A DNA stretch of 64,000 nucleotides from the NCBI GenBank assembly GCA_031553555.1, contig JAVBLL010000003.1, forward strand, positions 40,359-104,358. The letters run 5' to 3'. Below, in pieces: positions 1-64,000 of the stretch. Origin of the DNA: Bacilli bacterium (GTDB lineage Bacteria; Bacillota_I; Bacilli_A; ML615J-28; CAG-698). Under the pieces are notes generated by a model. It made no database searches. It had not been told where the DNA came from and saw only the letters and a list, made by a program, of their open reading frames with translations. The translations under genes were made by a program, and so were the position numbers. Positions within the stretch are counted from its first letter, which is position 1, and every line of letters begins with the position of its first letter.

Positions 1-236
1 CTAATGATGGATATAAAGAACATTTAGATGAATTATTTGGCGGCTTTTTGCGCTTAAGCAGATTATATTATAAAAAATATAATGTTGATTTACCGATTTA
101 TACTTTGAGATTTATCAAAGCCGAACAAAAAATTGTTATTGGTAAACCATATTATTATCAAGAATTATTAAAAGAAAAAAACGATGAAGAAATTTTAGAA
201 ATGTTTAGAAATTATTTGAATGAATTAGACGCTTAA
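1..236 (+). CDS. 3-prime end of a CDS that begins upstream of the window; hypothetical protein
   Basis: Frame 3 is open from base 3 to the TAA at 234-236. The TTG at 48 in the ORF track is probably internal. No motif recognised. Confidence 0.4.
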   Translation, partial: NDGYKEHLDELFGGFLRLSRLYYKKYNVDLPIYTLRFIKAEQKIVIGKPYYYQELLKEKNDEEILEMFRNYLNELDA

Positions 237-250
237 AAAAGGAGCATAAT

Positions 251-1126
251 ATGAAAAAATATGTAATACTAACAGACTCATCATGTGATTTAGGAAAAGA
301 AAGACGAGAATTATTGGACGTTGAATATATAAAAATGACACTTACTAGTCAAGAAGGGGATATGCTTGTTGATTTAGATTGGAATCAGTTTACACCAAAA
401 CAGTTTTATGATGCAATGAGAAATGGTACTTTATATAAAACAACACAAATTAATGCTGCCACTTATATGGAGTATTTTAAAAAATATTTAGATAAAGGTT
501 ATGATGTTTTATCAATTACTTGTTCATCAGGTTTAAGTGGATCAATTAACTCTAGTTTGGTTGCTAAGAGCAACCTAGAAGTTGAATATCCAAAGTCGAA
601 AATTATATGTATTGATAGCCTTCGTGGATCAATGGCCCAAGGGCTCCTTGTTGAATATGCAGCTAATCTTCGTAAAGATGGCAAAACAATTGAAGAAGTA
701 GCAAGCTGGATTGAGGAAAACAAACAAAATATTAATCAAGTAGGAACAGTTGATGATTTAATTTATTTGAAAAGAGCAGGAAGAGTTACGGGAGCCGCGG
801 CTTTCTTTAGTGGCTTGTTTCAAATTAAACCGATTATTATTGCTAACAGAAAAGGGGAAAACGAATCTATTAGTAAACTAAGAGGTCGCAATGCTTCTAT
901 TAGAGCAATAATAAACCATGTTAAAGAACATATTATCAATCCAACTGAACAAACAATTTTCATTTCACATGCTGATTGTATTGAAGAAGCAAGATTTATT
1001 GAAGATTGTTTGCTTGAAGAATTAAAATGCAAAGACGTTTATATTAATTACGTAGGTCCAGTAATTGGGGCAACAGTTGGTCCTGGTATGCTTGGTATAT
1101 ATTTTTATGGAGAACAACCAAATTAG
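251..1126 (+). CDS. DegV family fatty-acid-binding protein
   Basis: N-terminus MKKYVILTDSSCDL and a length of 291 aa are typical of DegV. RBS AAAAGGAG lies upstream. Confidence 0.9.
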   Translation: MKKYVILTDSSCDLGKERRELLDVEYIKMTLTSQEGDMLVDLDWNQFTPKQFYDAMRNGTLYKTTQINAATYMEYFKKYLDKGYDVLSITCSSGLSGSINSSLVAKSNLEVEYPKSKIICIDSLRGSMAQGLLVEYAANLRKDGKTIEEVASWIEENKQNINQVGTVDDLIYLKRAGRVTGAAAFFSGLFQIKPIIIANRKGENESISKLRGRNASIRAIINHVKEHIINPTEQTIFISHADCIEEARFIEDCLLEELKCKDVYINYVGPVIGATVGPGMLGIYFYGEQPN

Positions 1127-1153
1127 ATTTTTAATATAAAGTTAGGAGAATGT

Positions 1154-1732
1154 ATGGTTTTTCAAATTGTAAGTGGGATTTTATTACTTATTTTTTATCT
1201 TATTTATTTTATGAAATTTATCATTTTGCGAAGGCAAAACGTTAATGTCAATAGATTAGGTAAGCAAGATGGAAAAACTCAAAGGACGATAATTGTTGAA
1301 AGATTAGTTAAATATGGCAGTATTGTGATGGTGGCTATCCAAATTTTCAGTATTATTATAAATGAAAAATGGTATTATATAAATGTACATATAAGTATAA
1401 AGATAATTGGATTGGTACTAATACTATTTAGTGATGTCATTTTCCTTATAGCGGTTATGACAATGAAAAACAATTGGCGCGTGGGTATTACTACTGATGA
1501 CACCAAACTTGTTACCAATGGAATTTATCGTTTTAGCCGTAATCCGGCATTCCTTGCTTTTGATTTATCGTATATTGGACTTACACTAATTTTTAGTAAT
1601 CCGATAAATATAATTGCAACTATTTTAATAATTTGGTTTTTTGATTTTCAAATTAGAGAAGAAGAACAGTATTTAAATGAGAAATTTTTTGAATATGCAG
1701 ATTATAAGAAAAAAGTGAGAAGATATTTATAA
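1154..1732 (+). CDS. isoprenylcysteine carboxyl / phospholipid methyltransferase family membrane protein
   Basis: Multi-TM protein with NGIYRFSRNPAFLAFDLSYIGL, an ICMT/PEMT-type motif. RBS TAGGAG. Confidence 0.75.
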   Translation: MVFQIVSGILLLIFYLIYFMKFIILRRQNVNVNRLGKQDGKTQRTIIVERLVKYGSIVMVAIQIFSIIINEKWYYINVHISIKIIGLVLILFSDVIFLIAVMTMKNNWRVGITTDDTKLVTNGIYRFSRNPAFLAFDLSYIGLTLIFSNPINIIATILIIWFFDFQIREEEQYLNEKFFEYADYKKKVRRYL

Positions 1733-1771
1733 AATAAAAGTGCTATTTAAAATAAATATATAAACAAATAC

Positions 1772-1811
1772 AAAAGCCAAATATGAAGTTTTTAATCATA
1801 TTTGGCTTTTT
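1772..1811 (+). terminator. rho-independent terminator
   Basis: AAAAGCCAAATATGA ... TCATATTTGGCTTTT stem followed by T residues. Confidence 0.7.
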
Positions 1812-1946
1812 ACTATTTTATAAAATTTTTCTTGCAATTATTTCAAAAAAATGATAAAATATTCTCGTTTACAATTACTAAACAAAAAGTTTACAATCTT
1901 AAAACAAAGAAGTTTTAAGGTCATATGTAATTGTCAAGGGGGTTAC

Positions 1947-2480
1947 ATGGAAATTGGTAAAAAAATCAAAAGACTTCGAACCTTACTGGGTCTCACCCAG
2001 GAAGAACTGGCAGACCGATGTGAATTAACTAAAGGATATATATCCCAACTAGAAAATGATTTAACTGAACCATCCATTAGTACTTTGGAAGATATTTTAT
2101 TATCATTAGGTACAAATTTTAAAGAATTTTTTAATGAAGAAGAAGAAGAACAAATTATTTTTACTAATGATGATTATTTTATTAAGGAAACTGATCAGGA
2201 AAAAATAATTTGGTTAGTATTTAATAGTCAGAAAAATGAAATGGAACCGATTATTTTAGAACTTCAGAAAGGTTGTGCAACTGAGATTGACCTCCCGCAT
2301 GAAGGTCAAGAATTTGGTTATATAATCGAAGGAATAATTGAAGTTGTTTTTGGAAATAAAAAATATATATGTAAAAAGGGAGAAACATTTTATTTCTCAA
2401 CTAATAAAAATCACTATTTAAAAAATATACATACTGGTATATCTAAAGTCATTTGGATTTCCAGTCCCCCCAATTTCTAA
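1947..2480 (+). CDS. XRE-family HTH plus cupin-domain transcriptional regulator (PuuR-like), upstream of the pot operon
   Basis: MEIGKKIKRLRTLLGLTQEELA HTH and a C-terminal cupin-like HEGQEFGYIIEG motif. The ATG at 1947 is preceded by AAGGGGG. The longer track ORF starting at 1851 overlaps the promoter region. Confidence 0.85.
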   Translation: MEIGKKIKRLRTLLGLTQEELADRCELTKGYISQLENDLTEPSISTLEDILLSLGTNFKEFFNEEEEEQIIFTNDDYFIKETDQEKIIWLVFNSQKNEMEPIILELQKGCATEIDLPHEGQEFGYIIEGIIEVVFGNKKYICKKGETFYFSTNKNHYLKNIHTGISKVIWISSPPNF

Positions 2481-2496
2481 AGGAGAATGAATTAAT

Positions 2497-4008
2497 ATGG
2501 GAAACAAAGATATAATTATTGAATTAAAAAACGTCAACAAAGAATACGATGCAACAGTTGTTGTTGATGATGTCAACTTAGCCATTAAAAAAGGCGAGTT
2601 TGTAACTTTACTTGGGCCATCAGGCTGTGGAAAAACAACAACTCTTAGAATGATTGCTGGTTTTGAAATGGCGACTAGTGGAGAGATTTTACTGAATGGT
2701 AAAGATATATCATCTATCCCTCCTCATAAAAGACCAATTAACACTGTCTTTCAACGTTATGCACTTTTTCCTCATCTAGATGTTTATGACAATATTGCCT
2801 TTGGTTTAAAACTTAAAAAAGTGCCTGATGGAGAAAAGACTGATAAAAAAGGTAACCAAAAATATCGTCATCTCACAAAAGAGGAAATCGATAAAAAAGT
2901 TACAGGAGCTTTGAAAATTGTTGATCTTGAAGAATTTGAATGGCGTGACATTGCGACTTTATCAGGTGGACAGCAACAACGTGTGGCCATTGCTAGAGCT
3001 ATTGTAAATGAACCAGAAATCTTACTTCTAGATGAACCTCTTGGAGCCCTTGACTTAAAAATGCGCAAAGAGATGCAAGTTGAATTAAAAGAAATGCATA
3101 GCAAACTAGGGATTACTTTTATTTATGTAACGCATGACCAAGAAGAAGCACTAACAATGTCAGATACAATTGTCGTTATGAAAGATGGTATGATTCAACA
3201 AGTAGGAACTCCAAAAGCCATTTATGATGAACCAGCCAATGCGTTTGTTGCCAATTTTATTGGAGAAAGTAATATTTATAGTGGAACTATCATTGATGAT
3301 ACACATGTTTTGTTTTTGTCTCAACGTTTTGAATGTGTTGATAAATTTCCTAAAAATGAAAAAGTCGATGTTGTTTTAAGACCAGAAGATATTTTAATGG
3401 TTGATAAAGGTAAAGGAATGGTTGATGGAAAAATTGTTTCAAGAACTTTTAAAGGTGTTTATTATGAATATGTTTTAATGGTTGGTAAAAACGAAGTTGT
3501 CATTCAAAATACAAAATGTTTTGATGAAGGTTTAATTATGGGGATAACTGTTGAGGCAGATAATATCCATATTATGAGTAAAGAATTTACAAGTAATAAA
3601 TATGATGGTTATATTGATAAACACAATAATGTGATTTTTGCTGATGGCAAGTTTGTTTGTGATGTGACGCAGTTAATACCAGGAACAACATTAGATGAAG
3701 ATGGTTATTTAATAGCAAGTGACGGAACTATTTATGATTTAACTGATGCCGATGTCAAGGTTGAGGTTGGTTTAAATGAAATTGAAATTATCGATAATGA
3801 AGAAGATGGTATTGTCAGTGGAGAAATTATTTCAATTATTTATAAAGGTGACCACTATCAATTAATTATCCGTACTGAAGAAGATGAAGATTTTGTTGTT
3901 GATACTGAATGGTCCTATAATGAATTTGATAAGGTTTCAGTAATGATTAAACCAGAAGATATTCATATGAAATTGATTAATGAGGCAAAAAACTATGTCA
4001 AAGGTTAG
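2497..4008 (+). CDS. potA: spermidine/putrescine ABC transporter ATP-binding protein, extended form (503 aa)
   Basis: Walker [10 protein letters not shown], signature LSGGQQQR and Walker B LLLDEP are present. It is followed by potB/C/D-type genes. Confidence 0.9.
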
Positions 4009-4798
4009 ATTTAAGCGTAAGTATCTATCGATACCTTATCTAATTTTTCTAGTTTGTTTTGTTGTGATCCCATTGTTATTAATTATTTATTATGCATTGA
4101 GCAATGAAGATGGTTCAATATCTCTAAGTAACTTTATTAATTTCTTTGGCAATAAAGATAAGATTGGACTTTTATCAGTTAGTATAATAATCGGGGCCTT
4201 AAATACAGCCTTATGTGTTTTAATTGGTTATCCTATTGCTATGATTTTATCGAAAAATAAACGTGGTAACAATAAAATGTCAGTAATCATTTTATTATTC
4301 ATTATGCCAATGTGGATTAACTTTGTTTTAAGAACCGCAGCTACTCGTGATTTGTTATATTGGATTGGTATTGATGGTGGTAATTATCCATATTTAGCAA
4401 CAATGTTTGGGATGGTTTATAACTATTTACCATTCACGATTTTACCATTATATACAACAATGTTGAAAATGGACAAGAGTTTAATTGATGCATCATATGA
4501 TTTAGGGGCTAATAAAGTGCAAACTTTCGTAAAAACGACAATACCTATGACTATGCCTGGTATTATCAGTGCAGCACTAATGGTATTCATGCCAACAATG
4601 TCTAGCTTTGTTATTAGTGATGTTATGGGCGAAAGAAAAATTCAACTTATTGGTAATACAATTCAGTTTAACTTTGACCAAATGCGTTGGCATGAAGGAA
4701 GTCTGATTGCGTTCATTATGCTAATTATTATTGGTATTAGTATGCTACTTACAAAAAACATTCAAAAAGAAGAAAATGCTCGAGGTGGCTTATGGTAA
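3995..4798 (+). CDS. potB: spermidine/putrescine ABC transporter permease
   Basis: Six-TM BPD-type permease in operon order after potA. The ATG at 3995 has GAGG upstream; the start at 3980 is the alternative. Confidence 0.85.
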
Positions 4799-5589
4799 AG
4801 AAGATTTTTGGAAAATCATATGTAGTTTTAATTTTATTGTTAATGTATGCTCCAATTTTACTTCTTATTGCTTTTAGTTTCACAGATTCAAGCAATATTG
4901 GAACATGGAATGGTTTTACTTTTAAACTATATGGAGATGTATTTAAAAATGAAGAAATTATGGAAGCCTTAAAAAATACTATTTTAATTGCAGTAGCTTC
5001 CTCAGTATGTTCAACTATTCTTGGAACGCTTGGAGCAATTGGTATTTATTATAGTGGTAAAAGATTGAAGAAAGTTATGAATGGTTTAAATGAAATTCCG
5101 GTTTTAAACGCTGAAATTGTCACAGCCATTGCCTTAACAATTTTATTTGTTGCCTTAGGAATTCAGTTTAATTTTATAACTTTATTAATTGGTCATATGG
5201 TTCTAACAATCCCGTTTGTTATTTTGAGCGTAATGCCCAAACTTAAACAACTTGACCCTAATACATATGAGGCAGCTCTTGACCTAGGAGCGACACCACG
5301 TAAAGCATTATGGAGTGTCATTATTCCGGAAATAATGCCAGGAATTATCTCAGGCTTTTTGTTATGTGTTACCCTTTCTTTAGATGATTATATCATTACG
5401 GCCTTTACACGTAATAACTCCTTTTCAACATTATCCACTTATGTGTATGGTGTTACTGCCAAAAGAGGAGCACTTCCTGCGACTTTAAGAGCCTTGACAA
5501 CCATTATTACTGTATTAATGCTAGTAATCCTAATTTTCATTAACAAGCGCTCAGCCACAAAATATAAACATAGAGGAGCAAGATACTAA
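4792..5589 (+). CDS. potC: spermidine/putrescine ABC transporter permease
   Basis: BPD-type permease with EAALDLGATPRKALWSVIIP (EAA loop). It overlaps potB by 7 nt. Confidence 0.85.
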   Translation: MVKKIFGKSYVVLILLLMYAPILLLIAFSFTDSSNIGTWNGFTFKLYGDVFKNEEIMEALKNTILIAVASSVCSTILGTLGAIGIYYSGKRLKKVMNGLNEIPVLNAEIVTAIALTILFVALGIQFNFITLLIGHMVLTIPFVILSVMPKLKQLDPNTYEAALDLGATPRKALWSVIIPEIMPGIISGFLLCVTLSLDDYIITAFTRNNSFSTLSTYVYGVTAKRGALPATLRALTTIITVLMLVILIFINKRSATKYKHRGARY

Positions 5590-7169
5590 TGAAAAAATCA
5601 CTTAGTTTATTATTAGTTTTGTTATTTGTTTTTTGTCTTGTTGGATGTAGTGAAGAAAATAATTTAACTTTGAGGATTTATAACTGGCAGGATTATATTG
5701 ATGAAGGTGTTGATGAGGATGGCGCCAAAATAAGTACTTCTGTAATGGAAGAGTGGAGCAGTTGGTATTATGAAACATATAATGTTAAGGTTGATATTGT
5801 TTATGATACATTTGAAACTAATGAAGTAATGTTAAATACCTTGAAAACAGGAAAAACAACTTATGACCTTATTTGTCCATCTGATTATACAATTCAAAAA
5901 ATGGTTCGTTTAGATATGTTAGAGACTTTTGACTATAATCTAAAAGATTCAAATGGTGATATTGTTATGAGTAACTATCAATATGTTTCACCATACTTAA
6001 AAGGGCTATTTAGTGATAAAGGTTGGGAAGAATATTCTGTACCGTATATGTGGGGAACTATGGGGCTTATTTATGATCCAGAAATAGTATCTGAAGAAGA
6101 TGCTAAAAACTGGTCCCTTTTATGGAATAATGATTATAAAAATTATGCGACGGCTAAAGACAGTGTCCGTGATACTTATGTAGTTGGAGTAATGTATGTT
6201 TATTATGATGAACTAATGGAACTAAAAAATCAATTAGAAAATGGGACAATATCAAAAGATACTTATAATAATGGTGTTGAACGCATAATGAATAGATGTG
6301 ATAATGACACTATTGAAAAAGTTGAAGTTGCATTAAAGGAAATGAAAAAGAACATATATGGTTATGAAGTTGACAGTGGTAAAAGTGATATCGTTACAGG
6401 TAAGGTTTCTATAAACTTTGCATGGAGTGGAGATGCTGTTTATTCACTAGATGTTGCTGAAGAAGAAGCAGAGTTATATTTAAACTATGTTGTTCCAGAA
6501 GAAGGAAGTAATGTTTGGTTTGATGGTTGGGTAATGCCAAATGGCGCCAATAAAGTTTTAGCTCAAAGTTTTATTAATTATTTATGTAATCCTGAAATTG
6601 CTGTTCGCAATATGAATGTCATAGGATATACATCAGCAATTGTTGGCGATGATATTCTTGATATGATTGATGAATGGTATGGAGTAAGTTGCCCATATTT
6701 CGATGAAGAAACATCATCTTGGTGGCTTGATGAAGAAGAATATGATTTGCATGATCCTGAATTAGTTATTGATGGAAGCAGCGGAACTTGGTTCATTGGT
6801 GAGTTTGACACTGAAGTTGAGGTCGAAGAAGGTTATGAGGTTGATCTCACATATTTATTTGATGGAGCTGTCAGCGAAGAATACTTAGATGATGAAGGAA
6901 AAGTCATTGTTAGGGTCGCTGAAAGAGGAAGACAGTTTGATACCCAATATCCTGATGAAGAGACAATTATGAGATGCGGAATTATGGAAGACTTTGGAGA
7001 CCAAAACGAGGCGGTTCTTGCAATGTGGGAAAGTGTGAAAATTGGCGATATTTCAATTTGGATTACAATTGCCCTTGTAACTGTAATTATAGTTCTAATA
7101 TCTTCGTTATATGGATATAAAGTCTATAAAATGCAAATACGTAAGCGACGTAAACTTAAAAAAGCTTAA
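5589..7169 (+). CDS. potD: polyamine-binding lipoprotein with acidic insertions and a C-terminal TM helix
   Basis: Lipobox LVGC at the N-terminus and PotD-like motifs (YNWQDYID, YDLICPSDY, VPYMWGT). The C-terminal hydrophobic stretch ISIWITIALVTVIIVLISSLYGY is followed by a basic tail. Confidence 0.85.
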   Translation: MKKSLSLLLVLLFVFCLVGCSEENNLTLRIYNWQDYIDEGVDEDGAKISTSVMEEWSSWYYETYNVKVDIVYDTFETNEVMLNTLKTGKTTYDLICPSDYTIQKMVRLDMLETFDYNLKDSNGDIVMSNYQYVSPYLKGLFSDKGWEEYSVPYMWGTMGLIYDPEIVSEEDAKNWSLLWNNDYKNYATAKDSVRDTYVVGVMYVYYDELMELKNQLENGTISKDTYNNGVERIMNRCDNDTIEKVEVALKEMKKNIYGYEVDSGKSDIVTGKVSINFAWSGDAVYSLDVAEEEAELYLNYVVPEEGSNVWFDGWVMPNGANKVLAQSFINYLCNPEIAVRNMNVIGYTSAIVGDDILDMIDEWYGVSCPYFDEETSSWWLDEEEYDLHDPELVIDGSSGTWFIGEFDTEVEVEEGYEVDLTYLFDGAVSEEYLDDEGKVIVRVAERGRQFDTQYPDEETIMRCGIMEDFGDQNEAVLAMWESVKIGDISIWITIALVTVIIVLISSLYGYKVYKMQIRKRRKLKKA

Positions 7170-7177
7170 ATATATTA

Positions 7178-7211
7178 TCCCTTTCTTTAATTATTAAGAA
7201 AGGGATTTTTA
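7178..7211 (+). terminator. rho-independent terminator of the pot operon
   Basis: TCCCTTTCTT ... AAGAAAGGGA stem followed by TTTTTAT. Confidence 0.8.
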
Positions 7212-7297
7212 TTTATTCAAAAAAATACAAAAAATTCAAATAGACTCTTTTCATAATTTCCATAATATGGTATAATAATAATTATATGGAGGGAAAT

Positions 7298-8020
7298 ATG
7301 TTAAAAGTTGAAAATCTAATAAAAGTTTACGATAATAACAAAAGAGCAGTAGATGATGTTTCATTTACTATTAATGGTGGAGAAATATTTGGTTTTATCG
7401 GACCAAATGGCGCAGGAAAAACAACAACAATAAAATCAATAGTTGGGCTCATTCCTTTTAGTGGAGGTAAAATTACCTTTAATAATTTGGATATTACCAA
7501 AGATAGTTTAGAGATAAAAAAACAAATTGCCTATATTCCAGACAACCCTGATTTATATGAATCACTTACAGGGATTCAGTTTTTAAATTTTATAGCAGAC
7601 GTTTACGAAGTCTCAGTTGAAGACAGAAATAGAGATATTGCCAAGTATGCTGATATTTTTCAAATAAAAGGTAATTTAGGAGATTTGATATCATCTTATT
7701 CTCATGGGATGAAACAAAAATTAGCTTTGATTTCAGCGTTCATTCATCATCCAAAACTATTGATACTTGATGAACCATTTGTTGGTTTAGATCCCAAAGC
7801 GGCCTATGACGTTAAAGAGATTATGAAGGAAATGTGTGATAATGGGGCATCGGTATTTTTCTCAACCCATGTTTTAGAAGTTGCTGAAAAATTATGTAAT
7901 AGAATTGCCATTATTTCTAAGGGTAAACTTGTCGCATATGGCACAATGGATGAAGTAAAAGGAAGTAGTTCTCTTGAAAGTGTCTTTTTAGATATTGCCA
8001 CAAGTAAAGGGGGAAAATGA
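7298..8020 (+). CDS. ABC transporter ATP-binding protein
   Basis: Walker A GPNGAGKTT, signature YSHGMKQK and Walker B LILDEP. GGAGGG RBS precedes the ATG at 7298. Confidence 0.85.
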   Translation: MLKVENLIKVYDNNKRAVDDVSFTINGGEIFGFIGPNGAGKTTTIKSIVGLIPFSGGKITFNNLDITKDSLEIKKQIAYIPDNPDLYESLTGIQFLNFIADVYEVSVEDRNRDIAKYADIFQIKGNLGDLISSYSHGMKQKLALISAFIHHPKLLILDEPFVGLDPKAAYDVKEIMKEMCDNGASVFFSTHVLEVAEKLCNRIAIISKGKLVAYGTMDEVKGSSSLESVFLDIATSKGGK

Positions 8021-9636
8021 TGGAATCATCAATGAAATCATCAATGAAAATATTTTGGAAATTATTTAAAATAGATTTTATTAATACTTTTTCTTTAAAT
8101 CGTTTAAATAAAAAACATGGTAAAAGAACAAGTATGACCCCTTTAATAATGATGAGTCTAATTTACTTCTTTTTGTTTATTATGATATTTTTTTATATAT
8201 TCATTATAGCAGCATCTTTAAAAGAGATGGGAGTAATGGACTTGCTACTTCATTTTGGGTTGCTAGTTGCTATATTAATATGTTTGATATTCACAATTAG
8301 TCAAGCTAATAATGTATTGTTTGAAAGTAAAGACTTTGATTTACTAATGGCGATGCCAATAAAACCAAAAATAATAGTCGCTAGTAAAATTGCTAGTATG
8401 TCACTAATCAATTATTTAATGTTTGGTATGTTATTCATTCCAATAACAATAGCTTATTATTTTTATGCACAGCCATCATTATTGTTTTTCTTAAACGCAT
8501 TAATTGTTTTTATATTTGGTCCTTTACTTATAATTGTCATTTGTAGTTTTATTTCTTTTTTAATGGGTTTATTACTTAAAAAAACAAAATACAAATCAAT
8601 GATAAACTCTTTAATTGCTATGTGTATTTTAGCTGCCTTCTTAGTAGGCTATATGATGTTTATGAATAATATAGAATCAATTACTGCCGATGACTTAAGC
8701 AATGCCGTTAATATCACAAAATATATATACTATCCAAACAGCTTGGCCGTTAGCGGTATGCTTGGGGATTATTTGAGCCTATTATTTTATGTAGGTTTGT
8801 CAATTATCCCATTTGGATTATTTATTGTCTTTATTGGGAAAAACTATTCTAAGGCAAATATGAGGGCAAAAATCAGTCATACTAAGCGAAATTACCAATT
8901 AGATGCCCAAAAATCTAAAAGTCCAATTAAAAGTCTATTGTTTAAAGAAACAAAACGCTTTTTCTCCTCATCCACATACACTATGAATGTTATGGTAGGA
9001 CCACTACTTGCTGTAATTGGCACAATTATCTTATGGATTAGTTTAAAGTCTATTCAAGACACCTTAGAAGGCGAAGGCTTTGCTATGAGTCTACTTACTC
9101 TTTTATATATGGTACTGAGCAGTTTTTCGTATGGAATTGCCCCAAGTACTGCTTCATCCATTAGCATGGAAGGAAAAACTTTTTGGATACTTAAGGCATC
9201 ACCCATTAAAACAAAAGATATATTCATTGCGAAAATTCTTTTTTATGTATTATTAACATCACCTTTTATTATAATTAACGGAATCTTTTTATCAATAGTT
9301 CTTGATGTAACTATTTTTGAAAAAGTTCTTATGTTTATTACCCCATTCATCTTTTCAACAATTTATGCTATGGAAGGACTATGGATTAATATTTTGACCC
9401 CTAAGTTTGACTGGACAAACGAAACAAAAGCCATCAAACAAAGTGCCGGTACCATTTATGCTATGCTGCTTGGTATGGGAATCAGTGTAATTATGTATGT
9501 ACCATCTTTCATAGTAAATGGTCTTGGTGGCAATGGCTTATTAGCATTATTAATAATGTCAATAGTTGGTTTTGGAATTATGTTATTAATTTTAATTAAA
9601 CATGGTAAGAAGAAGTATGAGAAAATCGCTTTTTAA
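8017..9636 (+). CDS. multi-pass membrane protein, putative permease partner of the preceding ABC ATPase
   Basis: ATGA start/stop overlap with the ATPase gene. More than 10 predicted hydrophobic helices. Confidence 0.6.
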   Translation: MMESSMKSSMKIFWKLFKIDFINTFSLNRLNKKHGKRTSMTPLIMMSLIYFFLFIMIFFYIFIIAASLKEMGVMDLLLHFGLLVAILICLIFTISQANNVLFESKDFDLLMAMPIKPKIIVASKIASMSLINYLMFGMLFIPITIAYYFYAQPSLLFFLNALIVFIFGPLLIIVICSFISFLMGLLLKKTKYKSMINSLIAMCILAAFLVGYMMFMNNIESITADDLSNAVNITKYIYYPNSLAVSGMLGDYLSLLFYVGLSIIPFGLFIVFIGKNYSKANMRAKISHTKRNYQLDAQKSKSPIKSLLFKETKRFFSSSTYTMNVMVGPLLAVIGTIILWISLKSIQDTLEGEGFAMSLLTLLYMVLSSFSYGIAPSTASSISMEGKTFWILKASPIKTKDIFIAKILFYVLLTSPFIIINGIFLSIVLDVTIFEKVLMFITPFIFSTIYAMEGLWINILTPKFDWTNETKAIKQSAGTIYAMLLGMGISVIMYVPSFIVNGLGGNGLLALLIMSIVGFGIMLLILIKHGKKKYEKIAF

Positions 9637-9745
9637 AGATGGTTTTTATTAAAAATTGTGTTTTAATAAAATTTATAATATAATGGCGAATGAATAAATA
9701 TAATAGTAATGAAAGGAAATAAACAACACAAATGTTGTTAACAAT

Positions 9746-10234
9746 ATGAGTAATAAAGAATTATTTAAAAGTTCAGTTGAATATAAATATAGCAGAAATT
9801 ATGCATTATTATTTTTAGTAATAGATCTAGGCGTTATTCTTTTAATAAGTATGTTCTCTTTACCATTAATATTTGAGGTTGAAGATTCAAAGACAGGATT
9901 TGAAATTTTTATGGTATTATTGCTTTCATTTAGCTTGATTTTTGTTCCTTTTATTTTATATTACGTAATAAGAAATATAAGGTTATTGAAAGATGTTGAA
10001 AATTATACTTTTCATGAAACGGAATTTAAAGAAATAAATGATTTCTTTAAAACAATGTATTTCACGATAGTTATTAACCATGATAACAAAAAAATCAAGG
10101 TTGATACAAGAGCCATTTTTTATGGTGGGTTTGCCGCTTTTTTACCTAAAGTAAGTGAATTCATAAATAAAAAGGTTTTGGTTGCTTATAATGCTCAAAC
10201 TGAAAAAGTTGTTGTCATAAAAGTTATTGAATAA
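9746..10234 (+). CDS. hypothetical membrane protein
   Basis: Two N-terminal hydrophobic helices. Weak RBS. Confidence 0.45.
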   Translation: MSNKELFKSSVEYKYSRNYALLFLVIDLGVILLISMFSLPLIFEVEDSKTGFEIFMVLLLSFSLIFVPFILYYVIRNIRLLKDVENYTFHETEFKEINDFFKTMYFTIVINHDNKKIKVDTRAIFYGGFAAFLPKVSEFINKKVLVAYNAQTEKVVVIKVIE

Positions 10235-10262
10235 TATAAATATTTGAAAACAAATTAATAGT

Positions 10263-10297
10263 AAAACCAAAATTGAAAAGTCAATTTTGGTTTTTTA
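10263..10297 (+). terminator. rho-independent terminator
   Basis: AAAACCAAAATTGA ... TCAATTTTGGTTTT followed by a T run. Confidence 0.8.
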
Positions 10298-10334
10298 TAT
10301 TGTATTTTATAAAACTATATATTTTTAGATTAAT

Positions 10335-10415
10335 ATTGCCAAAAACCTTGCAATAATATAAAAATTGCCAAAAACCTTGCAATAATATAAATATTGCCAA
10401 AAACCTTGCAATAAT
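10335..10415 (+). promoter_or_regulatory. three tandem 29-bp repeats, each carrying ATTGC-N10-GCAAT; the third overlaps a putative -35
   Basis: ATTGCCAAAAACCTTGCAATAATATAAA starts at 10335, 10364 and 10393. TTGCAA (10405-10410), a 17-nt spacer and TATACT (10428-10433) precede the satD-like gene. Confidence 0.65.
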
Positions 10416-10456
10416 TGATTTTTTTTGTTATACTATTATTAGGAGGATACAATTAT

Positions 10457-11146
10457 ATGATTTATTATATTTTAATAGGCGACATGATTGATTCTAAAAA
10501 GATAAATTATGAACAGAGGAGAAAAATTCAAAGTTCTTTAAAAGAATGTTTGGATAGAATCAATATAAAATATTCTGAATACCTTGTAACGGAAATGACT
10601 ATAACGCTTGGAGATGAATTTCAAGGAATGTTTCGTAACATTGATAAAATATTTGAAATTATTACGATTATTAATGTGAGCTTCAATGTATATTTTAGAT
10701 ATGGCATAGGAATAGGTCAAAATTATACAGATCTTAATAACAAAATTTCCATTGGTATGGATGGTCCAGCGTGGTGGGAAGCTAGAAATAATATTGAAGA
10801 AATTAGAAATAAACATGAAAAAGGGATTAATAACAAAACATCAATGATAATAACTGGGTTAAAAGATAAAACAATTATTGAATTAATTAATTCAATTTTA
10901 TCTTTTTGTTCTTATATTTATGTAAAATGGACAGAGCCAGAAAAAATGATAATTTTAAAAATAGTTGAGCAAATTGGATTGATATCAAGTTTTAATCAAA
11001 GAGAACTTGCAAAGAAAAATGAAATAGATCCTACATATTTAAACAAAAAATTAAAATCATCTAGATTTTTAGATTATTGTGATAGTTTGAATGCAGTTAA
11101 TGATGCAATTAATTATAACATTGCAAAGGAGCAAATGTATGAATAA
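10457..11146 (+). CDS. SatD-family protein (nucleotidyl-cyclase-like N-terminal domain plus C-terminal HTH-like region)
   Basis: MIYYILIGDMIDSKK and LGDEFQGMF resemble SatD-family motifs. The C-terminus QRELAKKNEIDPTYLNKKLK looks like an HTH. AGGAGG RBS precedes the ATG at 10457. Confidence 0.65.
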   Translation: MIYYILIGDMIDSKKINYEQRRKIQSSLKECLDRINIKYSEYLVTEMTITLGDEFQGMFRNIDKIFEIITIINVSFNVYFRYGIGIGQNYTDLNNKISIGMDGPAWWEARNNIEEIRNKHEKGINNKTSMIITGLKDKTIIELINSILSFCSYIYVKWTEPEKMIILKIVEQIGLISSFNQRELAKKNEIDPTYLNKKLKSSRFLDYCDSLNAVNDAINYNIAKEQMYE

Positions 11147-11930
11147 TGTGTGTATTATATTGATTTTTCTACAATTACATCTTTTGGCTGATTTTTATTT
11201 GCAAACAGCAAAAATGGCGGAGCAAATAAAAGAGACATCTGATGAAAGTAAAATATTCACAAAATCTAAAACTTCATTTTTAATTCATATATTGATTTAT
11301 TCAGGACTAATGTTAATCCCTTTTTTTGTTTTTGGATTTAACTGGTGGTACTTATTAATAGGGGTTATTTGTGGAGTATCACATTGTATTATTGATATTT
11401 TAAAAATTCTATTTAGAAAAAAATTTAAATACGATTCAATTGTTTTTGTTATTGACCAAGTAGTACATATTTTTGTTATAATTATTTCTACATATTTTTT
11501 ATCATCAAAAAATACAAATGCTTTATGGAATTTGGAACAATATTTAGATAAAAATATTATTCAGTGGATAACTTCAATAATATTTTTATGGAAACCAGCC
11601 AATATTATATTTAAAAATCTGTTTTCTAAGTACAAACCCAATAAAAACAATCAAGAAAAGGATGATAATTCTTTCGAGAATACCCTTAATGATGACATTG
11701 GGAAAGACAACGCAGGTGCTATGATAGGTAATATGGAAAGATTGCTATTGTTTGTTTGCTTATTTTTCGGACAATACATTACAATGGGATTAATTATAAC
11801 TTGTAAAGGGTTTGCCCGCTATGCAACAATTCAAAAAAATGCATCATTTGCTGAATATTTTTTAATAGGCACTTTTTATAGTATAATTTATGTGGTATGC
11901 ATATATACAGCATTTTTCATTCTAATATAA
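11139..11930 (+). CDS. DUF3307 (SatE-like) membrane protein
   Basis: N-terminus LQLHLLADFYLQT is the typical DUF3307 opening. Multi-TM. It overlaps the SatD stop by 8 nt. Confidence 0.65.
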   Translation: MNNVCIILIFLQLHLLADFYLQTAKMAEQIKETSDESKIFTKSKTSFLIHILIYSGLMLIPFFVFGFNWWYLLIGVICGVSHCIIDILKILFRKKFKYDSIVFVIDQVVHIFVIIISTYFLSSKNTNALWNLEQYLDKNIIQWITSIIFLWKPANIIFKNLFSKYKPNKNNQEKDDNSFENTLNDDIGKDNAGAMIGNMERLLLFVCLFFGQYITMGLIITCKGFARYATIQKNASFAEYFLIGTFYSIIYVVCIYTAFFILI

Positions 11931-12037
11931 TAACAATAAATATTAAAATTAAGAATAAAGAAATTTAGTGATATTTTACTTAAAGGCGCCTTTAGAGATT
12001 ATTAACAAAGAATATCAGGATTTGAATAAAAATATGC

Positions 12038-12130
12038 AATGCAATAACAATTTGCGTTTATAATTGAAAAATCAACTATTATAATTATAAAAAATATATA
12101 ATGCAATATTAACTTGCGTTACAATTAACA
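12038..12130 (+). promoter_or_regulatory. two copies of an imperfect palindromic motif AATGCAATA-N-TTGCGTT upstream of an XRE gene
   Basis: AATGCAATAACAATTTGCGTTTATAATTGAAAA lies at about 12038 and AATGCAATATTAACTTGCGTTACAATTAACAAAA at about 12099. TATAAT is at 12141-12146. Confidence 0.35.
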
Positions 12131-12202
12131 AAATATCTAGTATAATATAATCAAATATATAAATATTTTTTACTTATTTATATATTTAATATTAGGAGGC
12201 AA

Positions 12203-13108
12203 ATGATGAATACATTTGGAAAAAAGCTAAAACAACTGAGAATAGATAAAAATATGACTCAAGAACTATTAGCTGAGAAGTTATATGTTAGTAGGCAATC
12301 GGTATCGCAATGGGAAAATAATATATGCTATCCAGACATTGAAACTTTGAAACAAATCTCAGAAATATTTGAAGTTACCATTGATAACTTATTATATGAT
12401 AACAATAAGCATATAATTGAAAGAGCTATTTTGACTACCGAAAAGAAAAGTGCAAGTATCACAAATAAAATGAGATATGTGGCAATATTATTAACTATTT
12501 GTGTGGTTTATATTATTATTACCGGAATAGTTTTAATAATAAGAAATAATCAAGCAAATAAGAGTAATGATTATATAACATATTCTGTATCGTCTACAAC
12601 AGAATTTAAAGAAGAACTTATTAGAATTCCAGCAAAAACAATGGATGATCTCAAGTTCGTTGAAATATATGATAAGGTAGTTGATAGTTATATTGAATAT
12701 TATGAAAAATATAAAACTTATAAAGTAGAAGACTTACTATTTTATGCTTCTCCTAAGGAATATATTGAAATTATCATAAATGAAAGAGGCAATATTAAAA
12801 ATATTACCTTGCCAAATATCACAGTATTTCTTAAAGATAACCAAGAGTATTCAAAAATGAAGCTAAGTGTAAAGAAGCAACCGGTTTGGTTTACTAATAC
12901 GGATAGTAATAGTATAAAAATAGAATATAGACAAGGAAACTTAATTTTCTATGTTTATGTAAATGGTAGTAGTCCAAGTAATATTCCACAATCAAACGTA
13001 CTAATCAACTTTCAACAAGTAATCACTATTGTACAAGAAGATATTGATAATCTATTTGTATGGCCATATAATATATTAACTTATAGATATTATTTATGGC
13101 AAAAATAA
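12203..13108 (+). CDS. membrane-anchored XRE-family HTH protein with an extracytoplasmic C-terminal domain
   Basis: LKQLRIDKNMTQELLAEKLYVSRQSVSQWEN HTH, then one TM helix (YVAILLTICVVYIIITGIVLII), then about 190 aa with no recognised motif. Confidence 0.75.
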   Translation: MMNTFGKKLKQLRIDKNMTQELLAEKLYVSRQSVSQWENNICYPDIETLKQISEIFEVTIDNLLYDNNKHIIERAILTTEKKSASITNKMRYVAILLTICVVYIIITGIVLIIRNNQANKSNDYITYSVSSTTEFKEELIRIPAKTMDDLKFVEIYDKVVDSYIEYYEKYKTYKVEDLLFYASPKEYIEIIINERGNIKNITLPNITVFLKDNQEYSKMKLSVKKQPVWFTNTDSNSIKIEYRQGNLIFYVYVNGSSPSNIPQSNVLINFQQVITIVQEDIDNLFVWPYNILTYRYYLWQK

Positions 13109-13133
13109 TGAACCCTTGGTTCATATAGAACCA

Positions 13134-13175
13134 AATGCCAATAATGAACCAATAATTCATTATTGGCATTTTTTA
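13134..13175 (+). terminator. rho-independent terminator
   Basis: AATGCCAATAATGA ... TCATTATTGGCATT followed by TTTT. Confidence 0.8.
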
Positions 13176-13266
13176 TTGAAAAATATAAGTTTTTAATGTA
13201 TTATTATAGTTAGTTATAAAAAATAAACTGTTTTATAATTAGAGGAAGTAAATTCTATATTGGTTT

Positions 13267-13701
13267 ATGAAAACTTTAAATAATTATGCATATTGGAAAA
13301 GTGATGTTGCAGTAATAAGTAACTCATTATTTAATGAAAAGACCAACAAAAAAGAATATCAAGTTATTAATTCATAAGATTATGATTATTCTACTGCAAC
13401 TTATAAAGGAACATTATATGTATTAATGAATAAATGGGTTGCATCCAGCGGTGAGGCCGCTATTGCTTATGCAAAATCATGCAAGAATGTTGTTTTTATA
13501 GGTTCTGCGTCCAGTGGTATGGGACAATATGGTGATTGTAAAACATATCAGTTAATAAATTCTAAAATTATTATAACATTAGGTTACAAAGTATTCCAAA
13601 TGCAGTTTGACGAGGGAAAAGGATATATTCCAGATTATTGGATTGATTCATCAAATCCATTAAAGTATTTACAAAAATGGTTAAAAACTAATAAAATTTA
13701 A
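13267..13701 (+). pseudogene. remnant of an S41 (tail-specific protease-like) peptidase C-terminal part with an in-frame TAA
   Basis: GTLYVLMNKWVASSGEAAIAY resembles the S41 catalytic-Ser region. The same frame is open from the ATG at 13267 but is interrupted by TAA at 13375-13377. It is far shorter than a complete S41 enzyme. Confidence 0.4.
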
Positions 13702-13828
13702 TGTTTTATTAGTTTTTAATATTACCTATAATGACCGAAATCTCGTTTAATAATGTATAGTTAGAAATTAAATGTAAATTATATAAAAAAACCAAAGATT
13801 TTTTGTTATATATAAAGAGGTAAAATAT

Positions 13829-15004
13829 ATGAAAAAAATATTGACTTTATCAATACTTGCATTTAGTTTCCTGTTTTTTGGATGTGGGGTAGAAGTACCA
13901 ACAAGTTTTGGAGTTCCTGAAGGCTTATGGTTTTATTCTGGAAACGAAAGATGTTTAAGTGATGGTTCGCAAAAAGAAGAAATAGTAACAAACGTCATGG
14001 TAGATAATGTACAATATGGTATTGAAATTGTTAATTATAAATATTTTGAAAATAATATTTATTTTAATATTAAATATGATAATAAACATGGTTTATTTTT
14101 CTATGATATAAAAGAGAAAAATTTGAAGTTAATATATCCAGATTATGCTTATAGTATAGTATTTATGAATGAAAACTATATTCTTATAAAAGATTATCAT
14201 AATAATTATATTTTAATTGACCATAATGGAAATGTCTTAGAAGAAGATGCATATTCCTATAAGTCATATTATTTTATTGATTCTACTTATATAGGTAATG
14301 CTAATAATAATACTGCAACCATTAAAAAATGGGGAGAAGAGAACTTCACAACTATTTTTGAAGCTGATAATGTAAATGAAAAAGTAGTAGCAATTGTAAA
14401 ATGTGGTAATAACCTTCGAATTACTACGAAAATTAGGGATGATCTATATGGCTTTTATATTTATAATATGAATGAGCAAAAAATCATAGCAATAAATAAC
14501 CCTAGTCTTGATGAATATGCAAAAATAATAAATGATGATTATTATATGACGTATAAAATAACGAAATATCAAAATGCTTGGACTCCTATTATTAGTGAAT
14601 GCAAATTATACAAATATGAAAATGGGGCGATGCAATTACAATACACTTTCCCAGCAGATTATAATTGTAAAGATACAAAAATTGTAGATGATTATTTGAA
14701 TGTAACAGTAGTTCGTTATAAAAATAATGATATTAGATATTCAAGATGTTATTTAAATCTTGAAACATTAAAATTAAAAAAAGGTCTAAAAACATCTGAA
14801 AATGTGCTTAATTATAAATTGAATGGGCATCTTTATACAAATGATGAATATATTTTTTATCAATATAGCGCATCTGCAGGAATAATATCTAGTACAAAGC
14901 ACCAATTTGTATATCGATATAATATCAAAACAGAAGAAGATGAAGTAATGCAATATAAGTTAGATCAAGATAGATTTTATTTTGATTTAATATATGATTA
15001 TTAG
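13829..15004 (+). CDS. hypothetical lipoprotein
   Basis: Signal peptide with lipobox FFGC. RBS AAAGAGG. Confidence 0.7.
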   Translation: MKKILTLSILAFSFLFFGCGVEVPTSFGVPEGLWFYSGNERCLSDGSQKEEIVTNVMVDNVQYGIEIVNYKYFENNIYFNIKYDNKHGLFFYDIKEKNLKLIYPDYAYSIVFMNENYILIKDYHNNYILIDHNGNVLEEDAYSYKSYYFIDSTYIGNANNNTATIKKWGEENFTTIFEADNVNEKVVAIVKCGNNLRITTKIRDDLYGFYIYNMNEQKIIAINNPSLDEYAKIINDDYYMTYKITKYQNAWTPIISECKLYKYENGAMQLQYTFPADYNCKDTKIVDDYLNVTVVRYKNNDIRYSRCYLNLETLKLKKGLKTSENVLNYKLNGHLYTNDEYIFYQYSASAGIISSTKHQFVYRYNIKTEEDEVMQYKLDQDRFYFDLIYDY

Positions 15005-15163
15005 ATTCCGATTATTTATAATTAACTATTTGTAATATTGAATAATAAATCAAAAATAATTTGGTTTGTAAATATTACTAAGTGAAATTAAATATAATTA
15101 TGATATCTCTAAATCAAATATGAAATTGGTTTTCGTCACGCAAAGATTTTTGGCTTATTGAAG

Positions 15164-15219
15164 TTTCATACTTTTATATTTTCATTTTACCTTATTAATG
15201 AAAATATAAAAGTATGAAA
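15164..15219. repeat. perfect 23-bp inverted repeat with a 10-nt loop
   Basis: TTTCATACTTTTATATTTTCATT (15164-15186) and AATGAAAATATAAAAGTATGAAA (15197-15219). Confidence 0.85.
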
Positions 15220-15263
15220 TAAAGATTATTATAGTGTGTATGCTAACTTTTTTTGAAAATGTC

Positions 15264-15292
15264 TTGCAAAAAAAGTTTATTTTTAGTATAAT
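15264..15292 (+). promoter_or_regulatory. sigma-70-type promoter of the tRNA pair
   Basis: TTGCAA (15264-15269), 17-nt spacer, TATAAT (15287-15292), 16 nt before tRNA-Trp. Confidence 0.65.
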
Positions 15293-15308
15293 CTATAAGT
15301 AATGAAAT

Positions 15309-15382
15309 AGGGGTATAGTTCAACGGTAGAGCAGCGGTCTCCAAAACCGTAGATGTGGGTTCGAATCCTACTACCCCTGCCA
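15309..15382 (+). tRNA. trnW: tRNA-Trp (anticodon CCA)
   Basis: Acceptor AGGGGTA/TACCCCT, anticodon loop CTCCAAA, T-arm GGTTCGAATCC and an encoded CCA end. Confidence 0.95.
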
Positions 15383-15400
15383 TTATATAATTTTTTATAT

Positions 15401-15477
15401 GGCGATCGTGGCGAAGTGGTTAACGCTCTGGATTGTGGCTTCAGCATTCGTGGGTTCGATTCCCATCGGTCGCCCCA
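15401..15477 (+). tRNA. trnH: tRNA-His (anticodon GTG) with G-1
   Basis: Extra 5-prime G pairing with the discriminator C. Anticodon loop TTGTGGC, T-arm GGGTTCGATTCCC and an encoded CCA. Confidence 0.95.
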
Positions 15478-15488
15478 GTTGAGTAACT

Positions 15489-15537
15489 AACAAGATATTG
15501 TACAGTTTTTATTAGACTGTCCAACATCTTGTTTTTT
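15489..15537 (+). terminator. hairpin plus T-run after tRNA-His
   Basis: AACAAGAT ... ATCTTGTT with an inner GTACAG/CTGTCC pairing, followed by TTTTTT. It abuts the stop codon of the minus-strand transposase gene. Confidence 0.6.
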
Positions 15538-16774
15538 ATTTCTCATAAAACTCTTTTTCAAATTGATTGGGTGTTTTATTTTTTAATGTATTATGCGGTC
15601 TGTAATCATTGTAAAATTTAACATATTCTTCAAGCGATTGTTTTACTTCATAAAAATTAGTGAAGACCATTCTATTTAGTTCCTCTTTTCGATAAAAGGA
15701 AAAGAATGACTCTGCAACAGCATTATCATAAGGATTTCCAACATTTGAGAATGATTGAAGTACATCTAAAGATTTAAGCAAATTACAAAATTCATAAGCG
15801 GTATATTGAGTTCCACGATCACTATGAAACATCAAATCTTTTGGCTCATTTCTTTTTTCATAAGCCGCCTTAAATGTATTGATTACTAAATTAGAATTAT
15901 TTATATACGAGGCTTTTGCGCCAACTATTTTTCTGGAAAATAAATCGATAACAATACAAACATAATAGGAATTGCCATTTACTTTTATCGTGGCAATATC
16001 ACTTACCCATACTTTATTTGGAGCATCTTGAGTAAATTTTCGCAATAGCATGTTTTTATAAAATGGATTATAGTTTCCAGAAGGATATTTTTGTTTTTTT
16101 GTAATCAATAGCGGAGACAAATTAAGTTCTTTCATTAAATTATGTATTTTTTTCTCAGATGTTATATAGCCCAAATCTTTTAGTTTGGCTTCAATTTTTT
16201 TTGCACCAAAACGGGATTTGCTTTTTTCAAAAATCTCTTTTATTATTGGTTTTAGTTGTTCATCTTTAATTTCATAAGTAGTCTTGTCAACTCTTCTAAA
16301 ATGGTGATTATAAAACGTCCCTACTTTCACATTGAAAATTCTGCACATTTCTTTTACTGGATATAGACCAAATAGTTTTTCAATTGCTTCAAGTCGTATT
16401 TTCAGAGAAGATGTTTTGAAGCAGCCGGCTTTTTCATATATTTCTATTTGCCTGTTTTTTCTTTTCAATTCATTTTGAAGAGTTATAATATCGCTATAAG
16501 TGAATTTATTTTCATGTCTAGAAGAGTGTACTGTATATAATTTTTTCCAATAATAAAGAGTGCTTCTAGATATATTATATTCATTCATAATTTGACTAAT
16601 AGGAATATTATTATTTATTTTTTCAATTATTTCTTTCTTCACCTTATCCATAAATTTCTCCTAAATAAATAATAACATAAATTTATTTTAATAAAAAATT
16701 AATTATTATAGTAATTATCATATAATTGTTATAAAATATAACAAATAATTTAAAAAAAATTAAAAAAATGTATA
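15499..16774 (-). mobile_element. possible extent of the IS3-like element (ends uncertain)
   Basis: TGTACAGTTTTTATTAG at 15499 versus the reverse complement of AAAAAAATGTATA ending at 16774 gives only a weak inverted-repeat match. No matching target-site duplication was seen. Confidence 0.3.
15536..16651 (-). CDS. IS3-family (IS150-like) transposase, single uninterrupted ORF
   Basis: N-terminal HTH (ISRSTLYYWKK) and an rve/DDE core (WVSDIATI, HSDRGTQYTAYEF, NPYDNAVAESFF, YRPH). Confidence 0.85.
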   Translation of the reverse strand: MDKVKKEIIEKINNNIPISQIMNEYNISRSTLYYWKKLYTVHSSRHENKFTYSDIITLQNELKRKNRQIEIYEKAGCFKTSSLKIRLEAIEKLFGLYPVKEMCRIFNVKVGTFYNHHFRRVDKTTYEIKDEQLKPIIKEIFEKSKSRFGAKKIEAKLKDLGYITSEKKIHNLMKELNLSPLLITKKQKYPSGNYNPFYKNMLLRKFTQDAPNKVWVSDIATIKVNGNSYYVCIVIDLFSRKIVGAKASYINNSNLVINTFKAAYEKRNEPKDLMFHSDRGTQYTAYEFCNLLKSLDVLQSFSNVGNPYDNAVAESFFSFYRKEELNRMVFTNFYEVKQSLEEYVKFYNDYRPHNTLKNKTPNQFEKEFYEK

Positions 16775-16818
16775 CTTTTTTAGATTTTATGATATAATAT
16801 ATTGAAAGGAGAAATGAA

Positions 16819-18141
16819 ATGTTTACAAATATAAAAATTGAAAATTTTCAATCACTAGTTAATCTTGAAGTTGATTTACTGAAGACAAACAACAATCCAA
16901 AAAAAATGATAGTAATTTATGGCGAAAATGGAGTTGGAAAAACAAATTTTGCTACAACTTTTCATATGCTATTAGAAACAATTAGAACCATGTCTATAAG
17001 AGAGAGGTTAGTAGAGTTATTGGAAAAGGATAAGGATAAAAAAGAGTTTTCTTTTTTTGAATCTATCATTAAAGACTATTATAGTGATACAGAGAGTATA
17101 ATTAAAAAATATAAAACACAAGATTCAAATGAAAATATGTTTATTGAATATAAATTTAAAATTAAAAGTAAAAAAGGAACCTATCATTTAGAATATAATA
17201 ACTTTGAATTGGTTTCTGAAAGGCTGGATTATGTTTTGAATTCTAATCAAATTTGTTTTTTTAATATAACGAATAACAAGGATAAAACAAAAATAAACGA
17301 AAAAATTTTCACAAATAAGCAATATTATAAGCAATTTGATGAAGAATTAAATAAGTATTGGGGTAAACATAGTTTTCTATCAATTTTATATAATGAAATA
17401 GATGATAAAAAGAGAGGCTATGTTAAAAAAAATGTAGCAAAAGAATTATTTGATGTATTATTTTTCTTTTTGAGTGTTAATACAAAAATAAAAAATAAAA
17501 ATAAAGAATTTGGTGTCTTTGGAACAAGTAATAAAAATATTCATGATTTTTGTACGGGAAAAATATCAGTAAAAGAAGAAAATGTTTTAGACAAAACTGC
17601 TATAATGTTAAAACAGTTGTTTACTAATATGTATTCAGACATAAAAGATGTATATTATAAAAAAGAGTTTATTGATAATAAAATAAATTATCAATTATAT
17701 GTAAAAAAATTAGTTTATAATAATTTATTAGAGATAAATTTTGTAAAAGAATCTACAGGGACACAAAATTTATTGGATCTTATTCCTTATATTTTACAAG
17801 CATTGAAAGGTAATGTGGTTATTATTGATGAAATGGATTCAGGAATTCATGATATTTTAATCAACAATCTTCTGAAAAATATAAAAGAATATATAAAAGG
17901 TCAATTAATTATTACTACACATAATACTTTGTTACTGGAGTCTGCATTATCTAAAGAAAATATATATATATTTATAGTAAATCATAATGCTGAAAAAAAA
18001 TTAATTCCGCTAACAAGTTTTGATGAACGACAACATAAGAACTTTAATATGAGAAAAAGGTACCTTACAGGTTTATATGGTGGCATACCTTATACAACGG
18101 ATATAGATTTTGATGAAATAGCTAATTATTTAAAGGATTAG
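16819..18141 (+). CDS. ABC-type (AAA_15/AAA_21-like) ATPase of the OLD / AbiLi / AriA class
   Basis: Walker A GENGVGKTN, signature-like STGTQN, Walker B VVIIDEMDSGIHD and TTHN. GGAG RBS. Confidence 0.8.
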   Translation: MFTNIKIENFQSLVNLEVDLLKTNNNPKKMIVIYGENGVGKTNFATTFHMLLETIRTMSIRERLVELLEKDKDKKEFSFFESIIKDYYSDTESIIKKYKTQDSNENMFIEYKFKIKSKKGTYHLEYNNFELVSERLDYVLNSNQICFFNITNNKDKTKINEKIFTNKQYYKQFDEELNKYWGKHSFLSILYNEIDDKKRGYVKKNVAKELFDVLFFFLSVNTKIKNKNKEFGVFGTSNKNIHDFCTGKISVKEENVLDKTAIMLKQLFTNMYSDIKDVYYKKEFIDNKINYQLYVKKLVYNNLLEINFVKESTGTQNLLDLIPYILQALKGNVVIIDEMDSGIHDILINNLLKNIKEYIKGQLIITTHNTLLLESALSKENIYIFIVNHNAEKKLIPLTSFDERQHKNFNMRKRYLTGLYGGIPYTTDIDFDEIANYLKD

Positions 18142-18145
18142 TTAA

Positions 18146-18748
18146 ATGGGGAGAGAACTTAATTATTTAAAAGCTGTAGTAATAGTTCACGGAAAATCGG
18201 AAAAACAAATATGTAATTTTATTAAGTCTAATTTGAGAATTAATATTTTTATTGAAAGCGATAAAAATGGAGAAAAGGCAATTCAAATAACCAGTTTAAT
18301 GAAGAGAACCTTAAATAATAAGAAATTTAAAAGTTTTAAATCATTAAAAAGTTTTTTTGATGACCTTCAAATTGATAAAGAAACAAAGCAAATTGCTGAT
18401 GGTTTTAAAATTTTTATTATAATGGATACTGATGATTGTACAGAACGACAAAAACAAGATTTTCAAAATAAGGCTATGTTCAAAGATCATTGGGCATATG
18501 ATTATATTGTACCAATTTGGAATTGTCCGAATTTGGAGGAAGTTTTAAGGAAATCGGGCATAAAATTCAAGAAAAAAGGCAAAAAACAAAAGGATGAATA
18601 TATTGATATATTTCCTACAGATGAAAAATATAAAAAATCTGATGTATTGCAAATTAAAGAATTTTACAATATATTGGAAAATAATAATAATACTAATATG
18701 AATATTTTCGTTGATTTTTGTCTGGAAATTTTACAAAGAAAACAATAA
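18146..18748 (+). CDS. RloB/AbiLii-like (TOPRIM-type) small protein, partner of the ATPase
   Basis: VVIVHGKSEKQICNF resembles the RloB CEGekTE motif. IIMDTDD is a DxD-type motif. PIWNCPNLEEVL resembles the RloB SNPcFE motif. It lies 4 nt after the ATPase gene. Confidence 0.6.
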   Translation: MGRELNYLKAVVIVHGKSEKQICNFIKSNLRINIFIESDKNGEKAIQITSLMKRTLNNKKFKSFKSLKSFFDDLQIDKETKQIADGFKIFIIMDTDDCTERQKQDFQNKAMFKDHWAYDYIVPIWNCPNLEEVLRKSGIKFKKKGKKQKDEYIDIFPTDEKYKKSDVLQIKEFYNILENNNNTNMNIFVDFCLEILQRKQ

Positions 18749-18848
18749 TATGTGGTGTCAAAAGTGGTGTCAAAAATTTGAGAAAATACTAAATCGATTG
18801 TAGGCGAAATTTTATAGCTAAAATAGAGGATTTAAGCAAATGTAAATT

Positions 18849-18876
18849 TGGGTTACTAACCCCATCGGTCGCCCCA
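18849..18876 (+). repeat. direct repeat of the tRNA-His 3-prime end (att-like)
   Basis: TGGGTTACTAACCCCATCGGTCGCCCCA versus tRNA TGGGTTCGATTCCCATCGGTCGCCCCA (15451-15477). Confidence 0.85.
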
Positions 18877-18888
18877 TTTAAGACTCTT

Positions 18889-18916
18889 AAACTAGGTTGA
18901 AAAGCCTAGTTTTTTT
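18889..18916 (+). terminator. hairpin terminator belonging to the repeated tRNA-His flank
   Basis: AAACTAGG ... CCTAGTTTTTTT. The same structure recurs at about 21487-21514 and about 23749-23777. Confidence 0.7.
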
Positions 18917-19012
18917 GTTGTTTAGGGTGGGTTTGTCGAAATTTGTCGGTCGAAAAATGTAGAAATATATGTTTATATATGATATTCTATATTAAATTAG
19001 GAGTGCACAAAG

Positions 19013-19210
19013 ATGCAAAATAACGAAAAAGATACAGAAAAACATCCGCTATATGAAACGTTTTTTAATATTTTTTCTAAAGAGGATTTAAATCTACCAT
19101 TAGAAAGACAAATTAATAATTTTGAAGAGGAATTAGAAAAATTGTTTTTGAAATACTTAAATTGCGATTCTATAGAAAATGGCATGTTTCCAAAAAGTGG
19201 AAACATATGA
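19013..19210 (+). CDS. small acidic ORF overlapping the RES gene (antitoxin candidate or displaced N-terminus)
   Basis: Good RBS (AGGAG 8 nt upstream). It overlaps the next ORF by 32 nt across an A5 run. Confidence 0.4.
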   Translation: MQNNEKDTEKHPLYETFFNIFSKEDLNLPLERQINNFEEELEKLFLKYLNCDSIENGMFPKSGNI

Positions 19211-20105
19211 AAAAATAAATAGCATTTGTTGTGGATTAATAAAATGTGTACATGAATACTTACAAGGTTTTCCAGCTACTGCATTTAATAGTTTTAAAGG
19301 TATAATGGATGAATTAATTAAATATCCCTTTAAAGTTTATCAAAAATCTAAGGAATATAGTCCAAAAGAATTATATAATGACACATTAAGTTTATACAGA
19401 TGTAGAACAGTTGATGATAATTCAGAGTTGCTTAGAAAAGATTTATTTCATGTGCCATATGATTCGCGTACTAAAATTAATACATGCAGATATAGTATTG
19501 CAGGTTACCCATGTTTATATTTAAGTACAAATTTAAAATTATCATATGCAGAGATTGGCAAGGAAAGGAACGGGTATCAATTTTCTAAATTTCAATTACA
19601 AAGAGATGAGGGAATTCATGGTATTGAAATTAGATTATTAGAATTGGCAGTGAGACCAAAAGATTACTTTGAATATAACAATAATAATATAAAAAAGAAA
19701 AAATTTGATGAAATTGATTTGAGTAAATATGATACTATGCATTATTATCTTTTATGGTATCCCCTAATTGCTTCGTGCTCTTTCATTAGAAAAAAAAGAG
19801 AAGACCCATTTGCTGAAGAATATATAATCCCGCAACTTTTAATGCAATGGCTGAGAAGATATAGTAAAAGAGAAAATGTATTATATGGTATTAGATACTT
19901 TTCTTGTTTTTCTAGAGAGTTATCAGATAATGGATTTAATTATGTTTTTCCTGTGAGTGGAAATAAAAGTGAAAAAAACTCAAATTATTGTAAAATATTA
20001 ACGGAAATTTTTAAGTTAACAACACCATATTATATTGAAGATATTAAGGATATAAAAAAAGTCAAGAAACATTTTTGTAATAAAAATGATTATGATTTTT
20101 TATAA
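19179..20105 (+). CDS. RES-domain protein
   Basis: CRYSIAGYPCLYLSTNLKLSYAEIG supplies the R and E motifs, and YIIPQLLMQWLRR...GIRYFS supplies the S motif. There is no RBS before the ATG at 19179. Confidence 0.65.
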   Translation: MACFQKVETYEKINSICCGLIKCVHEYLQGFPATAFNSFKGIMDELIKYPFKVYQKSKEYSPKELYNDTLSLYRCRTVDDNSELLRKDLFHVPYDSRTKINTCRYSIAGYPCLYLSTNLKLSYAEIGKERNGYQFSKFQLQRDEGIHGIEIRLLELAVRPKDYFEYNNNNIKKKKFDEIDLSKYDTMHYYLLWYPLIASCSFIRKKREDPFAEEYIIPQLLMQWLRRYSKRENVLYGIRYFSCFSRELSDNGFNYVFPVSGNKSEKNSNYCKILTEIFKLTTPYYIEDIKDIKKVKKHFCNKNDYDFL

Positions 20106-20263
20106 TCAAAATAAAAATTAATAATTATTTTAACTAATTAATAAAATCGGTTTGCAACAAAAAAACAGAAAATATGAATCTATATTTAATATTAATATAA
20201 TATTATGAAACAATAGAAAAACTATGATAAAAATTCTTAAAAATGAATAGGAGAGGAACTATA

Positions 20264-21439
20264 ATGCCTGAATTAGATAATAATCATTATTTACCAAGAT
20301 TTGTTTTAGATAATTTTTCAATAAAGATAAGTGCTGATAATAATCGTATTTATGCATATGATTTAGAGCATAAGTTCTTATCTGAACGCAATACAAAAAA
20401 GACTGCTTTTATTAAAAACTTTTATGATGATGAAAGATTGGACGATATAAAGACAATAGAGAAAAAATTAAATTCATTAATAGAAACTCCTGTTGCTAAT
20501 ATTTTTAAAAAAATCATTTCAGAAGAAAAATCAATTTGTATTACCAGAAAAGAACTTGAACTAATTAAAAAATATATGCTAACACAAATATATCGTAATC
20601 TTCGAAATAGTAAGGGGTATGAACTTACATCTACAACAGATGAGATTAAAATGTCTAAGTATAATAAACTCGAAAATGAATCCGAGTTAGATTTTTGGAA
20701 AACAGAACTATTAACAATTATAGAAACAGATTTTGATGAGTTAATAAAAAATAACTTAGTTGGCGTTAGACAATACGCTAATGAAATATATACAGGTTTC
20801 TTAATGTTCTTTAGAACCAACGATGAATTTATTATAAATGATAGTGGATTAGTTGCAGAAAGAGTTCCATATAAGATGAGCAAAGAATTTTATGAAAAAG
20901 CAATGGAGAATGCTGATTTAATGATTGGAATTACAGGTAGGACTGATTATAAAGAAACATTAACAAAGGAATATGAAAATGGAAGTAGTTATCTTGACAA
21001 TATGTTGATTTTCCCAATTGCCTCAAATTACTTTATTGCTTGTGTACATCCTCAATGGAAGAATCTTGTAATGTATCCTGAAATATTCAGGAATGATTCA
21101 AATATTCATTATGAATCAAACATCTTAATTAATCATTTAAATATACCAAAATGTGATTATGTTAATATAAAGTTAATGACTAATCAAGCATCAATTAATA
21201 AGTATAAGCATCCAGATGATAAATATACTTATAAAATAAACGTTCTAAATAATCAAGAGACTATATATATAAATTTATTAACTATGAATGAAGCATATAA
21301 GTATATAATTTTTAAAAATTTAGAGAATGTGATAAATAGTATTTCAGTATATATTGCAAATCAAGATAGAATTTCAAATATCAAGAATGATTATAAGCCA
21401 TTATTAGAGCAAATTAAGAAAAAGATGAATATTGGTTGA
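20264..21439 (+). CDS. DUF4238-family protein
   Basis: N-terminal NNHYLPRFVLDNF matches the H-y-x-P-x-F-y-L-x-x-F opening of DUF4238. AGGAGAGG RBS precedes the ATG at 20264. Confidence 0.7.
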   Translation: MPELDNNHYLPRFVLDNFSIKISADNNRIYAYDLEHKFLSERNTKKTAFIKNFYDDERLDDIKTIEKKLNSLIETPVANIFKKIISEEKSICITRKELELIKKYMLTQIYRNLRNSKGYELTSTTDEIKMSKYNKLENESELDFWKTELLTIIETDFDELIKNNLVGVRQYANEIYTGFLMFFRTNDEFIINDSGLVAERVPYKMSKEFYEKAMENADLMIGITGRTDYKETLTKEYENGSSYLDNMLIFPIASNYFIACVHPQWKNLVMYPEIFRNDSNIHYESNILINHLNIPKCDYVNIKLMTNQASINKYKHPDDKYTYKINVLNNQETIYINLLTMNEAYKYIIFKNLENVINSISVYIANQDRISNIKNDYKPLLEQIKKKMNIG

Positions 21440-21461
21440 TACGAGTGACGACAAGTACCAA

Positions 21462-21474
21462 ATCGGTCGCCCCA
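21462..21474 (+). repeat. direct repeat of the tRNA-His 3-prime end (att-like), followed by the conserved flank
   Basis: ATCGGTCGCCCCA is followed by TTTAAGACTCTTAGACTAGGTTGAGAAAACCTAGTTTTTT, as at 18877-18916. Confidence 0.75.
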
Positions 21475-21647
21475 TTTAAGACTCTTAGACTAGGTTGAGA
21501 AAACCTAGTTTTTTGTTGTTATAATGTTGTAGTAAAATATCGAAAATTTAAATAATTTTAACCCAAAATAATTAGAACAAAGGAAAAGCAATATAATTAT
21601 GCTAATTATCTTTTTGTTTATTAAGAAAAGATATAAAAAATATTATA

Positions 21648-21701
21648 TTCTTCCTTATTGACATTATGTACTTAATGGTATATAATGTCAATAAGGAAGA
21701 A
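21648..21701 (+). promoter_or_regulatory. perfect 20-bp inverted repeat embedding a consensus promoter
   Basis: TTCTTCCTTATTGACATTAT (21648-21667) and ATAATGTCAATAAGGAAGAA (21682-21701). TTGACA is at 21658-21663, the spacer is 17 nt, and TATAAT is at 21681-21686. Confidence 0.75.
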
Positions 21702-21705
21702 TAAT

Positions 21706-22086
21706 ATGAAAAAACGAAATACAATTCAGCGCTCTTTAATTTTCCAAACCATGAAGGAGTTAAAGAAACATATCACGGCAGAAGAATTATATAATATAAT
21801 TGCGAAAAAATATGATGATATAAGTAGAACTACTGTTTATAGAAATTTAAACTTATTATCAAATACTGGCGAAATTCGTAAAATAGAGATACCAGGGGGG
21901 GCAGATTGTTATGATTATTTAATTCATAAGCATTATCATATGAAATGTATAAATTGCGGAAACATCTTTGATGTGAAAATGGATTTTATAGAAGATTTGC
22001 AGGATAGAATTACAGACACTAGCGGAAATGAGTTTATAGATCACGATATTATTTTTAAGGGCATCTGTTCCAATTGTAATAAATAA
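21706..22086 (+). CDS. Fur-family metalloregulator (Fur/Zur/PerR subtype unresolved)
   Basis: TVYRNLNLLSNTGEIRKIE wHTH, HKHYHMKCINCG and CSNC (two CxxC pairs). RBS AAGGAAG precedes the ATG at 21706. Confidence 0.85.
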   Translation: MKKRNTIQRSLIFQTMKELKKHITAEELYNIIAKKYDDISRTTVYRNLNLLSNTGEIRKIEIPGGADCYDYLIHKHYHMKCINCGNIFDVKMDFIEDLQDRITDTSGNEFIDHDIIFKGICSNCNK

Positions 22087-22196
22087 TTTACAATTAGTTA
22101 AATAAAATATTTAATATTAATTAAATCATTAAATAAAAAATGCGATATACGAAGCGCATTAAAAATTCGTAAATTAATTAATAAAGGAGAAAAATT

Positions 22197-22763
22197 ATGA
22201 GAAGTTTTACTACATTAGATTTACAATACGCTCACAGGTTTTATGGTTTTAAAGGAGAAGCTCAATATTTACATGGGCATACAGGAATACTAACAATTGA
22301 GGTTGAGGATAAAATAAATTCAGGAGTTAATATGGTATTTCCTTGTAATGAAATTAAGAAGACCGCCTGGGAAGTTTTACAAAACTTTGATCATGCTTTA
22401 GTTTTAAGAGAGGACGATCCATTACTTCCTGCCATTCTTGGCGTTTATGAAGCACAAGGTATAAAAAATGGTGCACCAAGTAATAAGCAAAAAGGTCTTG
22501 CTTTCAAAACTGAACTAGCAACTGCATATCCTGAATGCCGTTTAGTTGTTACTAAAGAAACCATGACAGTTGAAGGCATGATTAAAATAGTTTATGATTT
22601 ATTAAAAAATAAATTAAATATTGTTAAACTTACTTTTACAAGTGGGGTAAATGGTGCTACACAAGAATATACATATGAAAAAGAAAGAGACAATTGTCTC
22701 TTATGTGGTATCGCTTTGAATGAAAATCATATTTGCCCAAAATGCGGATATAAAAAAATATAA
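22197..22763 (+). CDS. 6-pyruvoyl-tetrahydropterin synthase / QueD-family protein with a C-terminal zinc ribbon
   Basis: YAHRFYGFKGEAQYLHGHTGILTIEV carries the PTPS H...HGH zinc motif. The C-terminus has CLLCG...CPKCG. Confidence 0.75.
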   Translation: MRSFTTLDLQYAHRFYGFKGEAQYLHGHTGILTIEVEDKINSGVNMVFPCNEIKKTAWEVLQNFDHALVLREDDPLLPAILGVYEAQGIKNGAPSNKQKGLAFKTELATAYPECRLVVTKETMTVEGMIKIVYDLLKNKLNIVKLTFTSGVNGATQEYTYEKERDNCLLCGIALNENHICPKCGYKKI

Positions 22764-22991
22764 AATTAAATTTATTTAATAGACTTTAATAAATAAATTT
22801 GTAATAATATTTTTTAATATAATAAACTACTAGTATTAATATAAAATTATATTTAAAATATACAAATATATATGGGAGAAAATTCATGAGAACTATTTTG
22901 CCAAAAGATTCCAAAATATATTATATAAATTGATTTTTTATCTAAACAATGTATAATACAATCAATATAAAATATTTGGTAAGATGGAGAT

Positions 22992-23582
22992 ATGGATATG
23001 GAAAACGAAATACTAGCATATAAATTAAAATATATATCCTCGCGAGTTTCGTTAATAATTTTATGTATTATTTTTCCATTCATTATCGTTGTTATGACTA
23101 ATATTCGCATAAACGTTTATGCTATGGAAAACGAATATGGTTTTGCTGGCGGCAACGGAAGTGAAAGAAGTCCGTTTTTAATCGCAAACGCTAATAAGCT
23201 TGACAATGTACGAAATTATGCTGTAAGAACTGCACTCCCTGACGGAGATCCTAATCAAAGATTGGCAAGTGGTTATTATTTTAAGCTTACTAGTGATATA
23301 AATATGTCAGATTATCTGTCCGAAGGTAATTTAGGATATAATGACGGTAAAGGATGGTTGCCTATTGGTCAGTGGGCAGAAAAGGAATGTAGCATTTGTG
23401 ATTTTACTACTATAATAGAAACAATCCCAGCCATTAATAATGGTATACTTTCTAATATTGAGATTACAATTATTATTGTCAGCTCAGTATTGACATTATC
23501 ATTTGGCGGTTTTGCAATATTTTGGTTTATAATTAAGAAGAAGAAATTTGCAGACTTAATTGCTTTAATTAAGAAAAAATAA
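22992..23582 (+). CDS. membrane-anchored fragment-like surface protein
   Basis: N-terminal and C-terminal TM helices. The middle part (GNGSERSPFLIANANKLDNVRNY) resembles the start of large adhesin-type proteins, so this is likely a truncated remnant. Confidence 0.4.
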   Translation: MDMENEILAYKLKYISSRVSLIILCIIFPFIIVVMTNIRINVYAMENEYGFAGGNGSERSPFLIANANKLDNVRNYAVRTALPDGDPNQRLASGYYFKLTSDINMSDYLSEGNLGYNDGKGWLPIGQWAEKECSICDFTTIIETIPAINNGILSNIEITIIIVSSVLTLSFGGFAIFWFIIKKKKFADLIALIKKK

Positions 23583-23748
23583 TCATAAAAACATTTGAAT
23601 GAACTGTTTTAATATATTTGTCTTATTACTGCACAAATATTTACTATCTTGAAACTGCAAGAATAGAATATGAAGAACCTGAAAATTATTATAGAAGACA
23701 AAATGATATGTCAAACATAATAATTTTGTTCATTTTGTTTTAATGATT

Positions 23749-23850
23749 GGACTAGATTGAAAAATCTAGTCTTTTTTGATGGTTAAGATCATTTTGTCGA
23801 AATTTGTCGGTCGAAAAATGTTGAAAAAAAGGATTTCTTGTGATATTGTT
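23749..23850 (+). repeat. partial copy of the tRNA-His downstream flank (no tRNA part)
   Basis: GGACTAGATTGAAAAATCTAGTCTTTTTT ... GTCGAAATTTGTCGGTCGAAAAATGT (23796-23821) matches 18889-18960. Confidence 0.7.
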
Positions 23851-24832
23851 AAGAAGGATAAAATAATTTTTAAAAATTATTATAAAAAAGCATATTATTG
23901 CTTTTACAAAATGTAAAATACGATAACAATAAATTAGTCAATAATATATCTATATTTCAAAGTAATGTTTTTTGCTTGTTTTAGCACATTATAAAGTAAG
24001 GGTTACCGCCAAAATTAAGGCGATGAACCAAGTAAAAGGAGGGTAGGTAATATCAAATGGTACTGTAAATTTAATTAAAAACATTTTAAATAAAAAGAGG
24101 AAAATTATAAAAACAATAATGCATTTTTTATAATGAATACTTTTTTATCGTTAAACATCTCACTATCAAAAAATGTAAATTCAAAAACAATAATAATCAT
24201 ATGAATTATTTATTTCAATAACAAAACGTCATATAAAATTAATTATAAGGAAAGTAGCGTTCACAACAAATGCTTTCAATCATACTATAAATTTTTGAAA
24301 AGGAATTACTAATTGATAGAAAAGGTGTTAGAATTACTTTTTATAATGTTTGTTGGATAATAGGGATTATCGGCTATGCAGAATAAATTATAATAATGAT
24401 AATGGTTAATCCTTTTTTGCGATTCAATGCTAATATAGATTTTAATTATCATATTTTCAGTTTTGATTCCAATTTGATGCCTGTTGTATATATTTTAATA
24501 ATATCTTAGCCTCACCAACAAATATTATCTTAATCGCAATTCTTAAAACTGGTGATTTGGCAGGAACATATAATTATAATGATAATTATATCATTTATAA
24601 GTAACTGACGAATCGAAAAATAAACCATAATGTAATCTTTAATTTATTTTAATGAAAAATTTTATAATTTTTCGTGCATCTTTATAGACATTATGGTAAA
24701 AAAAATAATCAATACAAAATAAACATAATTATAGTTAGAAATTATGTTTTCAAAAATACTGTTATTATATATAATATTCTTACAGTATTATTTTTCATTT
24801 AAAAAATAAAAAATAAGGAGAAAATAAATTAT

Positions 24833-26056
24833 ATGAAAAAATTTTTAAAATTGTCTTTTATTGCTATTATAGCATTTTTTGTGTTATCTTTATCAGCAAA
24901 TACTAAAGCAACAACTGCCATGGGAAATGACAAATGGGTAATTGCTGTTAATGGAAATCAACACTATATTTATAATGATTCACCTTCATTTACTGAAAAT
25001 GCTTCAAGATTTACAATACGTTTTGAAACTAGTTATGGAAGTAGTGGAATGGGAGTATACAGTTTATATCGATATTCATCTCCAGGAGTAAAAGAATATT
25101 TATATCAAAATGCTACTATGCCACATGGCGAAGAAACGGTTACCGTTATTGGATATACTGGTGAGTTTTATTTAAGTGCTAATGGAATGTATTATGATGT
25201 TGATGTCGAGAGTTGGGTAATAGATACTTATAATCCAATTATTAATGATTATAAATTTACAATTCGCACAGTAGAATTATTTTTCCTTCAAGGACAAAAT
25301 AATACTATAAACCCAGCGTCTTTACCGTCTGTTTTCTTTAAAGTTGTAAATCCGAATGATATGGTTAGTATGACAATAGAATTAAATGGAGGCATTGCTG
25401 TTCCGTTCTCAGCAAACCCACTAGCATTTGACTACCAAGAAGCATTACCATACCACTATATGTGTCTTAGTAAAGGACATTATAAAATAACAATTACTGA
25501 TGTATGGGGCGCAACTAGTGTTTATCAATTTGGATATACATCTGATTTAATCGTTGATTTTATTCAAGGTCAACCATTTCAAACAAACGATACTACTGTT
25601 GCTTTTAAGGTAACTTCATTTGTTGAATCAGTAGTATTTATTTATAAAAATTATTCTCCAGCAGTTCCAATGGCAGGAAGTCCAGTATATGATTATCATG
25701 TAGTTAATGGTCAATATATGTTTATTGCTGAAGGATATTATGCAATGCTTATTTTAGATATTTTTGGTGGATATCATAGTGTTAATTTCACTATAAGATT
25801 CACTGCGCCAACAGTATATTTTAATAATGTAGAAGCAACAAGCACTCAAACTCTTGTTTCGGTTTTACAAACTGGTGGCTTAGTAGCAACTTTTGATGGC
25901 AATGGAAGAACGATTGTTAGTGCAACATATGAATATAATTTTGGAAGTCCAGTTTCTTTTACATCAGGGCAAACATTTAAAGCAGTTGGAAATTATGTGT
26001 TTAAAGTAACAGATGATAGAGGAAAAACAACTACTGTATCAGCTTTTGTTTATTAA
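24833..26056 (+). CDS. secreted protein with three repeated beta-rich modules
   Basis: Signal peptide ending ANTKA. Recurrent module ends are GHYKITITDVWGATSVYQFGY, GYYAMLILDIFGGYHSVNFTI and GNYVFKVTDDRGKTTTVSAFVY. Confidence 0.7.
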   Translation: MKKFLKLSFIAIIAFFVLSLSANTKATTAMGNDKWVIAVNGNQHYIYNDSPSFTENASRFTIRFETSYGSSGMGVYSLYRYSSPGVKEYLYQNATMPHGEETVTVIGYTGEFYLSANGMYYDVDVESWVIDTYNPIINDYKFTIRTVELFFLQGQNNTINPASLPSVFFKVVNPNDMVSMTIELNGGIAVPFSANPLAFDYQEALPYHYMCLSKGHYKITITDVWGATSVYQFGYTSDLIVDFIQGQPFQTNDTTVAFKVTSFVESVVFIYKNYSPAVPMAGSPVYDYHVVNGQYMFIAEGYYAMLILDIFGGYHSVNFTIRFTAPTVYFNNVEATSTQTLVSVLQTGGLVATFDGNGRTIVSATYEYNFGSPVSFTSGQTFKAVGNYVFKVTDDRGKTTTVSAFVY

Positions 26057-26061
26057 ATAGA

Positions 26062-27756
26062 TTGTTAAGAAAGATACTAAATATATATTTAGTATCTTTC
26101 CCCTTTGTTAATACCCGCGAATATATATATGATATTGCAAATCGCTTAGATAAAGAAATTTTGCCTAATAGCGGCGGAACAAAGACTTATACTTACCACC
26201 CGGATGGCAGTATAAAAAGCGAGAAGATGAATAATGGAACTCCAATTGCGTATAATTATGAAAAAGGTAGACTTGTGAAGCGCGGATTGGTTTCGTATGG
26301 ATACGATAACCTTGGCAATTGTACCAATTTTGGTGGACTAAACTTAGCATGGGAACGCGGGAGCCTGCTAAAGGGCTATGGTACTCATGTTTATGATTAT
26401 AATGCCCAAGGAGTAAGGTATAGAAAAACCGGAGGAACAACTTCAATCTACTTCCACGACGGGACAAAACTTTTAGAAGAGCAGAGGGGCAATGTGCAAA
26501 TTAGGTATCTATATGATGCTGAAGGTATAATTGGATTTAGTATTCCTAGTGATAGAAACAATGACGATTATTTTTTCTCTAAGGATGTTAGCGGAAATGT
26601 TAGGGCGATTTTTAGAGCACAGGTCGTAGATGGTATTTATCCAAAGACAACTGAGGTGGCTAGGTACGAGTATGATGCTTGGGGAAATACCACAGTTTCG
26701 TCAATAGGAACTAACACCATAGGTGGGGTTTCAGTAGCTCAGTTTAACCGAATCAGATGGAAGGGACAGTATCAAGACGAATCAGATTTATATTATATTG
26801 GCGGAAGGTATTATAGCCCAGCGACCAAGCAGTATTTAAGTCCTGCTGGTCCCGAGTCAGCTTTTGGCAATGCTGCAATAATTTACGGACTAAATCAATA
26901 CTCTCTTTGCTTGACAAATTCTGTAAACATGGAGTATAATAATTATACGATTGCAACCAATGCTGAGCTTAGCTATGACCCTGATGCATTGTCTAACTGG
27001 AAGCTCTGGTGGAGTAGATACGGCGGATTTGTAATAGGTGGCGTTTTGGTTGTAGTAGGCATAATTGCTTGTCTTATACCAGGTGGTCAAGCTATTGGCG
27101 CTGGTTTAATAGTATCCGGGGTGTCACAAGCAATTTCGACAGGGCTGCAGCTTGCGGGAGTCAAATCCAAGCTGGCAATGCAGATAATGTCAGGACTTAA
27201 CATTGTTTGCGGACTGATAATGAGCTTTACACCACTGGCCCCTATGGGGTGGAGCATGATTGGTGCAGGAATTGGCGGCTATATTGCTGAAAAGTTAGGC
27301 GGAAGCTATGCTGTAGGTTGGGTAGTAGGTAGCATTGTTGGCGGGATAATTGGTAGTTATGCTTATAAAAGCGTTCAGGCTATGAGAACTAATGCGGCAG
27401 CAAGAGCTAATGCTAAGGCTTTGGCAAGTGCAGCGGGAGCGGAAGCAGCAAGAGATGCCAAAGTAGCTGAATTGCAAAATACGCTTACAAAAAAACAATT
27501 AAAAGAAGTCGCTGCAGTCGTGGGTGGTTATGATAAAGTAACAGGAGATATTGCAGTTGGAGTAAAATATTTTGATAAATTGCCATATTGTGCAGAAGCT
27601 CGGGTTGTAGAGCAATTAGGTGGAATGAGTAATATAAGTAACATAGTTATGACTTCGGCAATTCGCCCTCATAATATGACGGTAGTTGCAGTATGCAACT
27701 ATTGTCAGTCAATATACTCTACTACAAATTTTCTACCAGGAACTCCGTTTCAGTAA
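26062..27756 (+). CDS. 5-prime-truncated RHS/YD-repeat toxin with a glycine-zipper hydrophobic linker and a C-terminal deaminase-like domain
   Basis: YD repeats (YTYHPDGS, YGYDNLGN, YEYDAWGN) and an RHS core end (RWKGQYQDESDLYYIGGRYYSPATKQYLSPAG). The hydrophobic Gly-rich region spans about 27024-27372. CAE is at 27589-27597 and CNYC at 27694-27705. No plausible ATG or RBS lies at the 5-prime end. Confidence 0.75.
   Translation: MLRKILNIYLVSFPFVNTREYIYDIANRLDKEILPNSGGTKTYTYHPDGSIKSEKMNNGTPIAYNYEKGRLVKRGLVSYGYDNLGNCTNFGGLNLAWERGSLLKGYGTHVYDYNAQGVRYRKTGGTTSIYFHDGTKLLEEQRGNVQIRYLYDAEGIIGFSIPSDRNNDDYFFSKDVSGNVRAIFRAQVVDGIYPKTTEVARYEYDAWGNTTVSSIGTNTIGGVSVAQFNRIRWKGQYQDESDLYYIGGRYYSPATKQYLSPAGPESAFGNAAIIYGLNQYSLCLTNSVNMEYNNYTIATNAELSYDPDALSNWKLWWSRYGGFVIGGVLVVVGIIACLIPGGQAIGAGLIVSGVSQAISTGLQLAGVKSKLAMQIMSGLNIVCGLIMSFTPLAPMGWSMIGAGIGGYIAEKLGGSYAVGWVVGSIVGGIIGSYAYKSVQAMRTNAAARANAKALASAAGAEAARDAKVAELQNTLTKKQLKEVAAVVGGYDKVTGDIAVGVKYFDKLPYCAEARVVEQLGGMSNISNIVMTSAIRPHNMTVVAVCNYCQSIYSTTNFLPGTPFQ
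26069..26100 (+). terminator. strong hairpin directly after the 407-aa gene (no clear T-run)
   Basis: GAAAGATACTAAATA ... TATTTAGTATCTTTC. It lies inside the first codons of the RHS track ORF, which are therefore unlikely to be coding. Confidence 0.5.
26911..26940 (+). promoter_or_regulatory. promoter-like TTGACA-18 nt-TATAAT inside the RHS coding sequence
   Basis: TTGACA at 26911-26916 and TATAAT at 26935-26940. The same sequence is reiterated in four downstream junction modules. Confidence 0.55.
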
Positions 27757-27776
27757 CGTAAAAGGAGAAGAATATT

Positions 27777-28361
27777 ATGAAAGATTTATATAAAAATAAA
27801 GAAGATTGTATGGCTTTTTCTAATGAAACATTAGAAAAATATTTATTCGATAAAATCAAGAAAGAACAAGGCATTGATTTAGTTTATAGTTATTGCGATG
27901 ATAAACATAGTGATTTATTTCTTGAAATAAAAAGAAGCAACCAATTAAGTCCAGATGAACCAAATGATTATCTTGATAAAATTCATAGAATTGATTGTGT
28001 ATCTTTTGATGGAGATAGAGATGATTTTACAATCCATTTTCATAATTCAGCTATGGTCTCGGTATTTCTTTTTGACGCACAATTTATGTTTATTGATGAT
28101 ATTTGTAAAAAAGATGTGCGGGGCATAGAAGGGTGCATTGTCTATGAAGGATATCTTCGAGATAAGACGCATGAGCAAATTCTTGAAATATTCTTTAATC
28201 TATTAAAGATATTGCATAGTACGACAAAAATTACGTATGAGGAAAATTTTGTTTCCCGTATCGGTTACTATTCAAAATATAATTATACGATTAAACTAAT
28301 TAAACCCAATTGTGAAAAACAGGCTATTCAGTATGACAATTTTCTGTTTCTAATCAATTAG
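27777..28361 (+). CDS. putative cognate immunity protein of the deaminase-like toxin
   Basis: It starts 20 nt after the toxin stop with an AAAAGGAG RBS. No recognised motif. A paralog lies downstream. Confidence 0.55.
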   Translation: MKDLYKNKEDCMAFSNETLEKYLFDKIKKEQGIDLVYSYCDDKHSDLFLEIKRSNQLSPDEPNDYLDKIHRIDCVSFDGDRDDFTIHFHNSAMVSVFLFDAQFMFIDDICKKDVRGIEGCIVYEGYLRDKTHEQILEIFFNLLKILHSTTKITYEENFVSRIGYYSKYNYTIKLIKPNCEKQAIQYDNFLFLIN

Positions 28362-28498
28362 TTTAAACAAAACATACTAAGAAAGGTTATTACTTAAAGA
28401 GTGAAGTTATAAAAATTTAAATGTAGATATAAGAGTTATTAGTGATTTTTTACCTGGCATCATATTTCAATAGAAACCTAAAAAAGGAGATAACGATT

Positions 28499-29098
28499 AT
28501 GTCATTATATCAACCAAATGAATTATGTTTACAATTTGAAGATTGGGAAATAACAAAATATTTAATTGAACCACTTAAATTAAGATTTCCTGAATTGGGG
28601 CTTCTTGACTTTGATAATAAGGTTGAAGATAGATTAACAACTGGAATAAAATCTATTACTTTTTATCCAGATAGAGCAGATATTTTAAAAAGGGATTTTT
28701 TTGGTGTTTTTTTTGAAAAAGGCAAAATGGTTGCAATATTGATTTATGATAGAGAATTTGTGTTTATTGATGACTCTATGAAGGAATTTATCGGTCATTA
28801 AAATACCGACGATAATGCCTTTTATCAGGGAACATTGAGAAATAAGACACATAAGGAAATTTTAGAGTTAGTTAAAGCTTTTATTGAATTATTAATTGAT
28901 ACAGAGGATTATCAAATTTTAGAAAATAAAATAAGTAAGTATAATACCGAAGATATGCTACATAGGGCAATTGATTTTCCTGAATGGAAAGCTGCTCATC
29001 CATATTGTTATTATAATGTTTTTCTTAAAAAACAAAAACCAGGTGAATCTATTCAATTTGAAAACATTACATTTCACATAGTAAATTCTTTTAAGTAA
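28499..29098 (+). pseudogene. paralog of the 27777-28361 immunity gene interrupted by one in-frame TAA
   Basis: Track ORFs 28442-28801 and 28835-29098 are in the same frame, separated by TAA 28799-28801. FVFIDD and LRNKTHKEILEL match FMFIDD and LRDKTHEQILEI of the paralog. Confidence 0.6.
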
Positions 29099-29106
29099 CG
29101 ACAGTT

Positions 29107-29243
29107 AAAAAAGGGATCAGGGAGCGTGTAGGATTTATTTCTTCCCGCTCTTTTTCTTTATCTCTTAATTTGACAAATCCCGTAAACATGGAGTATAATA
29201 GTTATATAATTGCAACCAATGACGAGATTAGTTATGATCTATA
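29107..29243 (+). repeat. junction module 1: hairpin, then TTGACA-18-TATAAT, then an RHS-derived remnant
   Basis: TTGACA 29170-29175 and TATAAT 29194-29199. The remnant encodes NMEYNSYIIATNDEISYD, compared with NMEYNNYTIATNAELSYD in the RHS gene. Confidence 0.8.
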
Positions 29244-29348
29244 GTCAATGCCTAATTGAAAATTTTGTTGGAATCAAGTTCCTCTTGGTGCAAAAACACA
29301 TAAATTGCTTACAGATTTTTGGCGCAACTTTTAAAAATAGGAGGTCAC

Positions 29349-29855
29349 ATGAAAAGCATAGAGGCATTAAAAAAAAGGTTATCGGCGGAAAATACCTTGC
29401 TGATACAAGATGAACATGGATGCGTAAAAACAGTTGAATTTAAATGGGAAAATTCTGCGACAGACACTGAGATTTCTCAATTTGAAAATGATAATAAAAT
29501 TATTTTGCCTGAAGACTACAAAAAATTTTTAAAGATCTCTAATGGAACTACGCTTTTTATGGATACATGGGGATACCAGATTTATGGATTAAGTGAAATT
29601 ATGGAAGAGACAGAAAAAGCAAAATGGCCTGATTTCAAAGATACATGGCTTGTCTTTGGAAGACATCAATCAGATGGCGATTTGTATATTTTTGATTTGG
29701 AAAAAGTTAAAAATAATGAAAAGGTATACCTTTTATACGGCATGGAATGCGACCATCCTTCCGATTATTTTTATTTAGGTAGTTTTGGAACATGGCTTGA
29801 TAGATTAATTGTGTCTCAAGGTTCACAATATTGGTTATGGTTTCCTAACCATTAA
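29349..29855 (+). CDS. SMI1/KNR4 (SUKH-1) family immunity protein
   Basis: ILPEDYKKFLKISNGTTLF, IYGLSEI and LVFGRHQSDGDLYIFD are typical SMI1/KNR4 features. AGGAGG RBS precedes the ATG at 29349. Confidence 0.8.
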   Translation: MKSIEALKKRLSAENTLLIQDEHGCVKTVEFKWENSATDTEISQFENDNKIILPEDYKKFLKISNGTTLFMDTWGYQIYGLSEIMEETEKAKWPDFKDTWLVFGRHQSDGDLYIFDLEKVKNNEKVYLLYGMECDHPSDYFYLGSFGTWLDRLIVSQGSQYWLWFPNH

Positions 29856-29890
29856 ACTAAATCAAAGCAACCAATTCAAAAGAATTTACC

Positions 29891-29990
29891 AAAAAAGAGT
29901 GTGAAGGGTTCATTTCTTTCTCACTCTTTTCATTATCTCTTAATATTTGACATATCCAGCGAACATGGAGTATAATAGTTATATAATTGA
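29891..29990 (+). repeat. junction module 2
   Basis: Hairpin AAAAAAGAGTGTGAAGGGTTCATTTCTTTCTCACTCTTTT. TTGACA 29947-29952 and TATAAT 29971-29976. Confidence 0.8.
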
Positions 29991-30153
29991 ACAGTAGTCA
30001 ATATTTAGGTAATGTCGAGACTCATGTATATAATTCCTCAGGACAATGGTTATTCATTAATGAAAATCTAACATTTAATACTGCTTTTTGTTTAAGTGAA
30101 AACCAGTTTTATTATTTATTAAGCATAGGAAAAGTGGGAGGTCACTAAAAATT

Positions 30154-30621
30154 ATGAACAAAACAAATATGATATCAATTAACTTTAGATTAGTTATAAC
30201 AATGATGACATCTCATGAACTATCAAATGAAAAAGTGGATAAGATTTTGCATATTATAAAAAACCAATTTAATTATACTAATGAAATATTTAGGTTTACA
30301 AATAAGGGTTTTCATGAAGTGGACATAGATTTATTTGATGTGATATTTTCAAGTACAGATATTTATAAGGATTTAGACAAGTTAATATATATTTGTGAAG
30401 AAATACTAGTTACAATTGATAATTCAATAGATTTTATTATTGGTAGTTTAGACACTAGTAGTAGGGTATTAGAATATGAAAAAAATCATGATATTAGTAG
30501 TGGATTACTAATTACATCTCAATTAATTCAAGGAACTAATCCTTACTATTCTTCCAAGACATGTAATGCATATGTTAAAAATCTAGATGATGATTGTTTT
30601 GGGGTATATTCTAGTGTTTGA
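30154..30621 (+). CDS. hypothetical protein in an immunity slot
   Basis: GGGAGG RBS. It is preceded by junction module 2. No motif recognised. Confidence 0.5.
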   Translation: MNKTNMISINFRLVITMMTSHELSNEKVDKILHIIKNQFNYTNEIFRFTNKGFHEVDIDLFDVIFSSTDIYKDLDKLIYICEEILVTIDNSIDFIIGSLDTSSRVLEYEKNHDISSGLLITSQLIQGTNPYYSSKTCNAYVKNLDDDCFGVYSSV

Positions 30622-30651
30622 TGAACCCATATTTAATCAATTGAATATAGC

Positions 30652-30835
30652 AAAAAGAACGTCAAGAATTCATTTCTTCCTCGCTCTTTTTCTTTATCTC
30701 TTAATTTGACAAATCCCGTAAATATAGAGTATAATAATTATACGATTGCAACTAATGCTGAGCTTAACTATGACCCAGAGGCACTGTCTAGTTGGAAGCT
30801 TTGGTGGAGTAGATAGGGCTTGTTTGTAATAGGTA
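30652..30835 (+). repeat. junction module 3 with the longest RHS-derived remnant
   Basis: TTGACA 30706-30711 and TATAAT 30730-30735. The remnant reads NIEYNNYTIATNAELNYDPEALSSWKLWWSR followed by a TAG where the RHS gene has TAC. Confidence 0.85.
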
Positions 30836-30928
30836 GGTATTGTCGGCTATTAAAGCAAATATAGATACTGGTGACTGGGGAAAGGATTTGGCAATAATAT
30901 TATATTCCTTTTTGACTGGTTTTAAAAT

Positions 30929-31339
30929 ATGGAGGAACTAAAAGTGGAAGTTATTAAAAAAATAAATGAGATTTGTTGGGCGGACTGTTCTACAGATATT
31001 TTTCAAATTGACTATGAAAAAATTATAATAAAAATAGTCTTTTATGGAGAAATCGAACGTTATGTAACTATTCAATGCAACAATTATATTGGATTCACGT
31101 TTGTTGGACATTGGGATGAAAATATTATTGAAGATATTAATATTGATACTGAAGGTGAATTAATAAAACAGTCATTAAAAAACATACGACGCAATTATTA
31201 TAAAAATCCTAATGATAATTTTTCTTTTTTGGGCGGAGGGGTAAAAAAGTTTGATAATATTTGGTATCAATTAAACATAAAGCTAATTGATGGAAATATT
31301 ATCAAAATAGTTTGCGAGAGTTTTTTGCTTAATTTATAG
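30929..31339 (+). CDS. hypothetical protein in an immunity slot
   Basis: ATGGAGG context. It follows junction module 3. No motif recognised. Confidence 0.5.
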   Translation: MEELKVEVIKKINEICWADCSTDIFQIDYEKIIIKIVFYGEIERYVTIQCNNYIGFTFVGHWDENIIEDINIDTEGELIKQSLKNIRRNYYKNPNDNFSFLGGGVKKFDNIWYQLNIKLIDGNIIKIVCESFLLNL

Positions 31340-31434
31340 CACCTGTTTATGTTGGATTAGAAGGCGTAGATAATCTTTTATTTCTTCCATGAGGATATTA
31401 AAAAAATGTTTTGAATCAAGGAGCTATAATTATT

Positions 31435-32114
31435 ATGAATAAAATACCAAATCACTTAATAAGAAACTTTGACGTTATTAAAACTGCTGCTTTCCCTGAT
31501 AACTCTTTTAAATTATCAGGAGAAATAAAATGTGATTGCGGGGCAAACATTTTTAGTTTGTTTAAAACAAAAAAATTCAAACTTTGGAAGAAAAACTTTA
31601 TTGGCAAAATTATAAAAAGACTATAACCGAAGCAAGTGCATTAGTGCCACTAGAGTGTCGTAATGGTCACTATGGTTTGATTGAAATAGGCAATATATTG
31701 GGGTATACAAAAGAACATAAATTTCATCCATTAAAAGATATTATTGAATTAAACCAGAAAATGAAAAATTTTCCACCAATACCACTTATTTGCTCGGCTA
31801 AGTGTACGCACTGCGAAAAAGAAATTCTAATCTTCGATATCTCTAAGCATGGCTATAATGCTTTAACCACTAACACCAAATACTTAAACAATTATAAAAT
31901 GCAGAAAAAAAGTTCTTGTCGCAAATGTAAAAATGATATATACAAGGTTCATGTCAAAATAGACCACATGGGCAAGGATGATGTTTTGCAAGAGGGTAGC
32001 AACGTAATAAGCGAAGAAAACTGGGTTGATGCATTTGATTGGATTACAATAGATATAGAGTGTTCAAAATGCGGCAACATCAGCAAGTCTTGGGTAAATT
32101 TGGAAGTAATGTAA
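31435..32114 (+). pseudogene. multi-CxxC zinc-ribbon protein split by a frameshift at an A7 run (or two overlapping ORFs)
   Basis: Track ORFs 31411-31626 and 31584-32114 overlap. A 1-nt change in the A7 run at 31569-31575 would fuse ...SLFKTKK to IQTLEEKLYWQ.... Motifs present are CDCG, CTHCEKE, CRKCKND and CSKCGN. Confidence 0.45.
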
Positions 32115-32121
32115 AACCATC

Positions 32122-32207
32122 AAAAAAGAGCGTGAAGAATTCATTTTTCCTCGCTCTTTTTCTTTATCTTCTAATTTGACAAATCTCATAAATATGAAGT
32201 ATAATAT
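32122..32207 (+). repeat. junction module 4
   Basis: Hairpin AAAAAAGAGCGTGAAGAATTCATTTTTCCTCGCTCTTTTT. TTGACA 32176-32181 and TATAAT 32200-32205. Confidence 0.8.
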
Positions 32208-32270
32208 TTTTAAGAAAATGGCGAACCTTTTTATAACTTTTGTGACTATATAAGTGAGGAGGTAAAAACT

Positions 32271-33899
32271 TTGAATAAAAATGAGTTAAAAGAAAAAATA
32301 GTTGATTATGTTGATAAAGTATTTTTTTATTGTGTTAAAAGATGTAGTAACAGAATGGATGCAGAAGATTTATCTCAAACAATACTTTTAGAAGTAATTA
32401 AAAATATCGATAAAGGGGCTCATATTGAAAACTTTGATTATTATATTTGGGCAGTGTGTAAAAATCAATATAATACTTATTTAAGAAGAATAATTAAGGA
32501 TAGAAATAATATTAGTTTTGTAGATGATATTAATGAAATAGAAGATTTTAAAACATCTCTTGATAAAATATTGGAAGACGAAAAAATCAGAAGAATGAAC
32601 CAAGCCATTAAACTATTGAGTAAAGACTACGCAGAAATACTTTACGCTTATTATGTAGAAGATAAAACTCTTAAGTTCATAGCCAAAGAACAATCATTAC
32701 CTCTAGGAACAGTTAAAAGAAAACTGTATGTTATTAGACAAAAGTTAAAGGAGTATTTAAAAATGGAAAAATTAAATGGCAAAAAAGCATATGTGCCAAA
32801 GAATTTCACATCTTGTATAGCATGTCAAAATTTTGGAACTTATAATCCATATGATTATGTTAAGTCACTAATAAACAAAAATTTATTATATCATTCATAT
32901 AATAATTATTGTAGTTTGGAAGATTACTCATTAGAACTAGGTATTTCGTTACCTTATATTAAAGATATTGTAGATCAACTTGTAAATGCTACATTATTAT
33001 TTAAAACAAAAAATAATAAATATGTTACTAATTTCCCGTATATTACAAAAGAAATCTTAAATAAAAGTAATAACGTTTTACTAGAAAACCATAAAGAATA
33101 TATTGATGAATTAATTAAGTTTGCTAAAGCTCATATAGATGAGTATCGGGAATTAGTAACTTATGCAAATCTTTCAAATGGTGAATTAATGTGGAGTTTT
33201 TGTTTGTATTTAAATTATATAGTTTTAAATGATGTAAAACCTGAATTTTCCTATCATGAACATCCCGGAGGAGGAAGATGGGATTTCTACATGACAGATT
33301 TGAGAGATATGAATGATTTAATGTATGATATGTCAATTAATACATATAAAGATGGAATTGATAAAGTTAATGCATATGCATTTCCATGTGCAAATGATAC
33401 TGGAAGGTTAGCGTTTAATAAATGTGCCAATGGTCAAGAGAATTATGTTCTATTAAATGAATTATTACATCATTGTAATGCTACTTATGATAGTGTTGTA
33501 AATAGAATATTTTGTGACCATAAAAATCAAATTAACGATTATATTGATAAAGGATTTTTAAAAGTAGTAGATAACAAGATTAAGTTTAACTTCCCATTCT
33601 TTAAATATCATGATTTCAAAAAAGTAGAAAAAATGATGTATAGTGATGAGCTAAATGTAGCAAAAGAAAAATTACAAATAATAATTAATAAATTAGTAAG
33701 TAACATGAAAAATTATCTTCCGGAATATTTAAATGATTATACTAATTCATTAATCTCTAATCAATTATGGAATATTCAAAGTTTAGTAGTAGAAGCATTT
33801 AAAGAAGCTAAATTATTAGATTTAAAAGAAGAAAAAGAATACTTTCCATATAATATGATTATGATAACATCAGATATAAATATGATTTATGAAAAATAG
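32271..33899 (+). CDS. sigma-70/ECF-like region 2 and region 4 protein with a roughly 370-aa C-terminal extension
   Basis: DAEDLSQTILLEVIKNI is region-2-like. LSKDYAEILYAYYVEDKTLKFIAKEQSLPLGTVKRKLYVIRQKLKEY is a region-4 HTH. TTG start lies 8 nt after GGAGG. Confidence 0.7.
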   Translation: MNKNELKEKIVDYVDKVFFYCVKRCSNRMDAEDLSQTILLEVIKNIDKGAHIENFDYYIWAVCKNQYNTYLRRIIKDRNNISFVDDINEIEDFKTSLDKILEDEKIRRMNQAIKLLSKDYAEILYAYYVEDKTLKFIAKEQSLPLGTVKRKLYVIRQKLKEYLKMEKLNGKKAYVPKNFTSCIACQNFGTYNPYDYVKSLINKNLLYHSYNNYCSLEDYSLELGISLPYIKDIVDQLVNATLLFKTKNNKYVTNFPYITKEILNKSNNVLLENHKEYIDELIKFAKAHIDEYRELVTYANLSNGELMWSFCLYLNYIVLNDVKPEFSYHEHPGGGRWDFYMTDLRDMNDLMYDMSINTYKDGIDKVNAYAFPCANDTGRLAFNKCANGQENYVLLNELLHHCNATYDSVVNRIFCDHKNQINDYIDKGFLKVVDNKIKFNFPFFKYHDFKKVEKMMYSDELNVAKEKLQIIINKLVSNMKNYLPEYLNDYTNSLISNQLWNIQSLVVEAFKEAKLLDLKEEKEYFPYNMIMITSDINMIYEK

Positions 33900-33954
33900 T
33901 ATAGTAGAAATAAATTAGTTGTATTAAAACTAACGGTCAATTTAATAGAAAATA

Positions 33955-34095
33955 GAAAAGCAATTATAGGTGAATTTTAATAGCTATAATAGAGAATTTA
34001 AACAAATATAAGTAATGAATGTCCCTATTGATTGTCCCATTTAAGAATAGTAAGGTTGAGTAGAAATACTTGATCTTTTTTGATGTTTTTGAGGA
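33955..34095 (+). repeat. degenerate copy of the islet right end, the tRNA-His 3-prime fragment and the flank
   Basis: ATTATAGGTGAATTTTAATAGCTATAATAGAGAATTTAAACAAATATAAG resembles 18800-18848. ATTGATTGTCCCATTTAAGAATAG resembles CATCGGTCGCCCCATTTAAGACTC. Confidence 0.5.
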
Positions 34096-34224
34096 TTTAT
34101 CGAACTATGCATGATGAATATTGTTGAAGTCGAAAATTATTTTTTAATATAGTATAGTTATAAATATTAACTTTATACATAATGCTGCATTCACAGGCAG
34201 ATTATGTAAGTTCTGCTATTCAAA

Positions 34225-34270
34225 ATAAAACACCTCAAATATGTAAGATAAAACACCTCAAATATGTAAG
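34225..34270 (+). repeat. 2 x 23-bp perfect tandem repeat upstream of a promoter
   Basis: ATAAAACACCTCAAATATGTAAG occurs twice (34225-34247 and 34248-34270). TTTACA, a 17-nt spacer and TATAAT (34301-34306) follow. Confidence 0.8.
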
Positions 34271-34324
34271 ATAAGCCTTTACAATTAAACTTGATTAATG
34301 TATAATACTAATAGAGGTGTTATT

Positions 34325-35605
34325 ATGAAATATAAAAGTAGAATTGTTGATAAAGTTTTATCATTGAAATTAAATGCATTTGGCGCAGCATTAATTGTTG
34401 GTCCAAAAGGTTGTGGGAAAACAACTACAGCTAAGCAAATTGCAAAAAATGTGATTGAATTTCAAGATGAAGATAAACGTGACCAATACTTGTCTGTTGC
34501 TAATAATATGCCGTCAAAATTGCTAATTGGTGAGAAACCTATTTTATTTGATGAATGGCAAGATGCGCCTAAAATATGGGGTGCAATTAGAAAATCAATT
34601 GATGATACTGGGGATGTAGGAATGTATATATTAACTGGTTCGTCTTCACAAGATGTGGATACGCCACATACAGGTACAATGAGAATTAGTAAATTGACTA
34701 TGTTGCCAATGAGTTTATATGAATCAAATGAATCAAATGGAGAAGTATCATTAATAGATCTATTTAATAATACTAAAGCATTTGATGGCTGTATCTCAAA
34801 ATTATCTATTGATGGATTAATTAATGCAATATGTAGGGGCGGTTGGCCAAGAACATTAAATCTAAAGGACGAAAATGCAAAATTAGAAATTGTTAAAGAT
34901 TTGTATAAACAAACCTATCAAGTTGATATTTCAAATATATCCAAAGTTAAAAGAAACCCTAATATTGCACAAGCAATACTTAGATCTTATAGTAGAAATA
35001 TATGCACGCTTGCAGAAACAAAAACAATATTCGGAGATGTTGCAGCCAATTATGATATTTCTAGACCTACTTATTATGAATATATTAATGATTTAAAAAA
35101 ACTATTTATTATTGATGATATAGAACCATGGTGTCCTGCAATAAGATCAAAAACCGTAATAAGATCAGCCTTAAAGCGAAACTTAATTGACCCTTCAATT
35201 GCTGTAGCAGCCATGGGTATTTCTCCTGATTATTTTAATAAAGATTATAAAACACTTGGATTCTTATTTGAATCGTTATGTATTAGAGATTTAAAAATAT
35301 ATTCACAATCTTTTGATGGTCAAGTTTCCTATTATAGAGATAGGTATGGGTTAGAAGCTGATTGTGTGTTACATTTAAATGATGGTAGATATGCTATAAT
35401 TGAGTTTAAGTTAGGTTCAAATGAAATTGACGAAGGTGCAAAGCATTTATGTGAAATTGAAAATTTAATTAAAGTTTATAATGAAAAGGAAAAGCAATGC
35501 CCATTAAGATTACCTGATTTAAAAATAGTGATTACAGGAACTGAGTATGGATATTTAAGGGATGATGGAGTTTTCATTATACCAATTGGATGCTTGAAAA
35601 ATTAA
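34325..35605 (+). CDS. AAA_14-type ATPase with a DUF4143-like C-terminal domain
   Basis: Walker A GPKGCGKTT, ILFDEWQ (Walker B-like) and ILTGSS. The length and layout are typical of the widespread ATPase-DUF4143 family. Confidence 0.8.
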   Translation: MKYKSRIVDKVLSLKLNAFGAALIVGPKGCGKTTTAKQIAKNVIEFQDEDKRDQYLSVANNMPSKLLIGEKPILFDEWQDAPKIWGAIRKSIDDTGDVGMYILTGSSSQDVDTPHTGTMRISKLTMLPMSLYESNESNGEVSLIDLFNNTKAFDGCISKLSIDGLINAICRGGWPRTLNLKDENAKLEIVKDLYKQTYQVDISNISKVKRNPNIAQAILRSYSRNICTLAETKTIFGDVAANYDISRPTYYEYINDLKKLFIIDDIEPWCPAIRSKTVIRSALKRNLIDPSIAVAAMGISPDYFNKDYKTLGFLFESLCIRDLKIYSQSFDGQVSYYRDRYGLEADCVLHLNDGRYAIIEFKLGSNEIDEGAKHLCEIENLIKVYNEKEKQCPLRLPDLKIVITGTEYGYLRDDGVFIIPIGCLKN

Positions 35606-36077
35606 TTTTTTAATTAGAAATATTGAAAAAAAATAATTTAAAATAAGGAACAAAAATTTTAAAACAAAGAATTGGTTATGATGAAGAAAACAAATAAAAC
35701 CTTAAGGGTAAATATTTAAAATCATTTTTATCCAAAGGTTGTTTTTAAAAATGATTTTATGAGTGGAGAATTTAGTGATTATTTTAACGAAATCAGAATT
35801 CATCTTATTCATAGGCAACTAGAGGAATTATATGAAGAATTTAACAAAAGGATAAATAATCCTAGATAGCAAACTTTATGTTATATTATTATAGTAATCT
35901 AATTAAATAAATCCAAAAAATAAAAGTTTAATAGAAATTGTATATATAAGACAATAAATAAATGTTTAAAGTAATAATTATTAAAATTCTTGTATAATAT
36001 TGATAATTATGTTAGAATAATATGTATTATAGGTTATAATAATCTATAATACATATTTAAAAATGGAGGAAATAGAA

Positions 36078-36575
36078 ATGAATTATTGTCCAAACTGTGG
36101 TAAACAAATTGAAGAAGGCACTGAATGCACTTGTCAGTCACAAAAACCACAAAATCAAGAAAACCAGTATCAAAGTTATTATAGCACCAATAATGAATCT
36201 GGTATGAAATTACTTAAAGTTACAAGTATTATTTTAATTATATTTGGTGCTTTAGGGACACTTATTAACTTGTTGGCTCTTAGTGCTCTTAGTAATGTCG
36301 CATCAAGTGCGAGAGTACTTTTTATTTATGAGATTCTTGCAGGTTTTTTACCTCTTATCTTCGGTATTATTGGTGTTCGTATGGCGGCCGATAAAAGTAA
36401 AGCACATTTATTTATAATTTTTGGAATTATTATGGTTGTTGTGAGAATAGTGGATATAGTATGGGCGTTAAGTGTATTAAATACAGTAGAAACTTCTACA
36501 ATTTTTGGTGCTATCCTTGGATGTACTTTGCCAGTTTTATTTATTGTTGGTGGCTTTATAAGAAAAAAAGCTTAA
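36078..36575 (+). CDS. zinc-ribbon membrane protein
   Basis: MNYCPNCGKQIEEGTECTC followed by four hydrophobic helices. GGAGGA RBS. Confidence 0.65.
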   Translation: MNYCPNCGKQIEEGTECTCQSQKPQNQENQYQSYYSTNNESGMKLLKVTSIILIIFGALGTLINLLALSALSNVASSARVLFIYEILAGFLPLIFGIIGVRMAADKSKAHLFIIFGIIMVVVRIVDIVWALSVLNTVETSTIFGAILGCTLPVLFIVGGFIRKKA

Positions 36576-36798
36576 AGTAAAATATCAATTACTTGTAGGC
36601 TTATATATTTATAGAATATATGTTGGTTAATAATATAATTTCATTGTATTATTGAACTGACATTTTTCTTTTATCGTTATAAGAAATTTATGATTTATAA
36701 TCCAGCTAAATGATAATTTACATAAGACTTATTTGTAAAAGTAGGTCTTTTTTTCTTTTTCAAAATATGATATAATTGTTATATTAATGGAGGCATAT

Positions 36799-37365
36799 AT
36801 GAGAGAAAATATACCTGAGATGCTCTTTGCTACTCGCAATGATTTTAGACAATGGCTAAGTGATAATGCTGAAAGTAGTTTGGGAATTTGGCTAATCTTC
36901 AGCAAATCAAAAAATATTCTAACTGTTAATGCCAATGATGCCCTAGAAGAAGCCCTGTGTTTTGGTTGGATAGATGGACAGATATATAGTATAGATAATG
37001 AAAAATATAAAAAATATTTTGCTCCACGCCGAAAAAATAGCGTATGGTCTGAAAAGAACAAAAAAACGATTGAGATATTAAGAACCAAAAATATTATGAC
37101 TAGTCTCGGTGAACTTGCAGTTGAAGAAGCCAAGAAAAATGGCAAATGGGAAAGTAAAATTATTGAATTAACAAATGACCAAATAGATTTCTTTGCCAAT
37201 AAAGTAAAAAAATATCCACAAGCATATGCCAATTTCAATAAGATGTCTCCCTCTATAAGAAAAACATATGCTCGTAGATATTTCTCTTTCAAATCAGAAG
37301 ATACAAGAGAAAAAGATTTTTTAAAAATTATTGATCGATTAAATAATAATCAATTGCCAATGTAA
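36799..37365 (+). CDS. YdeI/OmpD-associated family protein
   Basis: FRQWLSDNAESSLGIWLIF, ALCFGWIDGQ and FAPRRKNSVWSEKN are typical of the YdeI family. Confidence 0.7.
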   Translation: MRENIPEMLFATRNDFRQWLSDNAESSLGIWLIFSKSKNILTVNANDALEEALCFGWIDGQIYSIDNEKYKKYFAPRRKNSVWSEKNKKTIEILRTKNIMTSLGELAVEEAKKNGKWESKIIELTNDQIDFFANKVKKYPQAYANFNKMSPSIRKTYARRYFSFKSEDTREKDFLKIIDRLNNNQLPM

Positions 37366-37420
37366 TTATAAATTAGATATTGCATCAATAAAATAATACA
37401 GATAAACTGAAGGAGATTTT

Positions 37421-38497
37421 ATGCAAAAAACAACTAAGAATATGGCAGTATATATAAAAAACATCATACCATCAAACATTCCTGAAACATATACCATCAA
37501 ACAAATATTTAAAAATATTTCTAGTGAAAATAGCATCCGAAAAGGTATAATTGGTTTTAGAGACTTTCTATATCATTTTTGCGATTACATAATTGCTGAT
37601 GATAGTTTATATGACAAACCATCTCGAGAAATTCATGAGTTTTTAGATAATATAAGTTTGCCACTGGACTTCCCATTTTTAAATGAACTTTCAAGTATAC
37701 TAGTAAATATAGGCTTTTATGGTATACTAGATGATAACAGTCAATCATTATCCATAGCTGACTGGCAACTTCTTGCCTTTGTAGGAAATGCAAACTTGAG
37801 ATCACAAAAGAAAATGGTTGTGCCAAAATTAATAGAAGGTTTACGTTATTTGAAAAATTGTGGAATCATTATTGAAGGGATTGATTTAAATATAAAAAAG
37901 CCAGATATAGCAAAAGTTGAAACATTAAAGATTTCATTTCCAAAAAATCCAATTATGCTATTAGGATTAAAAGTTATGGCAATAGCTCAAAATCAATTAC
38001 GAACAAGTGGACATGAAGATTTCTTTCTATGTTGCAATTATCGAATTTTAAAAGAGGAAAGTACAGATGCATCTATTGTTTTAAAAGATTTTATCAATCC
38101 CTTGACTAGTAATATGCAGGATTTTGTTATGAAACTGCATCAATTGTTTATAGAGGCAGGATTAATAACTAAAGTAGAGGTAAAGTATTTTATTTTTCGC
38201 TTTATCTATTCATATAAAAATAAAGAGATATGTACAATTTCAACATCATTAAACGGTTACTCACTCATCATTAAGATGAATAATATTATTAATTTTCCTG
38301 ATATTTTTAATGAACTTCCGTTACTATTACAACAAAAAATTTCCAAAGGATTTGGTTGCTATCGAAAAATAGGTGGTGATCATTGTGATGGTGGTTGTCA
38401 AGGATTTCGTTTTTCATTAGATGATTCATTAATTGCAATGAGTGAAGATATTGTGATATGGCTTGATAAAGAATTGTCAAGCTTAAAAAGAAAATAA
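37421..38497 (+). CDS. hypothetical protein with a Cys-rich C-terminus
   Basis: GAAGGAG RBS. GCYRKIGGDHCDGGCQGF lies near the C-terminus. No family recognised. Confidence 0.6.
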   Translation: MQKTTKNMAVYIKNIIPSNIPETYTIKQIFKNISSENSIRKGIIGFRDFLYHFCDYIIADDSLYDKPSREIHEFLDNISLPLDFPFLNELSSILVNIGFYGILDDNSQSLSIADWQLLAFVGNANLRSQKKMVVPKLIEGLRYLKNCGIIIEGIDLNIKKPDIAKVETLKISFPKNPIMLLGLKVMAIAQNQLRTSGHEDFFLCCNYRILKEESTDASIVLKDFINPLTSNMQDFVMKLHQLFIEAGLITKVEVKYFIFRFIYSYKNKEICTISTSLNGYSLIIKMNNIINFPDIFNELPLLLQQKISKGFGCYRKIGGDHCDGGCQGFRFSLDDSLIAMSEDIVIWLDKELSSLKRK

Positions 38498-38716
38498 GCG
38501 ATTATTAAATAAAGCCATTAAGTCTACAAAATATCGATATTAATTATTTATCATATATTTACAATATAATTAAAAAATGATAAAATTAGGCAGTGAGGTA
38601 AAAATATAATTAATTTTGTTATATATATGTCTAAAAGATATTTCATTGATAAGTTTTTGGGCAATATCTTCCATAAATAAGACATAATTATAGCAAAAAC
38701 ATATATTAAGGAAAAA

Positions 38717-39331
38717 ATGGATGATTTAAAAATAGGTACATTGATTTCATTTAATAACTACAACTGGATTGTACTTGATATACAAAATAATGCGGCATTA
38801 ATTATAACAGAAGAAATAATTGAACAACGCTCTTACCATGATACTTATAAAGAAATAACCTGGGCTGACTGTAGTTTGAGGAAATATCTTAATGATGAAT
38901 TTTATAATAAATTCACAGAAAAGGAAAAATCAAGAATAATACCGGTATTAAATAAAAATCTTGACAATCAATGGTACGGTTCAAATGGTGGAGTAGACAC
39001 AAAAGATAATATATTTTTATTAAGTATTGAGGAAGTATGTAAATATTTTGGCGACAGCACTGATAAACTTCAAAATCGAGGAAAAAACCAAAGATATTGG
39101 CTTGAAAGAAAAGATGAAAATAATATTAAACGGATTGCAAGACTTCTGGGTAAAGAGGGAAGCTGGTGGTGGTGGCTTCGTTCGCCTGGACGTGTTAATG
39201 TAAAAGCCGTATACATCTTCGGAACAGATGGAAGTATAGGTATCCAAGGAAATAATATATTAAAAGGTAATATTGCTGATGGAAAGTGTACTGGTGGAGT
39301 TCGACCAGCTTTGTGGCTGAAGTTGCAATAA
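38717..39331 (+). CDS. DUF6273-like protein
   Basis: FLLSIEEV, WWWWLRSPG and GVRPALWL are typical of this Firmicutes family. Confidence 0.6.
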   Translation: MDDLKIGTLISFNNYNWIVLDIQNNAALIITEEIIEQRSYHDTYKEITWADCSLRKYLNDEFYNKFTEKEKSRIIPVLNKNLDNQWYGSNGGVDTKDNIFLLSIEEVCKYFGDSTDKLQNRGKNQRYWLERKDENNIKRIARLLGKEGSWWWWLRSPGRVNVKAVYIFGTDGSIGIQGNNILKGNIADGKCTGGVRPALWLKLQ

Positions 39332-39413
39332 TAAATTGTTCCATAATTTAAGAGACTCAATAATAGTTGCTATATAATAATTTTATGTTTCTACAGATGT
39401 AAGAAAAAATAAA

Positions 39414-39698
39414 ATGTTGCAAATCGAGAAAAACAACGAGGTTTCTGTTGCAGGATTAGATTGGTATGCTTTCCATGGCATAGCTGAAAATTTAGGTTGG
39501 GTTAAAGATGAGAAAAACACAAAAATAAGAGCTAAATTTAAAAAAATCTTTGGATGGTTCGACGAAGTTGGCGATGAGGATAATCCAGACTCCATTGTTT
39601 TGCGTATTACTCTTACAGAAGGAACGATTATTGACAATGAAGAAAAATATGGTGAACATAAATATGAAATTAATTTTATCAATAGGACAGCAAGGTGA
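39414..39698 (+). CDS. hypothetical small acidic protein
   Basis: Protein-like composition, but a weak RBS. Confidence 0.4.
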   Translation: MLQIEKNNEVSVAGLDWYAFHGIAENLGWVKDEKNTKIRAKFKKIFGWFDEVGDEDNPDSIVLRITLTEGTIIDNEEKYGEHKYEINFINRTAR

Positions 39699-39901
39699 AG
39701 ATAATTATATATTAATTTATTATTTATGTAATTAAAGGCTAGATGAAAATTCTATCTTCTATTAGTTTTAATAAATGAAAGATAGGATAATATGAATAAA
39801 ATCGAAATGATTTATTTCGCAGATAAATATGAGTAAAGATAATTGTAAAAGTAAATTTTTAGCTTATATTAATAAAAAGACATTGTTATTGTAGGCATAA
39901 T

Positions 39902-39940
39902 GAAAAAAGTGGGCACTAAACTGTAATGAGTTTAGTGCCC
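39902..39940 (-). terminator. terminator of the XRE-TPR gene
   Basis: GGGCACTAAAC ... GTTTAGTGCCC, followed on the minus strand by a T-run. Confidence 0.8.
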
Positions 39941-39946
39941 AAAATA

Positions 39947-41026
39947 TTATTCTAATTCATGTGAATTAGATTTTAGTAATTCTAAACATTTATTAAAGCG
40001 ATTATTATTTCTAAGGACATCAAACTCAGGTTTCATAAGAAAGTCTTCCCATATAATCCAACAAATATTACGTTTAGTCGGCCATGGAAAATACCCATGT
40101 TCTCTGTCTTTATCCATATGATTACTATGATATATTGCATCCTGTGTGGCATTTTCAACATAATTCAATGCATTTTCTATATCTCCAGCTACACAGTATA
40201 ATTCAGCAATAAGAACATTAGCAAAATCACGATTACTATGAACAATCAAATCACCTTCATCTTCATATATCTCACTATAAATTTGCATCGATTTTTTATA
40301 CCACTTTATTTTTTCAAGTGGACCCAAATCAGCTTTATCTGCGTAAACCTCAATAGTGTCACACAATAAAATTGCAAATCTACCAATGCGGTGGAGTTGA
40401 TTGTCCGCCCATTCCTTCCCCTCTAATACTGCTCCAATATTTACATCTTGCGTATACCATACCTCAGATGGTAAAGTATACAAAATTTTCTTTGCATCAT
40501 CCTTCATATCCCACTTAATATATTGCCTGAAAAGTTGCCATTTTGTCCATAGTGACGTATCCTGGTTTGTGCAATAATTGATAATTCTTTCACCAATTGA
40601 GATTATTTCATTTTTAAATTCTTTAGTATTTTTTATACAATCAGGAGAATCTTCACTGCATGACGTGCATAATGTATGCATAAGTTGACTTTGCAAATCG
40701 TAGTTCACAGGATATTCTTTGACGGCTTTTCGCGCAACGTCAATTGCATCGTATACTTTACCAACATTAAGAAAATTTCTAATGTCCCTTATATATTCGG
40801 CGACTTTATTTTCACTGATTATTAAGTCCTTTCCGAGAAGCTCATCAATTGTAACTTTGAAAAATATTGCGATATGCGGAAGGAGTTCTATATCGGGATA
40901 ATTTGCCCCTGTTTCCCATCGACTTACTGTTTGTGGAGAAACATGGAAAATATCCGCAAGCTGATCTTGTGTTAGATCATAGTTCCGTCTAAGTTGTTTG
41001 AATTTTTCACTAAAATACATTGTCAT
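39947..41026 (-). CDS. XRE HTH plus TPR-like helical-repeat regulator (RRNPP-like architecture)
   Basis: FKQLRRNYDLTQDQLADIFHVSPQTVSRWETG HTH, then about 290 aa of helical repeat-like sequence. The ATG at 41026 lies 8 nt after AAGAGG; the track start at 41035 is a GTG. Confidence 0.75.
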   Translation of the reverse strand: MTMYFSEKFKQLRRNYDLTQDQLADIFHVSPQTVSRWETGANYPDIELLPHIAIFFKVTIDELLGKDLIISENKVAEYIRDIRNFLNVGKVYDAIDVARKAVKEYPVNYDLQSQLMHTLCTSCSEDSPDCIKNTKEFKNEIISIGERIINYCTNQDTSLWTKWQLFRQYIKWDMKDDAKKILYTLPSEVWYTQDVNIGAVLEGKEWADNQLHRIGRFAILLCDTIEVYADKADLGPLEKIKWYKKSMQIYSEIYEDEGDLIVHSNRDFANVLIAELYCVAGDIENALNYVENATQDAIYHSNHMDKDREHGYFPWPTKRNICWIIWEDFLMKPEFDVLRNNNRFNKCLELLKSNSHELE

Positions 41027-41477
41027 TTTTTTCACCTCTTATTAAATTTTTGAATCGATTCTACTAATAGTATAAATCATATAATATATAAAATCAAGCA
41101 CGCAGTTTGAGAGTTTTTATCAAGAAAAACGTGAGTTTAATTTATATATGAAATCAGAAAAACAAATAATTTTATCTTTCATTTTTTGTTATCTATTTTA
41201 TCAATATTTAATTAATAGATCAACAATAGGGAATCGTTATATAAAAGACAAAAATACTAAAAAGGCTTGTATAATATATAAGAAAGTGTTATATTAAACT
41301 TGAGTGATAAAATAATAACTGGATTAAGATAATTGATTTAGTATAACTTCTAATTAATAAAAAATAATGTATTAGATGATTGAACTTATAAAATTAGATA
41401 TTTTTAAAAATTCATAAAAAAATTTATCTTTTATTTGTTATATATATAACTCTATAATTAGTGAATGAGGAGGAGAA

Positions 41478-42506
41478 ATGAAAAAAATATTGTTTTTAAT
41501 TATTATTATTTTTTCGATATGTTTAGTAGGGTGTGAAGCCTTTTATGGATCAGATGAAAAAATTGAATTTTCAATTGATAAAGGTGAAACTTGGAATTTT
41601 GAAAATGATGAATATGATTTTGATATATTGAATACCCAATCAAATACTAATATATCTGGGATGACTTTTTTCTATGCGTTCACATACGAAGAATTTTTAG
41701 AAAAAATAACTGATAATAAAGAACCAAAATCCGCTTCATATCTTTACCCAAATGAAGACTATTGGAATCAACTAATAGATGATTATGATGAAGAGTATTT
41801 TGAGGAATATAATCTATTATTTTATTATAAATATGAACCCAATATTTCTCAAAATTATGTCTATTCTATTACTAGAGAAAATAATACCCTAGTATTAAAT
41901 GTTAACAGATTTGAAGGAATGTGCACTGCATTAAGTAGTTGGTATAGTATTGTTGTAATTAAAAAAACTGATTGCTTGGATATTAATCAAGTTAAAGTTT
42001 CTGTAAATACTATTCAAGAGAAACAAGATTCCATATATCTTTATATCAAACCAGAATATTATCGAAAAGCATATGTTGAAGGATTTTCAAAAGATGATTT
42101 AATTGGCGTAGACAACATCAAAGAAGTGTCTGTATATGCATCAGATTTTATCTTAGAATTTGATTTATCAACTACTGATGAAAACCTAATTAATACAATT
42201 ATGGAAGAAATGGCATACAATGAATTAGTTGTCAGTACTTATTGGGATTATCGTGGAGTTAGTTATAATAAAATCCGAATTTCATTAAAAACAAGTTGTT
42301 ATGATGATTTTGTAGATCAAAAATTAACTAAAAGTGATTTTACAAATTCAATGTATATATCAGAAGCGATTTACCGTGTAAAACCACATACACCATGGAT
42401 AACTATCAAAATGGATAAAACGGGAATTGAGTATGCAAATAAAATGATTGAACAAATCAAAAAATTAGAATTTGATTATATAGATTATGATGAACTTAGT
42501 GAATAA
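41478..42506 (+). CDS. hypothetical lipoprotein
   Basis: Lipobox LVGC. GAGGAGG RBS. Confidence 0.7.
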   Translation: MKKILFLIIIIFSICLVGCEAFYGSDEKIEFSIDKGETWNFENDEYDFDILNTQSNTNISGMTFFYAFTYEEFLEKITDNKEPKSASYLYPNEDYWNQLIDDYDEEYFEEYNLLFYYKYEPNISQNYVYSITRENNTLVLNVNRFEGMCTALSSWYSIVVIKKTDCLDINQVKVSVNTIQEKQDSIYLYIKPEYYRKAYVEGFSKDDLIGVDNIKEVSVYASDFILEFDLSTTDENLINTIMEEMAYNELVVSTYWDYRGVSYNKIRISLKTSCYDDFVDQKLTKSDFTNSMYISEAIYRVKPHTPWITIKMDKTGIEYANKMIEQIKKLEFDYIDYDELSE

Positions 42507-42531
42507 TCAAATATTACATTAATATGTTAAA

Positions 42532-42572
42532 AAAGGTCTGTCTGAAGTTAATACTTTTCAGCAGACCTTTTT
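42532..42572 (+). terminator. rho-independent terminator
   Basis: AAAGGTCTGTCTGAA ... TTCAGCAGACCTTT followed by TT. Confidence 0.8.
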
Positions 42573-42762
42573 ATATTATTAATATAATGAATCACATGTT
42601 TTGTTTTTTATTGTCGAATAGTTGATATTTAGTTGATTTTTCTTTGTTATAATATAATGTAGTAAAATTTAATTAATAATGAAAATCAAAAAAGAAAAGG
42701 AGATATAATATAAGAACTCAAGATATCTAATATCAAATGTTTTATATTATAAAAATAAACTA

Positions 42763-43812
42763 GTGGGAATAAAAAAAACATTAAAATATGCAATAATAAA
42801 AAAATCGATTGAAAAGAAAAAGAAAAAAGCGCCATTTGATTCAGAATATTCTGAGCATTTTACTTTACCAGCCAATGCTGATTTATCACAAAACAATAGT
42901 TATTATTTTTCAGCTCATGGCCTTGATGGTGAGAGCTTACTATTTAGACAAGGGAATCGTGGCGGTGGTAATACTGAGGTATGGTTTGCATATAAAGATA
43001 AAGATGGTCAGTCCTATGTCAATACTATGCAATTATATGAAAGTAATAATCCAACATCAGTTCATTGTGCAAAAACAGAACAATTATGGCAATTTAGTTA
43101 TAATGGACTTATGGCATTAACAGATAAAGATAATAATTTAACATCAAATCCAACAAACCAAGTAATAGAGACTAGTTTTGTTGGAGAGTTTATTGCAAAC
43201 TCTCCAATATTTGAGTTTTCAAGACATATGGATTCAAAACCCATTGCTAGAGCACTTTCAAATGAAAAATGGACAGAGGATTTTAAAACAAGTGTTGCCC
43301 ACAATCATCAAGTTCACTATGAGCAACCTGGAGTTGTAAAAGGTACACTACAACTAGGAAAAAAGAAAATAGAAATTAATATGCCGGCAATGCGCGACCA
43401 TTCATATGGTAAAAGAGACTGGAGTTATATGGATCGCCATATATGGCTAATGATTATTCTAGAAGGCGATGAACACTTAAATATTAATATGGTGAGATAT
43501 CCTGCATTAAGACAGTTACAAAGTGGTTATTTAAAAAAAGGAGAAAGCACTATTTGTATTGATAGCGTAACTTCAATGGATGACATTCCGTGTAATGGGA
43601 TAGTTCCCAAACAATTTAAAGTTGAAGTTATTATGGCCGATGGAACAAAATTAAATGTTGAATGTACTAAAGAACAAGAATATATATTTCCCTTTGCAAA
43701 TGGGGCATATGTTATAAATGAGGGCTTAGGTTCATTTAAAATTGGAGAAAAAAAAGGTAGAGGAATATTAGAATTTGGATTTAATGGTAACAAGAATCGC
43801 TGGACAAGGTAA
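42763..43812 (+). CDS. hypothetical protein, first gene of a two-gene operon (start uncertain)
   Basis: GTG start without a clear RBS. The next in-frame Met is about 88 codons later. It ends 8 nt before the PEP-utilising enzyme gene. Confidence 0.55.
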   Translation: MGIKKTLKYAIIKKSIEKKKKKAPFDSEYSEHFTLPANADLSQNNSYYFSAHGLDGESLLFRQGNRGGGNTEVWFAYKDKDGQSYVNTMQLYESNNPTSVHCAKTEQLWQFSYNGLMALTDKDNNLTSNPTNQVIETSFVGEFIANSPIFEFSRHMDSKPIARALSNEKWTEDFKTSVAHNHQVHYEQPGVVKGTLQLGKKKIEINMPAMRDHSYGKRDWSYMDRHIWLMIILEGDEHLNINMVRYPALRQLQSGYLKKGESTICIDSVTSMDDIPCNGIVPKQFKVEVIMADGTKLNVECTKEQEYIFPFANGAYVINEGLGSFKIGEKKGRGILEFGFNGNKNRWTR

Positions 43813-43820
43813 GGTAAATA

Positions 43821-46226
43821 ATGAAAATATATAGTCTAAATAACATTCCAATTGAACAATATGCTGAGGTTGGTGGAAAGGCCAAAGGATTAAATCAAAT
43901 AAGTAGAGCAGGTTATAAGATCCCAACTGGCTTTGTAATAGTAGATGTGGATATTAATGATAGTAATAATATCAAACAAATAAAAGAATATTATAATCAA
44001 AGTAAGTTTAAAGCTGTTGCCATAAGGTCATCAGCCACTGCTGAAGATGGCATTGATTTTTCAGCAGCTGGTCAGTATTCAACATTTTTGAATGTTGAAG
44101 GAGATGAAGATTTAATTGATGCAATAAAAAAATGTTTAAATTCTCTAAAAAACGAAACGGCAAATAGTTATTCGAATTTTTTCGGACAAATTGAAAAACA
44201 AAAAATGTCAGTTATTGTTCAAGAAATGGTTGAAGCAGCAAAAGCTGGTGTTTGTTTTACATTAAATCCAATATCTTCAGATAATACGATGTTAATTGAA
44301 GCCATTGAAGGTCTAGGTGAGGACTTAGTAGCTGGGAACAAGTCTGCGTATCAGTATAAAATTCCTAATAATGAATTTATACTAAATGATGAATATAAAA
44401 GAGAAGAAAATATTTTAAGTCCAGCTGAGTTAGAAAAACTTTACTCAGATGCACAAAAATTGAAAGAAGCATTTAGATTAGAACTTGACCTGGAATGGGC
44501 AATAAATAGTAAGAATGAAATATTTTGGCTACAGTCAAGACCAATTACAACTGAAGATACTACAATTCATGAACTTGATTGCACAGTCGATTTAGATAAT
44601 AATGTTGTAACGACATGTAACATAGGTGAAATGTTACCAAATGCGGTAACACCACTAAGTTTGTCAACATCAGTTAGTGCCATTGATAATGGGCTAAGGG
44701 AAATGTTAGTAATAGCCGGTGCCTTTAAAAAGTTAGATGATGTGCCACACGGGAGCTGTGCTTTAAGTATTGGCAACCACCTTTTTCTTAATCTTACAAT
44801 TATAAAAAAAATCGGTGCAACTGTTTTGGGTGCCAGTGATACATCAATTGATTTAAGTATTTGTGGGAAAGTGATAAAAGATGTACCTCCACTTCAGTAT
44901 AAGAAATCTTTTATATTAAAAAGATTGTATAATTGTTTTAAATACTTTAAATATTTACTTTCAAGAAATAAAGCAAGAGCAAAATTATCTGATTTAAACA
45001 AAAGTTTCAGTATTAAAATATGCGATGATATCAAAGAACAATATGATGATATCAATAAAAAAATGTGGGCATTAGATAAAGCCTTTGCTTATCACTATGT
45101 AACATCAGCACATTCTGGTGCAATGAGTGGGGCGCTATTCGTCATTTTATCTAAAGATATGAATGAAGATCAAGCAAAAGGCGTAATTGCTGGACTATTA
45201 GAAGATATTGATGATATTGAAAGTGTTGATATTTTGCGATCACTTCGTTTACTTGCAAAAGAGATTATAAATGAAAATCCAGATGTTATTAACTATGATT
45301 CTAGTCAGCTAACTGAATATTGTAAACATTTGAAAGAAGAAAAAACCATTCAAGCATATGAAAATTTTATGAACAAACATGGACATCGTGCGATTAGAGA
45401 AGCAGAATTAAGAAGCAAGTCATGGAAAGATGATGAAGAAGCTTTTATTAATTTCTTGAGAACTGTAATAAGTACTGGGGCCAATGAAGTTATCAAAGAG
45501 CAAACAACATGGGATAAGAATCTTGAAGAATTACTAAATAATTATCGTGGTTCCACAAAAAAAGCTCTTAAATATTTAACAAAGCAAGCTCGAGATGGGG
45601 TGAAAAATAGAGAAGCCTCAAAATCAATGAGTATAAGAATTACAGACCAATTTAAAATTGGATATAATAACCTTAGTAAATTACTAGTTAATGAAAAAGT
45701 ATTACCAGATAATGATCTAATATATTTCTTCACTCATCAAGAACTAGGCCAACTAATTAATGAAAAAAAGATTTGTTTAATTAAAAAAGCATTATCAAGA
45801 AGAAGATTATTAAGTGAGCAACAATTATTAAAGTTTAATGAAATATCTATCGGTAGACCAATGCCAATAGTTTTAGATATCCAAAACCAAGATGATAGTG
45901 CAATATTATCAGGTACGCCAATTAGTAGAGGTGTAGTTACCGGCATTGCCAGAGTTGTCAAATCACTTGAAGATGCAAAAAAATTAGTTAAAGGTGAAAT
46001 AATGGTTTCATCATTTACTGATATAGGCTGGTCACCGTTCTATTGTTTGATAAGTGGATTAGTTACCGAGGTAGGTTCAGTATTATCGCATGGTGCAGTA
46101 GTTGCCAGAGAATATTCACTTCCATTAGTATCAAATATTCATTATGCCACTGAAATTATTAAAACTGGTGATTTAATAACTGTAGACGGTAAGACAGGAA
46201 CAGTGACGATTGTTGAGCAATCGTAG
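43821..46226 (+). CDS. PEP-utilising enzyme family phosphotransferase (PpsA N-terminal ATP-grasp plus C-terminal swivel His domain; YvkC / rifampicin-phosphotransferase-like layout)
   Basis: The N-terminus EVGGKAKGLNQISRAGYKIPTGFVI resembles the PPDK_N domain. The C-terminus VTEVGSVLSHGAVVAREYSLPLV is a mobile His domain. Confidence 0.8.
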   Translation: MKIYSLNNIPIEQYAEVGGKAKGLNQISRAGYKIPTGFVIVDVDINDSNNIKQIKEYYNQSKFKAVAIRSSATAEDGIDFSAAGQYSTFLNVEGDEDLIDAIKKCLNSLKNETANSYSNFFGQIEKQKMSVIVQEMVEAAKAGVCFTLNPISSDNTMLIEAIEGLGEDLVAGNKSAYQYKIPNNEFILNDEYKREENILSPAELEKLYSDAQKLKEAFRLELDLEWAINSKNEIFWLQSRPITTEDTTIHELDCTVDLDNNVVTTCNIGEMLPNAVTPLSLSTSVSAIDNGLREMLVIAGAFKKLDDVPHGSCALSIGNHLFLNLTIIKKIGATVLGASDTSIDLSICGKVIKDVPPLQYKKSFILKRLYNCFKYFKYLLSRNKARAKLSDLNKSFSIKICDDIKEQYDDINKKMWALDKAFAYHYVTSAHSGAMSGALFVILSKDMNEDQAKGVIAGLLEDIDDIESVDILRSLRLLAKEIINENPDVINYDSSQLTEYCKHLKEEKTIQAYENFMNKHGHRAIREAELRSKSWKDDEEAFINFLRTVISTGANEVIKEQTTWDKNLEELLNNYRGSTKKALKYLTKQARDGVKNREASKSMSIRITDQFKIGYNNLSKLLVNEKVLPDNDLIYFFTHQELGQLINEKKICLIKKALSRRRLLSEQQLLKFNEISIGRPMPIVLDIQNQDDSAILSGTPISRGVVTGIARVVKSLEDAKKLVKGEIMVSSFTDIGWSPFYCLISGLVTEVGSVLSHGAVVAREYSLPLVSNIHYATEIIKTGDLITVDGKTGTVTIVEQS

Positions 46227-46444
46227 TAAATAAAAAATAATAGATTATAAATGCTGTGTCATGAATAAAGAAGTAAGAGTTAAATGTGTTAGTTGATAAT
46301 TAAAATGATATCAAATTAGACATGGGGGACGGAATACGTTCCCTTTTTATTTTTACAAACTTTTTTGATATTTTAAATTTATTAAGATTAAAATAAGCAT
46401 TAATGAAAATACTAAATAATATAATTATAAAAAGGAATGATTTA

Positions 46445-48505
46445 ATGAATAAAGATTTACTTGAAAATAATGTTGAAAAATGCTATAATATGCCTTGGGT
46501 GGTGATTAATATAAATAACCAAAAGGCTCTTTTAACAATATCGACAATAAATGTAATCTATAAAACTGGAATTAAAGATAAGACAGATATAATAACACCG
46601 TTTGTTTTAAAAATTTTATATGATTCATATAAAGAAGGGAACAATATAGGATATAAGCATATAATAGAAAAGCTGGACTCTGATTTTGGATTAGCAAAGG
46701 TTCCCGAGGCAGTTATTATGAGGATTTTAAGACGACTATGTAGAAGTGAAAATAAGAATATCAACATTAAAGAAATAATAAACTATAATAAAATTAGTTA
46801 TCAATTCATCAATATAAACCCTAGCATAATAGACAACTTTGATTTAAAAGAAAAAGAAGCAAATGAAAGCTTATCAAAGCTGACTCGCTCTATTAAAATT
46901 TACTTTTCAAATGAAAATATTAATATTACAAACGAAGAATTGAAAGAGAGCATTTTTGTATATATGGAAAAGTATGGCATTGAGTATATACTGGAAGGGC
47001 AATACCGGATAGTTAATGATAAACAAAATGATATAAATTCTTATATAATATCAAAATATATTTCGGATCAGATTGAAAATAATACTATTATGGTTAACAA
47101 TATTTTAGATGTTTTTGGAGGTTTTTTAGCCACATACTCAATTTATTACACATTTGATGATTCTCAATTAAAAAGTCCAGAATTTGAAAATTTGACTCTA
47201 TATATTGATGCTCCATTAATGTTGAGGATTTTAGAATTAAAAAGCCCAGAAGAAAATGCGTTAGCGAGTCCAATAAAAGAATTATTACCGAAAAATGCAA
47301 GATTAAAATGTTTTGAACATACAGTAAATGAGATTATAAATATAATTGTAAATTATAGAGATAATCGAATAGATAACAAGTTTACTTTAGAAATATTTGA
47401 TGAAAAAAAATATGATATAGAGAAGATTGATTTATATATACGTAAAATAGAATCAACTATTGAAAATTATGGCATCGAAATAGATAAAACTGATTTTGAT
47501 GCTCTTACACTAGAACAAACAAATTTTAAGGGGTTATTTTTTGATCAATCAAAATTGGAAAGTCATTTAGCAAATAATATACCTACATATAATAATAAAA
47601 AGCGGATGCTAGATTCAGATGTAAAGTCAATTCTTTATGTGGGCTTAATGCAAAAAAACATTAAAAACAGAGATAATAATAAGCGGAATTTTTTATTTTT
47701 AACTTCAAACTATCCTTTATCAAATGCAGTAAAGACGTTTTTCAAAGAGAATATAGGACTTAATTTAATAGTGAACGATATAGAATTGATTACTGCATTT
47801 TGGGTAAACAAAACTGAATATAATAATGATTTGACAAAACAATTAATGTATTCCTATTCATCATATATAAAAACTAATCTCCCACCAAATTTTATAACTG
47901 CTGTTCAAGATGAAATGGCAATTATGAAAGATGATAAATTGATTGCTGATGAAACATATGAAGCTTTTTTGTATAATTCCCAGTTTTTGAAAATTTTGCG
48001 TTCAGAATCACAGGGAAGTAGAACAAAAATACAAGAAAAATTCTTCATAGCTACAAAAAAATATGATGATACAGTAGGACAAAAATTTAATCAACAACTA
48101 GTTTTTGAAAATAATGAATTAATCGACAAGCAAAAAGAATTAGAATCTGAAAATAAAAAATTGCATAATGAAATAAATAAGAGAAATGCAAAACAAAACA
48201 AATTAATGAAGGATGCTCAAGAAAAAATTGAACAAAAAGGAAAAAAAATTTATTATATTTTATTAATGAGTTGGTACTTAATTATAATTGCTATATTTAT
48301 TTTCTTATCAGCAATATTGACTATAGATTTTTTTGATTATATGCAAAATAAACCATGGATTGTTAGTATTTTGCTATTTGTGGATATTTATGCAATAATT
48401 GATTTATTATTTTCCAAATTAAACATGGTAAAAAAAGGGATTAAAAGGATATGTAATTTATATTGCAAAACAAAATTTAAAAAACTGAATAAAAATGATT
48501 ATTGA
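46445..48505 (+). CDS. large orphan protein: unknown N-terminal domains, coiled coil and two C-terminal TM helices
   Basis: AAGGAA RBS precedes the ATG at 46445. KQKELESENKKLHNEINKRNAKQNKLMKDAQEKIEQK forms the coiled coil, followed by two hydrophobic helices. The gene is flanked by long AT-rich spacers. Confidence 0.6.
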   Translation: MNKDLLENNVEKCYNMPWVVININNQKALLTISTINVIYKTGIKDKTDIITPFVLKILYDSYKEGNNIGYKHIIEKLDSDFGLAKVPEAVIMRILRRLCRSENKNINIKEIINYNKISYQFININPSIIDNFDLKEKEANESLSKLTRSIKIYFSNENINITNEELKESIFVYMEKYGIEYILEGQYRIVNDKQNDINSYIISKYISDQIENNTIMVNNILDVFGGFLATYSIYYTFDDSQLKSPEFENLTLYIDAPLMLRILELKSPEENALASPIKELLPKNARLKCFEHTVNEIINIIVNYRDNRIDNKFTLEIFDEKKYDIEKIDLYIRKIESTIENYGIEIDKTDFDALTLEQTNFKGLFFDQSKLESHLANNIPTYNNKKRMLDSDVKSILYVGLMQKNIKNRDNNKRNFLFLTSNYPLSNAVKTFFKENIGLNLIVNDIELITAFWVNKTEYNNDLTKQLMYSYSSYIKTNLPPNFITAVQDEMAIMKDDKLIADETYEAFLYNSQFLKILRSESQGSRTKIQEKFFIATKKYDDTVGQKFNQQLVFENNELIDKQKELESENKKLHNEINKRNAKQNKLMKDAQEKIEQKGKKIYYILLMSWYLIIIAIFIFLSAILTIDFFDYMQNKPWIVSILLFVDIYAIIDLLFSKLNMVKKGIKRICNLYCKTKFKKLNKNDY

Positions 48506-48783
48506 TTCTAAAAATATAGAAACTACTATAATACTATTTATATTGATTTTTTTGTAATTTTTTTCTTTATGCTATTGTATTATACATTAATATTATAATA
48601 AAAATTGTCTTAATTGCATATGAAACAAGTTATAAATAAAAATGTATCTAATAAATGATCGTTTCATAAATTAGGTCATTTTTTATAATATCTACGAAAA
48701 TATTATTTAACTAGATAAATCATAAATATCCTATTATGCATATAGTGCATAATAAAAATGAATAACAAATGCATTTTTGATTC

Positions 48784-48812
48784 TTGACAAAAAATATCTA
48801 AAATGCTATAAT
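48784..48812 (+). promoter_or_regulatory. consensus promoter with an extended -10
   Basis: TTGACA 48784-48789, 17-nt spacer, TGCTATAAT with TATAAT at 48807-48812. Confidence 0.7.
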
Positions 48813-48849
48813 GAATTATTATTTTTGAGTTTAATTAAAGTAGGAGAAT

Positions 48850-49248
48850 ATGAGCAAAACATACGTCGTAATTGATGCCCAAGGTGGTAAAATAGGTCAA
48901 GAAATTATTAAATCAATCAAGCAAAACAATAGTGAGAATTATGTTATTGCTGTTGGAACAAATAGTATTGCAACTTCTATGATGTATAAAGCAAATCCAG
49001 ATGTTGCAGTAACTGGTGAAAATGCGGTAATAGTTTCTTGTCGAAAAGCAGATGTAATTGTGGGTACAATTGGTATAGTTGTTGCAGATTCTATGATGGG
49101 GGAAATTACTCCTAAAATGGCAACTGCTGTAGGACAAGCAAATGCTAAAAAGATATTATTGCCATACAACAAATGTGATATTATGATTGCTGGGGTTTCA
49201 GATATCTCTTTAACGGCTTTATTAGAAGATTTAAGAAAGTTATTATAA
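48850..49248 (+). CDS. DUF3842-family protein
   Basis: YVVIDAQGGKIGQEIIKSIK is a typical DUF3842 N-terminus. AGGAG RBS. Confidence 0.65.
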   Translation: MSKTYVVIDAQGGKIGQEIIKSIKQNNSENYVIAVGTNSIATSMMYKANPDVAVTGENAVIVSCRKADVIVGTIGIVVADSMMGEITPKMATAVGQANAKKILLPYNKCDIMIAGVSDISLTALLEDLRKLL

Positions 49249-49427
49249 AAATATAAAATTAATAATATAAATGCGCTTAAAAAAATTTAAGTAGAATGAC
49301 AAAAGTCATTATATTAATTATATTATTATAGATTATTGCATAAAATAATATAAAATGAACCTATGCTATGAAGGCATTGATCTTTTAGAAAAAAGATTTG
49401 TGCCTTTTTATATTTTGGAGAATAAAA

Positions 49428-50510
49428 ATGAAAAAAAAACAAATACAAAAAATTAACGACATAACTCTTTATAAAAAACATATTAGTAAAAAACTTATAA
49501 TTATTTTAATATTATTAGTATTTGTCTTACTATTATCAATCATATCAATAAATGTTGGTTCAAGTTGGATTAATCCACTTGAAGTAATTAAAGCCTTTTT
49601 TAAAATAGGAGATGAAAAAAATATTCTAATAGTTTGGAATATACGTTTACCTAGGGTAACAGCCGCAATTATAGCCGGTGCTGGATTGGCATTGTCTGGG
49701 TGTGTAATGCAAAATGTTTTAAAAAATCCCATGGCCTCTCCATCAACCTTGGGAGTTAGTAGTGGTGCCGTCTTTGGTGCTAATTTTGCGATTATCATTC
49801 TTGGGGCTGGAATGTTTCATAGTACTGATGGGACATCAATAACAATTAATAATCCTTATTTGGTATCAATAATTGCATTTTTATTCGCCATGGCCTCAAC
49901 ATTTATAATACTAAGTTTATCTAAGTATCAAAAATATTCATCTGAAGTAATAGTGCTTGCGGGTGTGGCAATTGGTGCAATCTTTACAGCCGGTACTACT
50001 TTGATACAATATTTTTCAATAGATTCGCAAGTAGCAGCTGCTGTATATTGGTCATTTGGAAATCTCAGTAGGGCAACAAAAAATGAAAATATCATAATGT
50101 TCATTATTATATCACTTGCATTTATTTATTTTTATTTAAGAAGGTGGGATTTTAATGCTATGGCTCATGGAGAAGATGTGGCCAAGAGCTTAGGTGTTAG
50201 AACTGAAAGTACAAGGTTTATCAGTTTACTTTTATCATCATTGATAACGGCAGTTTGTGTATCCTTTTTAGGGATAATAGGGTTTGTAGGATTGATTGCT
50301 CCCCATATTATGAAAAGATTTTTAGGATCAGATAATCGTTTCTTACTTCCTGCATCTTGTCTTGCTGGTTCTGCCCTACTATTATTTTCGGATACAATTG
50401 GTAGAATATTGATTAAAGGGATATCACTACCTGTTGGAGCAGTTACGGCTTTACTCGGTGGACCAATGTTTTTATATTTAATATTCTATAAGAAAGGAAG
50501 AAATTTATGA
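49428..50510 (+). CDS. FecCD-family ABC permease (iron-chelate / cobalamin type)
   Basis: RLPRVTAAIIAGAGLALSGCVMQ and GPMFLYLI are typical FecCD motifs. Confidence 0.9.
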   Translation: MKKKQIQKINDITLYKKHISKKLIIILILLVFVLLLSIISINVGSSWINPLEVIKAFFKIGDEKNILIVWNIRLPRVTAAIIAGAGLALSGCVMQNVLKNPMASPSTLGVSSGAVFGANFAIIILGAGMFHSTDGTSITINNPYLVSIIAFLFAMASTFIILSLSKYQKYSSEVIVLAGVAIGAIFTAGTTLIQYFSIDSQVAAAVYWSFGNLSRATKNENIIMFIIISLAFIYFYLRRWDFNAMAHGEDVAKSLGVRTESTRFISLLLSSLITAVCVSFLGIIGFVGLIAPHIMKRFLGSDNRFLLPASCLAGSALLLFSDTIGRILIKGISLPVGAVTALLGGPMFLYLIFYKKGRNL

Positions 50511-51268
50511 GTTTAAATGTTGAAAATCTTTCTTTTTATTACTCCAAAAAATCGACAAAGAAAATTCTTGATAATATTAATTTCAAATCGGAAAATGGTC
50601 AGTGTATTGCTATTCTAGGACCAAATGGTGCCGGCAAGTCCACTTTACTAAAAAACATTTGTCATATTCTAAACTATCAAGAAGGAAATGTATTAATAGA
50701 AGATAAAGATACAAAACTATTAGGAGCTAATGAAAGGGCCAAAAAAGTTGGATATGTAGCCCAAAAGTTAGAGTTTGCTGATTCTACAGTATTTGATGTC
50801 ATTCTTTCTGGAAGAAAACCGCATATCAAATGGGAAGCATCAAATAAAGATTTAGAAATTGTATCATCATTAATTGAAAAACTTGATATATCAAAAATAT
50901 CATTAAATAATATAAATAAAATATCTGGGGGTGAAGCCCAAAAAGTAGCTATTGCTAGAGCTTTAGCCCAACAACCAAGTATTTTGTTATTTGATGAACC
51001 AACAAGTAATCTGGATATCAAAAATCAACTAGAAGTTATAAAACTCATTAAAGAAATAACTCACGACTTAAATATAACAGTAATTGTTGCAATGCATGAT
51101 TTGAATTTGGCGCTTAGATTTGCCGATTCTTTCATTTTAATGAAAGAAGGAACTATATATTCTTATGGAAATAATAAAACAATTAATGAGAAATCTATAT
51201 TAGATATTTATAATATTAATTGTAAGATTGAATTAATAAATGAATATCATTTAGTTATACCAGAATAA
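50507..51268 (+). CDS. ABC transporter ATP-binding protein (FepC/BtuD type)
   Basis: GPNGAGKSTLL, SGGEAQKVAIARAL and LLFDEPTSNLD. ATGA overlap with the permease gene. Confidence 0.9.
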   Translation: MSLNVENLSFYYSKKSTKKILDNINFKSENGQCIAILGPNGAGKSTLLKNICHILNYQEGNVLIEDKDTKLLGANERAKKVGYVAQKLEFADSTVFDVILSGRKPHIKWEASNKDLEIVSSLIEKLDISKISLNNINKISGGEAQKVAIARALAQQPSILLFDEPTSNLDIKNQLEVIKLIKEITHDLNITVIVAMHDLNLALRFADSFILMKEGTIYSYGNNKTINEKSILDIYNINCKIELINEYHLVIPE

Positions 51269-51284
51269 AGAAAAGGAAAACATT

Positions 51285-52430
51285 ATGAAAAAAAGATTTT
51301 TAGTTATAATAATATCATTATTTATGTTTTTATGTTTATCAGGTTGTAACTCTGAAAATGAAAAACCAGAAACGATTACAATTACTGATATGATTGGAAG
51401 AACGGTCGAAGTTCCAACCCAAATAAATAGAGTAGTGTGTATTGGAGCAGGGTCACTTCGTCTATATTCTTATATTGGTGATATGGAAAAATTAGTTGCT
51501 GTTGAACAATGTGAAGGAAATGACAATTTGATTTCTATTCGACCATATCAAATGGTTCATAATACTTTATTTAAGTCATTAATTGCTGAGGGAAATGTTT
51601 GTGGTACTGGTGGACCAACTGGTTCAGCAGAAGCAGAAAAGATAATAACATGTAATCCAGACATTATATTTTCAATATATGTATCCGATGCAGTAGCTAT
51701 GGATACCTTACAAACACAAACAGGAACACCAGTTGTCACAGTTTCATACGGTAATGTTGAAGCTTTTGATCAAAATGTATTAACATCAATCACGCTTATG
51801 GGAAAAATATTAAATAGAGAAGAACGCGCCTTAGAAGTCACAACGTATATAAAAAATCTAACAGATGACTTACATAGCAGAACAAGAGATATTAAAGAAG
51901 AAGATAAAGATTCTGTTTACTTAGCTTGCCAATCAAATTATGGTTTACATGGTTTTCAGAGTTCTACAGCCAATTACTCATTATTTAAAGCAACTAATGT
52001 TAAAAACGTGTTAGATGAAAATGGCTATACAGGTTATTCAAAAGAAATCGATTTAGAAGCTATTATGATAATGGATCCCGATATTATTATTATTGATGCA
52101 GGAGGTTTGAATATTTTAAAACAAGAATATGCCCTTTCTGATAAAGCAAAAATATTTAATAGCCTAAAAGCTTTCAAAAATGGTGAAGTATATTTAATAA
52201 TGCCATATAATGCTTATTATACAAATTTAGAGATTGCTTATTGTGATGCATATTATATAGGAAAGAGTATTTATCCGGATGCTTTTAGTGACATTGATAT
52301 TGATCAAAAAGCCAATGAGATTACTGAAAAATTATTAGGTATATCGTTTTATACTGAAATTGCTAATTCAATGTTTGGTGGTTTTCAAAAACTGAATTTA
52401 GTTAATACTTTTGCTAATTATTCAAATTAA
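51285..52430 (+). CDS. substrate-binding lipoprotein of the iron-chelate/cobalamin ABC class
   Basis: Lipobox LSGC. RVVCIGAGSLRLYSY and DPDIIIIDAG are typical of class III binding proteins. Confidence 0.8.
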   Translation: MKKRFLVIIISLFMFLCLSGCNSENEKPETITITDMIGRTVEVPTQINRVVCIGAGSLRLYSYIGDMEKLVAVEQCEGNDNLISIRPYQMVHNTLFKSLIAEGNVCGTGGPTGSAEAEKIITCNPDIIFSIYVSDAVAMDTLQTQTGTPVVTVSYGNVEAFDQNVLTSITLMGKILNREERALEVTTYIKNLTDDLHSRTRDIKEEDKDSVYLACQSNYGLHGFQSSTANYSLFKATNVKNVLDENGYTGYSKEIDLEAIMIMDPDIIIIDAGGLNILKQEYALSDKAKIFNSLKAFKNGEVYLIMPYNAYYTNLEIAYCDAYYIGKSIYPDAFSDIDIDQKANEITEKLLGISFYTEIANSMFGGFQKLNLVNTFANYSN

Positions 52431-52445
52431 TATATCAAGATAATA

Positions 52446-52489
52446 AAAAGGTCAAATGAATAAAAATATTCTATTCATTTGACCTTTTT
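52446..52489. terminator. bidirectional terminator between convergent genes
   Basis: AAAAGGTCAAATGAATA ... TATTCATTTGACCTTTT. Confidence 0.8.
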
Positions 52490-52505
52490 AATTCTTGTTT
52501 ATTAG

Positions 52506-53201
52506 TTATTTCATTAGTTTCATTACTAAAGCAACTATTTTCCAGCGTTTTGTAACTATAGCATTTTTTTTCTTTTTCTTTATCGCTTTATAGATTTGTT
52601 TTGATGTCTTTTCCACTGGCATGACCCAAAACAATCCATCTCCTTGTGCCATAGCAGTATCTACTAACCCCGGCTTTATATCAGTTATGGAAATATCCAT
52701 TTTTTGTTTTCTAACTTTTTTTCGCATACCACTCAAATAATTTGATAAATATGCCTTAGTTGCGTTATATGCAGGTGCTTCAGCACTCCCACATAATCCA
52801 GCAAGTGAAGAAATAGCCACCAAATGACCCGCTTTTCTTTCCATAAAATAGTGCATTACTGTATTTATTAGAGCTGTTACCCCAAAAACATTAGTATCAA
52901 TAGTCGCTTTTTCCAGTTTCCATTCTAAATCATTATTTATGAAACCAGTTCCTGCACTAACAATTATCAAATCCACCCCACCCATAACATTTATTAATTC
53001 ATCAAGCCCATACATTGATTCTTCAGTCTTTGTGATATCCATGTATGTAATAAAAGTTTTAGTCGGTAATTCCTTTTTAAGATTTTCCAGCATATCTAAA
53101 CGTCTTGCTGTTAATCCCAACACATATCCATCGTTCGCCATGATTTTAGCGAGTTCCGAGCCTATACCACTACTTGCACCAATTATAATTGCTTTTTTCA
53201 T
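52506..53201 (-). CDS. SDR-family oxidoreductase
   Basis: IIGASSGIGSELA cofactor motif and the YNATKAY catalytic YxxxK motif. Confidence 0.85.
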   Translation of the reverse strand: MKKAIIIGASSGIGSELAKIMANDGYVLGLTARRLDMLENLKKELPTKTFITYMDITKTEESMYGLDELINVMGGVDLIIVSAGTGFINNDLEWKLEKATIDTNVFGVTALINTVMHYFMERKAGHLVAISSLAGLCGSAEAPAYNATKAYLSNYLSGMRKKVRKQKMDISITDIKPGLVDTAMAQGDGLFWVMPVEKTSKQIYKAIKKKKKNAIVTKRWKIVALVMKLMK

Positions 53202-53420
53202 ATTATTATAATATCATTATTATATATATTTGTCAAATCTATTAGTCATACTTTAAAAATTTAATTTATAAATCATTGATTATATAAATTAAAAGTATTT
53301 ATTGGTAATTAAAATATATAGATAAATTTGACAATATATTAAATCTTATGAAAAGGTTGTATTTTTCTTAAAAAATGTTATAATAATCAGTATGAGAATA
53401 AATTTATGAGGTAAATTATT

Positions 53421-53822
53421 ATGAAGATGTGGATGAAATTATATCAAGAAGCAAAATCAAAATTAAATCCCAAAACAATATCACCTTTTGTTGAAGTTGG
53501 TAATGTAGCTGCAGCAATATTAACCGAAGCTGGAAATATTTATACTGGTGTATGTATTGATACAACTTGTACGCTTGGAATGTGTGCAGAACGAAATGCA
53601 ATTGCAAATATGATTACCAATAAGGAAAGTAAAATCATCAAACTTGTGTGCGTGATGGAAGATGGCACTATTGGATCTCCATGCGGAGCATGTCGTGAAT
53701 TACTTATGCAATTAGGTGGAGATAGTTATAAAATGGAAATATTAGTTAATTATAATCCTATTACTATTATTACATTAGGAGAGCTGATTCCTGACTGGTG
53801 GGGTAAAAATAAAATTGGATAA
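53421..53822 (+). CDS. cdd: cytidine deaminase family protein
   Basis: CAERNAI and PCGACRE zinc motifs. 133 aa. Confidence 0.8.
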   Translation: MKMWMKLYQEAKSKLNPKTISPFVEVGNVAAAILTEAGNIYTGVCIDTTCTLGMCAERNAIANMITNKESKIIKLVCVMEDGTIGSPCGACRELLMQLGGDSYKMEILVNYNPITIITLGELIPDWWGKNKIG

Positions 53823-53857
53823 TGAATTATGATAAAACTTATGAGTGAGGTGAAAAA

Positions 53858-54373
53858 ATGAAAATAACTTTAGCAAGCAAAAGTTACTATTATTTGTCAG
53901 GTTTATTGGGAGGCTGCCTGTTTGTAGTTATGGGATTTACAGGATTAAAAGGCATAGGAGTTATCGACTTAAAAGATATGGGAGATATTGATTGGGTTTT
54001 ATTTATTTTGAATATAACTATTATTGCATTTGGTGCGTTGTTTATTCTAATAAATATTCGATATCTTTTTTTGCCTTCTGGAAGAATCGTAAAATATAAT
54101 GGTCGACTTATAGTTGGCAAAACTGAAATTGTTATGGATAATGTCTTTAGTATTACCGGCTATTCATATTGGTGGTTTTTTATGAGGGAAATATATTATA
54201 GACCAGAATTGATATCTGGATATATTATTATAAAAACTAAAGACGGAAAAAAATATAAAATAAGAAATATTGCTCATATTGAACGTGCAAAAAAAGATGT
54301 GTCGCAAGCAATCCTTAATAATACAAGAGATGCCAAAAATAATGAGTTAATGAAAGAAAAAGGCTATTTATAA
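53858..54373 (+). CDS. hypothetical membrane protein
   Basis: Two TM helices. GAGGTG RBS. Confidence 0.5.
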   Translation: MKITLASKSYYYLSGLLGGCLFVVMGFTGLKGIGVIDLKDMGDIDWVLFILNITIIAFGALFILINIRYLFLPSGRIVKYNGRLIVGKTEIVMDNVFSITGYSYWWFFMREIYYRPELISGYIIIKTKDGKKYKIRNIAHIERAKKDVSQAILNNTRDAKNNELMKEKGYL

Positions 54374-54394
54374 TATAAAGTTATATGGAAATAA

Positions 54395-54521
54395 ATACCA
54401 TGTAATAAATTATCAAAATAGGTTATAATAATAGTAGTTAATAAAAGTGAAACAATCTTTTATTAACAATACTCAATGAAAATTTGGGTAAAAAATGTCT
54501 TGTTTAACAAGGCATTTTTTT
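54395..54521 (+). ncRNA. copy A of a repeated three-hairpin element ending in an intrinsic terminator (candidate sRNA or 3-prime UTR element)
   Basis: About 80 percent identical by eye to 58966-59089. Hairpins are TTAATAAAAG/CTTTTATTAA, CTCAA/TTGGG and AATGTCTTG/CAAGGCATT followed by a T-run. Confidence 0.45.
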
Positions 54522-54691
54522 ATGTTTATAATAATAATACAATATAAGAAGAAAGAAAAAGAATTTAATAAAAACGATAGTAGCAAAGGAACTATTATAA
54601 TCTTTACACTAATATATATCCATGATATAATATTATTTGAATATAAGCAAATAAGTTAATAATGTTTTATATTTTTGTAAGGAGAAAGAAA

Positions 54692-56263
54692 ATGAATATT
54701 CAAAAAATATTGCCAATTCATTTAGCAAATATTGAAATAGTTAAACCTTCAACTATATTAAATAGTTATGAAAAGATTATTGTTAATTTAAAGATAAAAA
54801 ATTGTTCACAAGTGAAATTCAGAAAAGTGAAAATCAAAGTTGATTTACCACATATGATGGTCACAAAGGATACAGAGTTAAAACAAGTGGCAATCGAGGT
54901 AAACGAAGAAGTGATTATTCAATATGAAATGTATGCACTTTGTGGGGGACGTGATTTTTTGCGTTTTTATATCAATATTAATGAATTATTTGATTTGGAA
55001 TATGTAGAATATAATACTATATTAAGTGTCAAAGGCCAAGGTTATTATCGTGGCGATAATCATTCTCATTCCACGAGAAGTGATGGACAAAATAATAATT
55101 CAGTTAAGGATAATTGCCTCAGAGTTTATGATACTAGAGCTATATCATGGTTAACCCCTACAGATCATAGTTTCATTAACAAGGAGGATTATCAAGAAGT
55201 TAATAATCAGTTTGATGATTTTGTTTGTATGCCAAATTCAGCAGAATATGGCATAGTAGGGCATTCATTTCCTAAAGGTGTTTATCCAAATGGAAAATTA
55301 GGAGAGCATGCACTTCAATATAATATCAGTCATTTAGATAATAATGTTTCAACAGGAAGAACATGGCAAGACATAATTGATGAAGTAAATACACAAAATG
55401 GTGTTTTCTATATTGCACATCCATATTATCCATCCATTTGGTGGGAAGAAGAAAACATTAGGAACGCCAAAAATATAAATGGCATTGAAGTATGGCAAGG
55501 CGATTACCATGCTTTGGATGAAGTTAATAGGAAAGCCTTTATTATATGGGATGAAGTGAATCGTAAAGGTAAAAAAGTGATGGGACTCGCCAATTCTGAT
55601 GGTCACTTTCTCCATCGTTTAGGACACCCATTTATTATGGCAAAGTTAGATTATTTGAATATTGAAAATATATTTGATGTTTTACGTAGTGGCCATTATT
55701 ATGGATCAAATGGTCCTTATATAAATTTTAGGATAAATGATAAATCAAATGGGGAAACATTCTTTATTGAAGATAATCAAAAAATTAAAGCTGACTTATT
55801 TTGTTATACAAAAGGGTATATTGAAAAAATAATCATTATTAAAAATCGAATCGGTAATAATCATGCTGAAGTTATTTTTGAAAAAAATAATCTTGGAACA
55901 AACTATTATGAGAATGAATTAATTTTAGATGTAGAAATTGGTGATTTTTATAGAGTTGAAATAATTACATCAAATGCTGAAATAGGTCCAGGATGTTTTT
56001 TGGGGAACTTCCATGGCAAGGGGTTTGCCTATACTAATCCTATTTGGATAGAAAAAGGAATTGAAGAAGAATTTAATAGTTTAAGTTATTCCAATAATCT
56101 TATTATGAAGAAAAACAAACTTGGACTACCTTATTTTATTAGTAAATCTTTTGAGAAAATTCAAATAAATGGCAAGACAATAAACATTGAAAAACAAGAT
56201 ATGATTATTAATTGTTCTAATAATAATTACTTAGTTTTGGTAGATAGTAATGAATCAAATTAA
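54692..56263 (+). CDS. PHP-domain metallohydrolase (CehA/McbA-like) with an N-terminal beta-rich domain
   Basis: GDNHSHSTRSDG is a PHP motif, with later HPYYP and NSDGH. AAGGAG RBS precedes the ATG at 54692. Confidence 0.7.
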   Translation: MNIQKILPIHLANIEIVKPSTILNSYEKIIVNLKIKNCSQVKFRKVKIKVDLPHMMVTKDTELKQVAIEVNEEVIIQYEMYALCGGRDFLRFYININELFDLEYVEYNTILSVKGQGYYRGDNHSHSTRSDGQNNNSVKDNCLRVYDTRAISWLTPTDHSFINKEDYQEVNNQFDDFVCMPNSAEYGIVGHSFPKGVYPNGKLGEHALQYNISHLDNNVSTGRTWQDIIDEVNTQNGVFYIAHPYYPSIWWEEENIRNAKNINGIEVWQGDYHALDEVNRKAFIIWDEVNRKGKKVMGLANSDGHFLHRLGHPFIMAKLDYLNIENIFDVLRSGHYYGSNGPYINFRINDKSNGETFFIEDNQKIKADLFCYTKGYIEKIIIIKNRIGNNHAEVIFEKNNLGTNYYENELILDVEIGDFYRVEIITSNAEIGPGCFLGNFHGKGFAYTNPIWIEKGIEEEFNSLSYSNNLIMKKNKLGLPYFISKSFEKIQINGKTINIEKQDMIINCSNNNYLVLVDSNESN

Positions 56264-57011
56264 ATTAGTTCTATTGGATTTAGATGGTACGATTTATAAT
56301 GGTGATGTTTTAATAGATGGGGCAAAAGAAGCTATTGAAATGCTTCAAGAAAAAAATATAAATTTTTGCTTTTTAACAAACAATACCTCTATTAGCCATT
56401 TTGATTATTATGAAAAATTAAAAAAATTGGGCATAAATATTAAAACGGAACAATTCATAACTCCTGTTGATGTAATGCTAGACTATCTTGAAAAAAATAA
56501 TAGCAAAATAAAAGTATATGGCACTGCTTATTTGGCCGATATTACAAAAAAATATCAAGCAAATAATCCTGATATTATAGTAATAGGAACATCATGGAAT
56601 TTTGATTATACAAGTTTAAAACAATTATGCACAGAAATCTCCCAAAAACAATTATATTTCATTACCAATCCAGATAAATATATTACTTCAAATGAGTCTA
56701 ATAACCCTGATGTTGGGGCATTAATTGAATATATTTATGCGGTGACAAATATTAGGCCATTAGTCAATTTTGGCAAGCCAAGTGAATTTATGGGCAAATT
56801 TATTTTGGAGAAATTTGGTTTGGAAAAATCCAATATTTTAATGATTGGTGATTTGTTGGAAACAGATATGTTGTTCGCCAAAAATAATGAATTTCAAAAT
56901 GCTTTAGTTTTAACAGGTTGTCAAAAAAATTCTGAGGAAATTAATAAACATAATATTCAGCTAGTATTTAATAATATTTTTGAGGCTATTAATTATTTCT
57001 TTAATAATTAA
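56250..57011 (+). CDS. HAD-superfamily subfamily IIA hydrolase (NagD-like)
   Basis: LLDLDGTIYNG, FLTNN, GKPS and GDLLETD motifs. It overlaps the PHP gene by 14 nt. Confidence 0.85.
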   Translation: MNQIKLVLLDLDGTIYNGDVLIDGAKEAIEMLQEKNINFCFLTNNTSISHFDYYEKLKKLGINIKTEQFITPVDVMLDYLEKNNSKIKVYGTAYLADITKKYQANNPDIIVIGTSWNFDYTSLKQLCTEISQKQLYFITNPDKYITSNESNNPDVGALIEYIYAVTNIRPLVNFGKPSEFMGKFILEKFGLEKSNILMIGDLLETDMLFAKNNEFQNALVLTGCQKNSEEINKHNIQLVFNNIFEAINYFFNN

Positions 57012-57192
57012 TATAAAAATTACAATGAATATAAGTGTGTTTTTGATTTATAATAAATTTGGTTATGAAGTTGAGTAATAATAATCAACTTTTTAATTTC
57101 TAAAAACACCTTGAAATTTATATTATATTGTTGACAAAACATTAAAAAAGTTATATAATTATGGAAACGAAAGGTTATTAAAAAAGTTTCCT

Positions 57193-57687
57193 ATGAAAAA
57201 TAAAATAATTAATGAATCTATATTAATGTTAAGAGACAAGGGATTAAAATTTTCAATTGATGATCTAGCAAAAAAACTTAAGATTTCAAAAAAAACTATC
57301 TACAAATATTTTGCCACTAAAGAGATGTTAGCAATAGAAATATATAAGCATTATTATAAGATACTATGTGATGAAATTAATGATATGCCATTAAAAGATA
57401 AAGATTTTGCTACTTTGATTAATATTTATTTTGATTCATTTAAAATGGTTCAGGATAGTGTTTTTAATAAATATAATCTAAATGAAACAATAAGAAGTAA
57501 TGCAATGAGCAAACATTTTTTAGTTTGGAAAAGCATTAAAGAGCATTTAATAAAAATGGAGATTGCAGAAGAAGTAATTAAAAATATGCAAGTTATTATT
57601 GATGGAACCTTCTATCAACTAGCTAGTATAAACGAAGAATTAAATGATAATATTAAAGAAATGTTGGTGAGAATTATATGGAAATAG
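57193..57687 (+). CDS. TetR-family transcriptional regulator
   Basis: FSIDDLAKKLKISKKTIYKYFATKEML HTH. Confidence 0.75.
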   Translation: MKNKIINESILMLRDKGLKFSIDDLAKKLKISKKTIYKYFATKEMLAIEIYKHYYKILCDEINDMPLKDKDFATLINIYFDSFKMVQDSVFNKYNLNETIRSNAMSKHFLVWKSIKEHLIKMEIAEEVIKNMQVIIDGTFYQLASINEELNDNIKEMLVRIIWK

Positions 57688-58904
57688 TAATACAATTATT
57701 ACAAATAGTTGCAATTATTTTTGTTGCCTTTGTTATGGGCAAAATAGTTTCAAAGCTAAAGTTACCAGCCATACTAGGCTGGTTAATTGCTGGAGTAGTA
57801 TTTGGTCCTTATTTAGCTGGAATAGTTTCCCAAGACACTATTGATTCTAATTGGTACAAAATTGTTATAAAATTTTTTGAATGTTTTGCTGGTGTAATGA
57901 TAGGTAAAGAAATAATCTTTAAAAAAATAGCTAAATCAGGTAAACAAATAATAGGAATCACCTTTGTCCAGTCAATATGGACGTTCTTAGTAGTATCGTT
58001 ATTTTTTTCTATTATTTTTGCAATAACTAATGTTCCAATATATTTAGCTTTCATCTTTGGTGGCATTGCCTTAGCAACTGCTCCAGCTCCAGCCTTATCG
58101 ATTGTTAATGAATATAAAACTAATGGGCCAGTAACCCAAACTTTAATACCACTGGCCGCAATTGATGATGTAATAGGAGTTATAGTGTTTTTTTCAGTGA
58201 TTTCAGTAATTAACGGGCTAAAAGGAACAAATGAATCATCAATATTTATGGTTCTAGGAATAGTTTCTATACCATTTATAATTGGCATAATTCTAGGATT
58301 TATAAGTTCATTAATAATAAAAATCATAAAAAATAAATATATTTGCTTTTCATCACTAATTATATTTTTAATATTTTCTACTATCTTGGGATTGGTTATT
58401 GATATTAATATATTCCATAGTTTTCAATTAAACTATTTATTAATCGGAATGGCTTTCAGTGGTACAGTTGCAAATTTAGTTAATGAGGAAAAGTTTAAAA
58501 AGATTGAAATTATGTATTCACCACTTTTATCTTTATCATTAGTTATCGTTATTGTCAATTTGGGGATGCCATTAGACTATACACTAATAGCCGGAGCAGG
58601 TTTATTAACATTTGTATATATAGTTTCGCGAGCTATGGGAAAAATTAGCGGTGCTTATTTAGGCGGTAAAATGACAAAAGCAGATGATAAAGTAACAAAG
58701 TATTTAGGTTTAACTTTATTACCACATTCAGGAGTATCTTTGGTTTTTGCAGGTATTGCTGCAACAACACTGGCTGGCATTGATTCATCCTTAGCAGCCA
58801 TAGTTTCTGGAACAATATGTGCAGCGGCTATTATTAATGAAATATTTGCTGTTATAATTGCAAAGTACGCTTTTAAACTAGCTGGTGAGCTAGGAGAAAA
58901 TTAA
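57678..58904 (+). CDS. cation/proton antiporter (Na+/H+ exchanger family)
   Basis: LKLPAILGWLIAGVVFGP is a typical N-terminus. About 11 TM helices. It overlaps the TetR gene by 10 nt. Confidence 0.85.
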   Translation: MEIVIQLLQIVAIIFVAFVMGKIVSKLKLPAILGWLIAGVVFGPYLAGIVSQDTIDSNWYKIVIKFFECFAGVMIGKEIIFKKIAKSGKQIIGITFVQSIWTFLVVSLFFSIIFAITNVPIYLAFIFGGIALATAPAPALSIVNEYKTNGPVTQTLIPLAAIDDVIGVIVFFSVISVINGLKGTNESSIFMVLGIVSIPFIIGIILGFISSLIIKIIKNKYICFSSLIIFLIFSTILGLVIDINIFHSFQLNYLLIGMAFSGTVANLVNEEKFKKIEIMYSPLLSLSLVIVIVNLGMPLDYTLIAGAGLLTFVYIVSRAMGKISGAYLGGKMTKADDKVTKYLGLTLLPHSGVSLVFAGIAATTLAGIDSSLAAIVSGTICAAAIINEIFAVIIAKYAFKLAGELGEN

Positions 58905-58965
58905 ATAAAAATGATTTGTTAAAAGGGAATATCCAGATATAAATAATTATATTATTTGGTATATA

Positions 58966-59089
58966 ATACCATGTAATATAATTTAAAAAGTGGTTATAAT
59001 AATAATGTTAGTAAGAGTGAAATATTCTTTTATTAATAAATCTCAAATTTATTTGAGTAAAAAACGTCTTGTTTAACAAGGCGTTTTTT
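58966..59089 (+). ncRNA. copy B of the repeated three-hairpin element
   Basis: Same order of hairpins as copy A. The substitutions preserve pairing (see findings). Confidence 0.45.
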
Positions 59090-59396
59090 ATACTTACATA
59101 ATTCTTATGAAAACATGATTAATAAAGAATAATCATTTTAATAATAGTTTATCATATTTTTGTTTATTTTACAAATTTTATAATGACTGCATTTTAGTTT
59201 TAATGTATTTAACAATGTTTTTATATAAAACAGCAAAAATGCAATACCGTTGTATTTATTATATTTAAATGTTGAAATATAGCAAAAAATATTGTATAAT
59301 TATATTGGCATATTATTTCACATAGAAAATAATAACCAAAATTATTATATAAATAGCATAGTTTATTACGAAAACAAAAAGGGATGAGGAGAAAAT

Positions 59397-59756
59397 ATGT
59401 TTATTTTATTTGGATGGGGTTTTAGAACTAACAAACATTTTGGTACAAGAAAAGAAAGATGTAATATTTGTGGGGGCGATGAGTATAGTTATTATAGAAT
59501 AAGAACATGGTTTACTTTGTTTTTTATTCCTATAATACCATATTCAACAAAATATATAATGGTTTGTCATCGTTGTGGAAATAGTATTGAACTTACAAGT
59601 GAACAATTTTTCCAAGAACTCAATGAACCTTTAAAGCCTCAATATGAAGAAGCCGTTGATATAACACAATCTGAACCGGTAAAGGTATATGATCGTCAAC
59701 ATTCATATATTGATGATGAAGAAGAGACTGAAGTAATTGAGACAAGTGAAGATTAG
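59397..59756 (+). CDS. zinc-ribbon membrane protein with an acidic tail
   Basis: CNICGG and CHRCGN flank a TM helix. GAGGAG RBS. Confidence 0.6.
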   Translation: MFILFGWGFRTNKHFGTRKERCNICGGDEYSYYRIRTWFTLFFIPIIPYSTKYIMVCHRCGNSIELTSEQFFQELNEPLKPQYEEAVDITQSEPVKVYDRQHSYIDDEEETEVIETSED

Positions 59757-59808
59757 TAAAAAAAATTATTGAAAATCGGATATGAATGAAAAATTTCTAA
59801 AAATAATA

Positions 59809-59848
59809 AAAAAGAAATTCTGTTTTTACAAAATAGAATTTCTTTTTT
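59809..59848 (+). terminator. rho-independent terminator
   Basis: AAAAGAAATTCT ... AGAATTTCTTTTTT. Confidence 0.8.
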
Positions 59849-60080
59849 ATTATTCAATATACAACAAAATTTTCTTATAGAATATTGAAATAAAAGAAAA
59901 ATATATAAATACTATGGGGAAAATTCTTTCTTTTGCTTGGAATTTATGATATACTTATCTAAAATGAAGTGAGGAATATATATGAAATTATGTATAGATT
60001 ATCGATGTAATAAGTTTTCGTGCGAACAAAATTTTTATAATTATTTTCATAGCTAATACTATAATGAATTGGAGGTAAAA

Positions 60081-60227
60081 ATGGCTAAATGTGAAGGTGA
60101 AGATGAGAATTTGCAAAGTTGGATAGTTGGTCATATTAGGTATTTTACAAAAGAAGGGCAATCAATGGGATATGAATTTTCTCAAGATATGCTTGTTCTT
60201 TTTGAAGAATTTGAAGTAATATATTAG
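60081..60227 (+). CDS. 48-aa ORF below the track threshold
   Basis: GGAGG lies 5 nt upstream of the ATG. It encodes MAKCEGEDENLQSWIVGHIRYF.... It could be a gene remnant. Confidence 0.3.
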   Translation: MAKCEGEDENLQSWIVGHIRYFTKEGQSMGYEFSQDMLVLFEEFEVIY

Positions 60228-60264
60228 TTTTTAATTATAATATAAGGGTAGTTAGGTAATAATA

Positions 60265-60774
60265 ATGAAATTAATTGAGCCAAATGAAAAATATTTAGAG
60301 TCTTATCAAGCAGCCATAAAAGAATATGAAGCAAATAATATTGAACATACTTTTTTTGGAACAAATAAAGTGGATATTATAAATAAAATTAGAAATTTTC
60401 ATGAAGGTATTGATTTAAAACCAGGATATGTTAAAGCAACCCATTTATGGTTAGTTGAAGATGATTGCTTCATTGGAGAGGTATCAATTAGACATGAATT
60501 AACTGAGAGTTTGTTGAAATTTGGTGGGCATATTGGTTATGGAATTAGATGCTCAAAATGGAATATGGGATATGCAACAAAAATGCTTGCTTTAGCGCTA
60601 ATATATATTAAAAAGCATTTTGTTTTTGATAAGGTTTTAATAACATGTAATATTGATAATTATGCTTCAGCAAAAGTTATTGAAAAAAATGGAGGTATAT
60701 TGCAAGACATAATTACTAATAAAATTGATGGAAAAGAACGTTTGACCAAAAGATATTGGATAAGTCTTGAATAG
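60265..60774 (+). CDS. GNAT-family acetyltransferase
   Basis: GHIGYGIRCSKWNMGYATKML and NYASAKVIEKNGG are typical GNAT core motifs. Confidence 0.8.
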   Translation: MKLIEPNEKYLESYQAAIKEYEANNIEHTFFGTNKVDIINKIRNFHEGIDLKPGYVKATHLWLVEDDCFIGEVSIRHELTESLLKFGGHIGYGIRCSKWNMGYATKMLALALIYIKKHFVFDKVLITCNIDNYASAKVIEKNGGILQDIITNKIDGKERLTKRYWISLE

Positions 60775-60828
60775 TTGCAAAACAGTGGAAATATATGAAA
60801 ATGTTAGATTAATATGGAGGAATAAAAT

Positions 60829-61557
60829 ATGAATAATAATGAATATCAAATAAATTCAAATAAAATATTAGTAAAAGTTTTTAGTTCAAAAATAGTTTTG
60901 TTTTTAGCAATCGCATATTGCATTTCAATGGCAATATCATCAATTATATCATTCTCATTTTCATTTAATAATTTAGATGATATATTAAGCGCTGGTTCAT
61001 TATCTAGTCTAGCTAGAGCATTGGAAGATATAAGACTACCGATGTTCTTATGCCCCGCTTTCGCGCCAATTGCACTAATCATCGTTTTATTTATTATGAG
61101 AAAAAATGCAAAATACAATACTACAAATTCGTTTAATGGATGTTTGGTTGTTATAAAAATTTTTGCGATTATTGGTATTGTTAATGCAGTTGGTCTAATT
61201 ATTGCATCTTTCTTTACGAATATATATATGATTATTGGTTCTATTTTGATTTTAATTTTACATATTTTAATTAATTCATCCGTAACGTCACAAAAAAATG
61301 CTTTTAATGTTGGGGTTTGTTCAACAAAATATTTAAAAACAATTGCCATTTTTTTGTTTATAATTTCAGGTTTATCTATTTTAACAAATGTTATTAATTT
61401 TGTAACGCCTTTAATTTTGATATATGTAATTATTGCCGCATTAGTTGATATTTTCTTTGGAGTTGCCATTATCTTATATGCATCAGCCGTTAGATGTATA
61501 ACATTACCATATGCCTATAATGATAATAATGAATATAAAAATGAGAATCCATTTTAA
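60829..61557 (+). CDS. hypothetical multi-pass membrane protein
   Basis: GGAGGA RBS. Five to six hydrophobic helices. Confidence 0.6.
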   Translation: MNNNEYQINSNKILVKVFSSKIVLFLAIAYCISMAISSIISFSFSFNNLDDILSAGSLSSLARALEDIRLPMFLCPAFAPIALIIVLFIMRKNAKYNTTNSFNGCLVVIKIFAIIGIVNAVGLIIASFFTNIYMIIGSILILILHILINSSVTSQKNAFNVGVCSTKYLKTIAIFLFIISGLSILTNVINFVTPLILIYVIIAALVDIFFGVAIILYASAVRCITLPYAYNDNNEYKNENPF

Positions 61558-61801
61558 AATAAATATACTTCATAAATATTGAACTATGTTTTTTATTTTG
61601 ATTAGTTATTGTAATAGGTTGTAATAAAAAGATTAGTATGTTATAATTAATTTAGGAATCGAAAATGAGTAGTAACCATTATGAAACAAATTCTCATGAA
61701 GTATAAAAAATCTATCTAATCAAACAACTAATGGTTCAAACAACTTATAGTTGTTTGATTATATTTAAAAATTAATATATAATTAACTTGGAGGTATTAA
61801 G

Positions 61802-63742
61802 ATGATTAAAAAAATTCAATTCTTATTTTTTGCTTTTTTTGTGTTATTTTTAGTTGGCTGTGTGCCAATGCCTGAAATAGTAAATCACAAATGGACCGTT
61901 TATTTTCATACTAATGGCGGTAGTGAAATTAAAAATATTGAAGTGAAACATGGTGAGCTTATTGGGGATATCACCACGATAAAAGAGGGATATATATTTA
62001 CGGGATGGTATAGTGATAGTGAAATGACAATGAGTTTTGACATTGATGTGAATTTTATAACTATGGAAATAAATTTATATGCAGACTGGGAAGTCCAAAC
62101 TTATAATGTTTCATTGAATATGCAAGGTGGTAACGGCGGTGATGAAGTTATCAATGTTACTTATAATGAATCTATGCCTATTGCAAAGGCTCCGATAAAA
62201 ACAGAATATCATTTTCAGGGATATTATGATGATTTAAATATACAGTACTATGATAAGAATATGAATAGTTGCCGTAATTGGGATAAAAGTTCAGATGATG
62301 AATTGTATGCAAAATGGGAAAAGAATGTTTATATTGTTTCGTTAAACGATAATGGCGGTTATGGTGGTAGTAAAACTGTTAATGTATCATATGGTGAGGC
62401 AATGCCTGAAGCTGTGCTTCCACAAAAAGATGGTTATATATTCCAAGGATATTATGATGATTTAAATATACAGTATTATGATGCAAATATGGATAGTGTT
62501 CATAATTGGGATAAAACTTCTAATGGAATATTAATGGCATCGTGGGAGAAGGACTACTCCTCGTCTGTTCATAAGTTATCATTTCAGTCTATAGCTGGTG
62601 GTTATAGTGTTGGTGCGAGGAATAAAGATATTGATGGAGAAATTGTCATTCCAGAAAAATATTACGGATTACCGATTATAGATATTAAGGAAAATGCCTT
62701 CTTTTATTGTGCGAAAGTTGAAAGTGTAGTTTTACCATCAACTATAAAGACAATTGGAAAAAGTGCTTTTGAGGGCTGTCAAAATCTAGAAAGCATTAAT
62801 TTCCCTGAAGGTTTGAAATCAATTGGCGGGCTTGCATTTATGCATACAGCCTTAAGAAGTGTTGTTATACCGGGAAGTATGACATCTATTAGTCATAATA
62901 CTTTTTATATTTGTGAAAGTCTAGAAACAGTTGTCCTTCATGAAAATGTTAAGAGTATTAGCAGTAGTGCGTTTGGGTGGTGTACTAATTTAACAAGCAT
63001 AAACATTCCCAATAATTGTGTTATTGGTGAAGGGGCATTTTATTTATGCAAAAGTTTGAAAACAATAGAACTTCCAAATGGAGTGCAAATAGTAGGCAAA
63101 CATATCTTTATGGACTCAGGCCTTGAAGAAATATATATTCCTGCAAGTGTAACATATATTAATGAAATGGCATTTGAAAGAAGTAAATATTTAAAAAATA
63201 TTATTGTTGATCCAAATAATAAAAATTATAAATCAATAGATGGAGTATTATTTAGCATTGATGGAAAAAGTTTAATACAATATCCATGTGGTAAAGAAGA
63301 AACATCATATACTATTCCAGATGGAGTAGTGAATATAACGGCTACTGCTTTTGCTTATTGCAAAAATTTGCAGGACATAACAATTCCTTCAACGGTTAGA
63401 ATAATAGGGCAAAGTGCATTCATGTATTGTATCAGTCTTGAAAATATAGTTATTCCAGAAGGAGTTACACAAATAGAATATGCAACTTTTGAAAAATGTA
63501 CTAATCTTAAGACAATCGTCCTTCCTGAATCATTAGTAGTAATTAAGAATTATTCTTTTGGATATTGCACTAATTTAGAAAGTATATTTATTTCAAAGAA
63601 TGTCACTGAAATGTTAGGTGCTGTTTTTGCGGATTGCATAGATTTGGTAGTGTATTGCGAAGCATCGGCTATTCCTAAAGGGTGGTCTAGCAATTTTATT
63701 CCTTCAAGTGCTACGATAATATGGGATTACAAAGGCGAATAA
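61802..63742 (+). CDS. surface lipoprotein with Listeria-Bacteroides (Flg_new) repeats and BspA-type leucine-rich repeats
   Basis: Lipobox LVGC. GYIFTGWYSD, YHFQGYYDD and GYIFQGYYDD repeats. There are many AFxxCxxLxSIxIP repeats. Confidence 0.85.
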   Translation: MIKKIQFLFFAFFVLFLVGCVPMPEIVNHKWTVYFHTNGGSEIKNIEVKHGELIGDITTIKEGYIFTGWYSDSEMTMSFDIDVNFITMEINLYADWEVQTYNVSLNMQGGNGGDEVINVTYNESMPIAKAPIKTEYHFQGYYDDLNIQYYDKNMNSCRNWDKSSDDELYAKWEKNVYIVSLNDNGGYGGSKTVNVSYGEAMPEAVLPQKDGYIFQGYYDDLNIQYYDANMDSVHNWDKTSNGILMASWEKDYSSSVHKLSFQSIAGGYSVGARNKDIDGEIVIPEKYYGLPIIDIKENAFFYCAKVESVVLPSTIKTIGKSAFEGCQNLESINFPEGLKSIGGLAFMHTALRSVVIPGSMTSISHNTFYICESLETVVLHENVKSISSSAFGWCTNLTSINIPNNCVIGEGAFYLCKSLKTIELPNGVQIVGKHIFMDSGLEEIYIPASVTYINEMAFERSKYLKNIIVDPNNKNYKSIDGVLFSIDGKSLIQYPCGKEETSYTIPDGVVNITATAFAYCKNLQDITIPSTVRIIGQSAFMYCISLENIVIPEGVTQIEYATFEKCTNLKTIVLPESLVVIKNYSFGYCTNLESIFISKNVTEMLGAVFADCIDLVVYCEASAIPKGWSSNFIPSSATIIWDYKGE

Positions 63743-63776
63743 ACCAGATTTAATTATCAGATTAAATCTGGTTTTT
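63741..63776 (+). terminator. rho-independent terminator
   Basis: AAACCAGATTTAAT ... ATTAAATCTGGTTT followed by TT. Confidence 0.8.
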
Positions 63777-63837
63777 CTATTACCTATATGGTATAATAAA
63801 ATTATTTAATACAAAAAAAGATTAAGGAGTGTAATAT

Positions 63838-64000
63838 ATGGAATTAAAATATAAAGTAATGAAAGAATTTGATTTGAATCAAATAAAAGAGATTTATCAA
63901 GCATGTATGTGGAAATCATATTTAAATAATGATGAACAATTATTAGAATCATTTAATTCATCTATTTATATTTATGGAGCCTATAGCGAGAACAAACTAA
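63838..64000 (+). CDS. 5-prime part of a CDS running off the window (possibly a GNAT-type acetyltransferase)
   Basis: AAGGAG RBS. The frame is open to the window end. The family call rests on weak N-terminal resemblance only. Confidence 0.45.
   Translation, partial: MELKYKVMKEFDLNQIKEIYQACMWKSYLNNDEQLLESFNSSIYIYGAYSENKL

Follow-up and report, generated by a model that had tools for sequence, protein, structure and literature searches.

The window, that is the whole 64-kb stretch of DNA analysed here, holds just two tRNA genes, tRNA-Trp and tRNA-His (ARAGORN), and downstream of tRNA-His it carries an array of very small islets (2.3-10 kb) delimited by repeated boundary units (Table 1). This array is most likely the ordinary scar pattern of repeated insertion by mobile elements that now lack integrases. 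The reading that we favor, with a probability of about 0.6, is that elements accreted one after another at tRNA-His by site-specific insertion and that their recombination modules were then lost, which left decayed, CIME-like islets; structures of this kind are already known. A preliminary description of the region had likewise proposed that a single tRNA gene received serial insertions or accretions. That core reading is retained on the basis of the co-orientation and downstream position of the repeats, the junction in the 18.8-kb unit and the AT-biased decay, whereas its points on flanks, recombinases and cargo had to be corrected.

Table 1. Features of the tRNA-His locus and of the islets downstream (positions in the window)
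Feature	Position	Strand	Remarks
tRNA-Trp (CCA)	15309-15382	+	ARAGORN; Rfam tRNA, 68 bits; upstream partner of the target gene
tRNA-His (GTG), intact	15402-15477	+	ARAGORN, Rfam
Strong bidirectional hairpin terminator	15484-15538		Inverted repeat; fold -21.7 kcal/mol, z = -6.8
Islet A, IS3-family DDE transposase gene	15536-16651	-	Single fused ORF, 371 aa; Pfam rve/HTH_21
Islet A cargo, AbiL-like two-gene defence module	16819-18748	+	PADLOC AbiLi, 2.9e-44
Islet A, AAA_21 ATPase	16819-18141	+	440 aa
Islet A, ATPase partner	18146-18748	+	200 aa
Boundary unit 2 (18.8 kb)	18781-18975	+	Apparent pseudo-tRNA-His, ~18794-18876; core 16/16 at 18861-18876
Islet B	19013-21439	+	65-aa ORF, 308-aa protein, DUF4238 protein
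Islet B, 308-aa protein	19179-20105	+	Weak RES-like motif, E = 0.21, sub-threshold
Islet B, DUF4238 protein	20243-21439	+	Pfam DUF4238, 8e-29
Boundary unit 3 (21.45 kb)	21441-21565	+	13/13 tRNA-His core 21462-21474; TTTAAGA; terminator 21487-21511
Islet C	21646-23582	+	Three genes, listed below
Islet C, Fur-family regulator	21685-22086	+
Islet C, PTPS/QueD-like protein	22197-22763	+
Islet C, membrane protein	22992-23582	+	196 aa
Boundary unit 5 (23.75 kb)	23727-23847	+	Terminator 23749-23772; exact 26-mer 23796-23821; E = 2.4e-23 to unit profile
Islet D	23848-33899	+	First 1 kb ORF-free, then a secreted 407-aa protein
Islet D, Rhs-core toxin	26062-27756	+
Islet D, immunity-gene array and orphan toxin-junction remnants	27777-32114	+
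Islet D, 542-aa protein	32271-33899	+	N-terminal ECF sigma domain
Boundary unit 4 (34.0 kb), distal end of the array	33946-34145	+	Apparent pseudo-tRNA-His; 11/16 core 34024-34039

Repeated boundary units downstream of tRNA-His

Judging by its sequence, tRNA-His would be the primary attachment site, the repeated core corresponding to its last 13-16 nt. The sequence ATCGGTCGCCCCA occurs exactly at only three positions in the 64 kb, namely 15465 (the 3' end of tRNA-His), 18864 and 21462. A profile of the boundary units recovered four of them in the window, at about 18.8, 21.45, 23.75 and 34.0 kb, and nhmmer searches of the 64 kb with both the profile and single-sequence queries found no further copies. 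All four lie within 19 kb downstream of tRNA-His and in its orientation. A direct repeat of the tRNA 3' end, exact at 18861 (16 nt) and 21462 (13 nt) and decayed at 34024, bounds segments distally, as in integrative elements that target tRNA genes. Exact-match searches and alignments bore out every repeat and flank position given in the preliminary description. Its list of boundaries was right for the three displaced copies of the tRNA end but did not count the unit at 23.75 kb, of which only the 26-nt motif had been noted.

The 18.8-kb unit shares with tRNA-His a TGGGTT and, completely, the 3'-most 16 nt (18849-18876); its core is followed by TTTAAGA, a terminator hairpin with a T-run (18889-18912) and the 26-mer (18935-18960). 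The 21.45-kb unit has no pseudo-tRNA 5' arm, and the stop codon of the DUF4238 gene lies 22 nt upstream of its core. In the 23.75-kb unit the tRNA core is no longer recognisable. The degenerate 34-kb copy, which the preliminary description had placed correctly, is followed by TTTAAGA, a G-U-rich hairpin (34052-34077) and a T-run, and the unit is homologous to that at 18.8 kb (nhmmer E = 1.2e-8 and 2.5e-14). The 26-mer GTCGAAATTTGTCGGTCGAAAAATGT indeed occurs exactly at 18935 and 23796, with none expected by chance; this block is 100% identical in the 18.8- and 23.75-kb units and its surroundings are about 75-80% identical.

The left flanks of the 18.8- and 34.0-kb units (18781-18848 and 33946-34013) share about 82% identity over 68 nt, a score that none of 2000 shuffles reached, so that the similarity previously reported here is real. 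This flank had been called non-tRNA and for that reason unusual, but it turned out to be collinear with the 5' two-thirds of tRNA-His, at positions 2-46 (p ~0.002-0.004, a moderate statistic). Both units look, from these alignments, like full-length decayed pseudo-tRNA-His genes, and the left flank probably represents what remains, after decay, of the 5' part of an att arm resembling tRNA-His. The two P arms (about 82% identical) are closer to each other than to the resident tRNA-His (about 65%), as att arms belonging to a single family of elements should be. A foreign origin of the left arm was rejected, as the resident tRNA-His scored best and no foreign tRNA-His did better. With the Rfam tRNA model the units gave no match even at E <= 10, and their pseudo-tRNA parts showed no cloverleaf-like stability, folding no better than shuffled sequences (z = 0.07 and -1.66).

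The shared right flank is a conserved intrinsic terminator, of the sort that any element rebuilding the tRNA 3' end has to supply. Hairpin terminators (z = -2.5 to -4.9) are kept in 4/4 units, and their stem sequences vary from one unit to the next. On either side of islet B lie repeats of 59-60 nt that are 93% identical between the 18.8- and 21.45-kb units. These are an extended att identity segment and not the anomaly that the repetition of this flank had been taken for. TTTAAGA and a hairpin had been reported after every copy of the repeat; this holds for the three displaced copies but not for tRNA-His itself, which is immediately followed by GTTGAG and a hairpin unlike, and stronger than, those of the displaced units. 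That hairpin lies between tRNA-His and the stop codon of the transposase gene. The genome is AT-rich (about 27% GC) and contains many hairpins with T-runs.

Mosaic junction and decay of the cores

Compared with tRNA-His, the 18.8-kb unit matches at 30 of 46 positions (about 65%) in its 5' part and at 16 of 16 in its last 16 nt (Fisher p = 0.006). Such a mosaic suggests a recombination junction, and the identity pattern fits a possible crossover near the T-loop. The 21.45-kb unit likewise switches abruptly from no similarity to 13/13 identity. In the 34-kb core, the five differences from tRNA-His among 16 positions are all C>T or G>A, i.e. GC-to-AT transitions. Ordered by distance from tRNA-His, core identity is 16/16, 13/13, unrecognisable and 11/16. 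Decay therefore broadly grows with distance, but the gradient is not strictly monotonic since the 23.75-kb unit is worse degraded than the 34-kb unit.

Recombinase genes

No Tyr or Ser recombinase domain (Phage_integrase, Resolvase, Recombinase) was detected in the scanned ORFs, which were those of at least 70 aa in 12-38 kb (except four small or antisense ones) and larger ones, mostly of at least 100 aa, elsewhere in the window. An own recombinase of this kind, which elements that target tRNA genes carry, was accordingly absent from the scanned ORFs of the array. Six-frame translations of the intergenic gaps, inspected by eye, revealed no integrase remnants, there being stops in all frames every few codons.

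The preliminary description had recorded no recombinase between 15.4 and 34.1 kb, which is correct for Tyr and Ser enzymes but overlooked the IS3-family DDE transposase gene of islet A. Its product matches NCBIfam transpos_IS3 over profile positions 2-369 of 369 (1.2e-92, 311 bits against a cut-off of 160 bits), as a full-length OrfAB-type DDE transposase of an IS3 element does, and its identity to IS3 transposases from plasmids does not exceed 36%. No terminal inverted repeats linking 15478-15540 with 16652-16820 were found, and neither IS3 ends nor a target duplication could be assigned. The ORF lies 58 nt from tRNA-His. The position next to the target tRNA is the usual place of an island integrase. 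With a DDE transposase gene at the spot expected for an integrase, the region is not free of recombinase genes, and the first islet may plausibly have lost its integrase through the IS.

Cargo of the islets

Database matches supported the assignments of an AbiLi-like ATPase, DUF4238, Fur-family and PTPS/QueD-like proteins, an Rhs core and a SUKH immunity protein. Among the earlier cargo calls, those of the ATPase, DUF4238, metalloregulator (Fur-family), Rhs and immunity genes stand, whereas RES remains below threshold and TOPRIM, with no database match, is a motif seen by eye only. Not every islet carries conflict-type cargo as had been claimed: islet C encodes the Fur-family regulator, the QueD/PTPS-like enzyme and the membrane protein, with a predicted palindromic operator overlapping a 12/12 consensus promoter. 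In islet D the orphan Rhs remnants comprise five copies of a repeated junction of 85-140 nt. Outside the boundary units the islets have no DNA in common, and no shared element backbone was found. Conservation of the arms is also patchy: the P arm is present in islet A, whose P' arm differs, and missing from islets B and C, which do carry the P' arm.

The partner protein of the AbiL-like pair is 64% identical to that of a homologous pair in gut Acholeplasma-like contigs, where the pair is carried on a serine-recombinase/relaxase element, so that it is mobile cargo. The contexts of the homologues vary, with one on that element and one in a chromosome, next to genes for Fur and iron ABC transporters; none of the homologues examined lies at tRNA-His.

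Searches for relatives

The closest homologue of the one neighbouring core-type protein tested showed 45% identity, and a flanking protein of 391 aa had no homologue. Ten proteins of the window were looked up: six were singletons at 90% identity and four were not in the collection. Looking up exact proteins brought up only Logan contigs (SRR23967707/09) that are 100% identical, with one context per islet gene. By scanning genome contigs with the 3' 26-mer of tRNA-His we obtained 111 loci from Bacillales, Erysipelotrichales, Acholeplasmatales and Bacilli MAGs, with a best tRNA identity of 72/76; none of the 111 had an upstream tRNA-Trp or flanks resembling the boundary units. In 18 loci of low-GC and Erysipelotrichales/Acholeplasmatales type, ORF translations inspected by eye displayed no obvious integrase-like ORF directly downstream. 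The unit had no match in two scans of viral contigs and only two chance matches in metagenomes, both in contigs of 48% GC, and phage BLAST gave nothing relevant. Taken together, the viral, metagenome, genome, phage and plasmid collections yielded neither a related element nor an attP or an empty site.

Origin of the array

Under serial accretion, related integrative elements would have inserted, probably at least three to four times, into the 3' end of tRNA-His by site-specific recombination, their attP probably carrying a tRNA-His-like segment and the terminator. With each insertion tRNA-His would have been rebuilt from element DNA, and the older 3' end would have moved farther downstream together with the TTTAAGA and terminator that flank it; the displaced ends would now be the units at 18.8, 21.45, 23.75 and 34.0 kb. 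We infer that a site-specific recombinase made the junctions and that the unit nearest tRNA-His is the youngest. The integrases would once have been present; recombinase and mobility modules would later have been deleted, beside tRNA-His perhaps through IS3 activity, leaving cargo between att remnants as CIME-like islets. The terminators may have been retained because transcription of each islet still stops at them. Counted against accretion are the lack of an integrase or its remnant, of a common backbone and of any related element, attP or empty site in these searches, together with the non-monotonic decay, the patchy arms, the moderate p for the left arm and the absence of an Rfam tRNA score.

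An alternative is local duplication of a pseudo-tRNA-His/terminator module through unequal crossing-over or gene conversion, with no site-specific recombinase and with the module acting as a homology anchor for unrelated cargo brought in by homologous recombination, e.g. after DNA uptake. The derived changes relative to the tRNA that the 18.8- and 34.0-kb units have in common, the missing integrase and the Rhs remnants of islet D, where an array was built by homologous recombination at a repeated junction, agree with it. We nevertheless consider it unlikely, as uniform decay would not leave a 16/16 block beside a region of about 65% (p = 0.006), gene conversion from the live tRNA would need a precise stop at the T-loop and the cargo segments have no common sequence. 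Somewhat more doubtful still are live cassettes without an integrase, which a recombinase with its gene at another place in the genome, or on a helper element, would insert and excise at tRNA-His, using the unit of 120-200 nt as recombination site, much as in an integron or in a CIME mobilised in cis or trans. In its favor, the small islets all point the same way and end in a conserved unit, the newest-looking one adjoins the primary site and the 26-nt block, 100% identical in two units, is a putative protein-binding site. Yet an identical run of 26 nt within a 76-nt match of 79% is only mildly unexpected (estimated p ~0.1), the pseudo-tRNA parts have no conserved fold, the assemblies give a single context for each islet gene and the degraded cores at 23.75 and 34.0 kb indicate that at least those sites are probably dead. 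A particular form of this idea, slightly less probable again, is integron-like capture: an unlinked recombinase would stack small self-expressed defence/toxin cassettes behind tRNA-His, with the pseudo-tRNA-His/terminator unit (120-200 nt) as a working recombination site, the tRNA 3' end as primary site and the tRNA-like arm plus the 26-nt GTCGAAA block as putative recognition elements.

That the IS3-family transposase itself produced the structure is very improbable in spite of its intact, full-length gene in the usual integrase position. IS3-family transposition generates target duplications of only a few bp. The repeats that match the tRNA, at 13-60 nt, are too long for these, terminal inverted repeats are lacking and the transposase gene is present in islet A only. 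Least credible is that the resemblance arose by chance or that the unit is an intergenic repeat dispersed through the genome and unrelated to tRNA-His. Although the genome is AT-rich with abundant T-run hairpins, copies without a mismatch are confined to tRNA-His and two sites downstream, the unit profile finds none in the remaining 45 kb of the window and the viral and metagenome collections contain no true matches; within the window this explanation is largely refuted.

Relation to known systems and significance

Serial accretion at tRNA-His has its closest counterpart in streptococcal ICEs and IMEs, for which integration, decay to CIME and further accretion are documented (PMC5704250). As in the CIME and ICESt1/ICESt3-CIME arrays of Streptococcus thermophilus, the islets are att-bounded, lack integration and transfer genes and stand in tandem at one target gene, where newcomers enter the att site that holds the intact target end (PMC5704250). 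Islets A and B lie between intact cores and encode neither integrase nor relaxase domains; they correspond to CIMEs with putative attL and attR kept. The present array differs from the streptococcal ones in that it has no known functional relative among ICEs, IMEs or prophages that shares its att site, that it sits at tRNA-His in a low-GC Bacilli-like lineage that is isolated, that its islets span only 2.3-10 kb, and that a full-length tRNA-like arm together with a terminator forms part of its att remnant. Fragments of tRNA genes are a common product of integration (PMC9897764). With such fragments, and with tandem islands linked to tRNA or tmRNA such as the Dehalococcoides ssrA islands (PMC3146451), each distal border likewise has a partial duplication of the small-RNA 3' end. 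Usually every island keeps its own recombinase, whereas none is left here.

Integron cassette arrays also consist of small co-oriented cassettes with a repeated end site, stacked by a primary site, but here there is no adjacent IntI-type integrase, the units have no attC-like fold and no Rfam match, and the cassettes possess their own promoters and terminators. Islet D resembles orphan toxin-immunity arrays of Rhs/CDI systems in repeating the core-to-toxin junction ahead of truncated toxin remnants and immunity genes, a likeness that concerns its internal structure and not the tRNA-His units.

The locus would be important only if the units were truly active sites for a recombinase acting in trans. 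For annotation, the four units mark the islet borders, and flanks that had seemed unusual have ordinary explanations. The mosaic junction, the transition-only decay and the retained terminators make the region a clean worked example of att-site archaeology, in which a tRNA gene of a poorly sampled low-GC Bacilli-like lineage appears as a collector of defence genes (AbiL-like, and DUF4238 beside a possible RES-like one), metal-regulation genes and Rhs toxin/immunity genes.

Repeated tRNA-His ends and boundary units

The window has a GC content of about 27% and contains only two tRNA genes, tRNA-Trp (15309-15382) and tRNA-His (15402-15477). A search of the whole 64 kb for the tRNA-His 3' end, ATCGGTCGCCCCA, returned exact further copies at 18864 and 21462 only. 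The copy at 18849-18876 retains TGGGTT and the final 16 nt of the tRNA (16/16), and a degenerate copy at 34024-34039 keeps 11/16 identities, with all five differences being C>T or G>A. These repeats, far beyond chance, lie where the preliminary description had placed them. TTTAAGA and then a hairpin with a T-run follow all three displaced copies, as had been claimed for every copy, but the intact tRNA-His is followed by GTTGAG and a different, much stronger bidirectional hairpin (-21.7 kcal/mol). In the right flank, the 26-mer GTCGAAATTTGTCGGTCGAAAAATGT has exact copies at both 18935 and 23796 (chance expectation, none), and the left flanks 18781-18848 and 33946-34013 share about 82% identity.

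Boundary units were defined by aligning the boundaries and were then sought in the window by a profile search, which located units 2, 3, 5 and 4, in that order downstream of tRNA-His, the intervening gene segments being islets A to D. A weak fifth match was the tRNA-His gene itself, and the remaining 45 kb held no credible match to the profile. Unit 5 is a boundary absent from the earlier list; its terminator and 26-mer are present and its tRNA core is unrecognisable. Each unit has kept a stable hairpin and T-run (z = -2.5 to -4.9), a terminator scan detecting three of the four hairpins. The stems vary by paired changes (e.g. CTAGG/CCTAG versus CTAGA/TCTAG), which suggests selection for termination. 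Self-comparison of the window showed that the units are the only DNA common to different islets, that no common element backbone is found across the islets, and that islet B is bracketed by 59-60-nt repeats of 93% identity.

Positions of the islets, boundary units and associated features
Feature	Coordinates	Strand	Remarks
Islet A	15478-18780		
IS3-family DDE transposase gene	15536-16651	-	full-length, intact single ORF; 58 nt from tRNA-His
Unit 2	18832-18975	+	profile search
Islet B	18976-21440		
Unit 3	21441-21565	+	profile search
Islet C	21566-23726		
Unit 5	23727-23839	+	profile search
Islet D	23848-33945		
85-140-nt segment, five copies	26902-27039, 29122-29298, 29899-29983, 30658-30834, 32128-32212		
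Unit 4	33998-34141	+	profile search

The left flank of the repeats had been regarded as non-tRNA sequence, and its repetition as unusual. Instead it is probably tRNA-derived: the part of unit 2 upstream of the core shows a collinear alignment to tRNA-His positions 2-46 (CGATTGTAGGCGAAAT-TTTATAGCT... against CGATCGT-GGCGAAGTGGTTAACGCT...). The local score of this arm was 26, compared with 14.2 ± 2.6 for shuffles (p = 0.0015), which places it in the top 0.3-0.4% among all 69-nt windows of the region; tRNA-Trp and 37 foreign tRNA-His 5' parts all fitted it less well than the resident tRNA-His. Because the arms at 34 and 18.8 kb are homologous, the simplest reading of units 2 and 4 is as decayed tRNA-His-like sequences of full length. 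Neither matched the Rfam tRNA model or showed cloverleaf stability on folding, so they have ceased to be tRNAs. Unit 2 is a mosaic, matching the tRNA at 30/46 positions in the 5' part and at 16/16 in the 3' end (Fisher p = 0.006), and in unit 3 unrelated sequence gives way at once to 13/13 identity; junctions this sharp are expected from a crossover near the T-loop. The right-flank repetition, also called unusual, has an ordinary explanation in a terminator lying within an extended att segment.

Gene content of the islets

Domain searches of ORFs from across the window detected neither a tyrosine nor a serine recombinase, and the intergenic gaps have stops in all six frames. The reported lack of a tyrosine or serine recombinase ORF between 15.4 and 34.1 kb thus holds for the ORFs scanned; islet A, however, carries an IS3-family DDE transposase gene. 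No terminal inverted repeats were detectable for it, and it shares a bidirectional terminator with tRNA-His. Only one contig on record carries the transposase, whose identity to plasmid-borne IS3 transposases is at most 36%. Islet A also encodes an AbiL-like pair (PADLOC AbiLi, 2.9e-44), which is chromosomal in another Bacilli MAG and whose 200-aa partner is 64% identical to that of a homologous pair on an element that also carries serine recombinases, a relaxase and TnpV. Among well-sampled relatives of the pair, the closest are on gut metagenome contigs L121-L124 (locus coordinates about 5.9-16.2 kb). Their element is compact, combines a relaxase, TnpV and radical-SAM genes with two or three large serine recombinases, and is seen in many human-gut assemblies.

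Conflict-type cargo had been assigned to every islet. In islet B, which encodes a 308-aa protein and a DUF4238 protein, the RES hint in the former is sub-threshold only (E = 0.21). Islet C encodes a Fur-family regulator with an upstream palindromic operator/promoter, a PTPS/QueD-like protein and a membrane protein, and these are not conflict cargo. Directly upstream of the Fur-family gene, in the interval 21646-21703, a 26-nt palindrome (96% perfect) overlaps a 12/12 consensus promoter and is probably its autoregulatory operator.

Islet D starts with 1 kb (23848-24832) without any ORF longer than 47 aa, where the minus strand has short pieces of hydrophobic ORF that suggest a decayed gene for a membrane protein. 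There follow a secreted protein (407 aa) and an Rhs-core toxin, and between their genes lies a perfect 32-nt palindrome (26069-26100) that probably breaks assemblies, since it is the end point of Logan contigs L001 and L002. The core-to-toxin junction is then repeated before truncated toxin remnants and immunity genes, one of them for a SUKH protein, in a classic orphan toxin/immunity array grown by homologous recombination. In the Rhs ORF, the repeated 85-140-nt segment encodes the junction that follows the core (…LTNSVNMEYNNYTIATNAELSYDP…). Its downstream copies, each of the four preceded by a hairpin, head stop-terminated truncated toxin remnants before immunity-like ORFs, and a 12/12 consensus promoter (TTGACA, 18 nt, TATAAT) is present in all five copies. 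The distal end of islet D encodes a protein with an N-terminal ECF sigma domain. The gene directly past the last unit (34298-35605) encodes an AAA_14/DUF4143 ATPase matching PADLOC candidate system PDC-S01 (3.2e-50). Accessory-looking genes extend to about 43 kb without a further unit, and older borders may have decayed beyond recognition.

Comparative searches

The lineage is phylogenetically isolated, as seen for the ABC permease (8017-9636), with a best homolog at 45% identity, and for the 391-aa lipoprotein beside tRNA-Trp (13829-15004), for which 5.8 billion clustered proteins contained no homolog. Window proteins present in the protein collection are singletons at 90% identity, and the only other contigs with window genes are Logan contigs, 100% identical. 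Scanning 185,579 species genomes with the tRNA-His 3' 26-mer gave 111 loci, none from the source genome or a close relative and none with a flank similar to the units; no integrase-like ORF lay directly downstream of tRNA-His in the 18 low-GC loci inspected by eye. Viral, metagenome and phage collections yielded no real match to a unit. Judging by the taxa with the matching tRNA end and by the top protein hits, the DNA probably comes from an isolated low-GC Bacilli lineage akin to Erysipelotrichales or Acholeplasmatales. Other repeats in the window are two direct repeats of about 150 nt (54370-54520 and 58943-59089; 81% identity, 4.5 kb apart), well away from the tRNA locus, and a 29-nt tandem triplet (10329-10415) just upstream of a SatD-family gene.

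Origin of the array

Serial accretion at tRNA-His is the best-supported account of the array. An element whose attP carried a tRNA-His-like segment and a terminator would recombine with the tRNA-His 3' end, so that the gene would be rebuilt from the element's 3' part and terminator, while the old 3' end and its flank would move to the far side of the element and be joined to its tRNA-like arm. Repeated insertion would stack the islets, the youngest adjoining tRNA-His, and later loss of recombination modules would leave islets resembling cis-mobilizable elements (CIMEs). Such loss is documented in streptococcal ICE/IME (PMC5704250), and tRNA fragments are a frequent by-product of such integration (PMC9897764). 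Serial accretion accounts for the co-orientation of the units and their confinement downstream of tRNA-His, the mosaic junction, the repeats bracketing islet B, the fact that the arms resemble one another more than they resemble tRNA-His, and the transition-only decay of the distal core. Counting against it are the failure to find an integrase remnant, the lack of backbone homology among the islets, the patchy arm conservation and a non-monotonic decay gradient. That the IS3-family transposase marks the route of integrase loss from islet A is speculation.

An unlikely alternative, in whose favour speaks the neighbouring Rhs array that clearly grew by homologous recombination, is that a pseudo-tRNA/terminator module was duplicated locally and served as a homology anchor; this leaves unexplained a 16/16 block beside 65% identity. 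A live cassette system mobilised in trans is somewhat less probable again; judging by the degraded distal cores, some of the array at least is dead. It is very improbable that the DDE transposase was the agent behind the structure, given its poor fit to tRNA-matching repeats of 13-60 nt, and a chance resemblance or dispersed repeat, least probable of all, is essentially excluded inside the window.

The repeat observation at tRNA-His is confirmed and the preliminary interpretation is partly supported; accretion stands as the best-supported account, and the flanks on both sides can be explained in ordinary terms. The structure is a new example of the already known decayed tandem islands at a tRNA gene, and it would have greater importance only if the units were active recombination sites.

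Follow-up and report, generated by a model that had tools for sequence, protein, structure and literature searches.

A predicted AbiL-type two-gene module, an ABC-type ATPase with a small and distantly RloB-related candidate effector, in a tRNA-His islet of a Bacilli bacterium

Two adjacent genes, encoding an ATPase and a small protein, lie in a tRNA-His islet of the window, the whole analysed stretch of 64,000 nucleotides. They are likely to form an AbiL-type module, in which an ABC ATPase is coupled to a small TOPRIM effector resembling RloB, within the OLD/PARIS/Gabija superclass. By analogy the pair is read as a divergent AbiL-type defence or toxin module of predicted function, and an anti-phage role is probable. 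In bacterial immunity, systems of an ATPase and a TOPRIM protein (OLD, Gabija, PARIS, AbiL, MADS3-4) make up a major class, the effector chemistry of which is only now emerging. The AbiL/PARIS class is already known. What sets this cassette apart is a widespread, unannotated family of partner proteins with histidine in place of the usually essential catalytic glutamate.

The locus comprises the following features:
15402..15477, + strand, tRNA-His (GTG), found with ARAGORN, the insertion target
15462-15483, left copy of the islet repeat, tRNA-His 3' end plus 6 nt, repeat family D2
15536..16651, - strand, IS3-type transposase (HTH + rve), a single 371-aa ORF
16790-16798, + strand, putative extended -10 element (TG-a-TATAAT), read from the sequence
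16804-16812, + strand, putative RBS of the ATPase gene, GAAAGGAGA, 7 nt 5' of the ATG, read from the sequence
16819..18141, + strand, ATPase gene, 440 aa
18133..18138, + strand, RBS of the second gene, AAAGGA, within the end of the ATPase gene, read from the sequence
18146..18748, + strand, small-protein gene, 200 aa
18859..18922, + strand, right islet boundary, where the terminator is fused to an incomplete repeat of the tRNA-His 3' end (repeat families D1 and D2)
18889..18920, + strand, intrinsic terminator of the operon, 10-bp stem, 4-nt loop and T-run

Coordinates, sizes and the 4-nt spacing of the two ORFs are exactly those of the initial annotation, which had also correctly set the pair beside tRNA-His and a transposase. 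The spacer is TTAA, between the TAG at 18139-18141 and the ATG at 18146. The position of the second gene's RBS, still within the ATPase coding sequence, suggests translational coupling. An alternative, weak promoter candidate is located by consensus scan at 16749-16776. The two genes are one operon with its own predicted promoter, coupled RBS and terminator. The transposase (Pfam rve 1.1e-21, rve_3, HTH_21) is a co-resident of the islet and stands outside the two-gene system.

Two segments, 16821-17344 and 17844-18874, are matched at 100% identity by assembled metatranscriptome contigs; the contig over the second bridges the junction of the two genes and ends near the terminator. Coverage is zero just beyond the predicted promoter and terminator, and zero from 18936 onwards. 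The genes are co-transcribed in situ, as read from metatranscriptome contigs in which some DNA carry-over is possible.

The ATPase is of the ABC type and AbiLi-like in sequence. Walker A (GENGVGKT, residues 35-42) is separated by an insertion of about 270 aa from a signature-like STGTQ at 312; VVIIDEMD follows at 333 (Walker B/D-loop, 333-345), and the H-loop is TTHN at 366-369. Pfam gives AAA_21 (1.2e-16) and no additional domain. The best PADLOC model is AbiLi (PDLC02335; 2.9e-44, 149 bits), ahead by about 90 bits of the lesser matches AriA (6.6e-17, 60 bits) and mad3 (4.4e-13, 47 bits). The PHROG match is phrog_5836 (2.4e-43), and no PDB sequence matches at E<=0.01. An ATPase of the AbiL/PARIS/OLD kind had been proposed initially, and the HMM result places it next to AbiLi.

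The N-terminus of the ATPase has weak similarity to RecF/SMC_N (Pfam, NCBIfam). RecF is an ABC ATPase and RecR is a TOPRIM protein of roughly 200 aa, so that a housekeeping DNA-repair pair would be analogous in size and architecture. The NCBIfam recF model, which has a cutoff of 172 bits, scores the ATPase at 20.8 bits, and the small protein has neither the zinc finger nor the HhH motif of RecR; the likelihood of this reading is close to nil. A RecF/RecR-like housekeeping role was rejected on the patchy phyletic distribution, the variable island-like flanks, the carriage by plasmids and phages and the tRNA-repeat islet.

The small protein carries VVIVHGKSEKQ at 11, IIMDTDDC at 91 and PIWNCPNLEE at 123; its key residues are H15-G16-x-S18-E19, D94-x-D96-D97, N126...E131 and T183-N184. 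It belongs to a large family of stand-alone proteins (376 clusters at 50% identity) found in Bacilli, Clostridia, Fusobacterium, Brachyspira and Melainabacteria, on plasmids and in phages. Conservation was counted in 103 diverse members that are only about 30% identical. Kept in 90-100% of them are H15 (98/103), G16 (102/103), E19 (100/103), D94, D96, P123, I124, Y152 and N184 (103/103). The DxD acidic motif, at the end of strand 88-94, has D94 in 101, D96 in 96 and D or E97 in 90 of the 103; N126 and E/D131 are almost invariant. The motifs first described in the ATPase and in the small protein are present, and those of the small protein are not due to chance, in view of this conservation across its family. 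Histidine had been suspected at the first TOPRIM glutamate. This replacement proves to be family-wide: the position, immediately after strand 1, is His in 98/103 and Glu in 0/103.

The window's small protein has no match at E<=1 in Pfam, NCBIfam, PHROGs or PADLOC, and thus no TOPRIM, RloB, DUF4276 or DUF4435 model at that threshold. The profile and PADLOC searches proposed initially therefore identify the ATPase as AbiLi and leave its partner unmatched. The Pfam scan of the 103 members returns scattered single matches, no TOPRIM and RloB in 0/103. Sequence searches of the PDB with the single protein and with alignments A1 and A2 give insignificant matches to tryptophanase or small TOPRIM proteins (E 0.09-1.5), or none. 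With PADLOC, 15/103 members match AbiLii (E<=0.1), 5/103 mad4 and 2/103 HEC-01B; none of the 103 reversed-sequence decoys matches any of the three. Member P0146 covers positions 23-92 of the AbiLii profile, and a genuine RloB covers 22-87. The E. faecalis member weakly matches the TOPRIM part of GajA and mad4 over residues 10-131. The initial annotation had let its reading stand or fall with a TOPRIM/RloB/DUF4276 profile match of the small protein and with co-occurrence of the two genes elsewhere; on the first count, the window protein is without such a match and the family provides the AbiLii and mad4 matches.

Profile statistics do not establish a link between the family and Pfam RloB. HHalign against a 55-sequence proteobacterial RloB alignment was run in local, global and greedy MAC modes and with AF2-derived secondary structure. 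The result is not significant (probability 10.7%, C-terminal helices alone aligned; <2% with the secondary structure). The greedy mode alone placed HG-KSE on CEGEKTE and DxDD on DRE, likewise without significance. Hmmsearch, with the RloB HMM run on family members and vice versa, likewise gives nothing significant.

The AlphaFold (AF2) model of the small protein has pLDDT 94.6 and pTM 0.90. Its secondary-structure order is b1-a1-b2-a-a-b3-a-b4-a followed by C-terminal helices, which is compatible with the order b1-a1-b2-a2-b3-a3-b4 of the four-stranded parallel TOPRIM core. In the predicted alpha/beta core the conserved H, E, D, D, N and E are placed where the strands end C-terminally. The model is colinear with that of a genuine RloB, and the conserved residues fall at equivalent sites: H15-G16, S18-E19, D94-x-D96 and N126...E131 correspond to E19-G20, T23-E24, D80-x-E82 and C112/E114 of the RloB model. 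The parallel with RloB motifs drawn initially holds at this level, together with the AbiLii and mad4 matches that decoys lack. Motif 1 is H-G-x-S-E here and C-E-G-x-x-T-E in RloB, the others are D-x-D-D and N-x-x-x-L-E against D-x-E and N-x-C-F-E, and about 15 extra residues stand between strands 2 and 3. Shortness relative to AriB had been held distinctive; it is not, as genuine RloB also has about 205 aa. The family appears, from sequence and models, to be distantly related to AbiLii/RloB-type TOPRIM proteins and is not AbiLii by model.

Foldseek against the PDB gives as best matches the OLD nuclease 6p74 (prob 0.80), the C-terminal region of Xanthomonas OLD (6njv/6njw) and TOPRIM domains of topo II/VI, with nothing at E<=0.001 (E>=0.011, TM-scores about 0.33). 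Flavodoxin-like folds, e.g., lumazine synthase, are also among the matches. The genuine RloB model does no better, its best matches being lumazine synthases and OLD first appearing at rank 34, so this test cannot discriminate. Against BFVD, the homologue of phage phi9805 is the sole match. A protein unrelated to TOPRIM, i.e., a generic three-layer alpha/beta enzyme of flavodoxin- or HAD-like fold and other chemistry (a phosphatase, for instance, or a nucleotide hydrolase) that pairs with an AbiLi-like ATPase by chance, would agree with the negative HHalign result, with Foldseek E-values all 0.01 or weaker and with the likeness of 'hhhDxDD' to HAD motif I. It is very doubtful: the DxD follows strand 3 and not strand 1, HG-x-S-E follows strand 1 like EG-xx-T-E of RloB, members and not decoys match AbiLii and mad4, and the top PDB matches are richer in OLD and topoisomerase TOPRIM than those of genuine RloB.

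The canonical TOPRIM glutamate serves as general base and metal ligand. Despite its replacement by histidine the acidic cluster E19/D94/D96/D97/E131 is retained, so that the predicted active site has probably kept its dependence on metal; it may have another metal preference, or use His as general base. Lacking the canonical catalytic Glu, the protein is not necessarily a nuclease. It could be an inactivated or repurposed TOPRIM-like domain, e.g., an adaptor that binds a metal or a nucleotide and controls the ATPase; the effector would then be the ATPase itself or a host factor. Inactivated domains usually lose conservation. Near-invariance of H15, E19, D94, D96, D97, N126, E/D131 and N184 at about 30% identity points instead to a functional active site; the neighbourhood offers no further conserved effector gene, nor the ATPase an additional domain. 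The adaptor is accordingly quite improbable, even with a glutamate never present in the His-variant family and essential in AriB, a two-metal tRNase killed by E26A (bioRxiv 10.1101/2025.02.04.636281).

For the AbiL-type module with a TOPRIM effector, a mechanism can be proposed by analogy with PARIS and with pairs of AAA antitoxins and TOPRIM_OLD toxins. An oligomer of the ATPase would sequester the small protein and serve as infection sensor. A trigger would lead to ATP-dependent release or activation of the effector, probably a dimer. The freed effector would cut nucleic acid, with tRNA or other RNA as the leading guess and DNA as a possibility, and cleavage would arrest the infected cell. 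More tentatively, and with less than even likelihood, the His-for-Glu family may be a catalytically distinct branch of TOPRIM nucleases. With the AbiLi-like ATPase it would then make up an anti-phage system that is widespread among gut anaerobes, prophages and plasmids and goes undetected by Pfam and NCBIfam and, in most members, by PADLOC. In such a branch His might, for instance, act as general base or as ligand together with a transition metal, or the end chemistry or substrate might differ from those of AriB and OLD. The conserved His at the position of AriB's essential Glu is a clean mutational handle (H15E, H15A) on the catalytic flexibility of TOPRIM. The large partner family, with its hundreds of clusters, escapes every curated profile searched, for most members, and genomes carrying it would consequently be scored as being without an AbiL-type system. 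A dedicated HMM of the family would better the annotation of defence systems.

Among known systems, AbiL of Lactococcus lactis and pairs of an ATPase and RloB (PF13707), e.g., on small enterobacterial plasmids, are likewise two-gene, with the ATPase first and a partner of about 200 aa. The AbiLi model is matched both by the window ATPase and by the RloB-partner ATPase of an E. coli plasmid, with 149 bits for the former against 276 bits for the genuine RloB-partner ATPase; the window's partner matches neither PADLOC AbiLii nor PF13707. RloB is synonymous with AbiLii and a relative of OLD_TOPRIM (PMC10440598); AbiL and MADS3-4 are systems of an ABC ATPase plus TOPRIM (PMC11464382). [quoted passage not shown] AriB has about 35 kDa and about 300 aa, DUF4435 (PF14491) and the catalytic E26, as against 200 aa here; DUF4435 is found by Pfam neither in the small protein nor in the 103 members, and AriA models score the window ATPase far below AbiLi. 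To MADS (MAD3/MAD4) the window ATPase is linked by its mad3 match and weakly by NCBIfam MADS3 (MAD3, NF047739, 38 bits against a cutoff of 420), and five family members by mad4; no methyltransferase or other mad genes occur near the window cassette. OLD nucleases (P2 Old, Thermus and Xanthomonas OLD, GajA) likewise combine ABC ATPase and TOPRIM, with fused domains and the canonical Glu, whereas here the two are split and Glu is His; OLD structures are the best, sub-threshold fold matches of the small protein in the PDB.

The co-occurrence of the two genes in other genomes expected initially is strict. In species genomes, where related loci were sought with alignment A1, the ATPase gene lies directly upstream on the same strand in 78/78 evaluable cases, with a gap of 11-83 nt. 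The same ATPase-first adjacency is seen in 4 metagenome contexts, 5 IMG/VR viral contigs, a conjugative plasmid of E. faecalis and the Oenococcus phage phi9805. No third gene is conserved across 80 loci. The two proteins diverge in step, with a correlation of r=0.94 between the identities of the ATPases and those of their partners. The flanking genes differ from locus to locus, with defence or mobile genes frequent among them (methylase with MutH-like nuclease, ToxN, integrases). The cassette is a self-contained, horizontally mobile two-gene module.

Carriage by islets, plasmids and prophages would also suit a toxin-antitoxin-like addiction or stabilisation module of mobile islets, in which the ATPase neutralises the toxin constitutively, without phage sensing. 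TOPRIM_OLD toxins are neutralised by AAA ATPases (PMC10440598). The NetFlax AAA(D29):TOPRIM_OLD pairs, compared here by description (C. algidicarnis D44; S. agalactiae 2603V/R D60; toxins WP_000010056.1, of S. agalactiae 2603V/R D60, and WP_104409920.1), consist of small Bacillota toxins with an adjacent AAA neutraliser; they were validated as toxin and neutraliser in E. coli, the ATPase being treated as antitoxin and phage defence not shown (PMC10440598). Addiction as the function of the cassette is fairly unlikely, since those related ATPase plus TOPRIM systems whose phenotype is known, namely AbiL, PARIS, OLD and Gabija, defend against phage (PMC11464382) and other defence genes frequently adjoin the cassette. 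Addiction and defence are not mutually exclusive.

The islet holding the cassette measures 3.4 kb and is flanked by the repeat of the tRNA-His 3' end, the right-boundary copy at 18861-18882 being 91% identical to the left one at 15462-15483. The entire 64-nt boundary unit is repeated at 21457-21520 (84%), where it closes a second, adjoining islet that encodes RES-like and DUF4238 genes.

The cassette consists of two ORFs on the plus strand, ATPase gene first, exactly where the initial annotation had placed them; the motifs it quoted were all located by residue position in both proteins. Between the ATPase stop TAG (18139-18141) and the ATG of the small-protein gene lies TTAA. The layout is as follows.

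16790-16798, plus strand: extended -10, TG-a-TATAAT, read upstream of the ATPase ORF
GAAAGGAGA, 7 nt before ATG, plus strand: ribosome-binding site of the ATPase gene
16819-18141, plus strand: ATPase ORF, 440 aa
AAAGGA, within the 3' end of the ATPase gene, plus strand: ribosome-binding site of the small-protein gene
18146-18748, plus strand: small-protein ORF, 200 aa
18889-18912, then T-run: predicted intrinsic terminator downstream of the cassette

The ATPase is of ABC type and matches Pfam AAA_21 (1.2e-16); its motifs are Walker A (GENGVGKT, residue 35), STGTQ (312), Walker B (VVIIDEMD, 333) and TTHN (366). It is AbiLi-like: AbiLi (PDLC02335) is its best PADLOC match (2.9e-44, 149.5 bits), and other PADLOC scores are far lower (AriA 60 bits, PDC-M07A 50 bits, mad3 47 bits). 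The sole NCBIfam match given, MAD3, is sub-threshold at 38 bits (cutoff 420). Among solved structures, none is related in sequence at E<=0.01. In PHROGs it matches phrog_5836 (2.4e-43) at positions 5-412 of a 1071-position profile, a length which hints that some phage relatives may be much longer, possibly effector-fused.

The small protein carries VVIVHGKSEKQ at residue 11, IIMDTDDC at 91 and PIWNCPNLEE at 123. A 90%-clustered collection contains 552 relatives, all lacking a Pfam domain; clustering at 50% identity gives 376 clusters at E<=1e-3, of which 282 reach E<=1e-10. Length is about 180-220 aa for most among the 150 clusters listed. Conserved in A2, an alignment of 103 diverse members with identity to the query down to 27%, are G16 (102/103), S/T18 (94/103), E19 (100/103), D94 (101/103), D96 (96/103), D/E97 (90/103), P123 and I124 (100/103 each), N126 (82/103), E/D131 (101/103), Y152 (98/103), T/S183 (102/103) and N184 (103/103).

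The RloB/TOPRIM-like assignment of the partner draws no profile support from the window's own protein, which has zero matches at E<=1 in Pfam, PADLOC, NCBIfam and PHROGs and no significant match to PDB sequences; at family level it fares better. A Pfam scan of the 103 members matched neither TOPRIM nor RloB. The PADLOC scan of the same members gave AbiLii (PDLC02337) in 15 (best 5.8e-5), mad4 in 5, HEC-01B in 2 and each remaining family in 1-2. The composition control, the same 103 sequences reversed, gave no AbiLii, mad4 or HEC-01B and scattered single matches, one at 7.9e-5, so a lone E of about 1e-4 carries little meaning here. The recurrence of AbiLii, 15 members against 0 decoys, is specific. 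One member, P0146, aligns over its entire length with AbiLii profile positions 23-92; a genuine RloB encoded on an E. coli plasmid, with a Pfam RloB match of 1e-33, covers positions 22-87 of that profile (3.1e-21). Residues 10-131 of an E. faecalis plasmid member weakly match mad4 and the TOPRIM part of the GajA model. HHalign of A2 against a narrow, proteobacterial RloB alignment (55 sequences, effective number 0.96) is not significant (probability 10.7%), the C-terminal helices being the sole segment aligned; neither global mode nor AlphaFold2-derived secondary structure improved it. HG-KSE falls on CEGEKTE, and IIMDxDD on VVYDRE, in greedy HHalign realignment only.

The AlphaFold2 models of the small protein (with A2; pLDDT 94.6, pTM 0.90) and of a genuine RloB, P0391 (pLDDT 92.2), have a common order of predicted elements, with the invariant residues of RloB at matching places.

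Matching elements of the two AlphaFold2 models (small protein; RloB)
b1: 10-14; 14-18
Residues directly after b1: H15-G16; E19-G20
a1, with its N-terminal residues: 17-30 (S18-E19); 23-35 (T23-E24)
b3: 88-94; 74-80
Acidic motif after b3: D94-x-D96; D80-x-E82
b4: 121-126; 105-109
Helix after b4: 130-136 (E131); 113-118 (C112, E114)
End of C-terminal helical bundle: T183-N184...F..C; YT..H.LLDAI

Further predicted elements of the small protein are b2 (34-37), helices 48-56 and 64-70 before b3, and helix 100-107 between b3 and b4. In a Foldseek search of its model against PDB, rank 1 is the Thermus scotoductus OLD nuclease 6p74 (E 0.011, prob 0.80) and ranks 3-4 are the Xanthomonas OLD C-terminal region (6njv, 6njw), followed by many topo II/VI TOPRIM domains; no match attains E<=0.001, with TM-scores near 0.33. 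The genuine RloB model fares worse, with lumazine/riboflavin synthases on top and OLD 6njx at rank 34; weak scores are therefore normal for so small a domain and no argument against TOPRIM. A divergent AbiLii/RloB-like mini-TOPRIM is the best reading of the family, supported by predicted fold and motif geometry and corroborated by family-level sequence matches; the comparisons with Pfam RloB fall short of strict statistical homology.

The canonical TOPRIM Glu is the residue directly after strand 1, followed by Gly (E19 in RloB). Its apparent replacement by His in the window's protein proved to be a family trait: H15 is present in 98/103 members of A2, Glu in none. In AriB, mutation of E26 to Ala abolishes cleavage (bioRxiv 10.1101/2025.02.04.636281); E26 is taken here as the same TOPRIM Glu. 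The acidic cluster is otherwise kept (E19, D94, D96, D97, E/D131), which argues for a putatively working but altered metal site, not a dead domain. His15 may change metal preference or act as a general base.

The pair is a single operon with obligate pairing. The two genes do co-occur in other genomes: an ATPase homologue lies directly upstream, on the same strand and at a gap of 11-83 nt, in 78 of 80 loci from species-representative genomes, the other two being interrupted by contig ends. Identities of ATPase and partner to the window's proteins are correlated (r=0.94, 68 loci). With all ORFs of the 80 loci clustered, no conserved third gene was found. Most carriers are uncultured Bacilli and Clostridia of the gut (Lachnospiraceae, Oscillospiraceae); the rest include Fusobacterium, Brachyspira, one Melainabacteria genome and 'Tenericutes' MAGs. 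Flanks are variable: DNA methylase with MutH-like nuclease, ToxN, integrases, housekeeping genes. Further copies of the pair sit on a conjugative plasmid of E. faecalis, in Oenococcus phage phi9805 (gp41 ATPase, gp40 partner) and on five IMG/VR contigs, all keeping HGK[SC]E and DxD. In phi9805 (3642-5492) the partner is shortened to 149 aa and matches query residues 6-135 only; the TOPRIM-like core is kept and the C-terminal helical bundle absent.

Small enterobacterial plasmids carry more distantly related ATPases whose partners are annotated RloB of 205-206 aa, so 200 aa is a normal size for RloB-type partners; the partner is shorter than AriB, as first remarked, but not distinctively so. 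Those E. coli/Klebsiella plasmids (3.9-5.3 kb, ColE1-like or otherwise small mobilizable) hold little beyond replication/mobilisation genes and the AbiLi-like ATPase with RloB. Plasmid records matching the ATPase C-terminus number 23 in Klebsiella and 15 in Escherichia.

The proposed ATPase-TOPRIM pair of AbiL, PARIS or OLD kind is supported on the ATPase side by the AbiLi match; the partner matches neither AbiLii nor PF13707, failing model-based membership in AbiL, and has no DUF4435. The cassette is built like AbiL and, by analogy, would work likewise. Unlike canonical TOPRIM proteins, its partner lacks the TOPRIM Glu. A divergent subtype is upheld by the missed models and the Glu-to-His change, not by short length. 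PARIS identity was rejected for want of DUF4435, and MADS identity because the ATPase is under the MAD3 cutoff and other mad genes are absent. The architecture is familiar, but the partner family is large and invisible to current annotation, and its unusual active-site substitution is directly testable.

The ATPase would assemble with its TOPRIM-like partner, hold it inactive and sense infection, by analogy with PARIS, the model for this logic (PMC11464382). AAA ATPases neutralise TOPRIM_OLD toxins (PMC10440598), and the same logic is applied here. Once released or activated, the partner would cleave nucleic acid. AriB is a two-metal tRNase whose cleavage yields 3'-OH and 5'-P ends (bioRxiv 10.1101/2025.02.04.636281); tRNA or other RNA is therefore the leading guess for the substrate. 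DNA may also serve, as with GajA and OLD. Growth of the infected cell would be arrested.

The 3'-terminal 16 nt of tRNA-His, together with the next 6 nt (15462-15483), are repeated at 18861-18882 (91%) and 21459-21480 (82%), each downstream copy fused to a terminator-like hairpin; the 64-nt unit of tRNA remnant and terminator at 18859-18922 recurs at 21457-21520 (84%). These repeats delimit two tandem islets, and the cassette lies, as first described, in the first islet after tRNA-His beside a transposase.

15309-15382: tRNA-Trp
15402-15477: tRNA-His
~15484-18860: islet A, ~3.4 kb, IS3-type transposase and cassette
15536-16651, minus strand: rve-type (IS3-like) transposase
~18883-21458: islet B, ~2.6 kb, RES-like protein and DUF4238 protein
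19179-20105: RES-like protein, 308 aa
20243-21439: DUF4238 protein

Neither islet contains an integrase gene. The 308-aa protein matches phrog_7835 (7e-44) but Pfam RES only faintly (E 0.21); the DUF4238 match is 8e-29. Both genes are candidates for defence or toxin functions.

The window's sequence is present in an invertebrate-gut metagenome and in the metatranscriptome of the same study. RNA contigs of metatranscriptome run X2 match 16821-17344 and 17844-18874, each at 100% identity; the latter spans the gene junction and ends 15 nt short of the terminator stem. Coverage is zero at 16500-16673 and 18936-19100. The contigs, which are assembled and may include DNA carry-over, fit a bicistronic transcript that runs between the predicted promoter and terminator signals. 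Over 16500-19100 the contig depth of the cassette is ~20-24, against little or none for the flanking IS3, RES-like and DUF4238 genes, a pattern suggesting that the cassette is expressed constitutively in situ. Directly after the small-gene stop codon lies a 12-nt tandem repeat, GTGGTGTCAAAA x2 (18752-18775). It is overlapped by the region's best promoter-like site, TTGACA-17-TATTAT (11/12; minus strand, 18773-18745), which would run antisense into the small gene.

Follow-up and report, generated by a model that had tools for sequence, protein, structure and literature searches.

What becomes of an RHS polymorphic-toxin gene once it has lost its beginning? The question is raised by an open reading frame (ORF) of 564 codons, at positions 26062–27756 of the 64-kb stretch of DNA analyzed here (hereafter, the window). 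The ORF, which like all other features described below lies on the forward strand, runs from the remnant of an RHS shell, through a hydrophobic segment, to a C-terminal domain that an earlier note had read as a deaminase-like toxin with its own immunity gene. Is this a toxin that can be expressed, a silent cassette, or a relic, and what kind of protein is its C-terminal domain?

A reading frame without a start

The extent of the ORF was confirmed almost to the base. Its 564-aa translation begins at a nominal TTG, and inspection of the sequence reveals neither an ATG nor a Shine–Dalgarno sequence at the 5′ end. The frame opens only ~14 codons further upstream, within the 3′ end of the neighboring gene (24833–26056), which is read in another frame and encodes an unrelated secreted protein. 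An intrinsic-terminator-like hairpin follows this neighbor at 26069–26100, with a 14-bp stem, a 4-nt loop, and then a T-rich tail (CCCTTTGTT); its predicted folding energy is −15.3 kcal/mol (z = −5.2 relative to shuffled sequences). The earlier note had placed the start of the frame inside this hairpin. Strictly, the nominal TTG lies 7 nt before it, but the hairpin does span codons 3–13 of the nominal ORF. Rfam and tRNA scans returned no match in or near the cassette. The GC content of the cassette is 38–41%, as against ~27% for the window, and its 1.7-kb frame is uninterrupted despite the AT-richness of the genome (27% GC).

The orphan layout recurs. In two other genomes, represented by loci L001 and L002, orphans share the 5′ boundary of the cassette, and the same truncated layout lies behind other toxin/immunity pairs. 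We considered whether such homologues of ~540 aa might be genuine short proteins, and rejected the idea: the L001 and L002 copies follow toxin/immunity pairs with terminators, and the full-length form found at a further locus, L006, also speaks against it. In the L001 homologue, AGAGGA-N6-TTG was taken as the start by the gene caller.

The end of an RHS gene

Homology to RHS proteins begins at aa 19–21 of the ORF (nt ~26116–26122) and continues to the end of the core. The shell remnant (26116–26931) comprises approximately the last 270 aa of the core and includes the RHS-associated core (plug) domain at aa 204–290, which is matched by TIGR03696 (NCBIfam Rhs_assc_core) with 40.7 bits against a cutoff of 32.5 (E 2.5e-10). 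The core-end sequence reported earlier, YYSPATKQYLSPAG, is found at 26809–26850. A Pfam scan of the ORF gave no match to PF05593 (YD/RHS repeats) at E ≤ 0.1; the RHS proteins homologous to aa 21–564 do carry this domain. By BLASTP, the shell remnant is related to L006, L003, L001, and L002. L006 encodes an intact RHS protein of 2230 aa that shares the hydrophobic region and the toxin and is likewise followed by the immunity gene, and aa 21–564 of the cassette align with its aa 1696–2228 at 44.6% identity (E 4e-120). Only the equivalent of this region is present in the cassette; the N-terminal delivery region and a complete shell are absent. Nor does the 64-kb window contain a full-length RHS gene elsewhere: it has no ORF of more than 801 aa and no other RHS core.

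Canonical RHS proteins carry two DPxGL aspartyl-autoprotease motifs ahead of the C-terminal toxin region (CT) (PMC8636562). The cassette does not, reading instead RYYSP...LSPAGPES...NSVNMEYNNYT. The same substitutions occur in P0002–P0006, L003, and L006, while P0007 and P0011 keep the canonical motifs. The lack of these motifs in the RHS lineage of the cassette is, as regards toxin release, a point against the reading that follows.

With no usable start and only the last ~24% of an RHS gene, the earlier description of an orphan or silent cassette is supported. We put at about three in four the probability that the ORF is an orphan rhs-CT cassette, in which the 3′ quarter of a large gene for an RHS polymorphic toxin has been kept, while the N-terminal delivery part and a translation start are missing.

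A hydrophobic segment ahead of the toxin

The Gly/Ala/Ile-rich hydrophobic region that the earlier note had described after the core is present at 27010–27366 (aa 317–435). Hydropathy and motif counts give approximately four transmembrane (TM)-like stretches, six GxxxG motifs, and a glycine content of 20%. Hydrophobic modules occupy the same position in P0002–P0007, P0011, L003, and L006, and a hydrophobic segment lies upstream of the toxin domain in 28 of 104 members of the toxin family. This “glycine-zipper” segment is a hydrophobic pre-toxin module that recurs across this RHS lineage, a point that the earlier note had missed, and it is presumed to serve in membrane insertion or translocation.

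The candidate immunity gene and the downstream array

A Shine–Dalgarno sequence read directly from the DNA, AAGGAG (27762–27767), lies 9 nt before the ATG of a candidate cognate immunity gene of 194 aa (27777–28361). The earlier proposal that the toxin has its own immunity gene is supported by conserved synteny in the window, L001, L003, and L006: in L001 (37% identity, E 4e-38), L003 (61%), and L006 (66%), a homologue of the candidate comes directly after that of the toxin. The protein belongs to an unannotated family of 17 clusters, with neither a Pfam domain nor a name. For two further toxin/immunity pairs, contig sizes are informative: the P0012 and P0196 contigs are both 949 bp and the P0015 and P0193 contigs are both 3535 bp, and therefore each pair is probably located on one contig.

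Further downstream is a second, divergent immunity paralogue (28499–29098; 27% identity over its full length, E 6e-15) with an in-frame TAA at 28799–28801, followed by a series of repeat units. Unit 2 (29122–29298) consists of a terminator-like hairpin, a candidate promoter (29170–29199), and a decayed RHS post-core remnant, and is positioned upstream of a SUKH-1 immunity gene (29319–29855; SMI1_KNR4, E 4e-17). Unit 3 (29899–29983; promoter at 29947–29976) precedes ORF 30154–30621. Unit 4 (30658–30834; promoter at 30706–30735) precedes ORF 30929–31339, and its RHS post-core remnant is 86% identical to 26902–27039 and carries a stop. Unit 5 (32128–32212; promoter at 32176–32205) precedes a 542-aa sigma-70-like gene (32271–33899). 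The locus is an orphan-cassette/immunity array: behind the cassette at its head come decayed cassettes and immunity genes, an arrangement that the earlier note had missed.

A putative promoter within coding sequence

A feature shared by the cassette and the repeat units is a candidate sigma-70/sigmaA-type promoter, TTGACA-N18-TATAAT, with a 12/12 hexamer match. In the cassette, it lies within coding sequence at 26911–26940, on codons L-T...Y-N, at the position where canonical RHS proteins carry the DPxGL cleavage motif. The perfect consensus has eight matches in the window, as against 0.19 expected; five of the copies belong to the cassette and the downstream units, and four precede other genes. 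The putative promoter is conserved at the nucleotide level in homologous loci, with the perfect consensus at the same coding position in four of them (the window, L001, L002, and L006), a new observation here. Judged by the codon usage of each gene itself, the four codons needed have a probability of 2–4% per gene. That the hexamers are a by-product of AT-rich codon usage was rejected, since L001 and L002 retain them in genes of 48% GC whose nearby Asn and Tyr codons are AAC and TAC. In Salmonella, both main and orphan rhs genes have internal promoters just 5′ of the DPxGL-coding region (PMC7043789).

The position of this promoter, equivalent to that in Salmonella, invites another reading of the locus: an internally expressed module resembling a toxin–antitoxin system, in which a short product made up of the hydrophobic segment and the toxin is synthesized at a low level from a non-canonical start, with the immunity protein acting as antitoxin. 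There is precedent, in that toxic products arise in Salmonella from internal P2 promoters and a CTG start and are neutralized by the immunity protein (PMC7043789), and the intact 564-codon frame in a 27%-GC genome is consistent with such expression. We nevertheless regard this reading as unlikely. In the interval from the promoter to the immunity gene, inspection revealed no RBS-linked start shared by the window, L001, and L002; a product opening with several TM helices would be targeted to the membrane of its producer; and the same promoter precedes immunity units that have no toxin, which fits better with expression of immunity.

The absence of a start codon and of a main RHS gene in the window, the GC content of 38–41% in 27%-GC surroundings, and the visible decay of the downstream units, including the stop in the second immunity paralogue, would all be expected of a decaying pseudogene fragment with no present function, left by a 5′ deletion in a horizontally acquired RHS gene. 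This too is improbable in our view. A frame of 1.7 kb has stayed uninterrupted in an AT-rich genome, the invariant and near-invariant residues of the toxin are all kept, orphans with the same 5′ boundary exist in two other genomes, and an intact immunity gene follows, its RBS strong and its putative promoter conserved.

The C-terminal domain

Homology places the toxin domain at aa 458–564 (27433–27753), with a length of 107 aa and a conserved core of ~85 aa; the earlier figure of ~90 aa is close to the core but short of the whole domain. CAE (27589–27597; aa 510–512) and CNYC (27694–27705; aa 545–548) are exactly as claimed, 32 residues apart. With a membership threshold of E ≤ 1e-3, the toxin family comprises 244 representative clusters. 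The domain is at the extreme C-terminus in 148 of 153 members, and its carriers include RHS, SpvB/TcdB-RHS, PT-HINT, choline-binding, and Flg_new proteins. Members occur in Clostridium beijerinckii, in a Methanobrevibacter record, and on a Streptomyces plasmid, the last being the one plasmid match, a HINT toxin with an unannotated C-terminal domain; there were no phage matches. Assembly sample names suggest that some members come from gut metagenomes.

Among 61 diverse homologues, the only invariant columns are C53, E55, C88, and C91 (C..E and C..C), and the pattern CxE-(29–34 aa)-CxxC is kept in 129 of 130 full-coverage relatives; in zinc deaminases of the cytidine-deaminase-like fold, the [HC]xE and (P)CxxC motifs are some 25–35 residues apart. 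An R-P motif before CxxC is invariant in the toxin. Every invariant and near-invariant residue is retained in the cassette.

AlphaFold2 (AF2) modeling on the 61-sequence alignment gave a pLDDT of 97.3 and a pTM of 0.88 in all five models. It superseded a first run on six sequences, which was unreliable (pLDDT 81, 64, 58, 48, and 38; E ~0.4 to blasticidin-S deaminase [BSD]); a PDB profile match to a glycosyl-hydrolase, obtained with the six-sequence alignment, was spurious. In the three-layer α/β/α fold of zinc deaminases, the motifs lie at the N-termini of helices 2 and 3; in the model, one helix starts at residue 54, right behind C53, another at residue 89, right behind C88, and β4–β5 are not evident. 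The domain ends 13–16 aa past CxxC, which leaves the canonical β4–β5 absent or vestigial. The earlier note had proposed comparing a predicted structure with cytidine deaminase (CDA)-fold families. Blasticidin-S and cytidine deaminases are the best matches (TM 0.53–0.58), but none is statistically significant: the top 14 Foldseek matches are all BSD, with probabilities of ≤0.87, TMq of 0.53–0.58, and a best E of 0.09. A PDB profile search, also weak (best E 0.2), placed tetrameric cytidine deaminases at the top, with CAE and CxxC in register.

Family models give a similar picture. With Pfam and NCBIfam, neither the whole ORF nor the isolated toxin domain matched a deaminase family even at E 10, and no model in either database reaches threshold for the family. 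When the 61 members were scanned, PF00383 was matched weakly by four (best E 0.0094) and TIGR01354 by four (best E 6e-4, the best value for any single member in 61 HMM scans), both below the curated thresholds. In sum, Foldseek, the PDB profile search, and the member HMM scans yielded no significant fold or sequence match to a deaminase. The more specific part of the earlier proposal, a YwqJ-like or DddA-like toxin, did not hold up in Pfam, where PF14431 had a best E of 0.25 in two of 61 members and PF14428 was absent from the families listed. The broader part, a deaminase-like toxin, is supported at the level of fold and motif by the invariant C53/E55/C88/C91, the pLDDT-97 model, and the BSD proteins at the top of the Foldseek ranking. 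We consider the predicted deaminase-like fold well supported.

Might the domain instead be a zinc binder of another kind (treble-clef- or zinc-ribbon-like), or another hydrolase on a CDA-like scaffold, toxic through binding or other chemistry? The deaminase matches lack statistical significance, some members have a weak zinc-finger match (zf-Tbcl_FmdE, E 0.0033), the C-terminal strands of the canonical fold are absent, and a passage of PMC3482391 quoting Iyer 2011 states that the deaminase-like fold also hosts non-deaminase enzymes, e.g., JAB. Such a reading is distinctly unlikely: the glutamate two residues past the first Cys is invariant, although zinc ligation alone needs none, the 29–34 aa motif spacing is typical of CDA enzymes, and three independent approaches (the PDB profile search, the Pfam and NCBIfam member scans, and AF2 with Foldseek) converge on tetrameric CDA/BSD proteins with the motifs in register.

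The closest structures to the toxin act on free nucleosides and are obligate tetramers. Because its nearest structural relatives are free-nucleoside deaminases, a nucleic-acid substrate is something that we infer.

How an orphan cassette might be used

If the ORF is an orphan rhs-CT cassette, its parts would be understood from the full-length gene (e.g., the 2230-aa L006). There, the hydrophobic segment and an unfolded toxin would be housed inside the RHS cage. Once delivered, the hydrophobic helices would enter the target membrane and take the toxin through it, whereupon the toxin would acquire zinc and act as a base deaminase. If DddA, SsdA, and BaDTF3 are a guide, its target would most likely be a cytosine in nucleic acid, while a free nucleotide or nucleoside is a possible target, given the closest structural relatives. 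In the present genome, the cassette presumably cannot be deployed as it is. Transcripts of the immunity gene most likely continue to be made from the embedded promoter and would protect against neighbors armed with the same toxin. Any full-length rhs gene that the genome may contain could receive the cassette by homologous recombination through the retained core sequence.

A bolder suggestion, which we make only tentatively and hold to be doubtful, is that the toxin represents an unrecognized minimal branch of the deaminase superfamily (core ~85–105 aa, no β4–β5), with an activity unlike that of known DNA-deaminase toxins, released from an RHS cage in which another mechanism has taken the place of the aspartyl autoprotease, and carried through the target membrane by its own glycine-zipper helices. 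Such a branch might act, for example, on the nucleotide pool, on RNA or tRNA, or on DNA as an obligate oligomer.

Significance

The polymorphic-toxin repertoire gains a deaminase-like family of 244 representative clusters unmodeled by Pfam and NCBIfam. If it is an active nucleic-acid deaminase, the domain, at ~85–105 residues, would probably be smaller than the deaminase toxins now employed in base editing. It also comes with a ready-made candidate for a specific inhibitor, the immunity protein; the combination of toxin and specific inhibitor is what made the DddA/DddI and Sdd/Sddi pairs useful. The RHS lineage seen at the locus has a hydrophobic module ahead of the toxin and lacks the canonical cleavage motif. 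Lastly, it offers a clean, sequence-level example of a putative promoter maintained within coding sequence. In the decayed cassettes, this putative promoter is the only conserved part left, and it presumably keeps the orphan immunity genes expressed.

Comparison with known systems

Orphan rhs-CT/rhsI modules have been described in Salmonella Typhimurium and E. coli (Poole 2011, PMC3150448; Koskiniemi 2014, PMC3967940; PMC7043789). Like the cassette, they lack a delivery domain and consist of a 5′-truncated rhs fragment that retains part of the core and ends in a variable toxin, an immunity gene downstream of it, and an internal promoter at the core/CT junction. The cassette differs in belonging to another RHS lineage, of the low-GC Firmicute type, in which DPxGL is absent, and in having a hydrophobic segment between core and toxin. 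Its putative promoter matches the consensus perfectly and recurs ahead of four more genes. Classic orphan arrays follow a main gene, whereas the cassette has no adjacent main rhs gene in the window and follows an unrelated secreted protein.

Among enzymes, the toxin is best matched, in structure and in profile, by tetrameric cytidine deaminases and BSD (PDB 1wn5/1wn6/2z3g, 4wif, and 2d30), with which it shares a Cys-Cys-Cys site (CAE...CxxC) at equal spacing and, up to helix 3 of the model, the succession of secondary-structure elements. However, identity is 14–20% with no significant match, the toxin lacks ~20–35 aa at the C-terminal end, R-P is invariant in it ahead of CxxC, and it is a putative secreted toxin domain rather than a salvage or resistance enzyme. 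Like DddA (BaDTF1/SCP1.201), SsdA (BaDTF2), and BaDTF3 (PMC7901873, PMC13346905), it is a C-terminal domain of polymorphic toxins carried on RHS and other delivery scaffolds, in its case with a predicted deaminase fold and a candidate specific immunity partner. In contrast to these toxins, it is smaller and has no detectable sequence relationship to them; DddA appeared only at rank 46, with the low-confidence (six-sequence) AF2 model.

Orphan-immunity arrays and acquired interbacterial defense islands, mentioned in PMC10470768 and PMC10539506 and reportedly treated by Ross et al. in 2019, resemble the downstream region. The common features are a run of immunity-type genes including SUKH, toxin-gene remnants, and conserved inter-gene repeats. 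Next to the present array, by contrast, no recombinase gene was seen, and the repeats derive from RHS coding sequence, each with a terminator and a consensus promoter.

Finally, the hydrophobic helices recall prePAAR/Rhs and Tse6-type T6SS effectors, in which helices within the toxin polypeptide are proposed to enter the target membrane and help toxin translocation. An RhsNT TMD is mentioned in PMC8636562. No chaperone gene was identified for the cassette, and its helices are not N-terminal, as in those effectors, but C-terminal to the RHS shell, directly before the toxin.

The cassette and its origin

The cassette is a 564-codon ORF on the forward strand (26062–27756), found as described in an earlier note made from the sequence alone. 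That note's coordinates for the core end (YYSPATKQYLSPAG, 26809–26850), CAE (27589–27597) and CNYC (27694–27705) proved exact, and its remark that the frame has no ATG or RBS also stands: the sole possible start codon is a nominal TTG, which lacks a Shine-Dalgarno sequence. Upstream of the TTG the frame stays open for ~14 codons, reaching into the 3′ end of the gene at 24833–26056. A terminator-like hairpin with a 14-bp stem and a T-rich tail (26069–26100; folding energy −15.3 kcal/mol, z = −5.2) covers cassette codons 3–13, and is the only terminator-like site detected in the 24.5–29.5 kb region. The GC content of the cassette is 38–41%, versus ~27% for the window. The gene directly 5′ (24833–26056) encodes a 407-aa predicted secreted protein with a signal-like N-terminus; it has no match in Pfam and NCBIfam scans, and is not an immunity-type gene.

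The NCBIfam RHS-associated core model matches cassette residues 204–290 above its cutoff; the Pfam RHS_repeat model does not match the fragment. A search of 5.8 billion proteins yielded only 11 relatives. One of these, P0002, is co-linear with the cassette protein across 96% of the query, and several match it in the core and hydrophobic part and differ in their C-terminal domains. The nature of the fragment was settled by reading the contigs of relatives from other genomes (loci L001, L002 and L006). L006 encodes a 2230-aa RHS protein that shares the cassette's core end, hydrophobic region and toxin, and a member of the same immunity family comes next. Cassette residues 21–564 align to residues 1696–2228 of this protein (44.6% identity, E 4e-120), meaning that the cassette corresponds to the last quarter of an L006-like RHS gene. 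In L001 and L002, homologous ~540-aa frames lie directly behind another toxin tail, immunity gene and terminator hairpin; L001 also holds an even shorter fragment, running from within the hydrophobic region to a terminal Tox-ART-HYD1 domain. On these alignments, the cassette is a classic orphan rhs-CT module, in line with the proposal of an orphan or silent cassette. The suggested check for a full-length RHS gene sharing the core, run on the 64-kb window, found none; the longest ORF in the window is 801 aa.

The three orphans share a 5′ boundary at one position in the RHS core (xYTYDKAxRL; window 26116, L001 ~859, L002 ~950). They come from different genomes, have 45–49% amino acid identity, and each lies shortly 3′ of a terminator hairpin. 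The full-length RHS protein of L006 opens (1291–4290) with SBP_bac_1, a solute-binding-protein-like domain, and with Big_3; it has no obvious signal peptide.

A pre-toxin module in a lineage without DPxGL motifs

The hydrophobic segment (residues 317–435; 27010–27366) has six GxxxG motifs and is 20% glycine. Glycine-rich hydrophobic modules separate core from toxin throughout the cassette's RHS lineage; some canonical RHS proteins (P0007, P0011) have them too. A hydrophobic stretch is found upstream in 28 of the 104 toxin-family members with at least 60 upstream residues. By sequence, the window segment is unlike the commoner GFxxYINxxWAQ type. These sequence comparisons support a lineage-wide pre-toxin module, which, by analogy, may serve in membrane insertion or translocation and be shielded inside the RHS cage.

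In characterised Rhs proteins, two DPxGL motifs perform C-terminal autocleavage (PMC8636562). The cassette's lineage lacks both, with RYYSP... and ...NPVNxxYNxYT in their place; YNxYT replaces the second motif (window 26809–26950; the main gene of locus L003; L006 7100–7260). P0007 and P0011, which are more distant, keep the canonical motifs.

The toxin domain

The last 107 aa have few close homologues, and in one of these, P0014, a PT-HINT motif takes the place of the RHS core upstream. When 1.84 billion representative proteins were searched with a profile, 244 relatives had E ≤ 1e-3. The domain sits at the extreme C-terminus in 148 of 153 scored matches, on RHS, SpvB/TcdB-RHS, RHS-PT-HINT, choline-binding-repeat and Listeria-Bacteroides-repeat proteins. 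Such placement on varied carriers marks the last 107 aa as a polymorphic-toxin C-terminal domain. Among 61 aligned members with pairwise identity <75%, C53, E55, C88 and C91 (toxin-domain numbering) alone are invariant, and CxE-(29–34 aa)-CxxC is kept in 129 of 130 full-coverage relatives.

On the domain, Pfam and NCBIfam gave no match above threshold, and the family is absent as a model from these current libraries. Weak matches among the 61 members point the same way: PF00383 (4 members, best E 0.0094), the tetrameric cytidine deaminase model TIGR01354 (4 members, best E 6e-4), YwqJ-deaminase (PF14431; 2 members, E 0.25) and two further cytidine deaminase models. Tetrameric cytidine deaminases and blasticidin-S deaminase head the list of PDB sequences matched by the profile (E 0.2–0.8), with CAE and CxxC in register. 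All five AlphaFold2 models, built from the 61-sequence alignment, have pLDDT 97.3 and pTM 0.88. Predicted helices start right after C53 and C88, and the top 14 Foldseek matches in the PDB are all blasticidin-S deaminase (probability ≤0.87, TMq 0.53–0.58, E 0.09–0.3).

Invariant residues and predicted structure thus support a cytidine-deaminase-like fold with a predicted Cys3 zinc site and catalytic glutamate, as the deaminase-like reading had anticipated; the narrower YwqJ-like or DddA-like class was not borne out in the tests run. The toxin's chemistry can only be inferred, because no single deaminase match is statistically significant; because just 13–16 residues follow CxxC, too few for the usual beta4–beta5; and because the nearest structures, cytidine and blasticidin-S deaminases, act on free nucleosides as tetramers.

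In L003, a full-length RHS gene of the cassette's lineage (261–6075) seems to stop within the hydrophobic region. A small ORF in another frame follows, with a second deaminase-like motif pair (NCAE...ACSNC) and no Pfam match; a SUKH-3 immunity gene comes after that. The L003 locus is very AT-rich.

The immunity family

The candidate immunity ORF (27777–28361; 194 aa) starts 9 nt after AAGGAG and has no match in Pfam or NCBIfam; its family comprises 17 clusters, none of them named. Its proposed role is favoured by homologues directly 3′ of homologous toxins in L001 (37% identity, E 4e-38), L003 (61%) and L006 (66%). Two more toxin/immunity cluster pairs, with matching contig sizes, are probably on shared contigs. 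The family also occurs within arrays of >30 small genes 3′ of a 2289-aa RHS gene (loci L008 and L009). These consecutive same-strand ORFs, including a 169-aa immunity homologue and a SUKH-3 gene, form a very large orphan or immunity array. A second, divergent paralogue lies at 28499–29098 in the window (27% identity, E 6e-15); it has its own AAGGAG RBS, no repeat/promoter unit in front, and one in-frame TAA (28799–28801).

A predicted embedded promoter, reiterated downstream

A promoter scan gave two 12/12 matches. TTGACA-N17–19-TATAAT occurs 8 times in the window, versus 0.19 expected, and five of the eight (26911, 29170, 29947, 30706 and 32176) belong to one repeated, RHS-derived element (26902–27039, 29122–29298, 29899–29983, 30658–30834 and 32128–32212) whose copies all keep a perfect TTGACA-N18-TATAAT. 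The first coincides, in frame, with codons L-T...Y-N of the RHS post-core sequence, and the same hexamers fall on the same codons in L001, L002 and L006. From each gene's own codon usage, the joint chance of the four required codons is 2–4%, and nearby Asn/Tyr codons in L001 and L002 are AAC/TAC; codon choice therefore indicates selection on the predicted promoter at the nucleotide level.

Each of the four downstream copies has a terminator-like hairpin before it and a decayed RHS coding piece after it; the remnant at 30697–30834 is 86% identical to 26902–27039 and contains a stop. The genes that follow encode a SUKH-1 immunity protein (29319–29855), small ORFs (30154–30621 and 30929–31339) and, after the last copy, a 542-aa sigma-70-like protein (32271–33899), in which sigma-70 regions 2 and 4 precede a long C-terminal extension. 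Conserved in sequence, the predicted promoter is internal to the cassette, which stands at the head of an orphan-cassette and immunity array. [quoted passage not shown]

Other features of the window

The 15309–18748 region holds tRNA-Trp and tRNA-His, then a minus-strand IS3-type transposase (rve domains) and an AAA_21 (AbiEii-like) ATPase gene, followed by DUF4238, Fur and PTPS-like genes; this content suggests a variable or defence-type stretch upstream of the toxin locus. Intergenic repeats of 64–76 nt with a terminator-like hairpin (families D4 and D6; 18859–18986, 21457–21520, 23772–23847 and 34022–34085) flank the region of the RHS array. Three tandem 29-nt copies of TTGCCAAAAACCTTGCAATAATATAAA (10331–10424), just upstream of ORF 10415–11146, may be an operator-like array. 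An intergenic duplication of ~150 nt (54366–54520 and 58937–59089; 4.57 kb apart, 74–92% identity) contains the hairpin AACGTCTTGTTTAACAAGGCGTT.

Comparison with known systems

The analysis supports both the observation and the interpretation of the earlier note, with refinements concerning the toxin family, the pre-toxin module, the promoter and the array. Orphan RHS toxin/immunity modules that carry a deaminase-type toxin are a known type of system. The predicted embedded promoter has a counterpart in Salmonella, where main and orphan rhs genes contain internal P2 promoters immediately before the region coding for DPxGL (PMC7043789). What is new here is the toxin family, the absent cleavage motif of this RHS lineage, and the reiteration of the promoter.

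Follow-up and report, generated by a model that had tools for sequence, protein, structure and literature searches.

A probable portable promoter of RHS toxin-immunity cassettes, retained in front of toxin-less immunity genes in gut Firmicutes

Organization of the locus

The window (the whole 64,000-nucleotide stretch of DNA analysed here) contains a co-directional array of small genes that begins with an RHS coding sequence and ends at a resident sigma-factor gene (Table 1). The RHS ORF comprises about 290 residues of YD-repeat/RHS core, a conserved pre-toxin segment that includes a membrane-like, glycine-rich region, and a C-terminal toxin, for which neither Pfam nor PDB yielded a match. The Rhs_assc_core domain maps to residues 204-290 (E = 2.5e-10): as in Rhs/YD-repeat loci, an RHS-associated core directly precedes a variable C-terminal region. 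The first-pass annotation treated this ORF as an RHS gene, and its RHS identity stands; it is not, however, an intact gene. It has neither an ATG nor a ribosome-binding site, and homologues match it to an internal part of full-length RHS proteins; hence, lacking a credible start, it is itself a truncated orphan. Its 5' edge falls within the preceding gene's terminator hairpin (26069-26100), and its GC content of 38.5% exceeds the roughly 27% of the surrounding DNA. No full-length main rhs gene was found upstream of the array in the window, where the largest ORF (801 aa) is unrelated.

Table 1. Features of the RHS-derived array and its downstream flank (positions in the window)
Feature	Position	Strand	Evidence or remark
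5'-truncated RHS orphan, 564 aa	26062..27756	+	TIGR03696, homologue alignment
Copy 0, TTGACA-N18-TATAAT in codons L-T-N-S-V-N-M-E-Y-N, end of RHS core	26911..26940	+	12/12 match
Cognate immunity-type gene, 194 aa	27777..28361	+	ribosome-binding site AAGGAG
Paralogue of the 27777 gene, broken	28499..29098	+	27% identity to 27777 product
Terminator-like hairpin with T-run, end of unit 0	29120..29160	+	fold -15.8 kcal/mol, z = -1.3
Copy 1, promoter-like module	29170..29199	+	then ~90 nt decayed RHS remnant
SUKH/SMI1-KNR4 immunity-type gene	29349..29855	+	PF09346, E = 3.7e-17
Terminator-like hairpin with T-run	29893..29935	+	fold -17.1 kcal/mol, z = -3.8
Copy 2, promoter-like module	29947..29976	+	then ~16 nt remnant
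155-aa ORF	30154..30621	+	position, ribosome-binding site
Terminator-like hairpin with T-run	30652..30696	+	fold, z = -2.6
Copy 3, promoter-like module	30706..30735	+	then ~125 nt RHS remnant, to ~30834
Immunity-type gene, 131 aa from GTG start	30944..31339	+	homologues P0025, P0017
Second gene of unit 3, frameshifted	31435..32114	+	ORFs in two frames
Terminator-like hairpin with T-run	32123..32166	+	fold -15.3 kcal/mol, z = -4.7
Copy 4, terminal module, abuts chromosome flank	32176..32205	+	hexamers 12/12
Resident ECF-type sigma factor gene, long C-terminal extension, outside array	32271..33899	+	TIGR02937

The small gene that follows the truncated RHS orphan has homologues in two related loci (L001 and L015), where they immediately follow the same toxin domain. 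Its paralogue is interrupted by an in-frame TAA at 28799-28801, leaving two ORFs in a shared frame (28442-28801 and 28835-29098). Further downstream, sequence homologous to the core/toxin junction recurs in four fragments, as expected of an Rhs/YD-repeat locus. An alternative toxin behind each fragment is not found: after copies 1-4 the remnant spans 0-125 nt, is interrupted by stop codons and contains no toxin ORF. The first-pass annotation had placed 10-100 nt of decayed RHS sequence after each copy, which fits copies 1 and 2; it does not fit copy 3, whose longer remnant is 86% identical to copy 0, or copy 4, with essentially no RHS sequence after its -10 hexamer. It had likewise placed an immunity-type gene after every copy. 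This is the case for copies 1-3, whereas copy 4 is followed by the sigma factor gene: the DNA from ~32222 onwards corresponds to the native upstream region conserved in this gene family, the more than 225 homologues of which occur in unrelated contexts.

Profile searches gave no family match for the 155-aa ORF of unit 2, which is presumed to be an immunity gene from its position and ribosome-binding site. The homologues of the first gene of unit 3 are situated 23 nt downstream of toxin-bearing genes within RHS orphan arrays. The second gene of this unit is frameshifted near an A-rich stretch (~31570-31600), with overlapping ORFs in different frames (31411-31626 and 31584-32114). Each gene of the array has its own ribosome-binding site. 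The disruption of two of the seven small genes (one in-frame stop, one frameshift) either speaks against part of the bank being under strong selection at present or results from errors in the assembly.

As the first-pass annotation described, a long hairpin precedes every downstream copy, in all four cases with a T-run. A simple terminator scanner missed these hairpins owing to its loop and stem criteria; folding revealed them, with free energies spanning -10 to -17 kcal/mol. All four combine a G+C-containing stem-loop with a U-run directly after it and are predicted intrinsic terminators. The hairpin before copy 2 shows a compensatory stem change (C-G to U-A) relative to the others. Folding of the two within-unit intergenic gaps (28362-28498 and 31340-31434) gave no stable hairpin, and in the window the hairpins are confined to unit ends. 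Hairpin and stub together constitute one repeated 85-nt unit (family D2, four copies), which represents a repetitive intergenic sequence between co-directional orphan immunity genes comparable to that of rAID-1 or integron-like arrays. Its exact hairpin-linker sequence was not found in other genomes, and no second genome is known to carry this specific unit. Pfam scans of 20 flanking ORFs recovered no tyrosine or serine recombinase or integrase near the array, including the adjacent XerD-family enzyme typical of rAID-1 and integrons; the sole mobile-element candidate among them is an IS3-type rve transposase (15536-16651).

The promoter-like element and its conservation

The window holds five exact matches (12 of 12 hexamer positions) to TTGACA-N18-TATAAT, precisely where the first-pass annotation had located them. 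Its description of the 18-nt spacer as invariant is accurate for length; in sequence, 10 of the 18 positions vary. A degenerate 30-mer search allowing up to three mismatches recovers four of the five sites, against none expected from shuffled sequence, the spacer of the copy at 29947 being more divergent than the others. The homology of the four downstream copies to the RHS junction was recovered by repeat search, tblastn and nhmmer. Across 531 kb (the window and 34 related loci, both strands) only 14 perfect sites are present, and all of them are RHS junctions or orphan copies thereof. The two hexamers have the 16-18 nt separation of housekeeping sigma-70/sigma-A promoters, a range within which orphan spacers elsewhere also fall. 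In the window copies the spacer is 1 nt above the optimum and the extended -10 TG is absent.

The 12 hexamer positions are identical in all four non-coding copies, whereas 47 of 91 positions elsewhere vary (Fisher p = 3.7e-4), so that in an alignment of the copies, the comparison put forward by the first-pass annotation, the hexamers are indeed better kept than the flanking remnant. Among the five 30-mers all ten variable sites lie inside the spacer (p = 1.5e-3), and copy 2 differs from the others at five spacer positions with its hexamers intact. This pattern fits a sigma-70 promoter and points to hexamers under stronger purifying selection than spacer and flanks.

These stubs could instead be mere relics of serial cassette displacement and unequal homologous recombination, like classical orphan stubs. 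The hexamers would then be an accident of how Leu-Thr and Tyr-Asn are encoded in AT-rich DNA, and the copies would look conserved on account of their youth or of homogenising gene conversion. The clear homology of the stubs to the RHS junction is in keeping with this, as are the repetition of hairpin and stub as a unit, which unequal crossing-over would spread, and the preference of AT-rich hosts for TAT and AAT; orphans with long stubs (86-960 core codons) also exist in the same RHS family. However, the variation just described is far from uniform, and the copies, at 61-84% identity, are old, with no recent homogenisation. Moreover, the stubs have no toxin left to switch, and spacer indels elsewhere are confined to 16-18 nt.

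The coding versions of the element provide a further argument against an accident of codons. We compared nine related RHS genes of the 'LTNP..YN' group, which are 35-49% identical across the query and have GC3 values of up to 0.72. The codons that make up the hexamers are TTG in 9/9, ACA in 9/9, TAT in 8/9 and AAT in 9/9, whereas in control columns of the same genes other Leu residues use five codons and other Asn, Thr and Pro residues are mixed. This retention persists in genes with GC3 of 0.61-0.72. With codon usage taken gene by gene, the joint log10 P comes to -16.5, although ~1e-16 is an upper bound on significance as the nine coding sequences share part of their phylogenetic history. Certain variants reach similar hexamers through other residues: V-A-N forms (GTT GC(A/G) AAT) yield TTGCAA or TTGCGA 17 nt from TATAAT, and V-D-N forms (GTT GAC AAT) yield TTGACA 17 nt from TATTAT. 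Alternative amino-acid solutions thus still appear to preserve a -35-like hexamer. Conversely, in the RHS subgroup with 'TSNPVAMLLA', our negative control, the protein motif NP(V/L) is kept and the hexamers are absent. Taken with this evidence, the reading of the stubs as mere relics is unlikely.

The hexamer pair occurs within core coding sequence both in full-length genes (L004, L005, L009, L012, L031) and in orphans. The proposal of an internal promoter within the toxin gene accordingly gains support: synonymous sites within the hexamers are retained, whereas neighbouring codons change, and such a promoter appears to be the ancestral state. The first-pass term "co-opted" is consequently overstated, since the element already resembles a selected promoter within intact full-length RHS genes.

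Recurrence in related genomes

A survey for the module beside other immunity genes, as suggested in the first-pass annotation, uncovered the same units in independent genomes: in other gut Firmicutes, units of terminator, promoter stub and immunity gene recur with the hexamers kept at a spacing of 16-18 nt. Those positioned just past a terminator hairpin include an orphan unit in L003 with a rewritten spacer (TTGACA-17-TATAAT); units in L012 and L011 with TTGACA or TTAACA 16 nt from TATAAT; and three units in L031, each ahead of an immunity-size ORF of 216-218 aa. A terminal stub in L031 with no gene behind it has lost its -10 hexamer (TAATGC). In L016 intact orphan toxin-immunity cassettes each follow a hairpin, and their homology begins exactly at TTGACA.

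Such edges raise the alternative that the element is a recombination or cassette-capture site, like integron attC or the Bacteroidales rAID-1 repeats, kept for a recombinase or for crossover. In five lineages or more, the 5' edges of orphans lie 0-12 nt from the -35 hexamer, a precision beyond what random deletion and selection easily explain, and the L016 main gene is broken exactly at TTGACA. Furthermore, rAID-1 arrays have repetitive intergenic sequences (10.1101/471110), and L001 encodes a serine recombinase 2 kb downstream. Against this, the window array has no tyrosine or serine recombinase nearby, its only transposase lying 10 kb upstream; the conserved positions are two sigma-70 hexamers at promoter spacing, with no dyad or core-site pattern; and the hairpins are wholly different in sequence between genomes. 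We therefore regard a capture site as quite improbable.

Proposed role of the element

The anatomy of the sequence, the pattern of its conservation and its recurrence in other genomes are direct observations. We consider it likely that they reflect a portable housekeeping promoter of RHS toxin-immunity cassettes, which is retained before toxin-less immunity genes. The 30-nt element most likely functions as a promoter of the housekeeping-sigma (sigma-A/sigma-70) type, situated in the last RHS-core codons of a family of gut Firmicute RHS toxins. In an intact gene a second transcript would start internally, cross the toxin-domain region without its being translated and reach the immunity gene, so that immunity would be made regardless of transcription of the large rhs gene. 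By virtue of its position at the conserved/variable boundary, such a promoter would be carried by every toxin-immunity cassette. Once cassettes were displaced downstream and their toxin parts deleted, what would remain is the promoter, the immunity gene with its ribosome-binding site, and the intrinsic terminator.

Alternatively, the internal promoter might mainly express the toxin domain in the producing cell in a toxin-antitoxin-like manner, as proposed for Salmonella, where translation of P2 transcripts from a CTG start gives a toxic product (PMC7043789). Copy 0 and the L016 orphans do precede complete toxin-domain coding sequences; but the promoter is retained in window units 1-3 and in the L031 and L003 units, all toxin-less, and inspection by eye found no ribosome-binding site with an in-frame start just past the predicted starts in the window and L016. 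Toxin expression is, in our estimate, the least probable of the readings considered here.

Under the promoter interpretation the window would comprise five consecutive units (26911-32205): unit 0, the truncated RHS/toxin gene with two immunity paralogues; units 1-3, immunity genes without a toxin; and unit 4, an empty terminal module reading into the resident sigma-factor gene, which it may now be feeding. The perfect hexamers of copy 4, with no immunity gene behind them, suggest that retention is not strictly tied to immunity cargo. Conservation and recurrence together support the first-pass view of a modular promoter and terminator stub that would keep orphan immunity genes expressed: each toxin-less immunity gene is probably transcribed individually. 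The locus, devoid of a full-length RHS gene, is most likely a defensive bank of such genes, a role for which we infer promoter activity of the stubs, terminator activity of the hairpins and a protective function of the small genes from sequence.

Comparison with known systems

Internal rhs promoters are already known from Salmonella, as are promoters inside effector genes of Vibrio cholerae. In Salmonella Typhimurium the 5'RACE-verified promoter P2 lies in the conserved rhs core (Starsta et al., 2020, PLoS Genet, PMC7043789): TTGACG-17-TACAAT within a published 108-bp sequence, common to main and orphan rhs copies and present ahead of no fewer than 50 different toxins, it drives transcription of the C-terminal toxin region and immunity gene independently of the full-length gene (PMC7043789). 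The element reported here is likewise a sigma-70-type pair inside conserved RHS core coding sequence common to main and orphan copies. However, the two share no sequence homology, and P2 lies in 'YFDDETGLHYN', 89 nt upstream of PxxxxDPxGL, in contrast to the last core codons here; the equivalent window motif (QYQDESDLYY) contains no TTGAC. They also differ in host (T6SS-bearing Proteobacteria for P2, gut Firmicutes here), in the minimal, non-coding, terminator-paired stubs before toxin-less immunity genes seen here, and in that P2 is experimentally verified whereas the window promoter is predicted from its sequence. In V. cholerae, promoters within the effector ORFs vasX, tseL and vgrG-3 drive the immunity genes tsiV1-3 (Miyata et al., 2013, PMC3857813), making their transcription independent of the operon promoter (PMC3857813). 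These lie in effector-specific sequence, with neither a portable conserved junction nor stubs reiterated along an orphan array.

In classical Rhs/CDI orphan arrays the toxin domains are kept and used for toxin switching, with alternative cargo plus an immunity gene behind each fragment (Poole et al., 2011, PMC3150448; Koskiniemi et al., 2014, PMC3967940). The downstream fragments of the window are similarly homologous to the conserved/variable junction of a main gene, but units 1-3 are toxin-less and bracketed by terminator and promoter, and the window has no main gene. The contrast with such arrays drawn in the first-pass annotation holds for the toxin loss in copies 1-4; it is otherwise weaker than implied, given that Salmonella main and orphan genes share an internal promoter (PMC7043789). 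Finally, the rAID-1 arrays of Bacteroidales are orphan immunity gene arrays of gut bacteria with repetitive intergenic sequences; they are defined by integron-like repeats and a neighbouring recombinase of the XerD family (Ross et al., 2019, bioRxiv 10.1101/471110). The window array, by contrast, has no recombinase beside it, and its repeat, a descendant of RHS coding sequence, fits a promoter consensus; like rAID-1, it consolidates orphan immunity genes in what would be a defensive rather than an offensive arrangement.

Promoter-like modules at the RHS junction and its orphan copies

A consensus scan of the 24-36 kb region recovers five exact (12/12) TTGACA-N18-TATAAT sites, at the positions given in the first-pass annotation, and no further 12/12 site there beyond these modules (copies 0-4 in the table). 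The degenerate 30-mer proposed in that annotation, searched with <=3 mismatches, finds 4 of the 5 sites against 0 expected from shuffles; a weak-consensus promoter scan gives 89 observed vs 80 in the shuffle expectation, i.e. near chance. In the window and 34 related loci, together 531 kb read on both strands, every one of the 14 perfect sites falls at the RHS junction or its orphan copies. A chance origin in AT-rich DNA is therefore rejected, since every 12/12 site of the scanned 12-kb region is a module and all 14 across the loci are at the junction.

Each downstream site is preceded by a hairpin with a T-run, at a distance of 9-11 nt from the -35 hexamer in all four copies. These hairpins have energies of -10 to -17 kcal/mol (z <= -2.6 in 3/4), and the stem of copy 2 carries a compensatory change from C-G to U-A. 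They are confined to the ends of promoter-headed units, with no hairpin in the two gaps within units. Hairpin, linker and promoter-like core together constitute an 85-nt repeat family, with between-copy identity of 61-84%. An Rfam scan of 24000-36000 (E <= 1) found no RNA family. The hairpin-linker GCTCTTTTTCTTTATCTYYTAAT, a query picked so as not to select on the hexamers, gave 11 matches in a metagenome scan, all to unrelated T-rich coding or low-complexity sequence and none containing a module; no genome but this one is known to carry the repeat in its exact form.

Features of the RHS-derived array in the window, its flanks, and related loci (L handles) from other genomes
Feature	Position	Description
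Upstream neighbourhood	15536-21439	IS3-type transposase (minus strand), AAA_21 (AbiEii-like) ATPase with small partner gene, DUF4238 protein
Secreted-protein gene	24833-26056	upstream of the RHS ORF
Hairpin	26069-26100	perfect 14-bp stem
RHS ORF	26062-27756	core domain at residues 204-290 (TIGR03696)
Copy 0	26911	last core codons, L-T-N-S-V-N-M-E-Y-N
Pre-toxin segment	26941-27340	~130 aa between core end and variable toxin
194-aa gene	27777-28361	homologues follow this ORF's toxin domain in two further genomes
Paralogue of 194-aa gene		in-frame TAA at 28799-28801
Hairpin with T-run; copy 1	29120-29160; 29170	
Hairpin with T-run; copy 2	29893-29935; 29947	
Hairpin with T-run; copy 3	30652-30696; 30706	
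SUKH/SMI1 gene		after copy 1 (29349-29855)
155-aa ORF		after copy 2 (30154-30621); family match absent
131-aa gene		after copy 3 (30944-31339); homologues 23 nt 3' of toxin-bearing genes in RHS arrays
Frameshifted gene	31435-32114	shift near A-rich run, ~31570-31626
Hairpin with T-run; copy 4	32123-32166; 32176	
Sigma-factor gene with its upstream region	32222-33899	542 aa, ECF-type, long C-terminal extension
L003	edge at 3281	hairpin, then TTGACA-17-TATAAT; spacer rewritten, stub decayed
L012 and L011	edges at 7244, 8704 (L012)	hairpins, then TTGACA or TTAACA, 16 nt, TATAAT
L031	edge at 12421	full-length RHS, then 3 hairpin and promoter-stub units before 216-218-aa immunity-size ORFs
L016	edges at 11778, 13030	two intact toxin-immunity cassettes; homology begins exactly at TTGACA; hairpin before each

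Signature of selection on the hexamers

The hexamers are better conserved than the surrounding RHS remnant, a comparison on which the first-pass annotation had staked its promoter reading. Aligned with one another, the four non-coding copies differ at 47 of 91 positions outside the hexamers and at 0 of 12 within them (one-sided Fisher p = 3.7e-4), and in the five 30-mers the spacer holds all 10 variable positions (p = 1.5e-3). Such conservation, specific to the hexamers, contradicts the view that the modules are neutral relics of recombination.

The same signature is seen where the element is translated. In nine genes with an LTNP..YN junction the relevant codons are TTG (9/9), ACA (9/9), TAT (8/9) and AAT (9/9); for comparison, three other conserved Leu columns use five codons each, another Thr column is ACG in six and ACA in three, and other Asn columns are mixed. 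Synonymous sites flanking the hexamer codons are clearly randomised, and the junction pattern persists in genes of GC3 0.61-0.72. Its joint probability, given each gene's own codon usage, is ~10^-16.5, a figure that overstates the significance because the genes share ancestry. A second subgroup encodes V-A-N as GTT GC(A/G) AAT, yielding TTGCAA or TTGCGA 17 nt from TATAAT, and one gene encodes V-D-N as GTT GAC AAT, yielding TTGACA 17 nt from TATTAT; a -35 hexamer is spelt by each of three dipeptide solutions, namely L-T, V-A and V-D. A third subgroup (TSNPVAMLLA) serves as a negative control: it keeps the NP(V/L) protein motif and the hexamers are absent. Protein-level constraint alone was rejected, as it leaves both the synonymous-site pattern and the non-coding copies unexplained. 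The element is found alike in intact full-length RHS genes and in fragments; the promoter hence appears to be ancestral, rather than newly co-opted in the stubs as had been proposed.

A truncated RHS orphan and its toxin

Copy 0 lies at the end of the core, in its last codons, given the extent of the core domain. This part of the original description stands; the ORF itself, taken there for the toxin gene, is an orphan with its 5' part missing rather than an intact toxin gene. Neither an ATG nor a ribosome-binding site is present, and the ORF opens with TTG at 26062, within a hairpin resembling a terminator for the secreted-protein gene upstream. By the alignment of its homologues it corresponds to an inner stretch of RHS proteins that measure 1,400-2,100 aa at full length, and the window contains no full-length RHS gene. 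The window has ~27% GC with a 38.5% patch at 26-28 kb, and the step between them, at 26057-26110 where the RHS ORF begins, marks the left edge of a foreign insert starting mid-RHS. Close relatives of the fragment are few: in the protein collection it occurs on one contig only, and the best RHS match in the species-representative genomes, a collection in which the window's own species did not turn up, has 50% identity along a short stretch and 48% along a long one.

Pfam and PDB searches with the toxin domain returned no significant match; read by eye, its 'CAE...CxxC' pattern may be deaminase-like. In the pre-toxin segment a hydrophobic stretch rich in glycine comes after the motif YN.YTI.T..L.YDPP.L..W..FW; the segment is conserved among homologues with different toxins (alignment A2) and matches no Pfam family. 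It may be an undescribed pre-toxin membrane domain.

Downstream genes and flanks

Both disrupted genes, with the in-frame TAA and the frameshift respectively, are second in their units, and may be decaying genes or assembly errors. The claim that each module heads an immunity-type gene fails for copy 4, which is followed by an ECF-type sigma-factor gene. The sequence from ~32222 onward matches the conserved native upstream region of this widespread family, and copy 4 therefore adjoins the chromosome flank and not an immunity gene. A role for it as an immunity-gene promoter was likewise rejected, the downstream gene being of a widespread resident family with its own conserved upstream motif.

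This sigma-factor family is large in gut Bacilli-type genomes (225 matches, many 70% identical). Its upstream motif, GAAC(C)...GAC(A)CTATATAAGTGA(A/G)GAGG, is present in the window and in two related loci (L050 1340-1430; L046 9920-10010), and by its sequence looks like an ECF-type autoregulated promoter; the terminal RHS-derived module is ~20 nt 5' of it. On the other side of the array, the upstream neighbourhood looks like a defence or mobile-element island.

Orphan units in other genomes

A species-representative genome scan yielded 31 related loci from gut Clostridia, Erysipelotrichales and other Bacilli-type metagenome-assembled genomes. Hairpin sequences differ among the genomes, and the architecture therefore arose repeatedly. 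In the Erysipelotrichales array L031 the last stub (15395-15450) has no gene after it: it retains the -35-like GTTGCGAAT, and its -10 is destroyed (TAATGC), with GTGTAATGC in place of GTGTATAAT. This gene-less stub is a natural contrast to those that head genes.

The 5' edges of orphans lie 0-12 nt from the -35 hexamer in at least five lineages (window copies 1-4 and the edges in the table); other orphans retain 86-960 core codons, i.e. there are two classes of stub length, for which random deletion alone is insufficient. Selection may, for example, have favoured stubs that keep the promoter yet retain as little homology as possible to the main gene. Such precise edges also keep alive the idea that the modules are a recombination or capture site, to which we assign a low probability: no recombinase is nearby, and conservation coincides exactly with the promoter hexamers.

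The main RHS gene of L016 (Subdoligranulum sp. CAG:314), 2,113 aa long, stops early, right at TTGACA in ATAATTGACA; the 10-mer at this break also starts the first orphan cassette, and each of the two orphan cassettes opens exactly at TTGACA (10760-10830, 11760-11790, 13010-13040). Two readings suggest themselves: a clustering of breakpoints on the -35 hexamer, or a repeat that misled the assembly. In L015 (11400-16000), a locus of the same RHS family, the conserved stub is a Hint-domain (PT-HINT-like) segment, not the core-end junction, and one cassette holds the window's toxin and immunity pair (69% and 61% identity).

A proposed toxin-silent immunity bank

Orphan immunity genes shield gut bacteria from their neighbours' toxins only when expressed; to our knowledge, the upkeep of expression once the operon context is lost has seldom been addressed. 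The units of the window have a consistent anatomy, their hexamers bear a signature of selection, in synonymous sites as well, and like units recur in other genomes; in silico, this supports the proposal that the stub is a promoter-bearing expression unit. We infer that the units are transcribed, terminated and protective. A housekeeping-type promoter embedded at the RHS core/toxin boundary would act independently of the large rhs gene, its transcript spanning the immunity gene together with the toxin-domain region, the latter untranslated. Since it sits at this conserved/variable boundary, it would travel with every cassette, and displaced cassettes would, on losing the toxin, become lasting units of promoter, immunity gene and terminator. 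On this view the window would serve as a toxin-silent bank of immunity genes, which would explain how displaced immunity genes stay active with their toxins silenced or deleted.

The broadest form of this reading we hold tentatively, as quite possible: that in this whole RHS toxin family of gut Firmicutes the amino acids at the core/toxin boundary are what they are because a consensus promoter has to be encoded there; that this promoter is the 5' edge of a mobile toxin-immunity cassette; that toxin-less immunity genes persist as minimal, self-contained promoter-gene-terminator units, which would make them the Gram-positive equivalent, with no recombinase involved, of the acquired interbacterial defence islands of Bacteroidales; and that edge and -35 hexamer coincide either because selection keeps homology to a minimum or because cassettes form by some mechanism not yet recognised. 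A DNA-level signal would here bear on a conserved protein motif, constraining its amino acids as well as its codons. The combination of terminator hairpin, TTGACA-N16-18-TATAAT and decayed 'YN.YTI' stub offers a signature for immunity banks in uncultured Firmicutes.

Comparison with known systems

Using 5'RACE and reporters, Starsta et al. (2020, PMC7043789) established that an internal promoter (P2), situated in conserved core sequence, is common to main and orphan rhs genes of Salmonella. Toxin region and immunity gene are both under its control, and it precedes at least 50 toxins (PMC7043789). P2 is located 89 nt 5' of the PxxxxDPxGL motif; its sequence has no relation to that of the element in the window. 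An internal promoter serving intracellular toxin expression, as in Salmonella, would leave the toxin-less units unexplained. In V. cholerae, promoters for immunity genes are internal to the effector genes (Miyata et al., 2013, PMC3857813). The CDI orphan region of E. coli EC93, unlike the window with its predicted promoter per unit, is co-transcribed from upstream (PMC3150448). The Bacteroidales rAID-1 arrays resemble the window in their bank of orphan immunity genes and repetitive intergenic sequences; however, their defining trait is a XerD-type recombinase (10.1101/471110), which is absent here, and with no recombinase found, membership of an integron-like or rAID class was rejected. Set against the Salmonella and V. 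cholerae precedents, which in our assessment already establish the principle, the modules extend and sharpen a known idea: what is new is the different position in the core, the different host phylum, the consensus promoter held at synonymous sites, and the minimal promoter-terminator units for toxin-less immunity genes.
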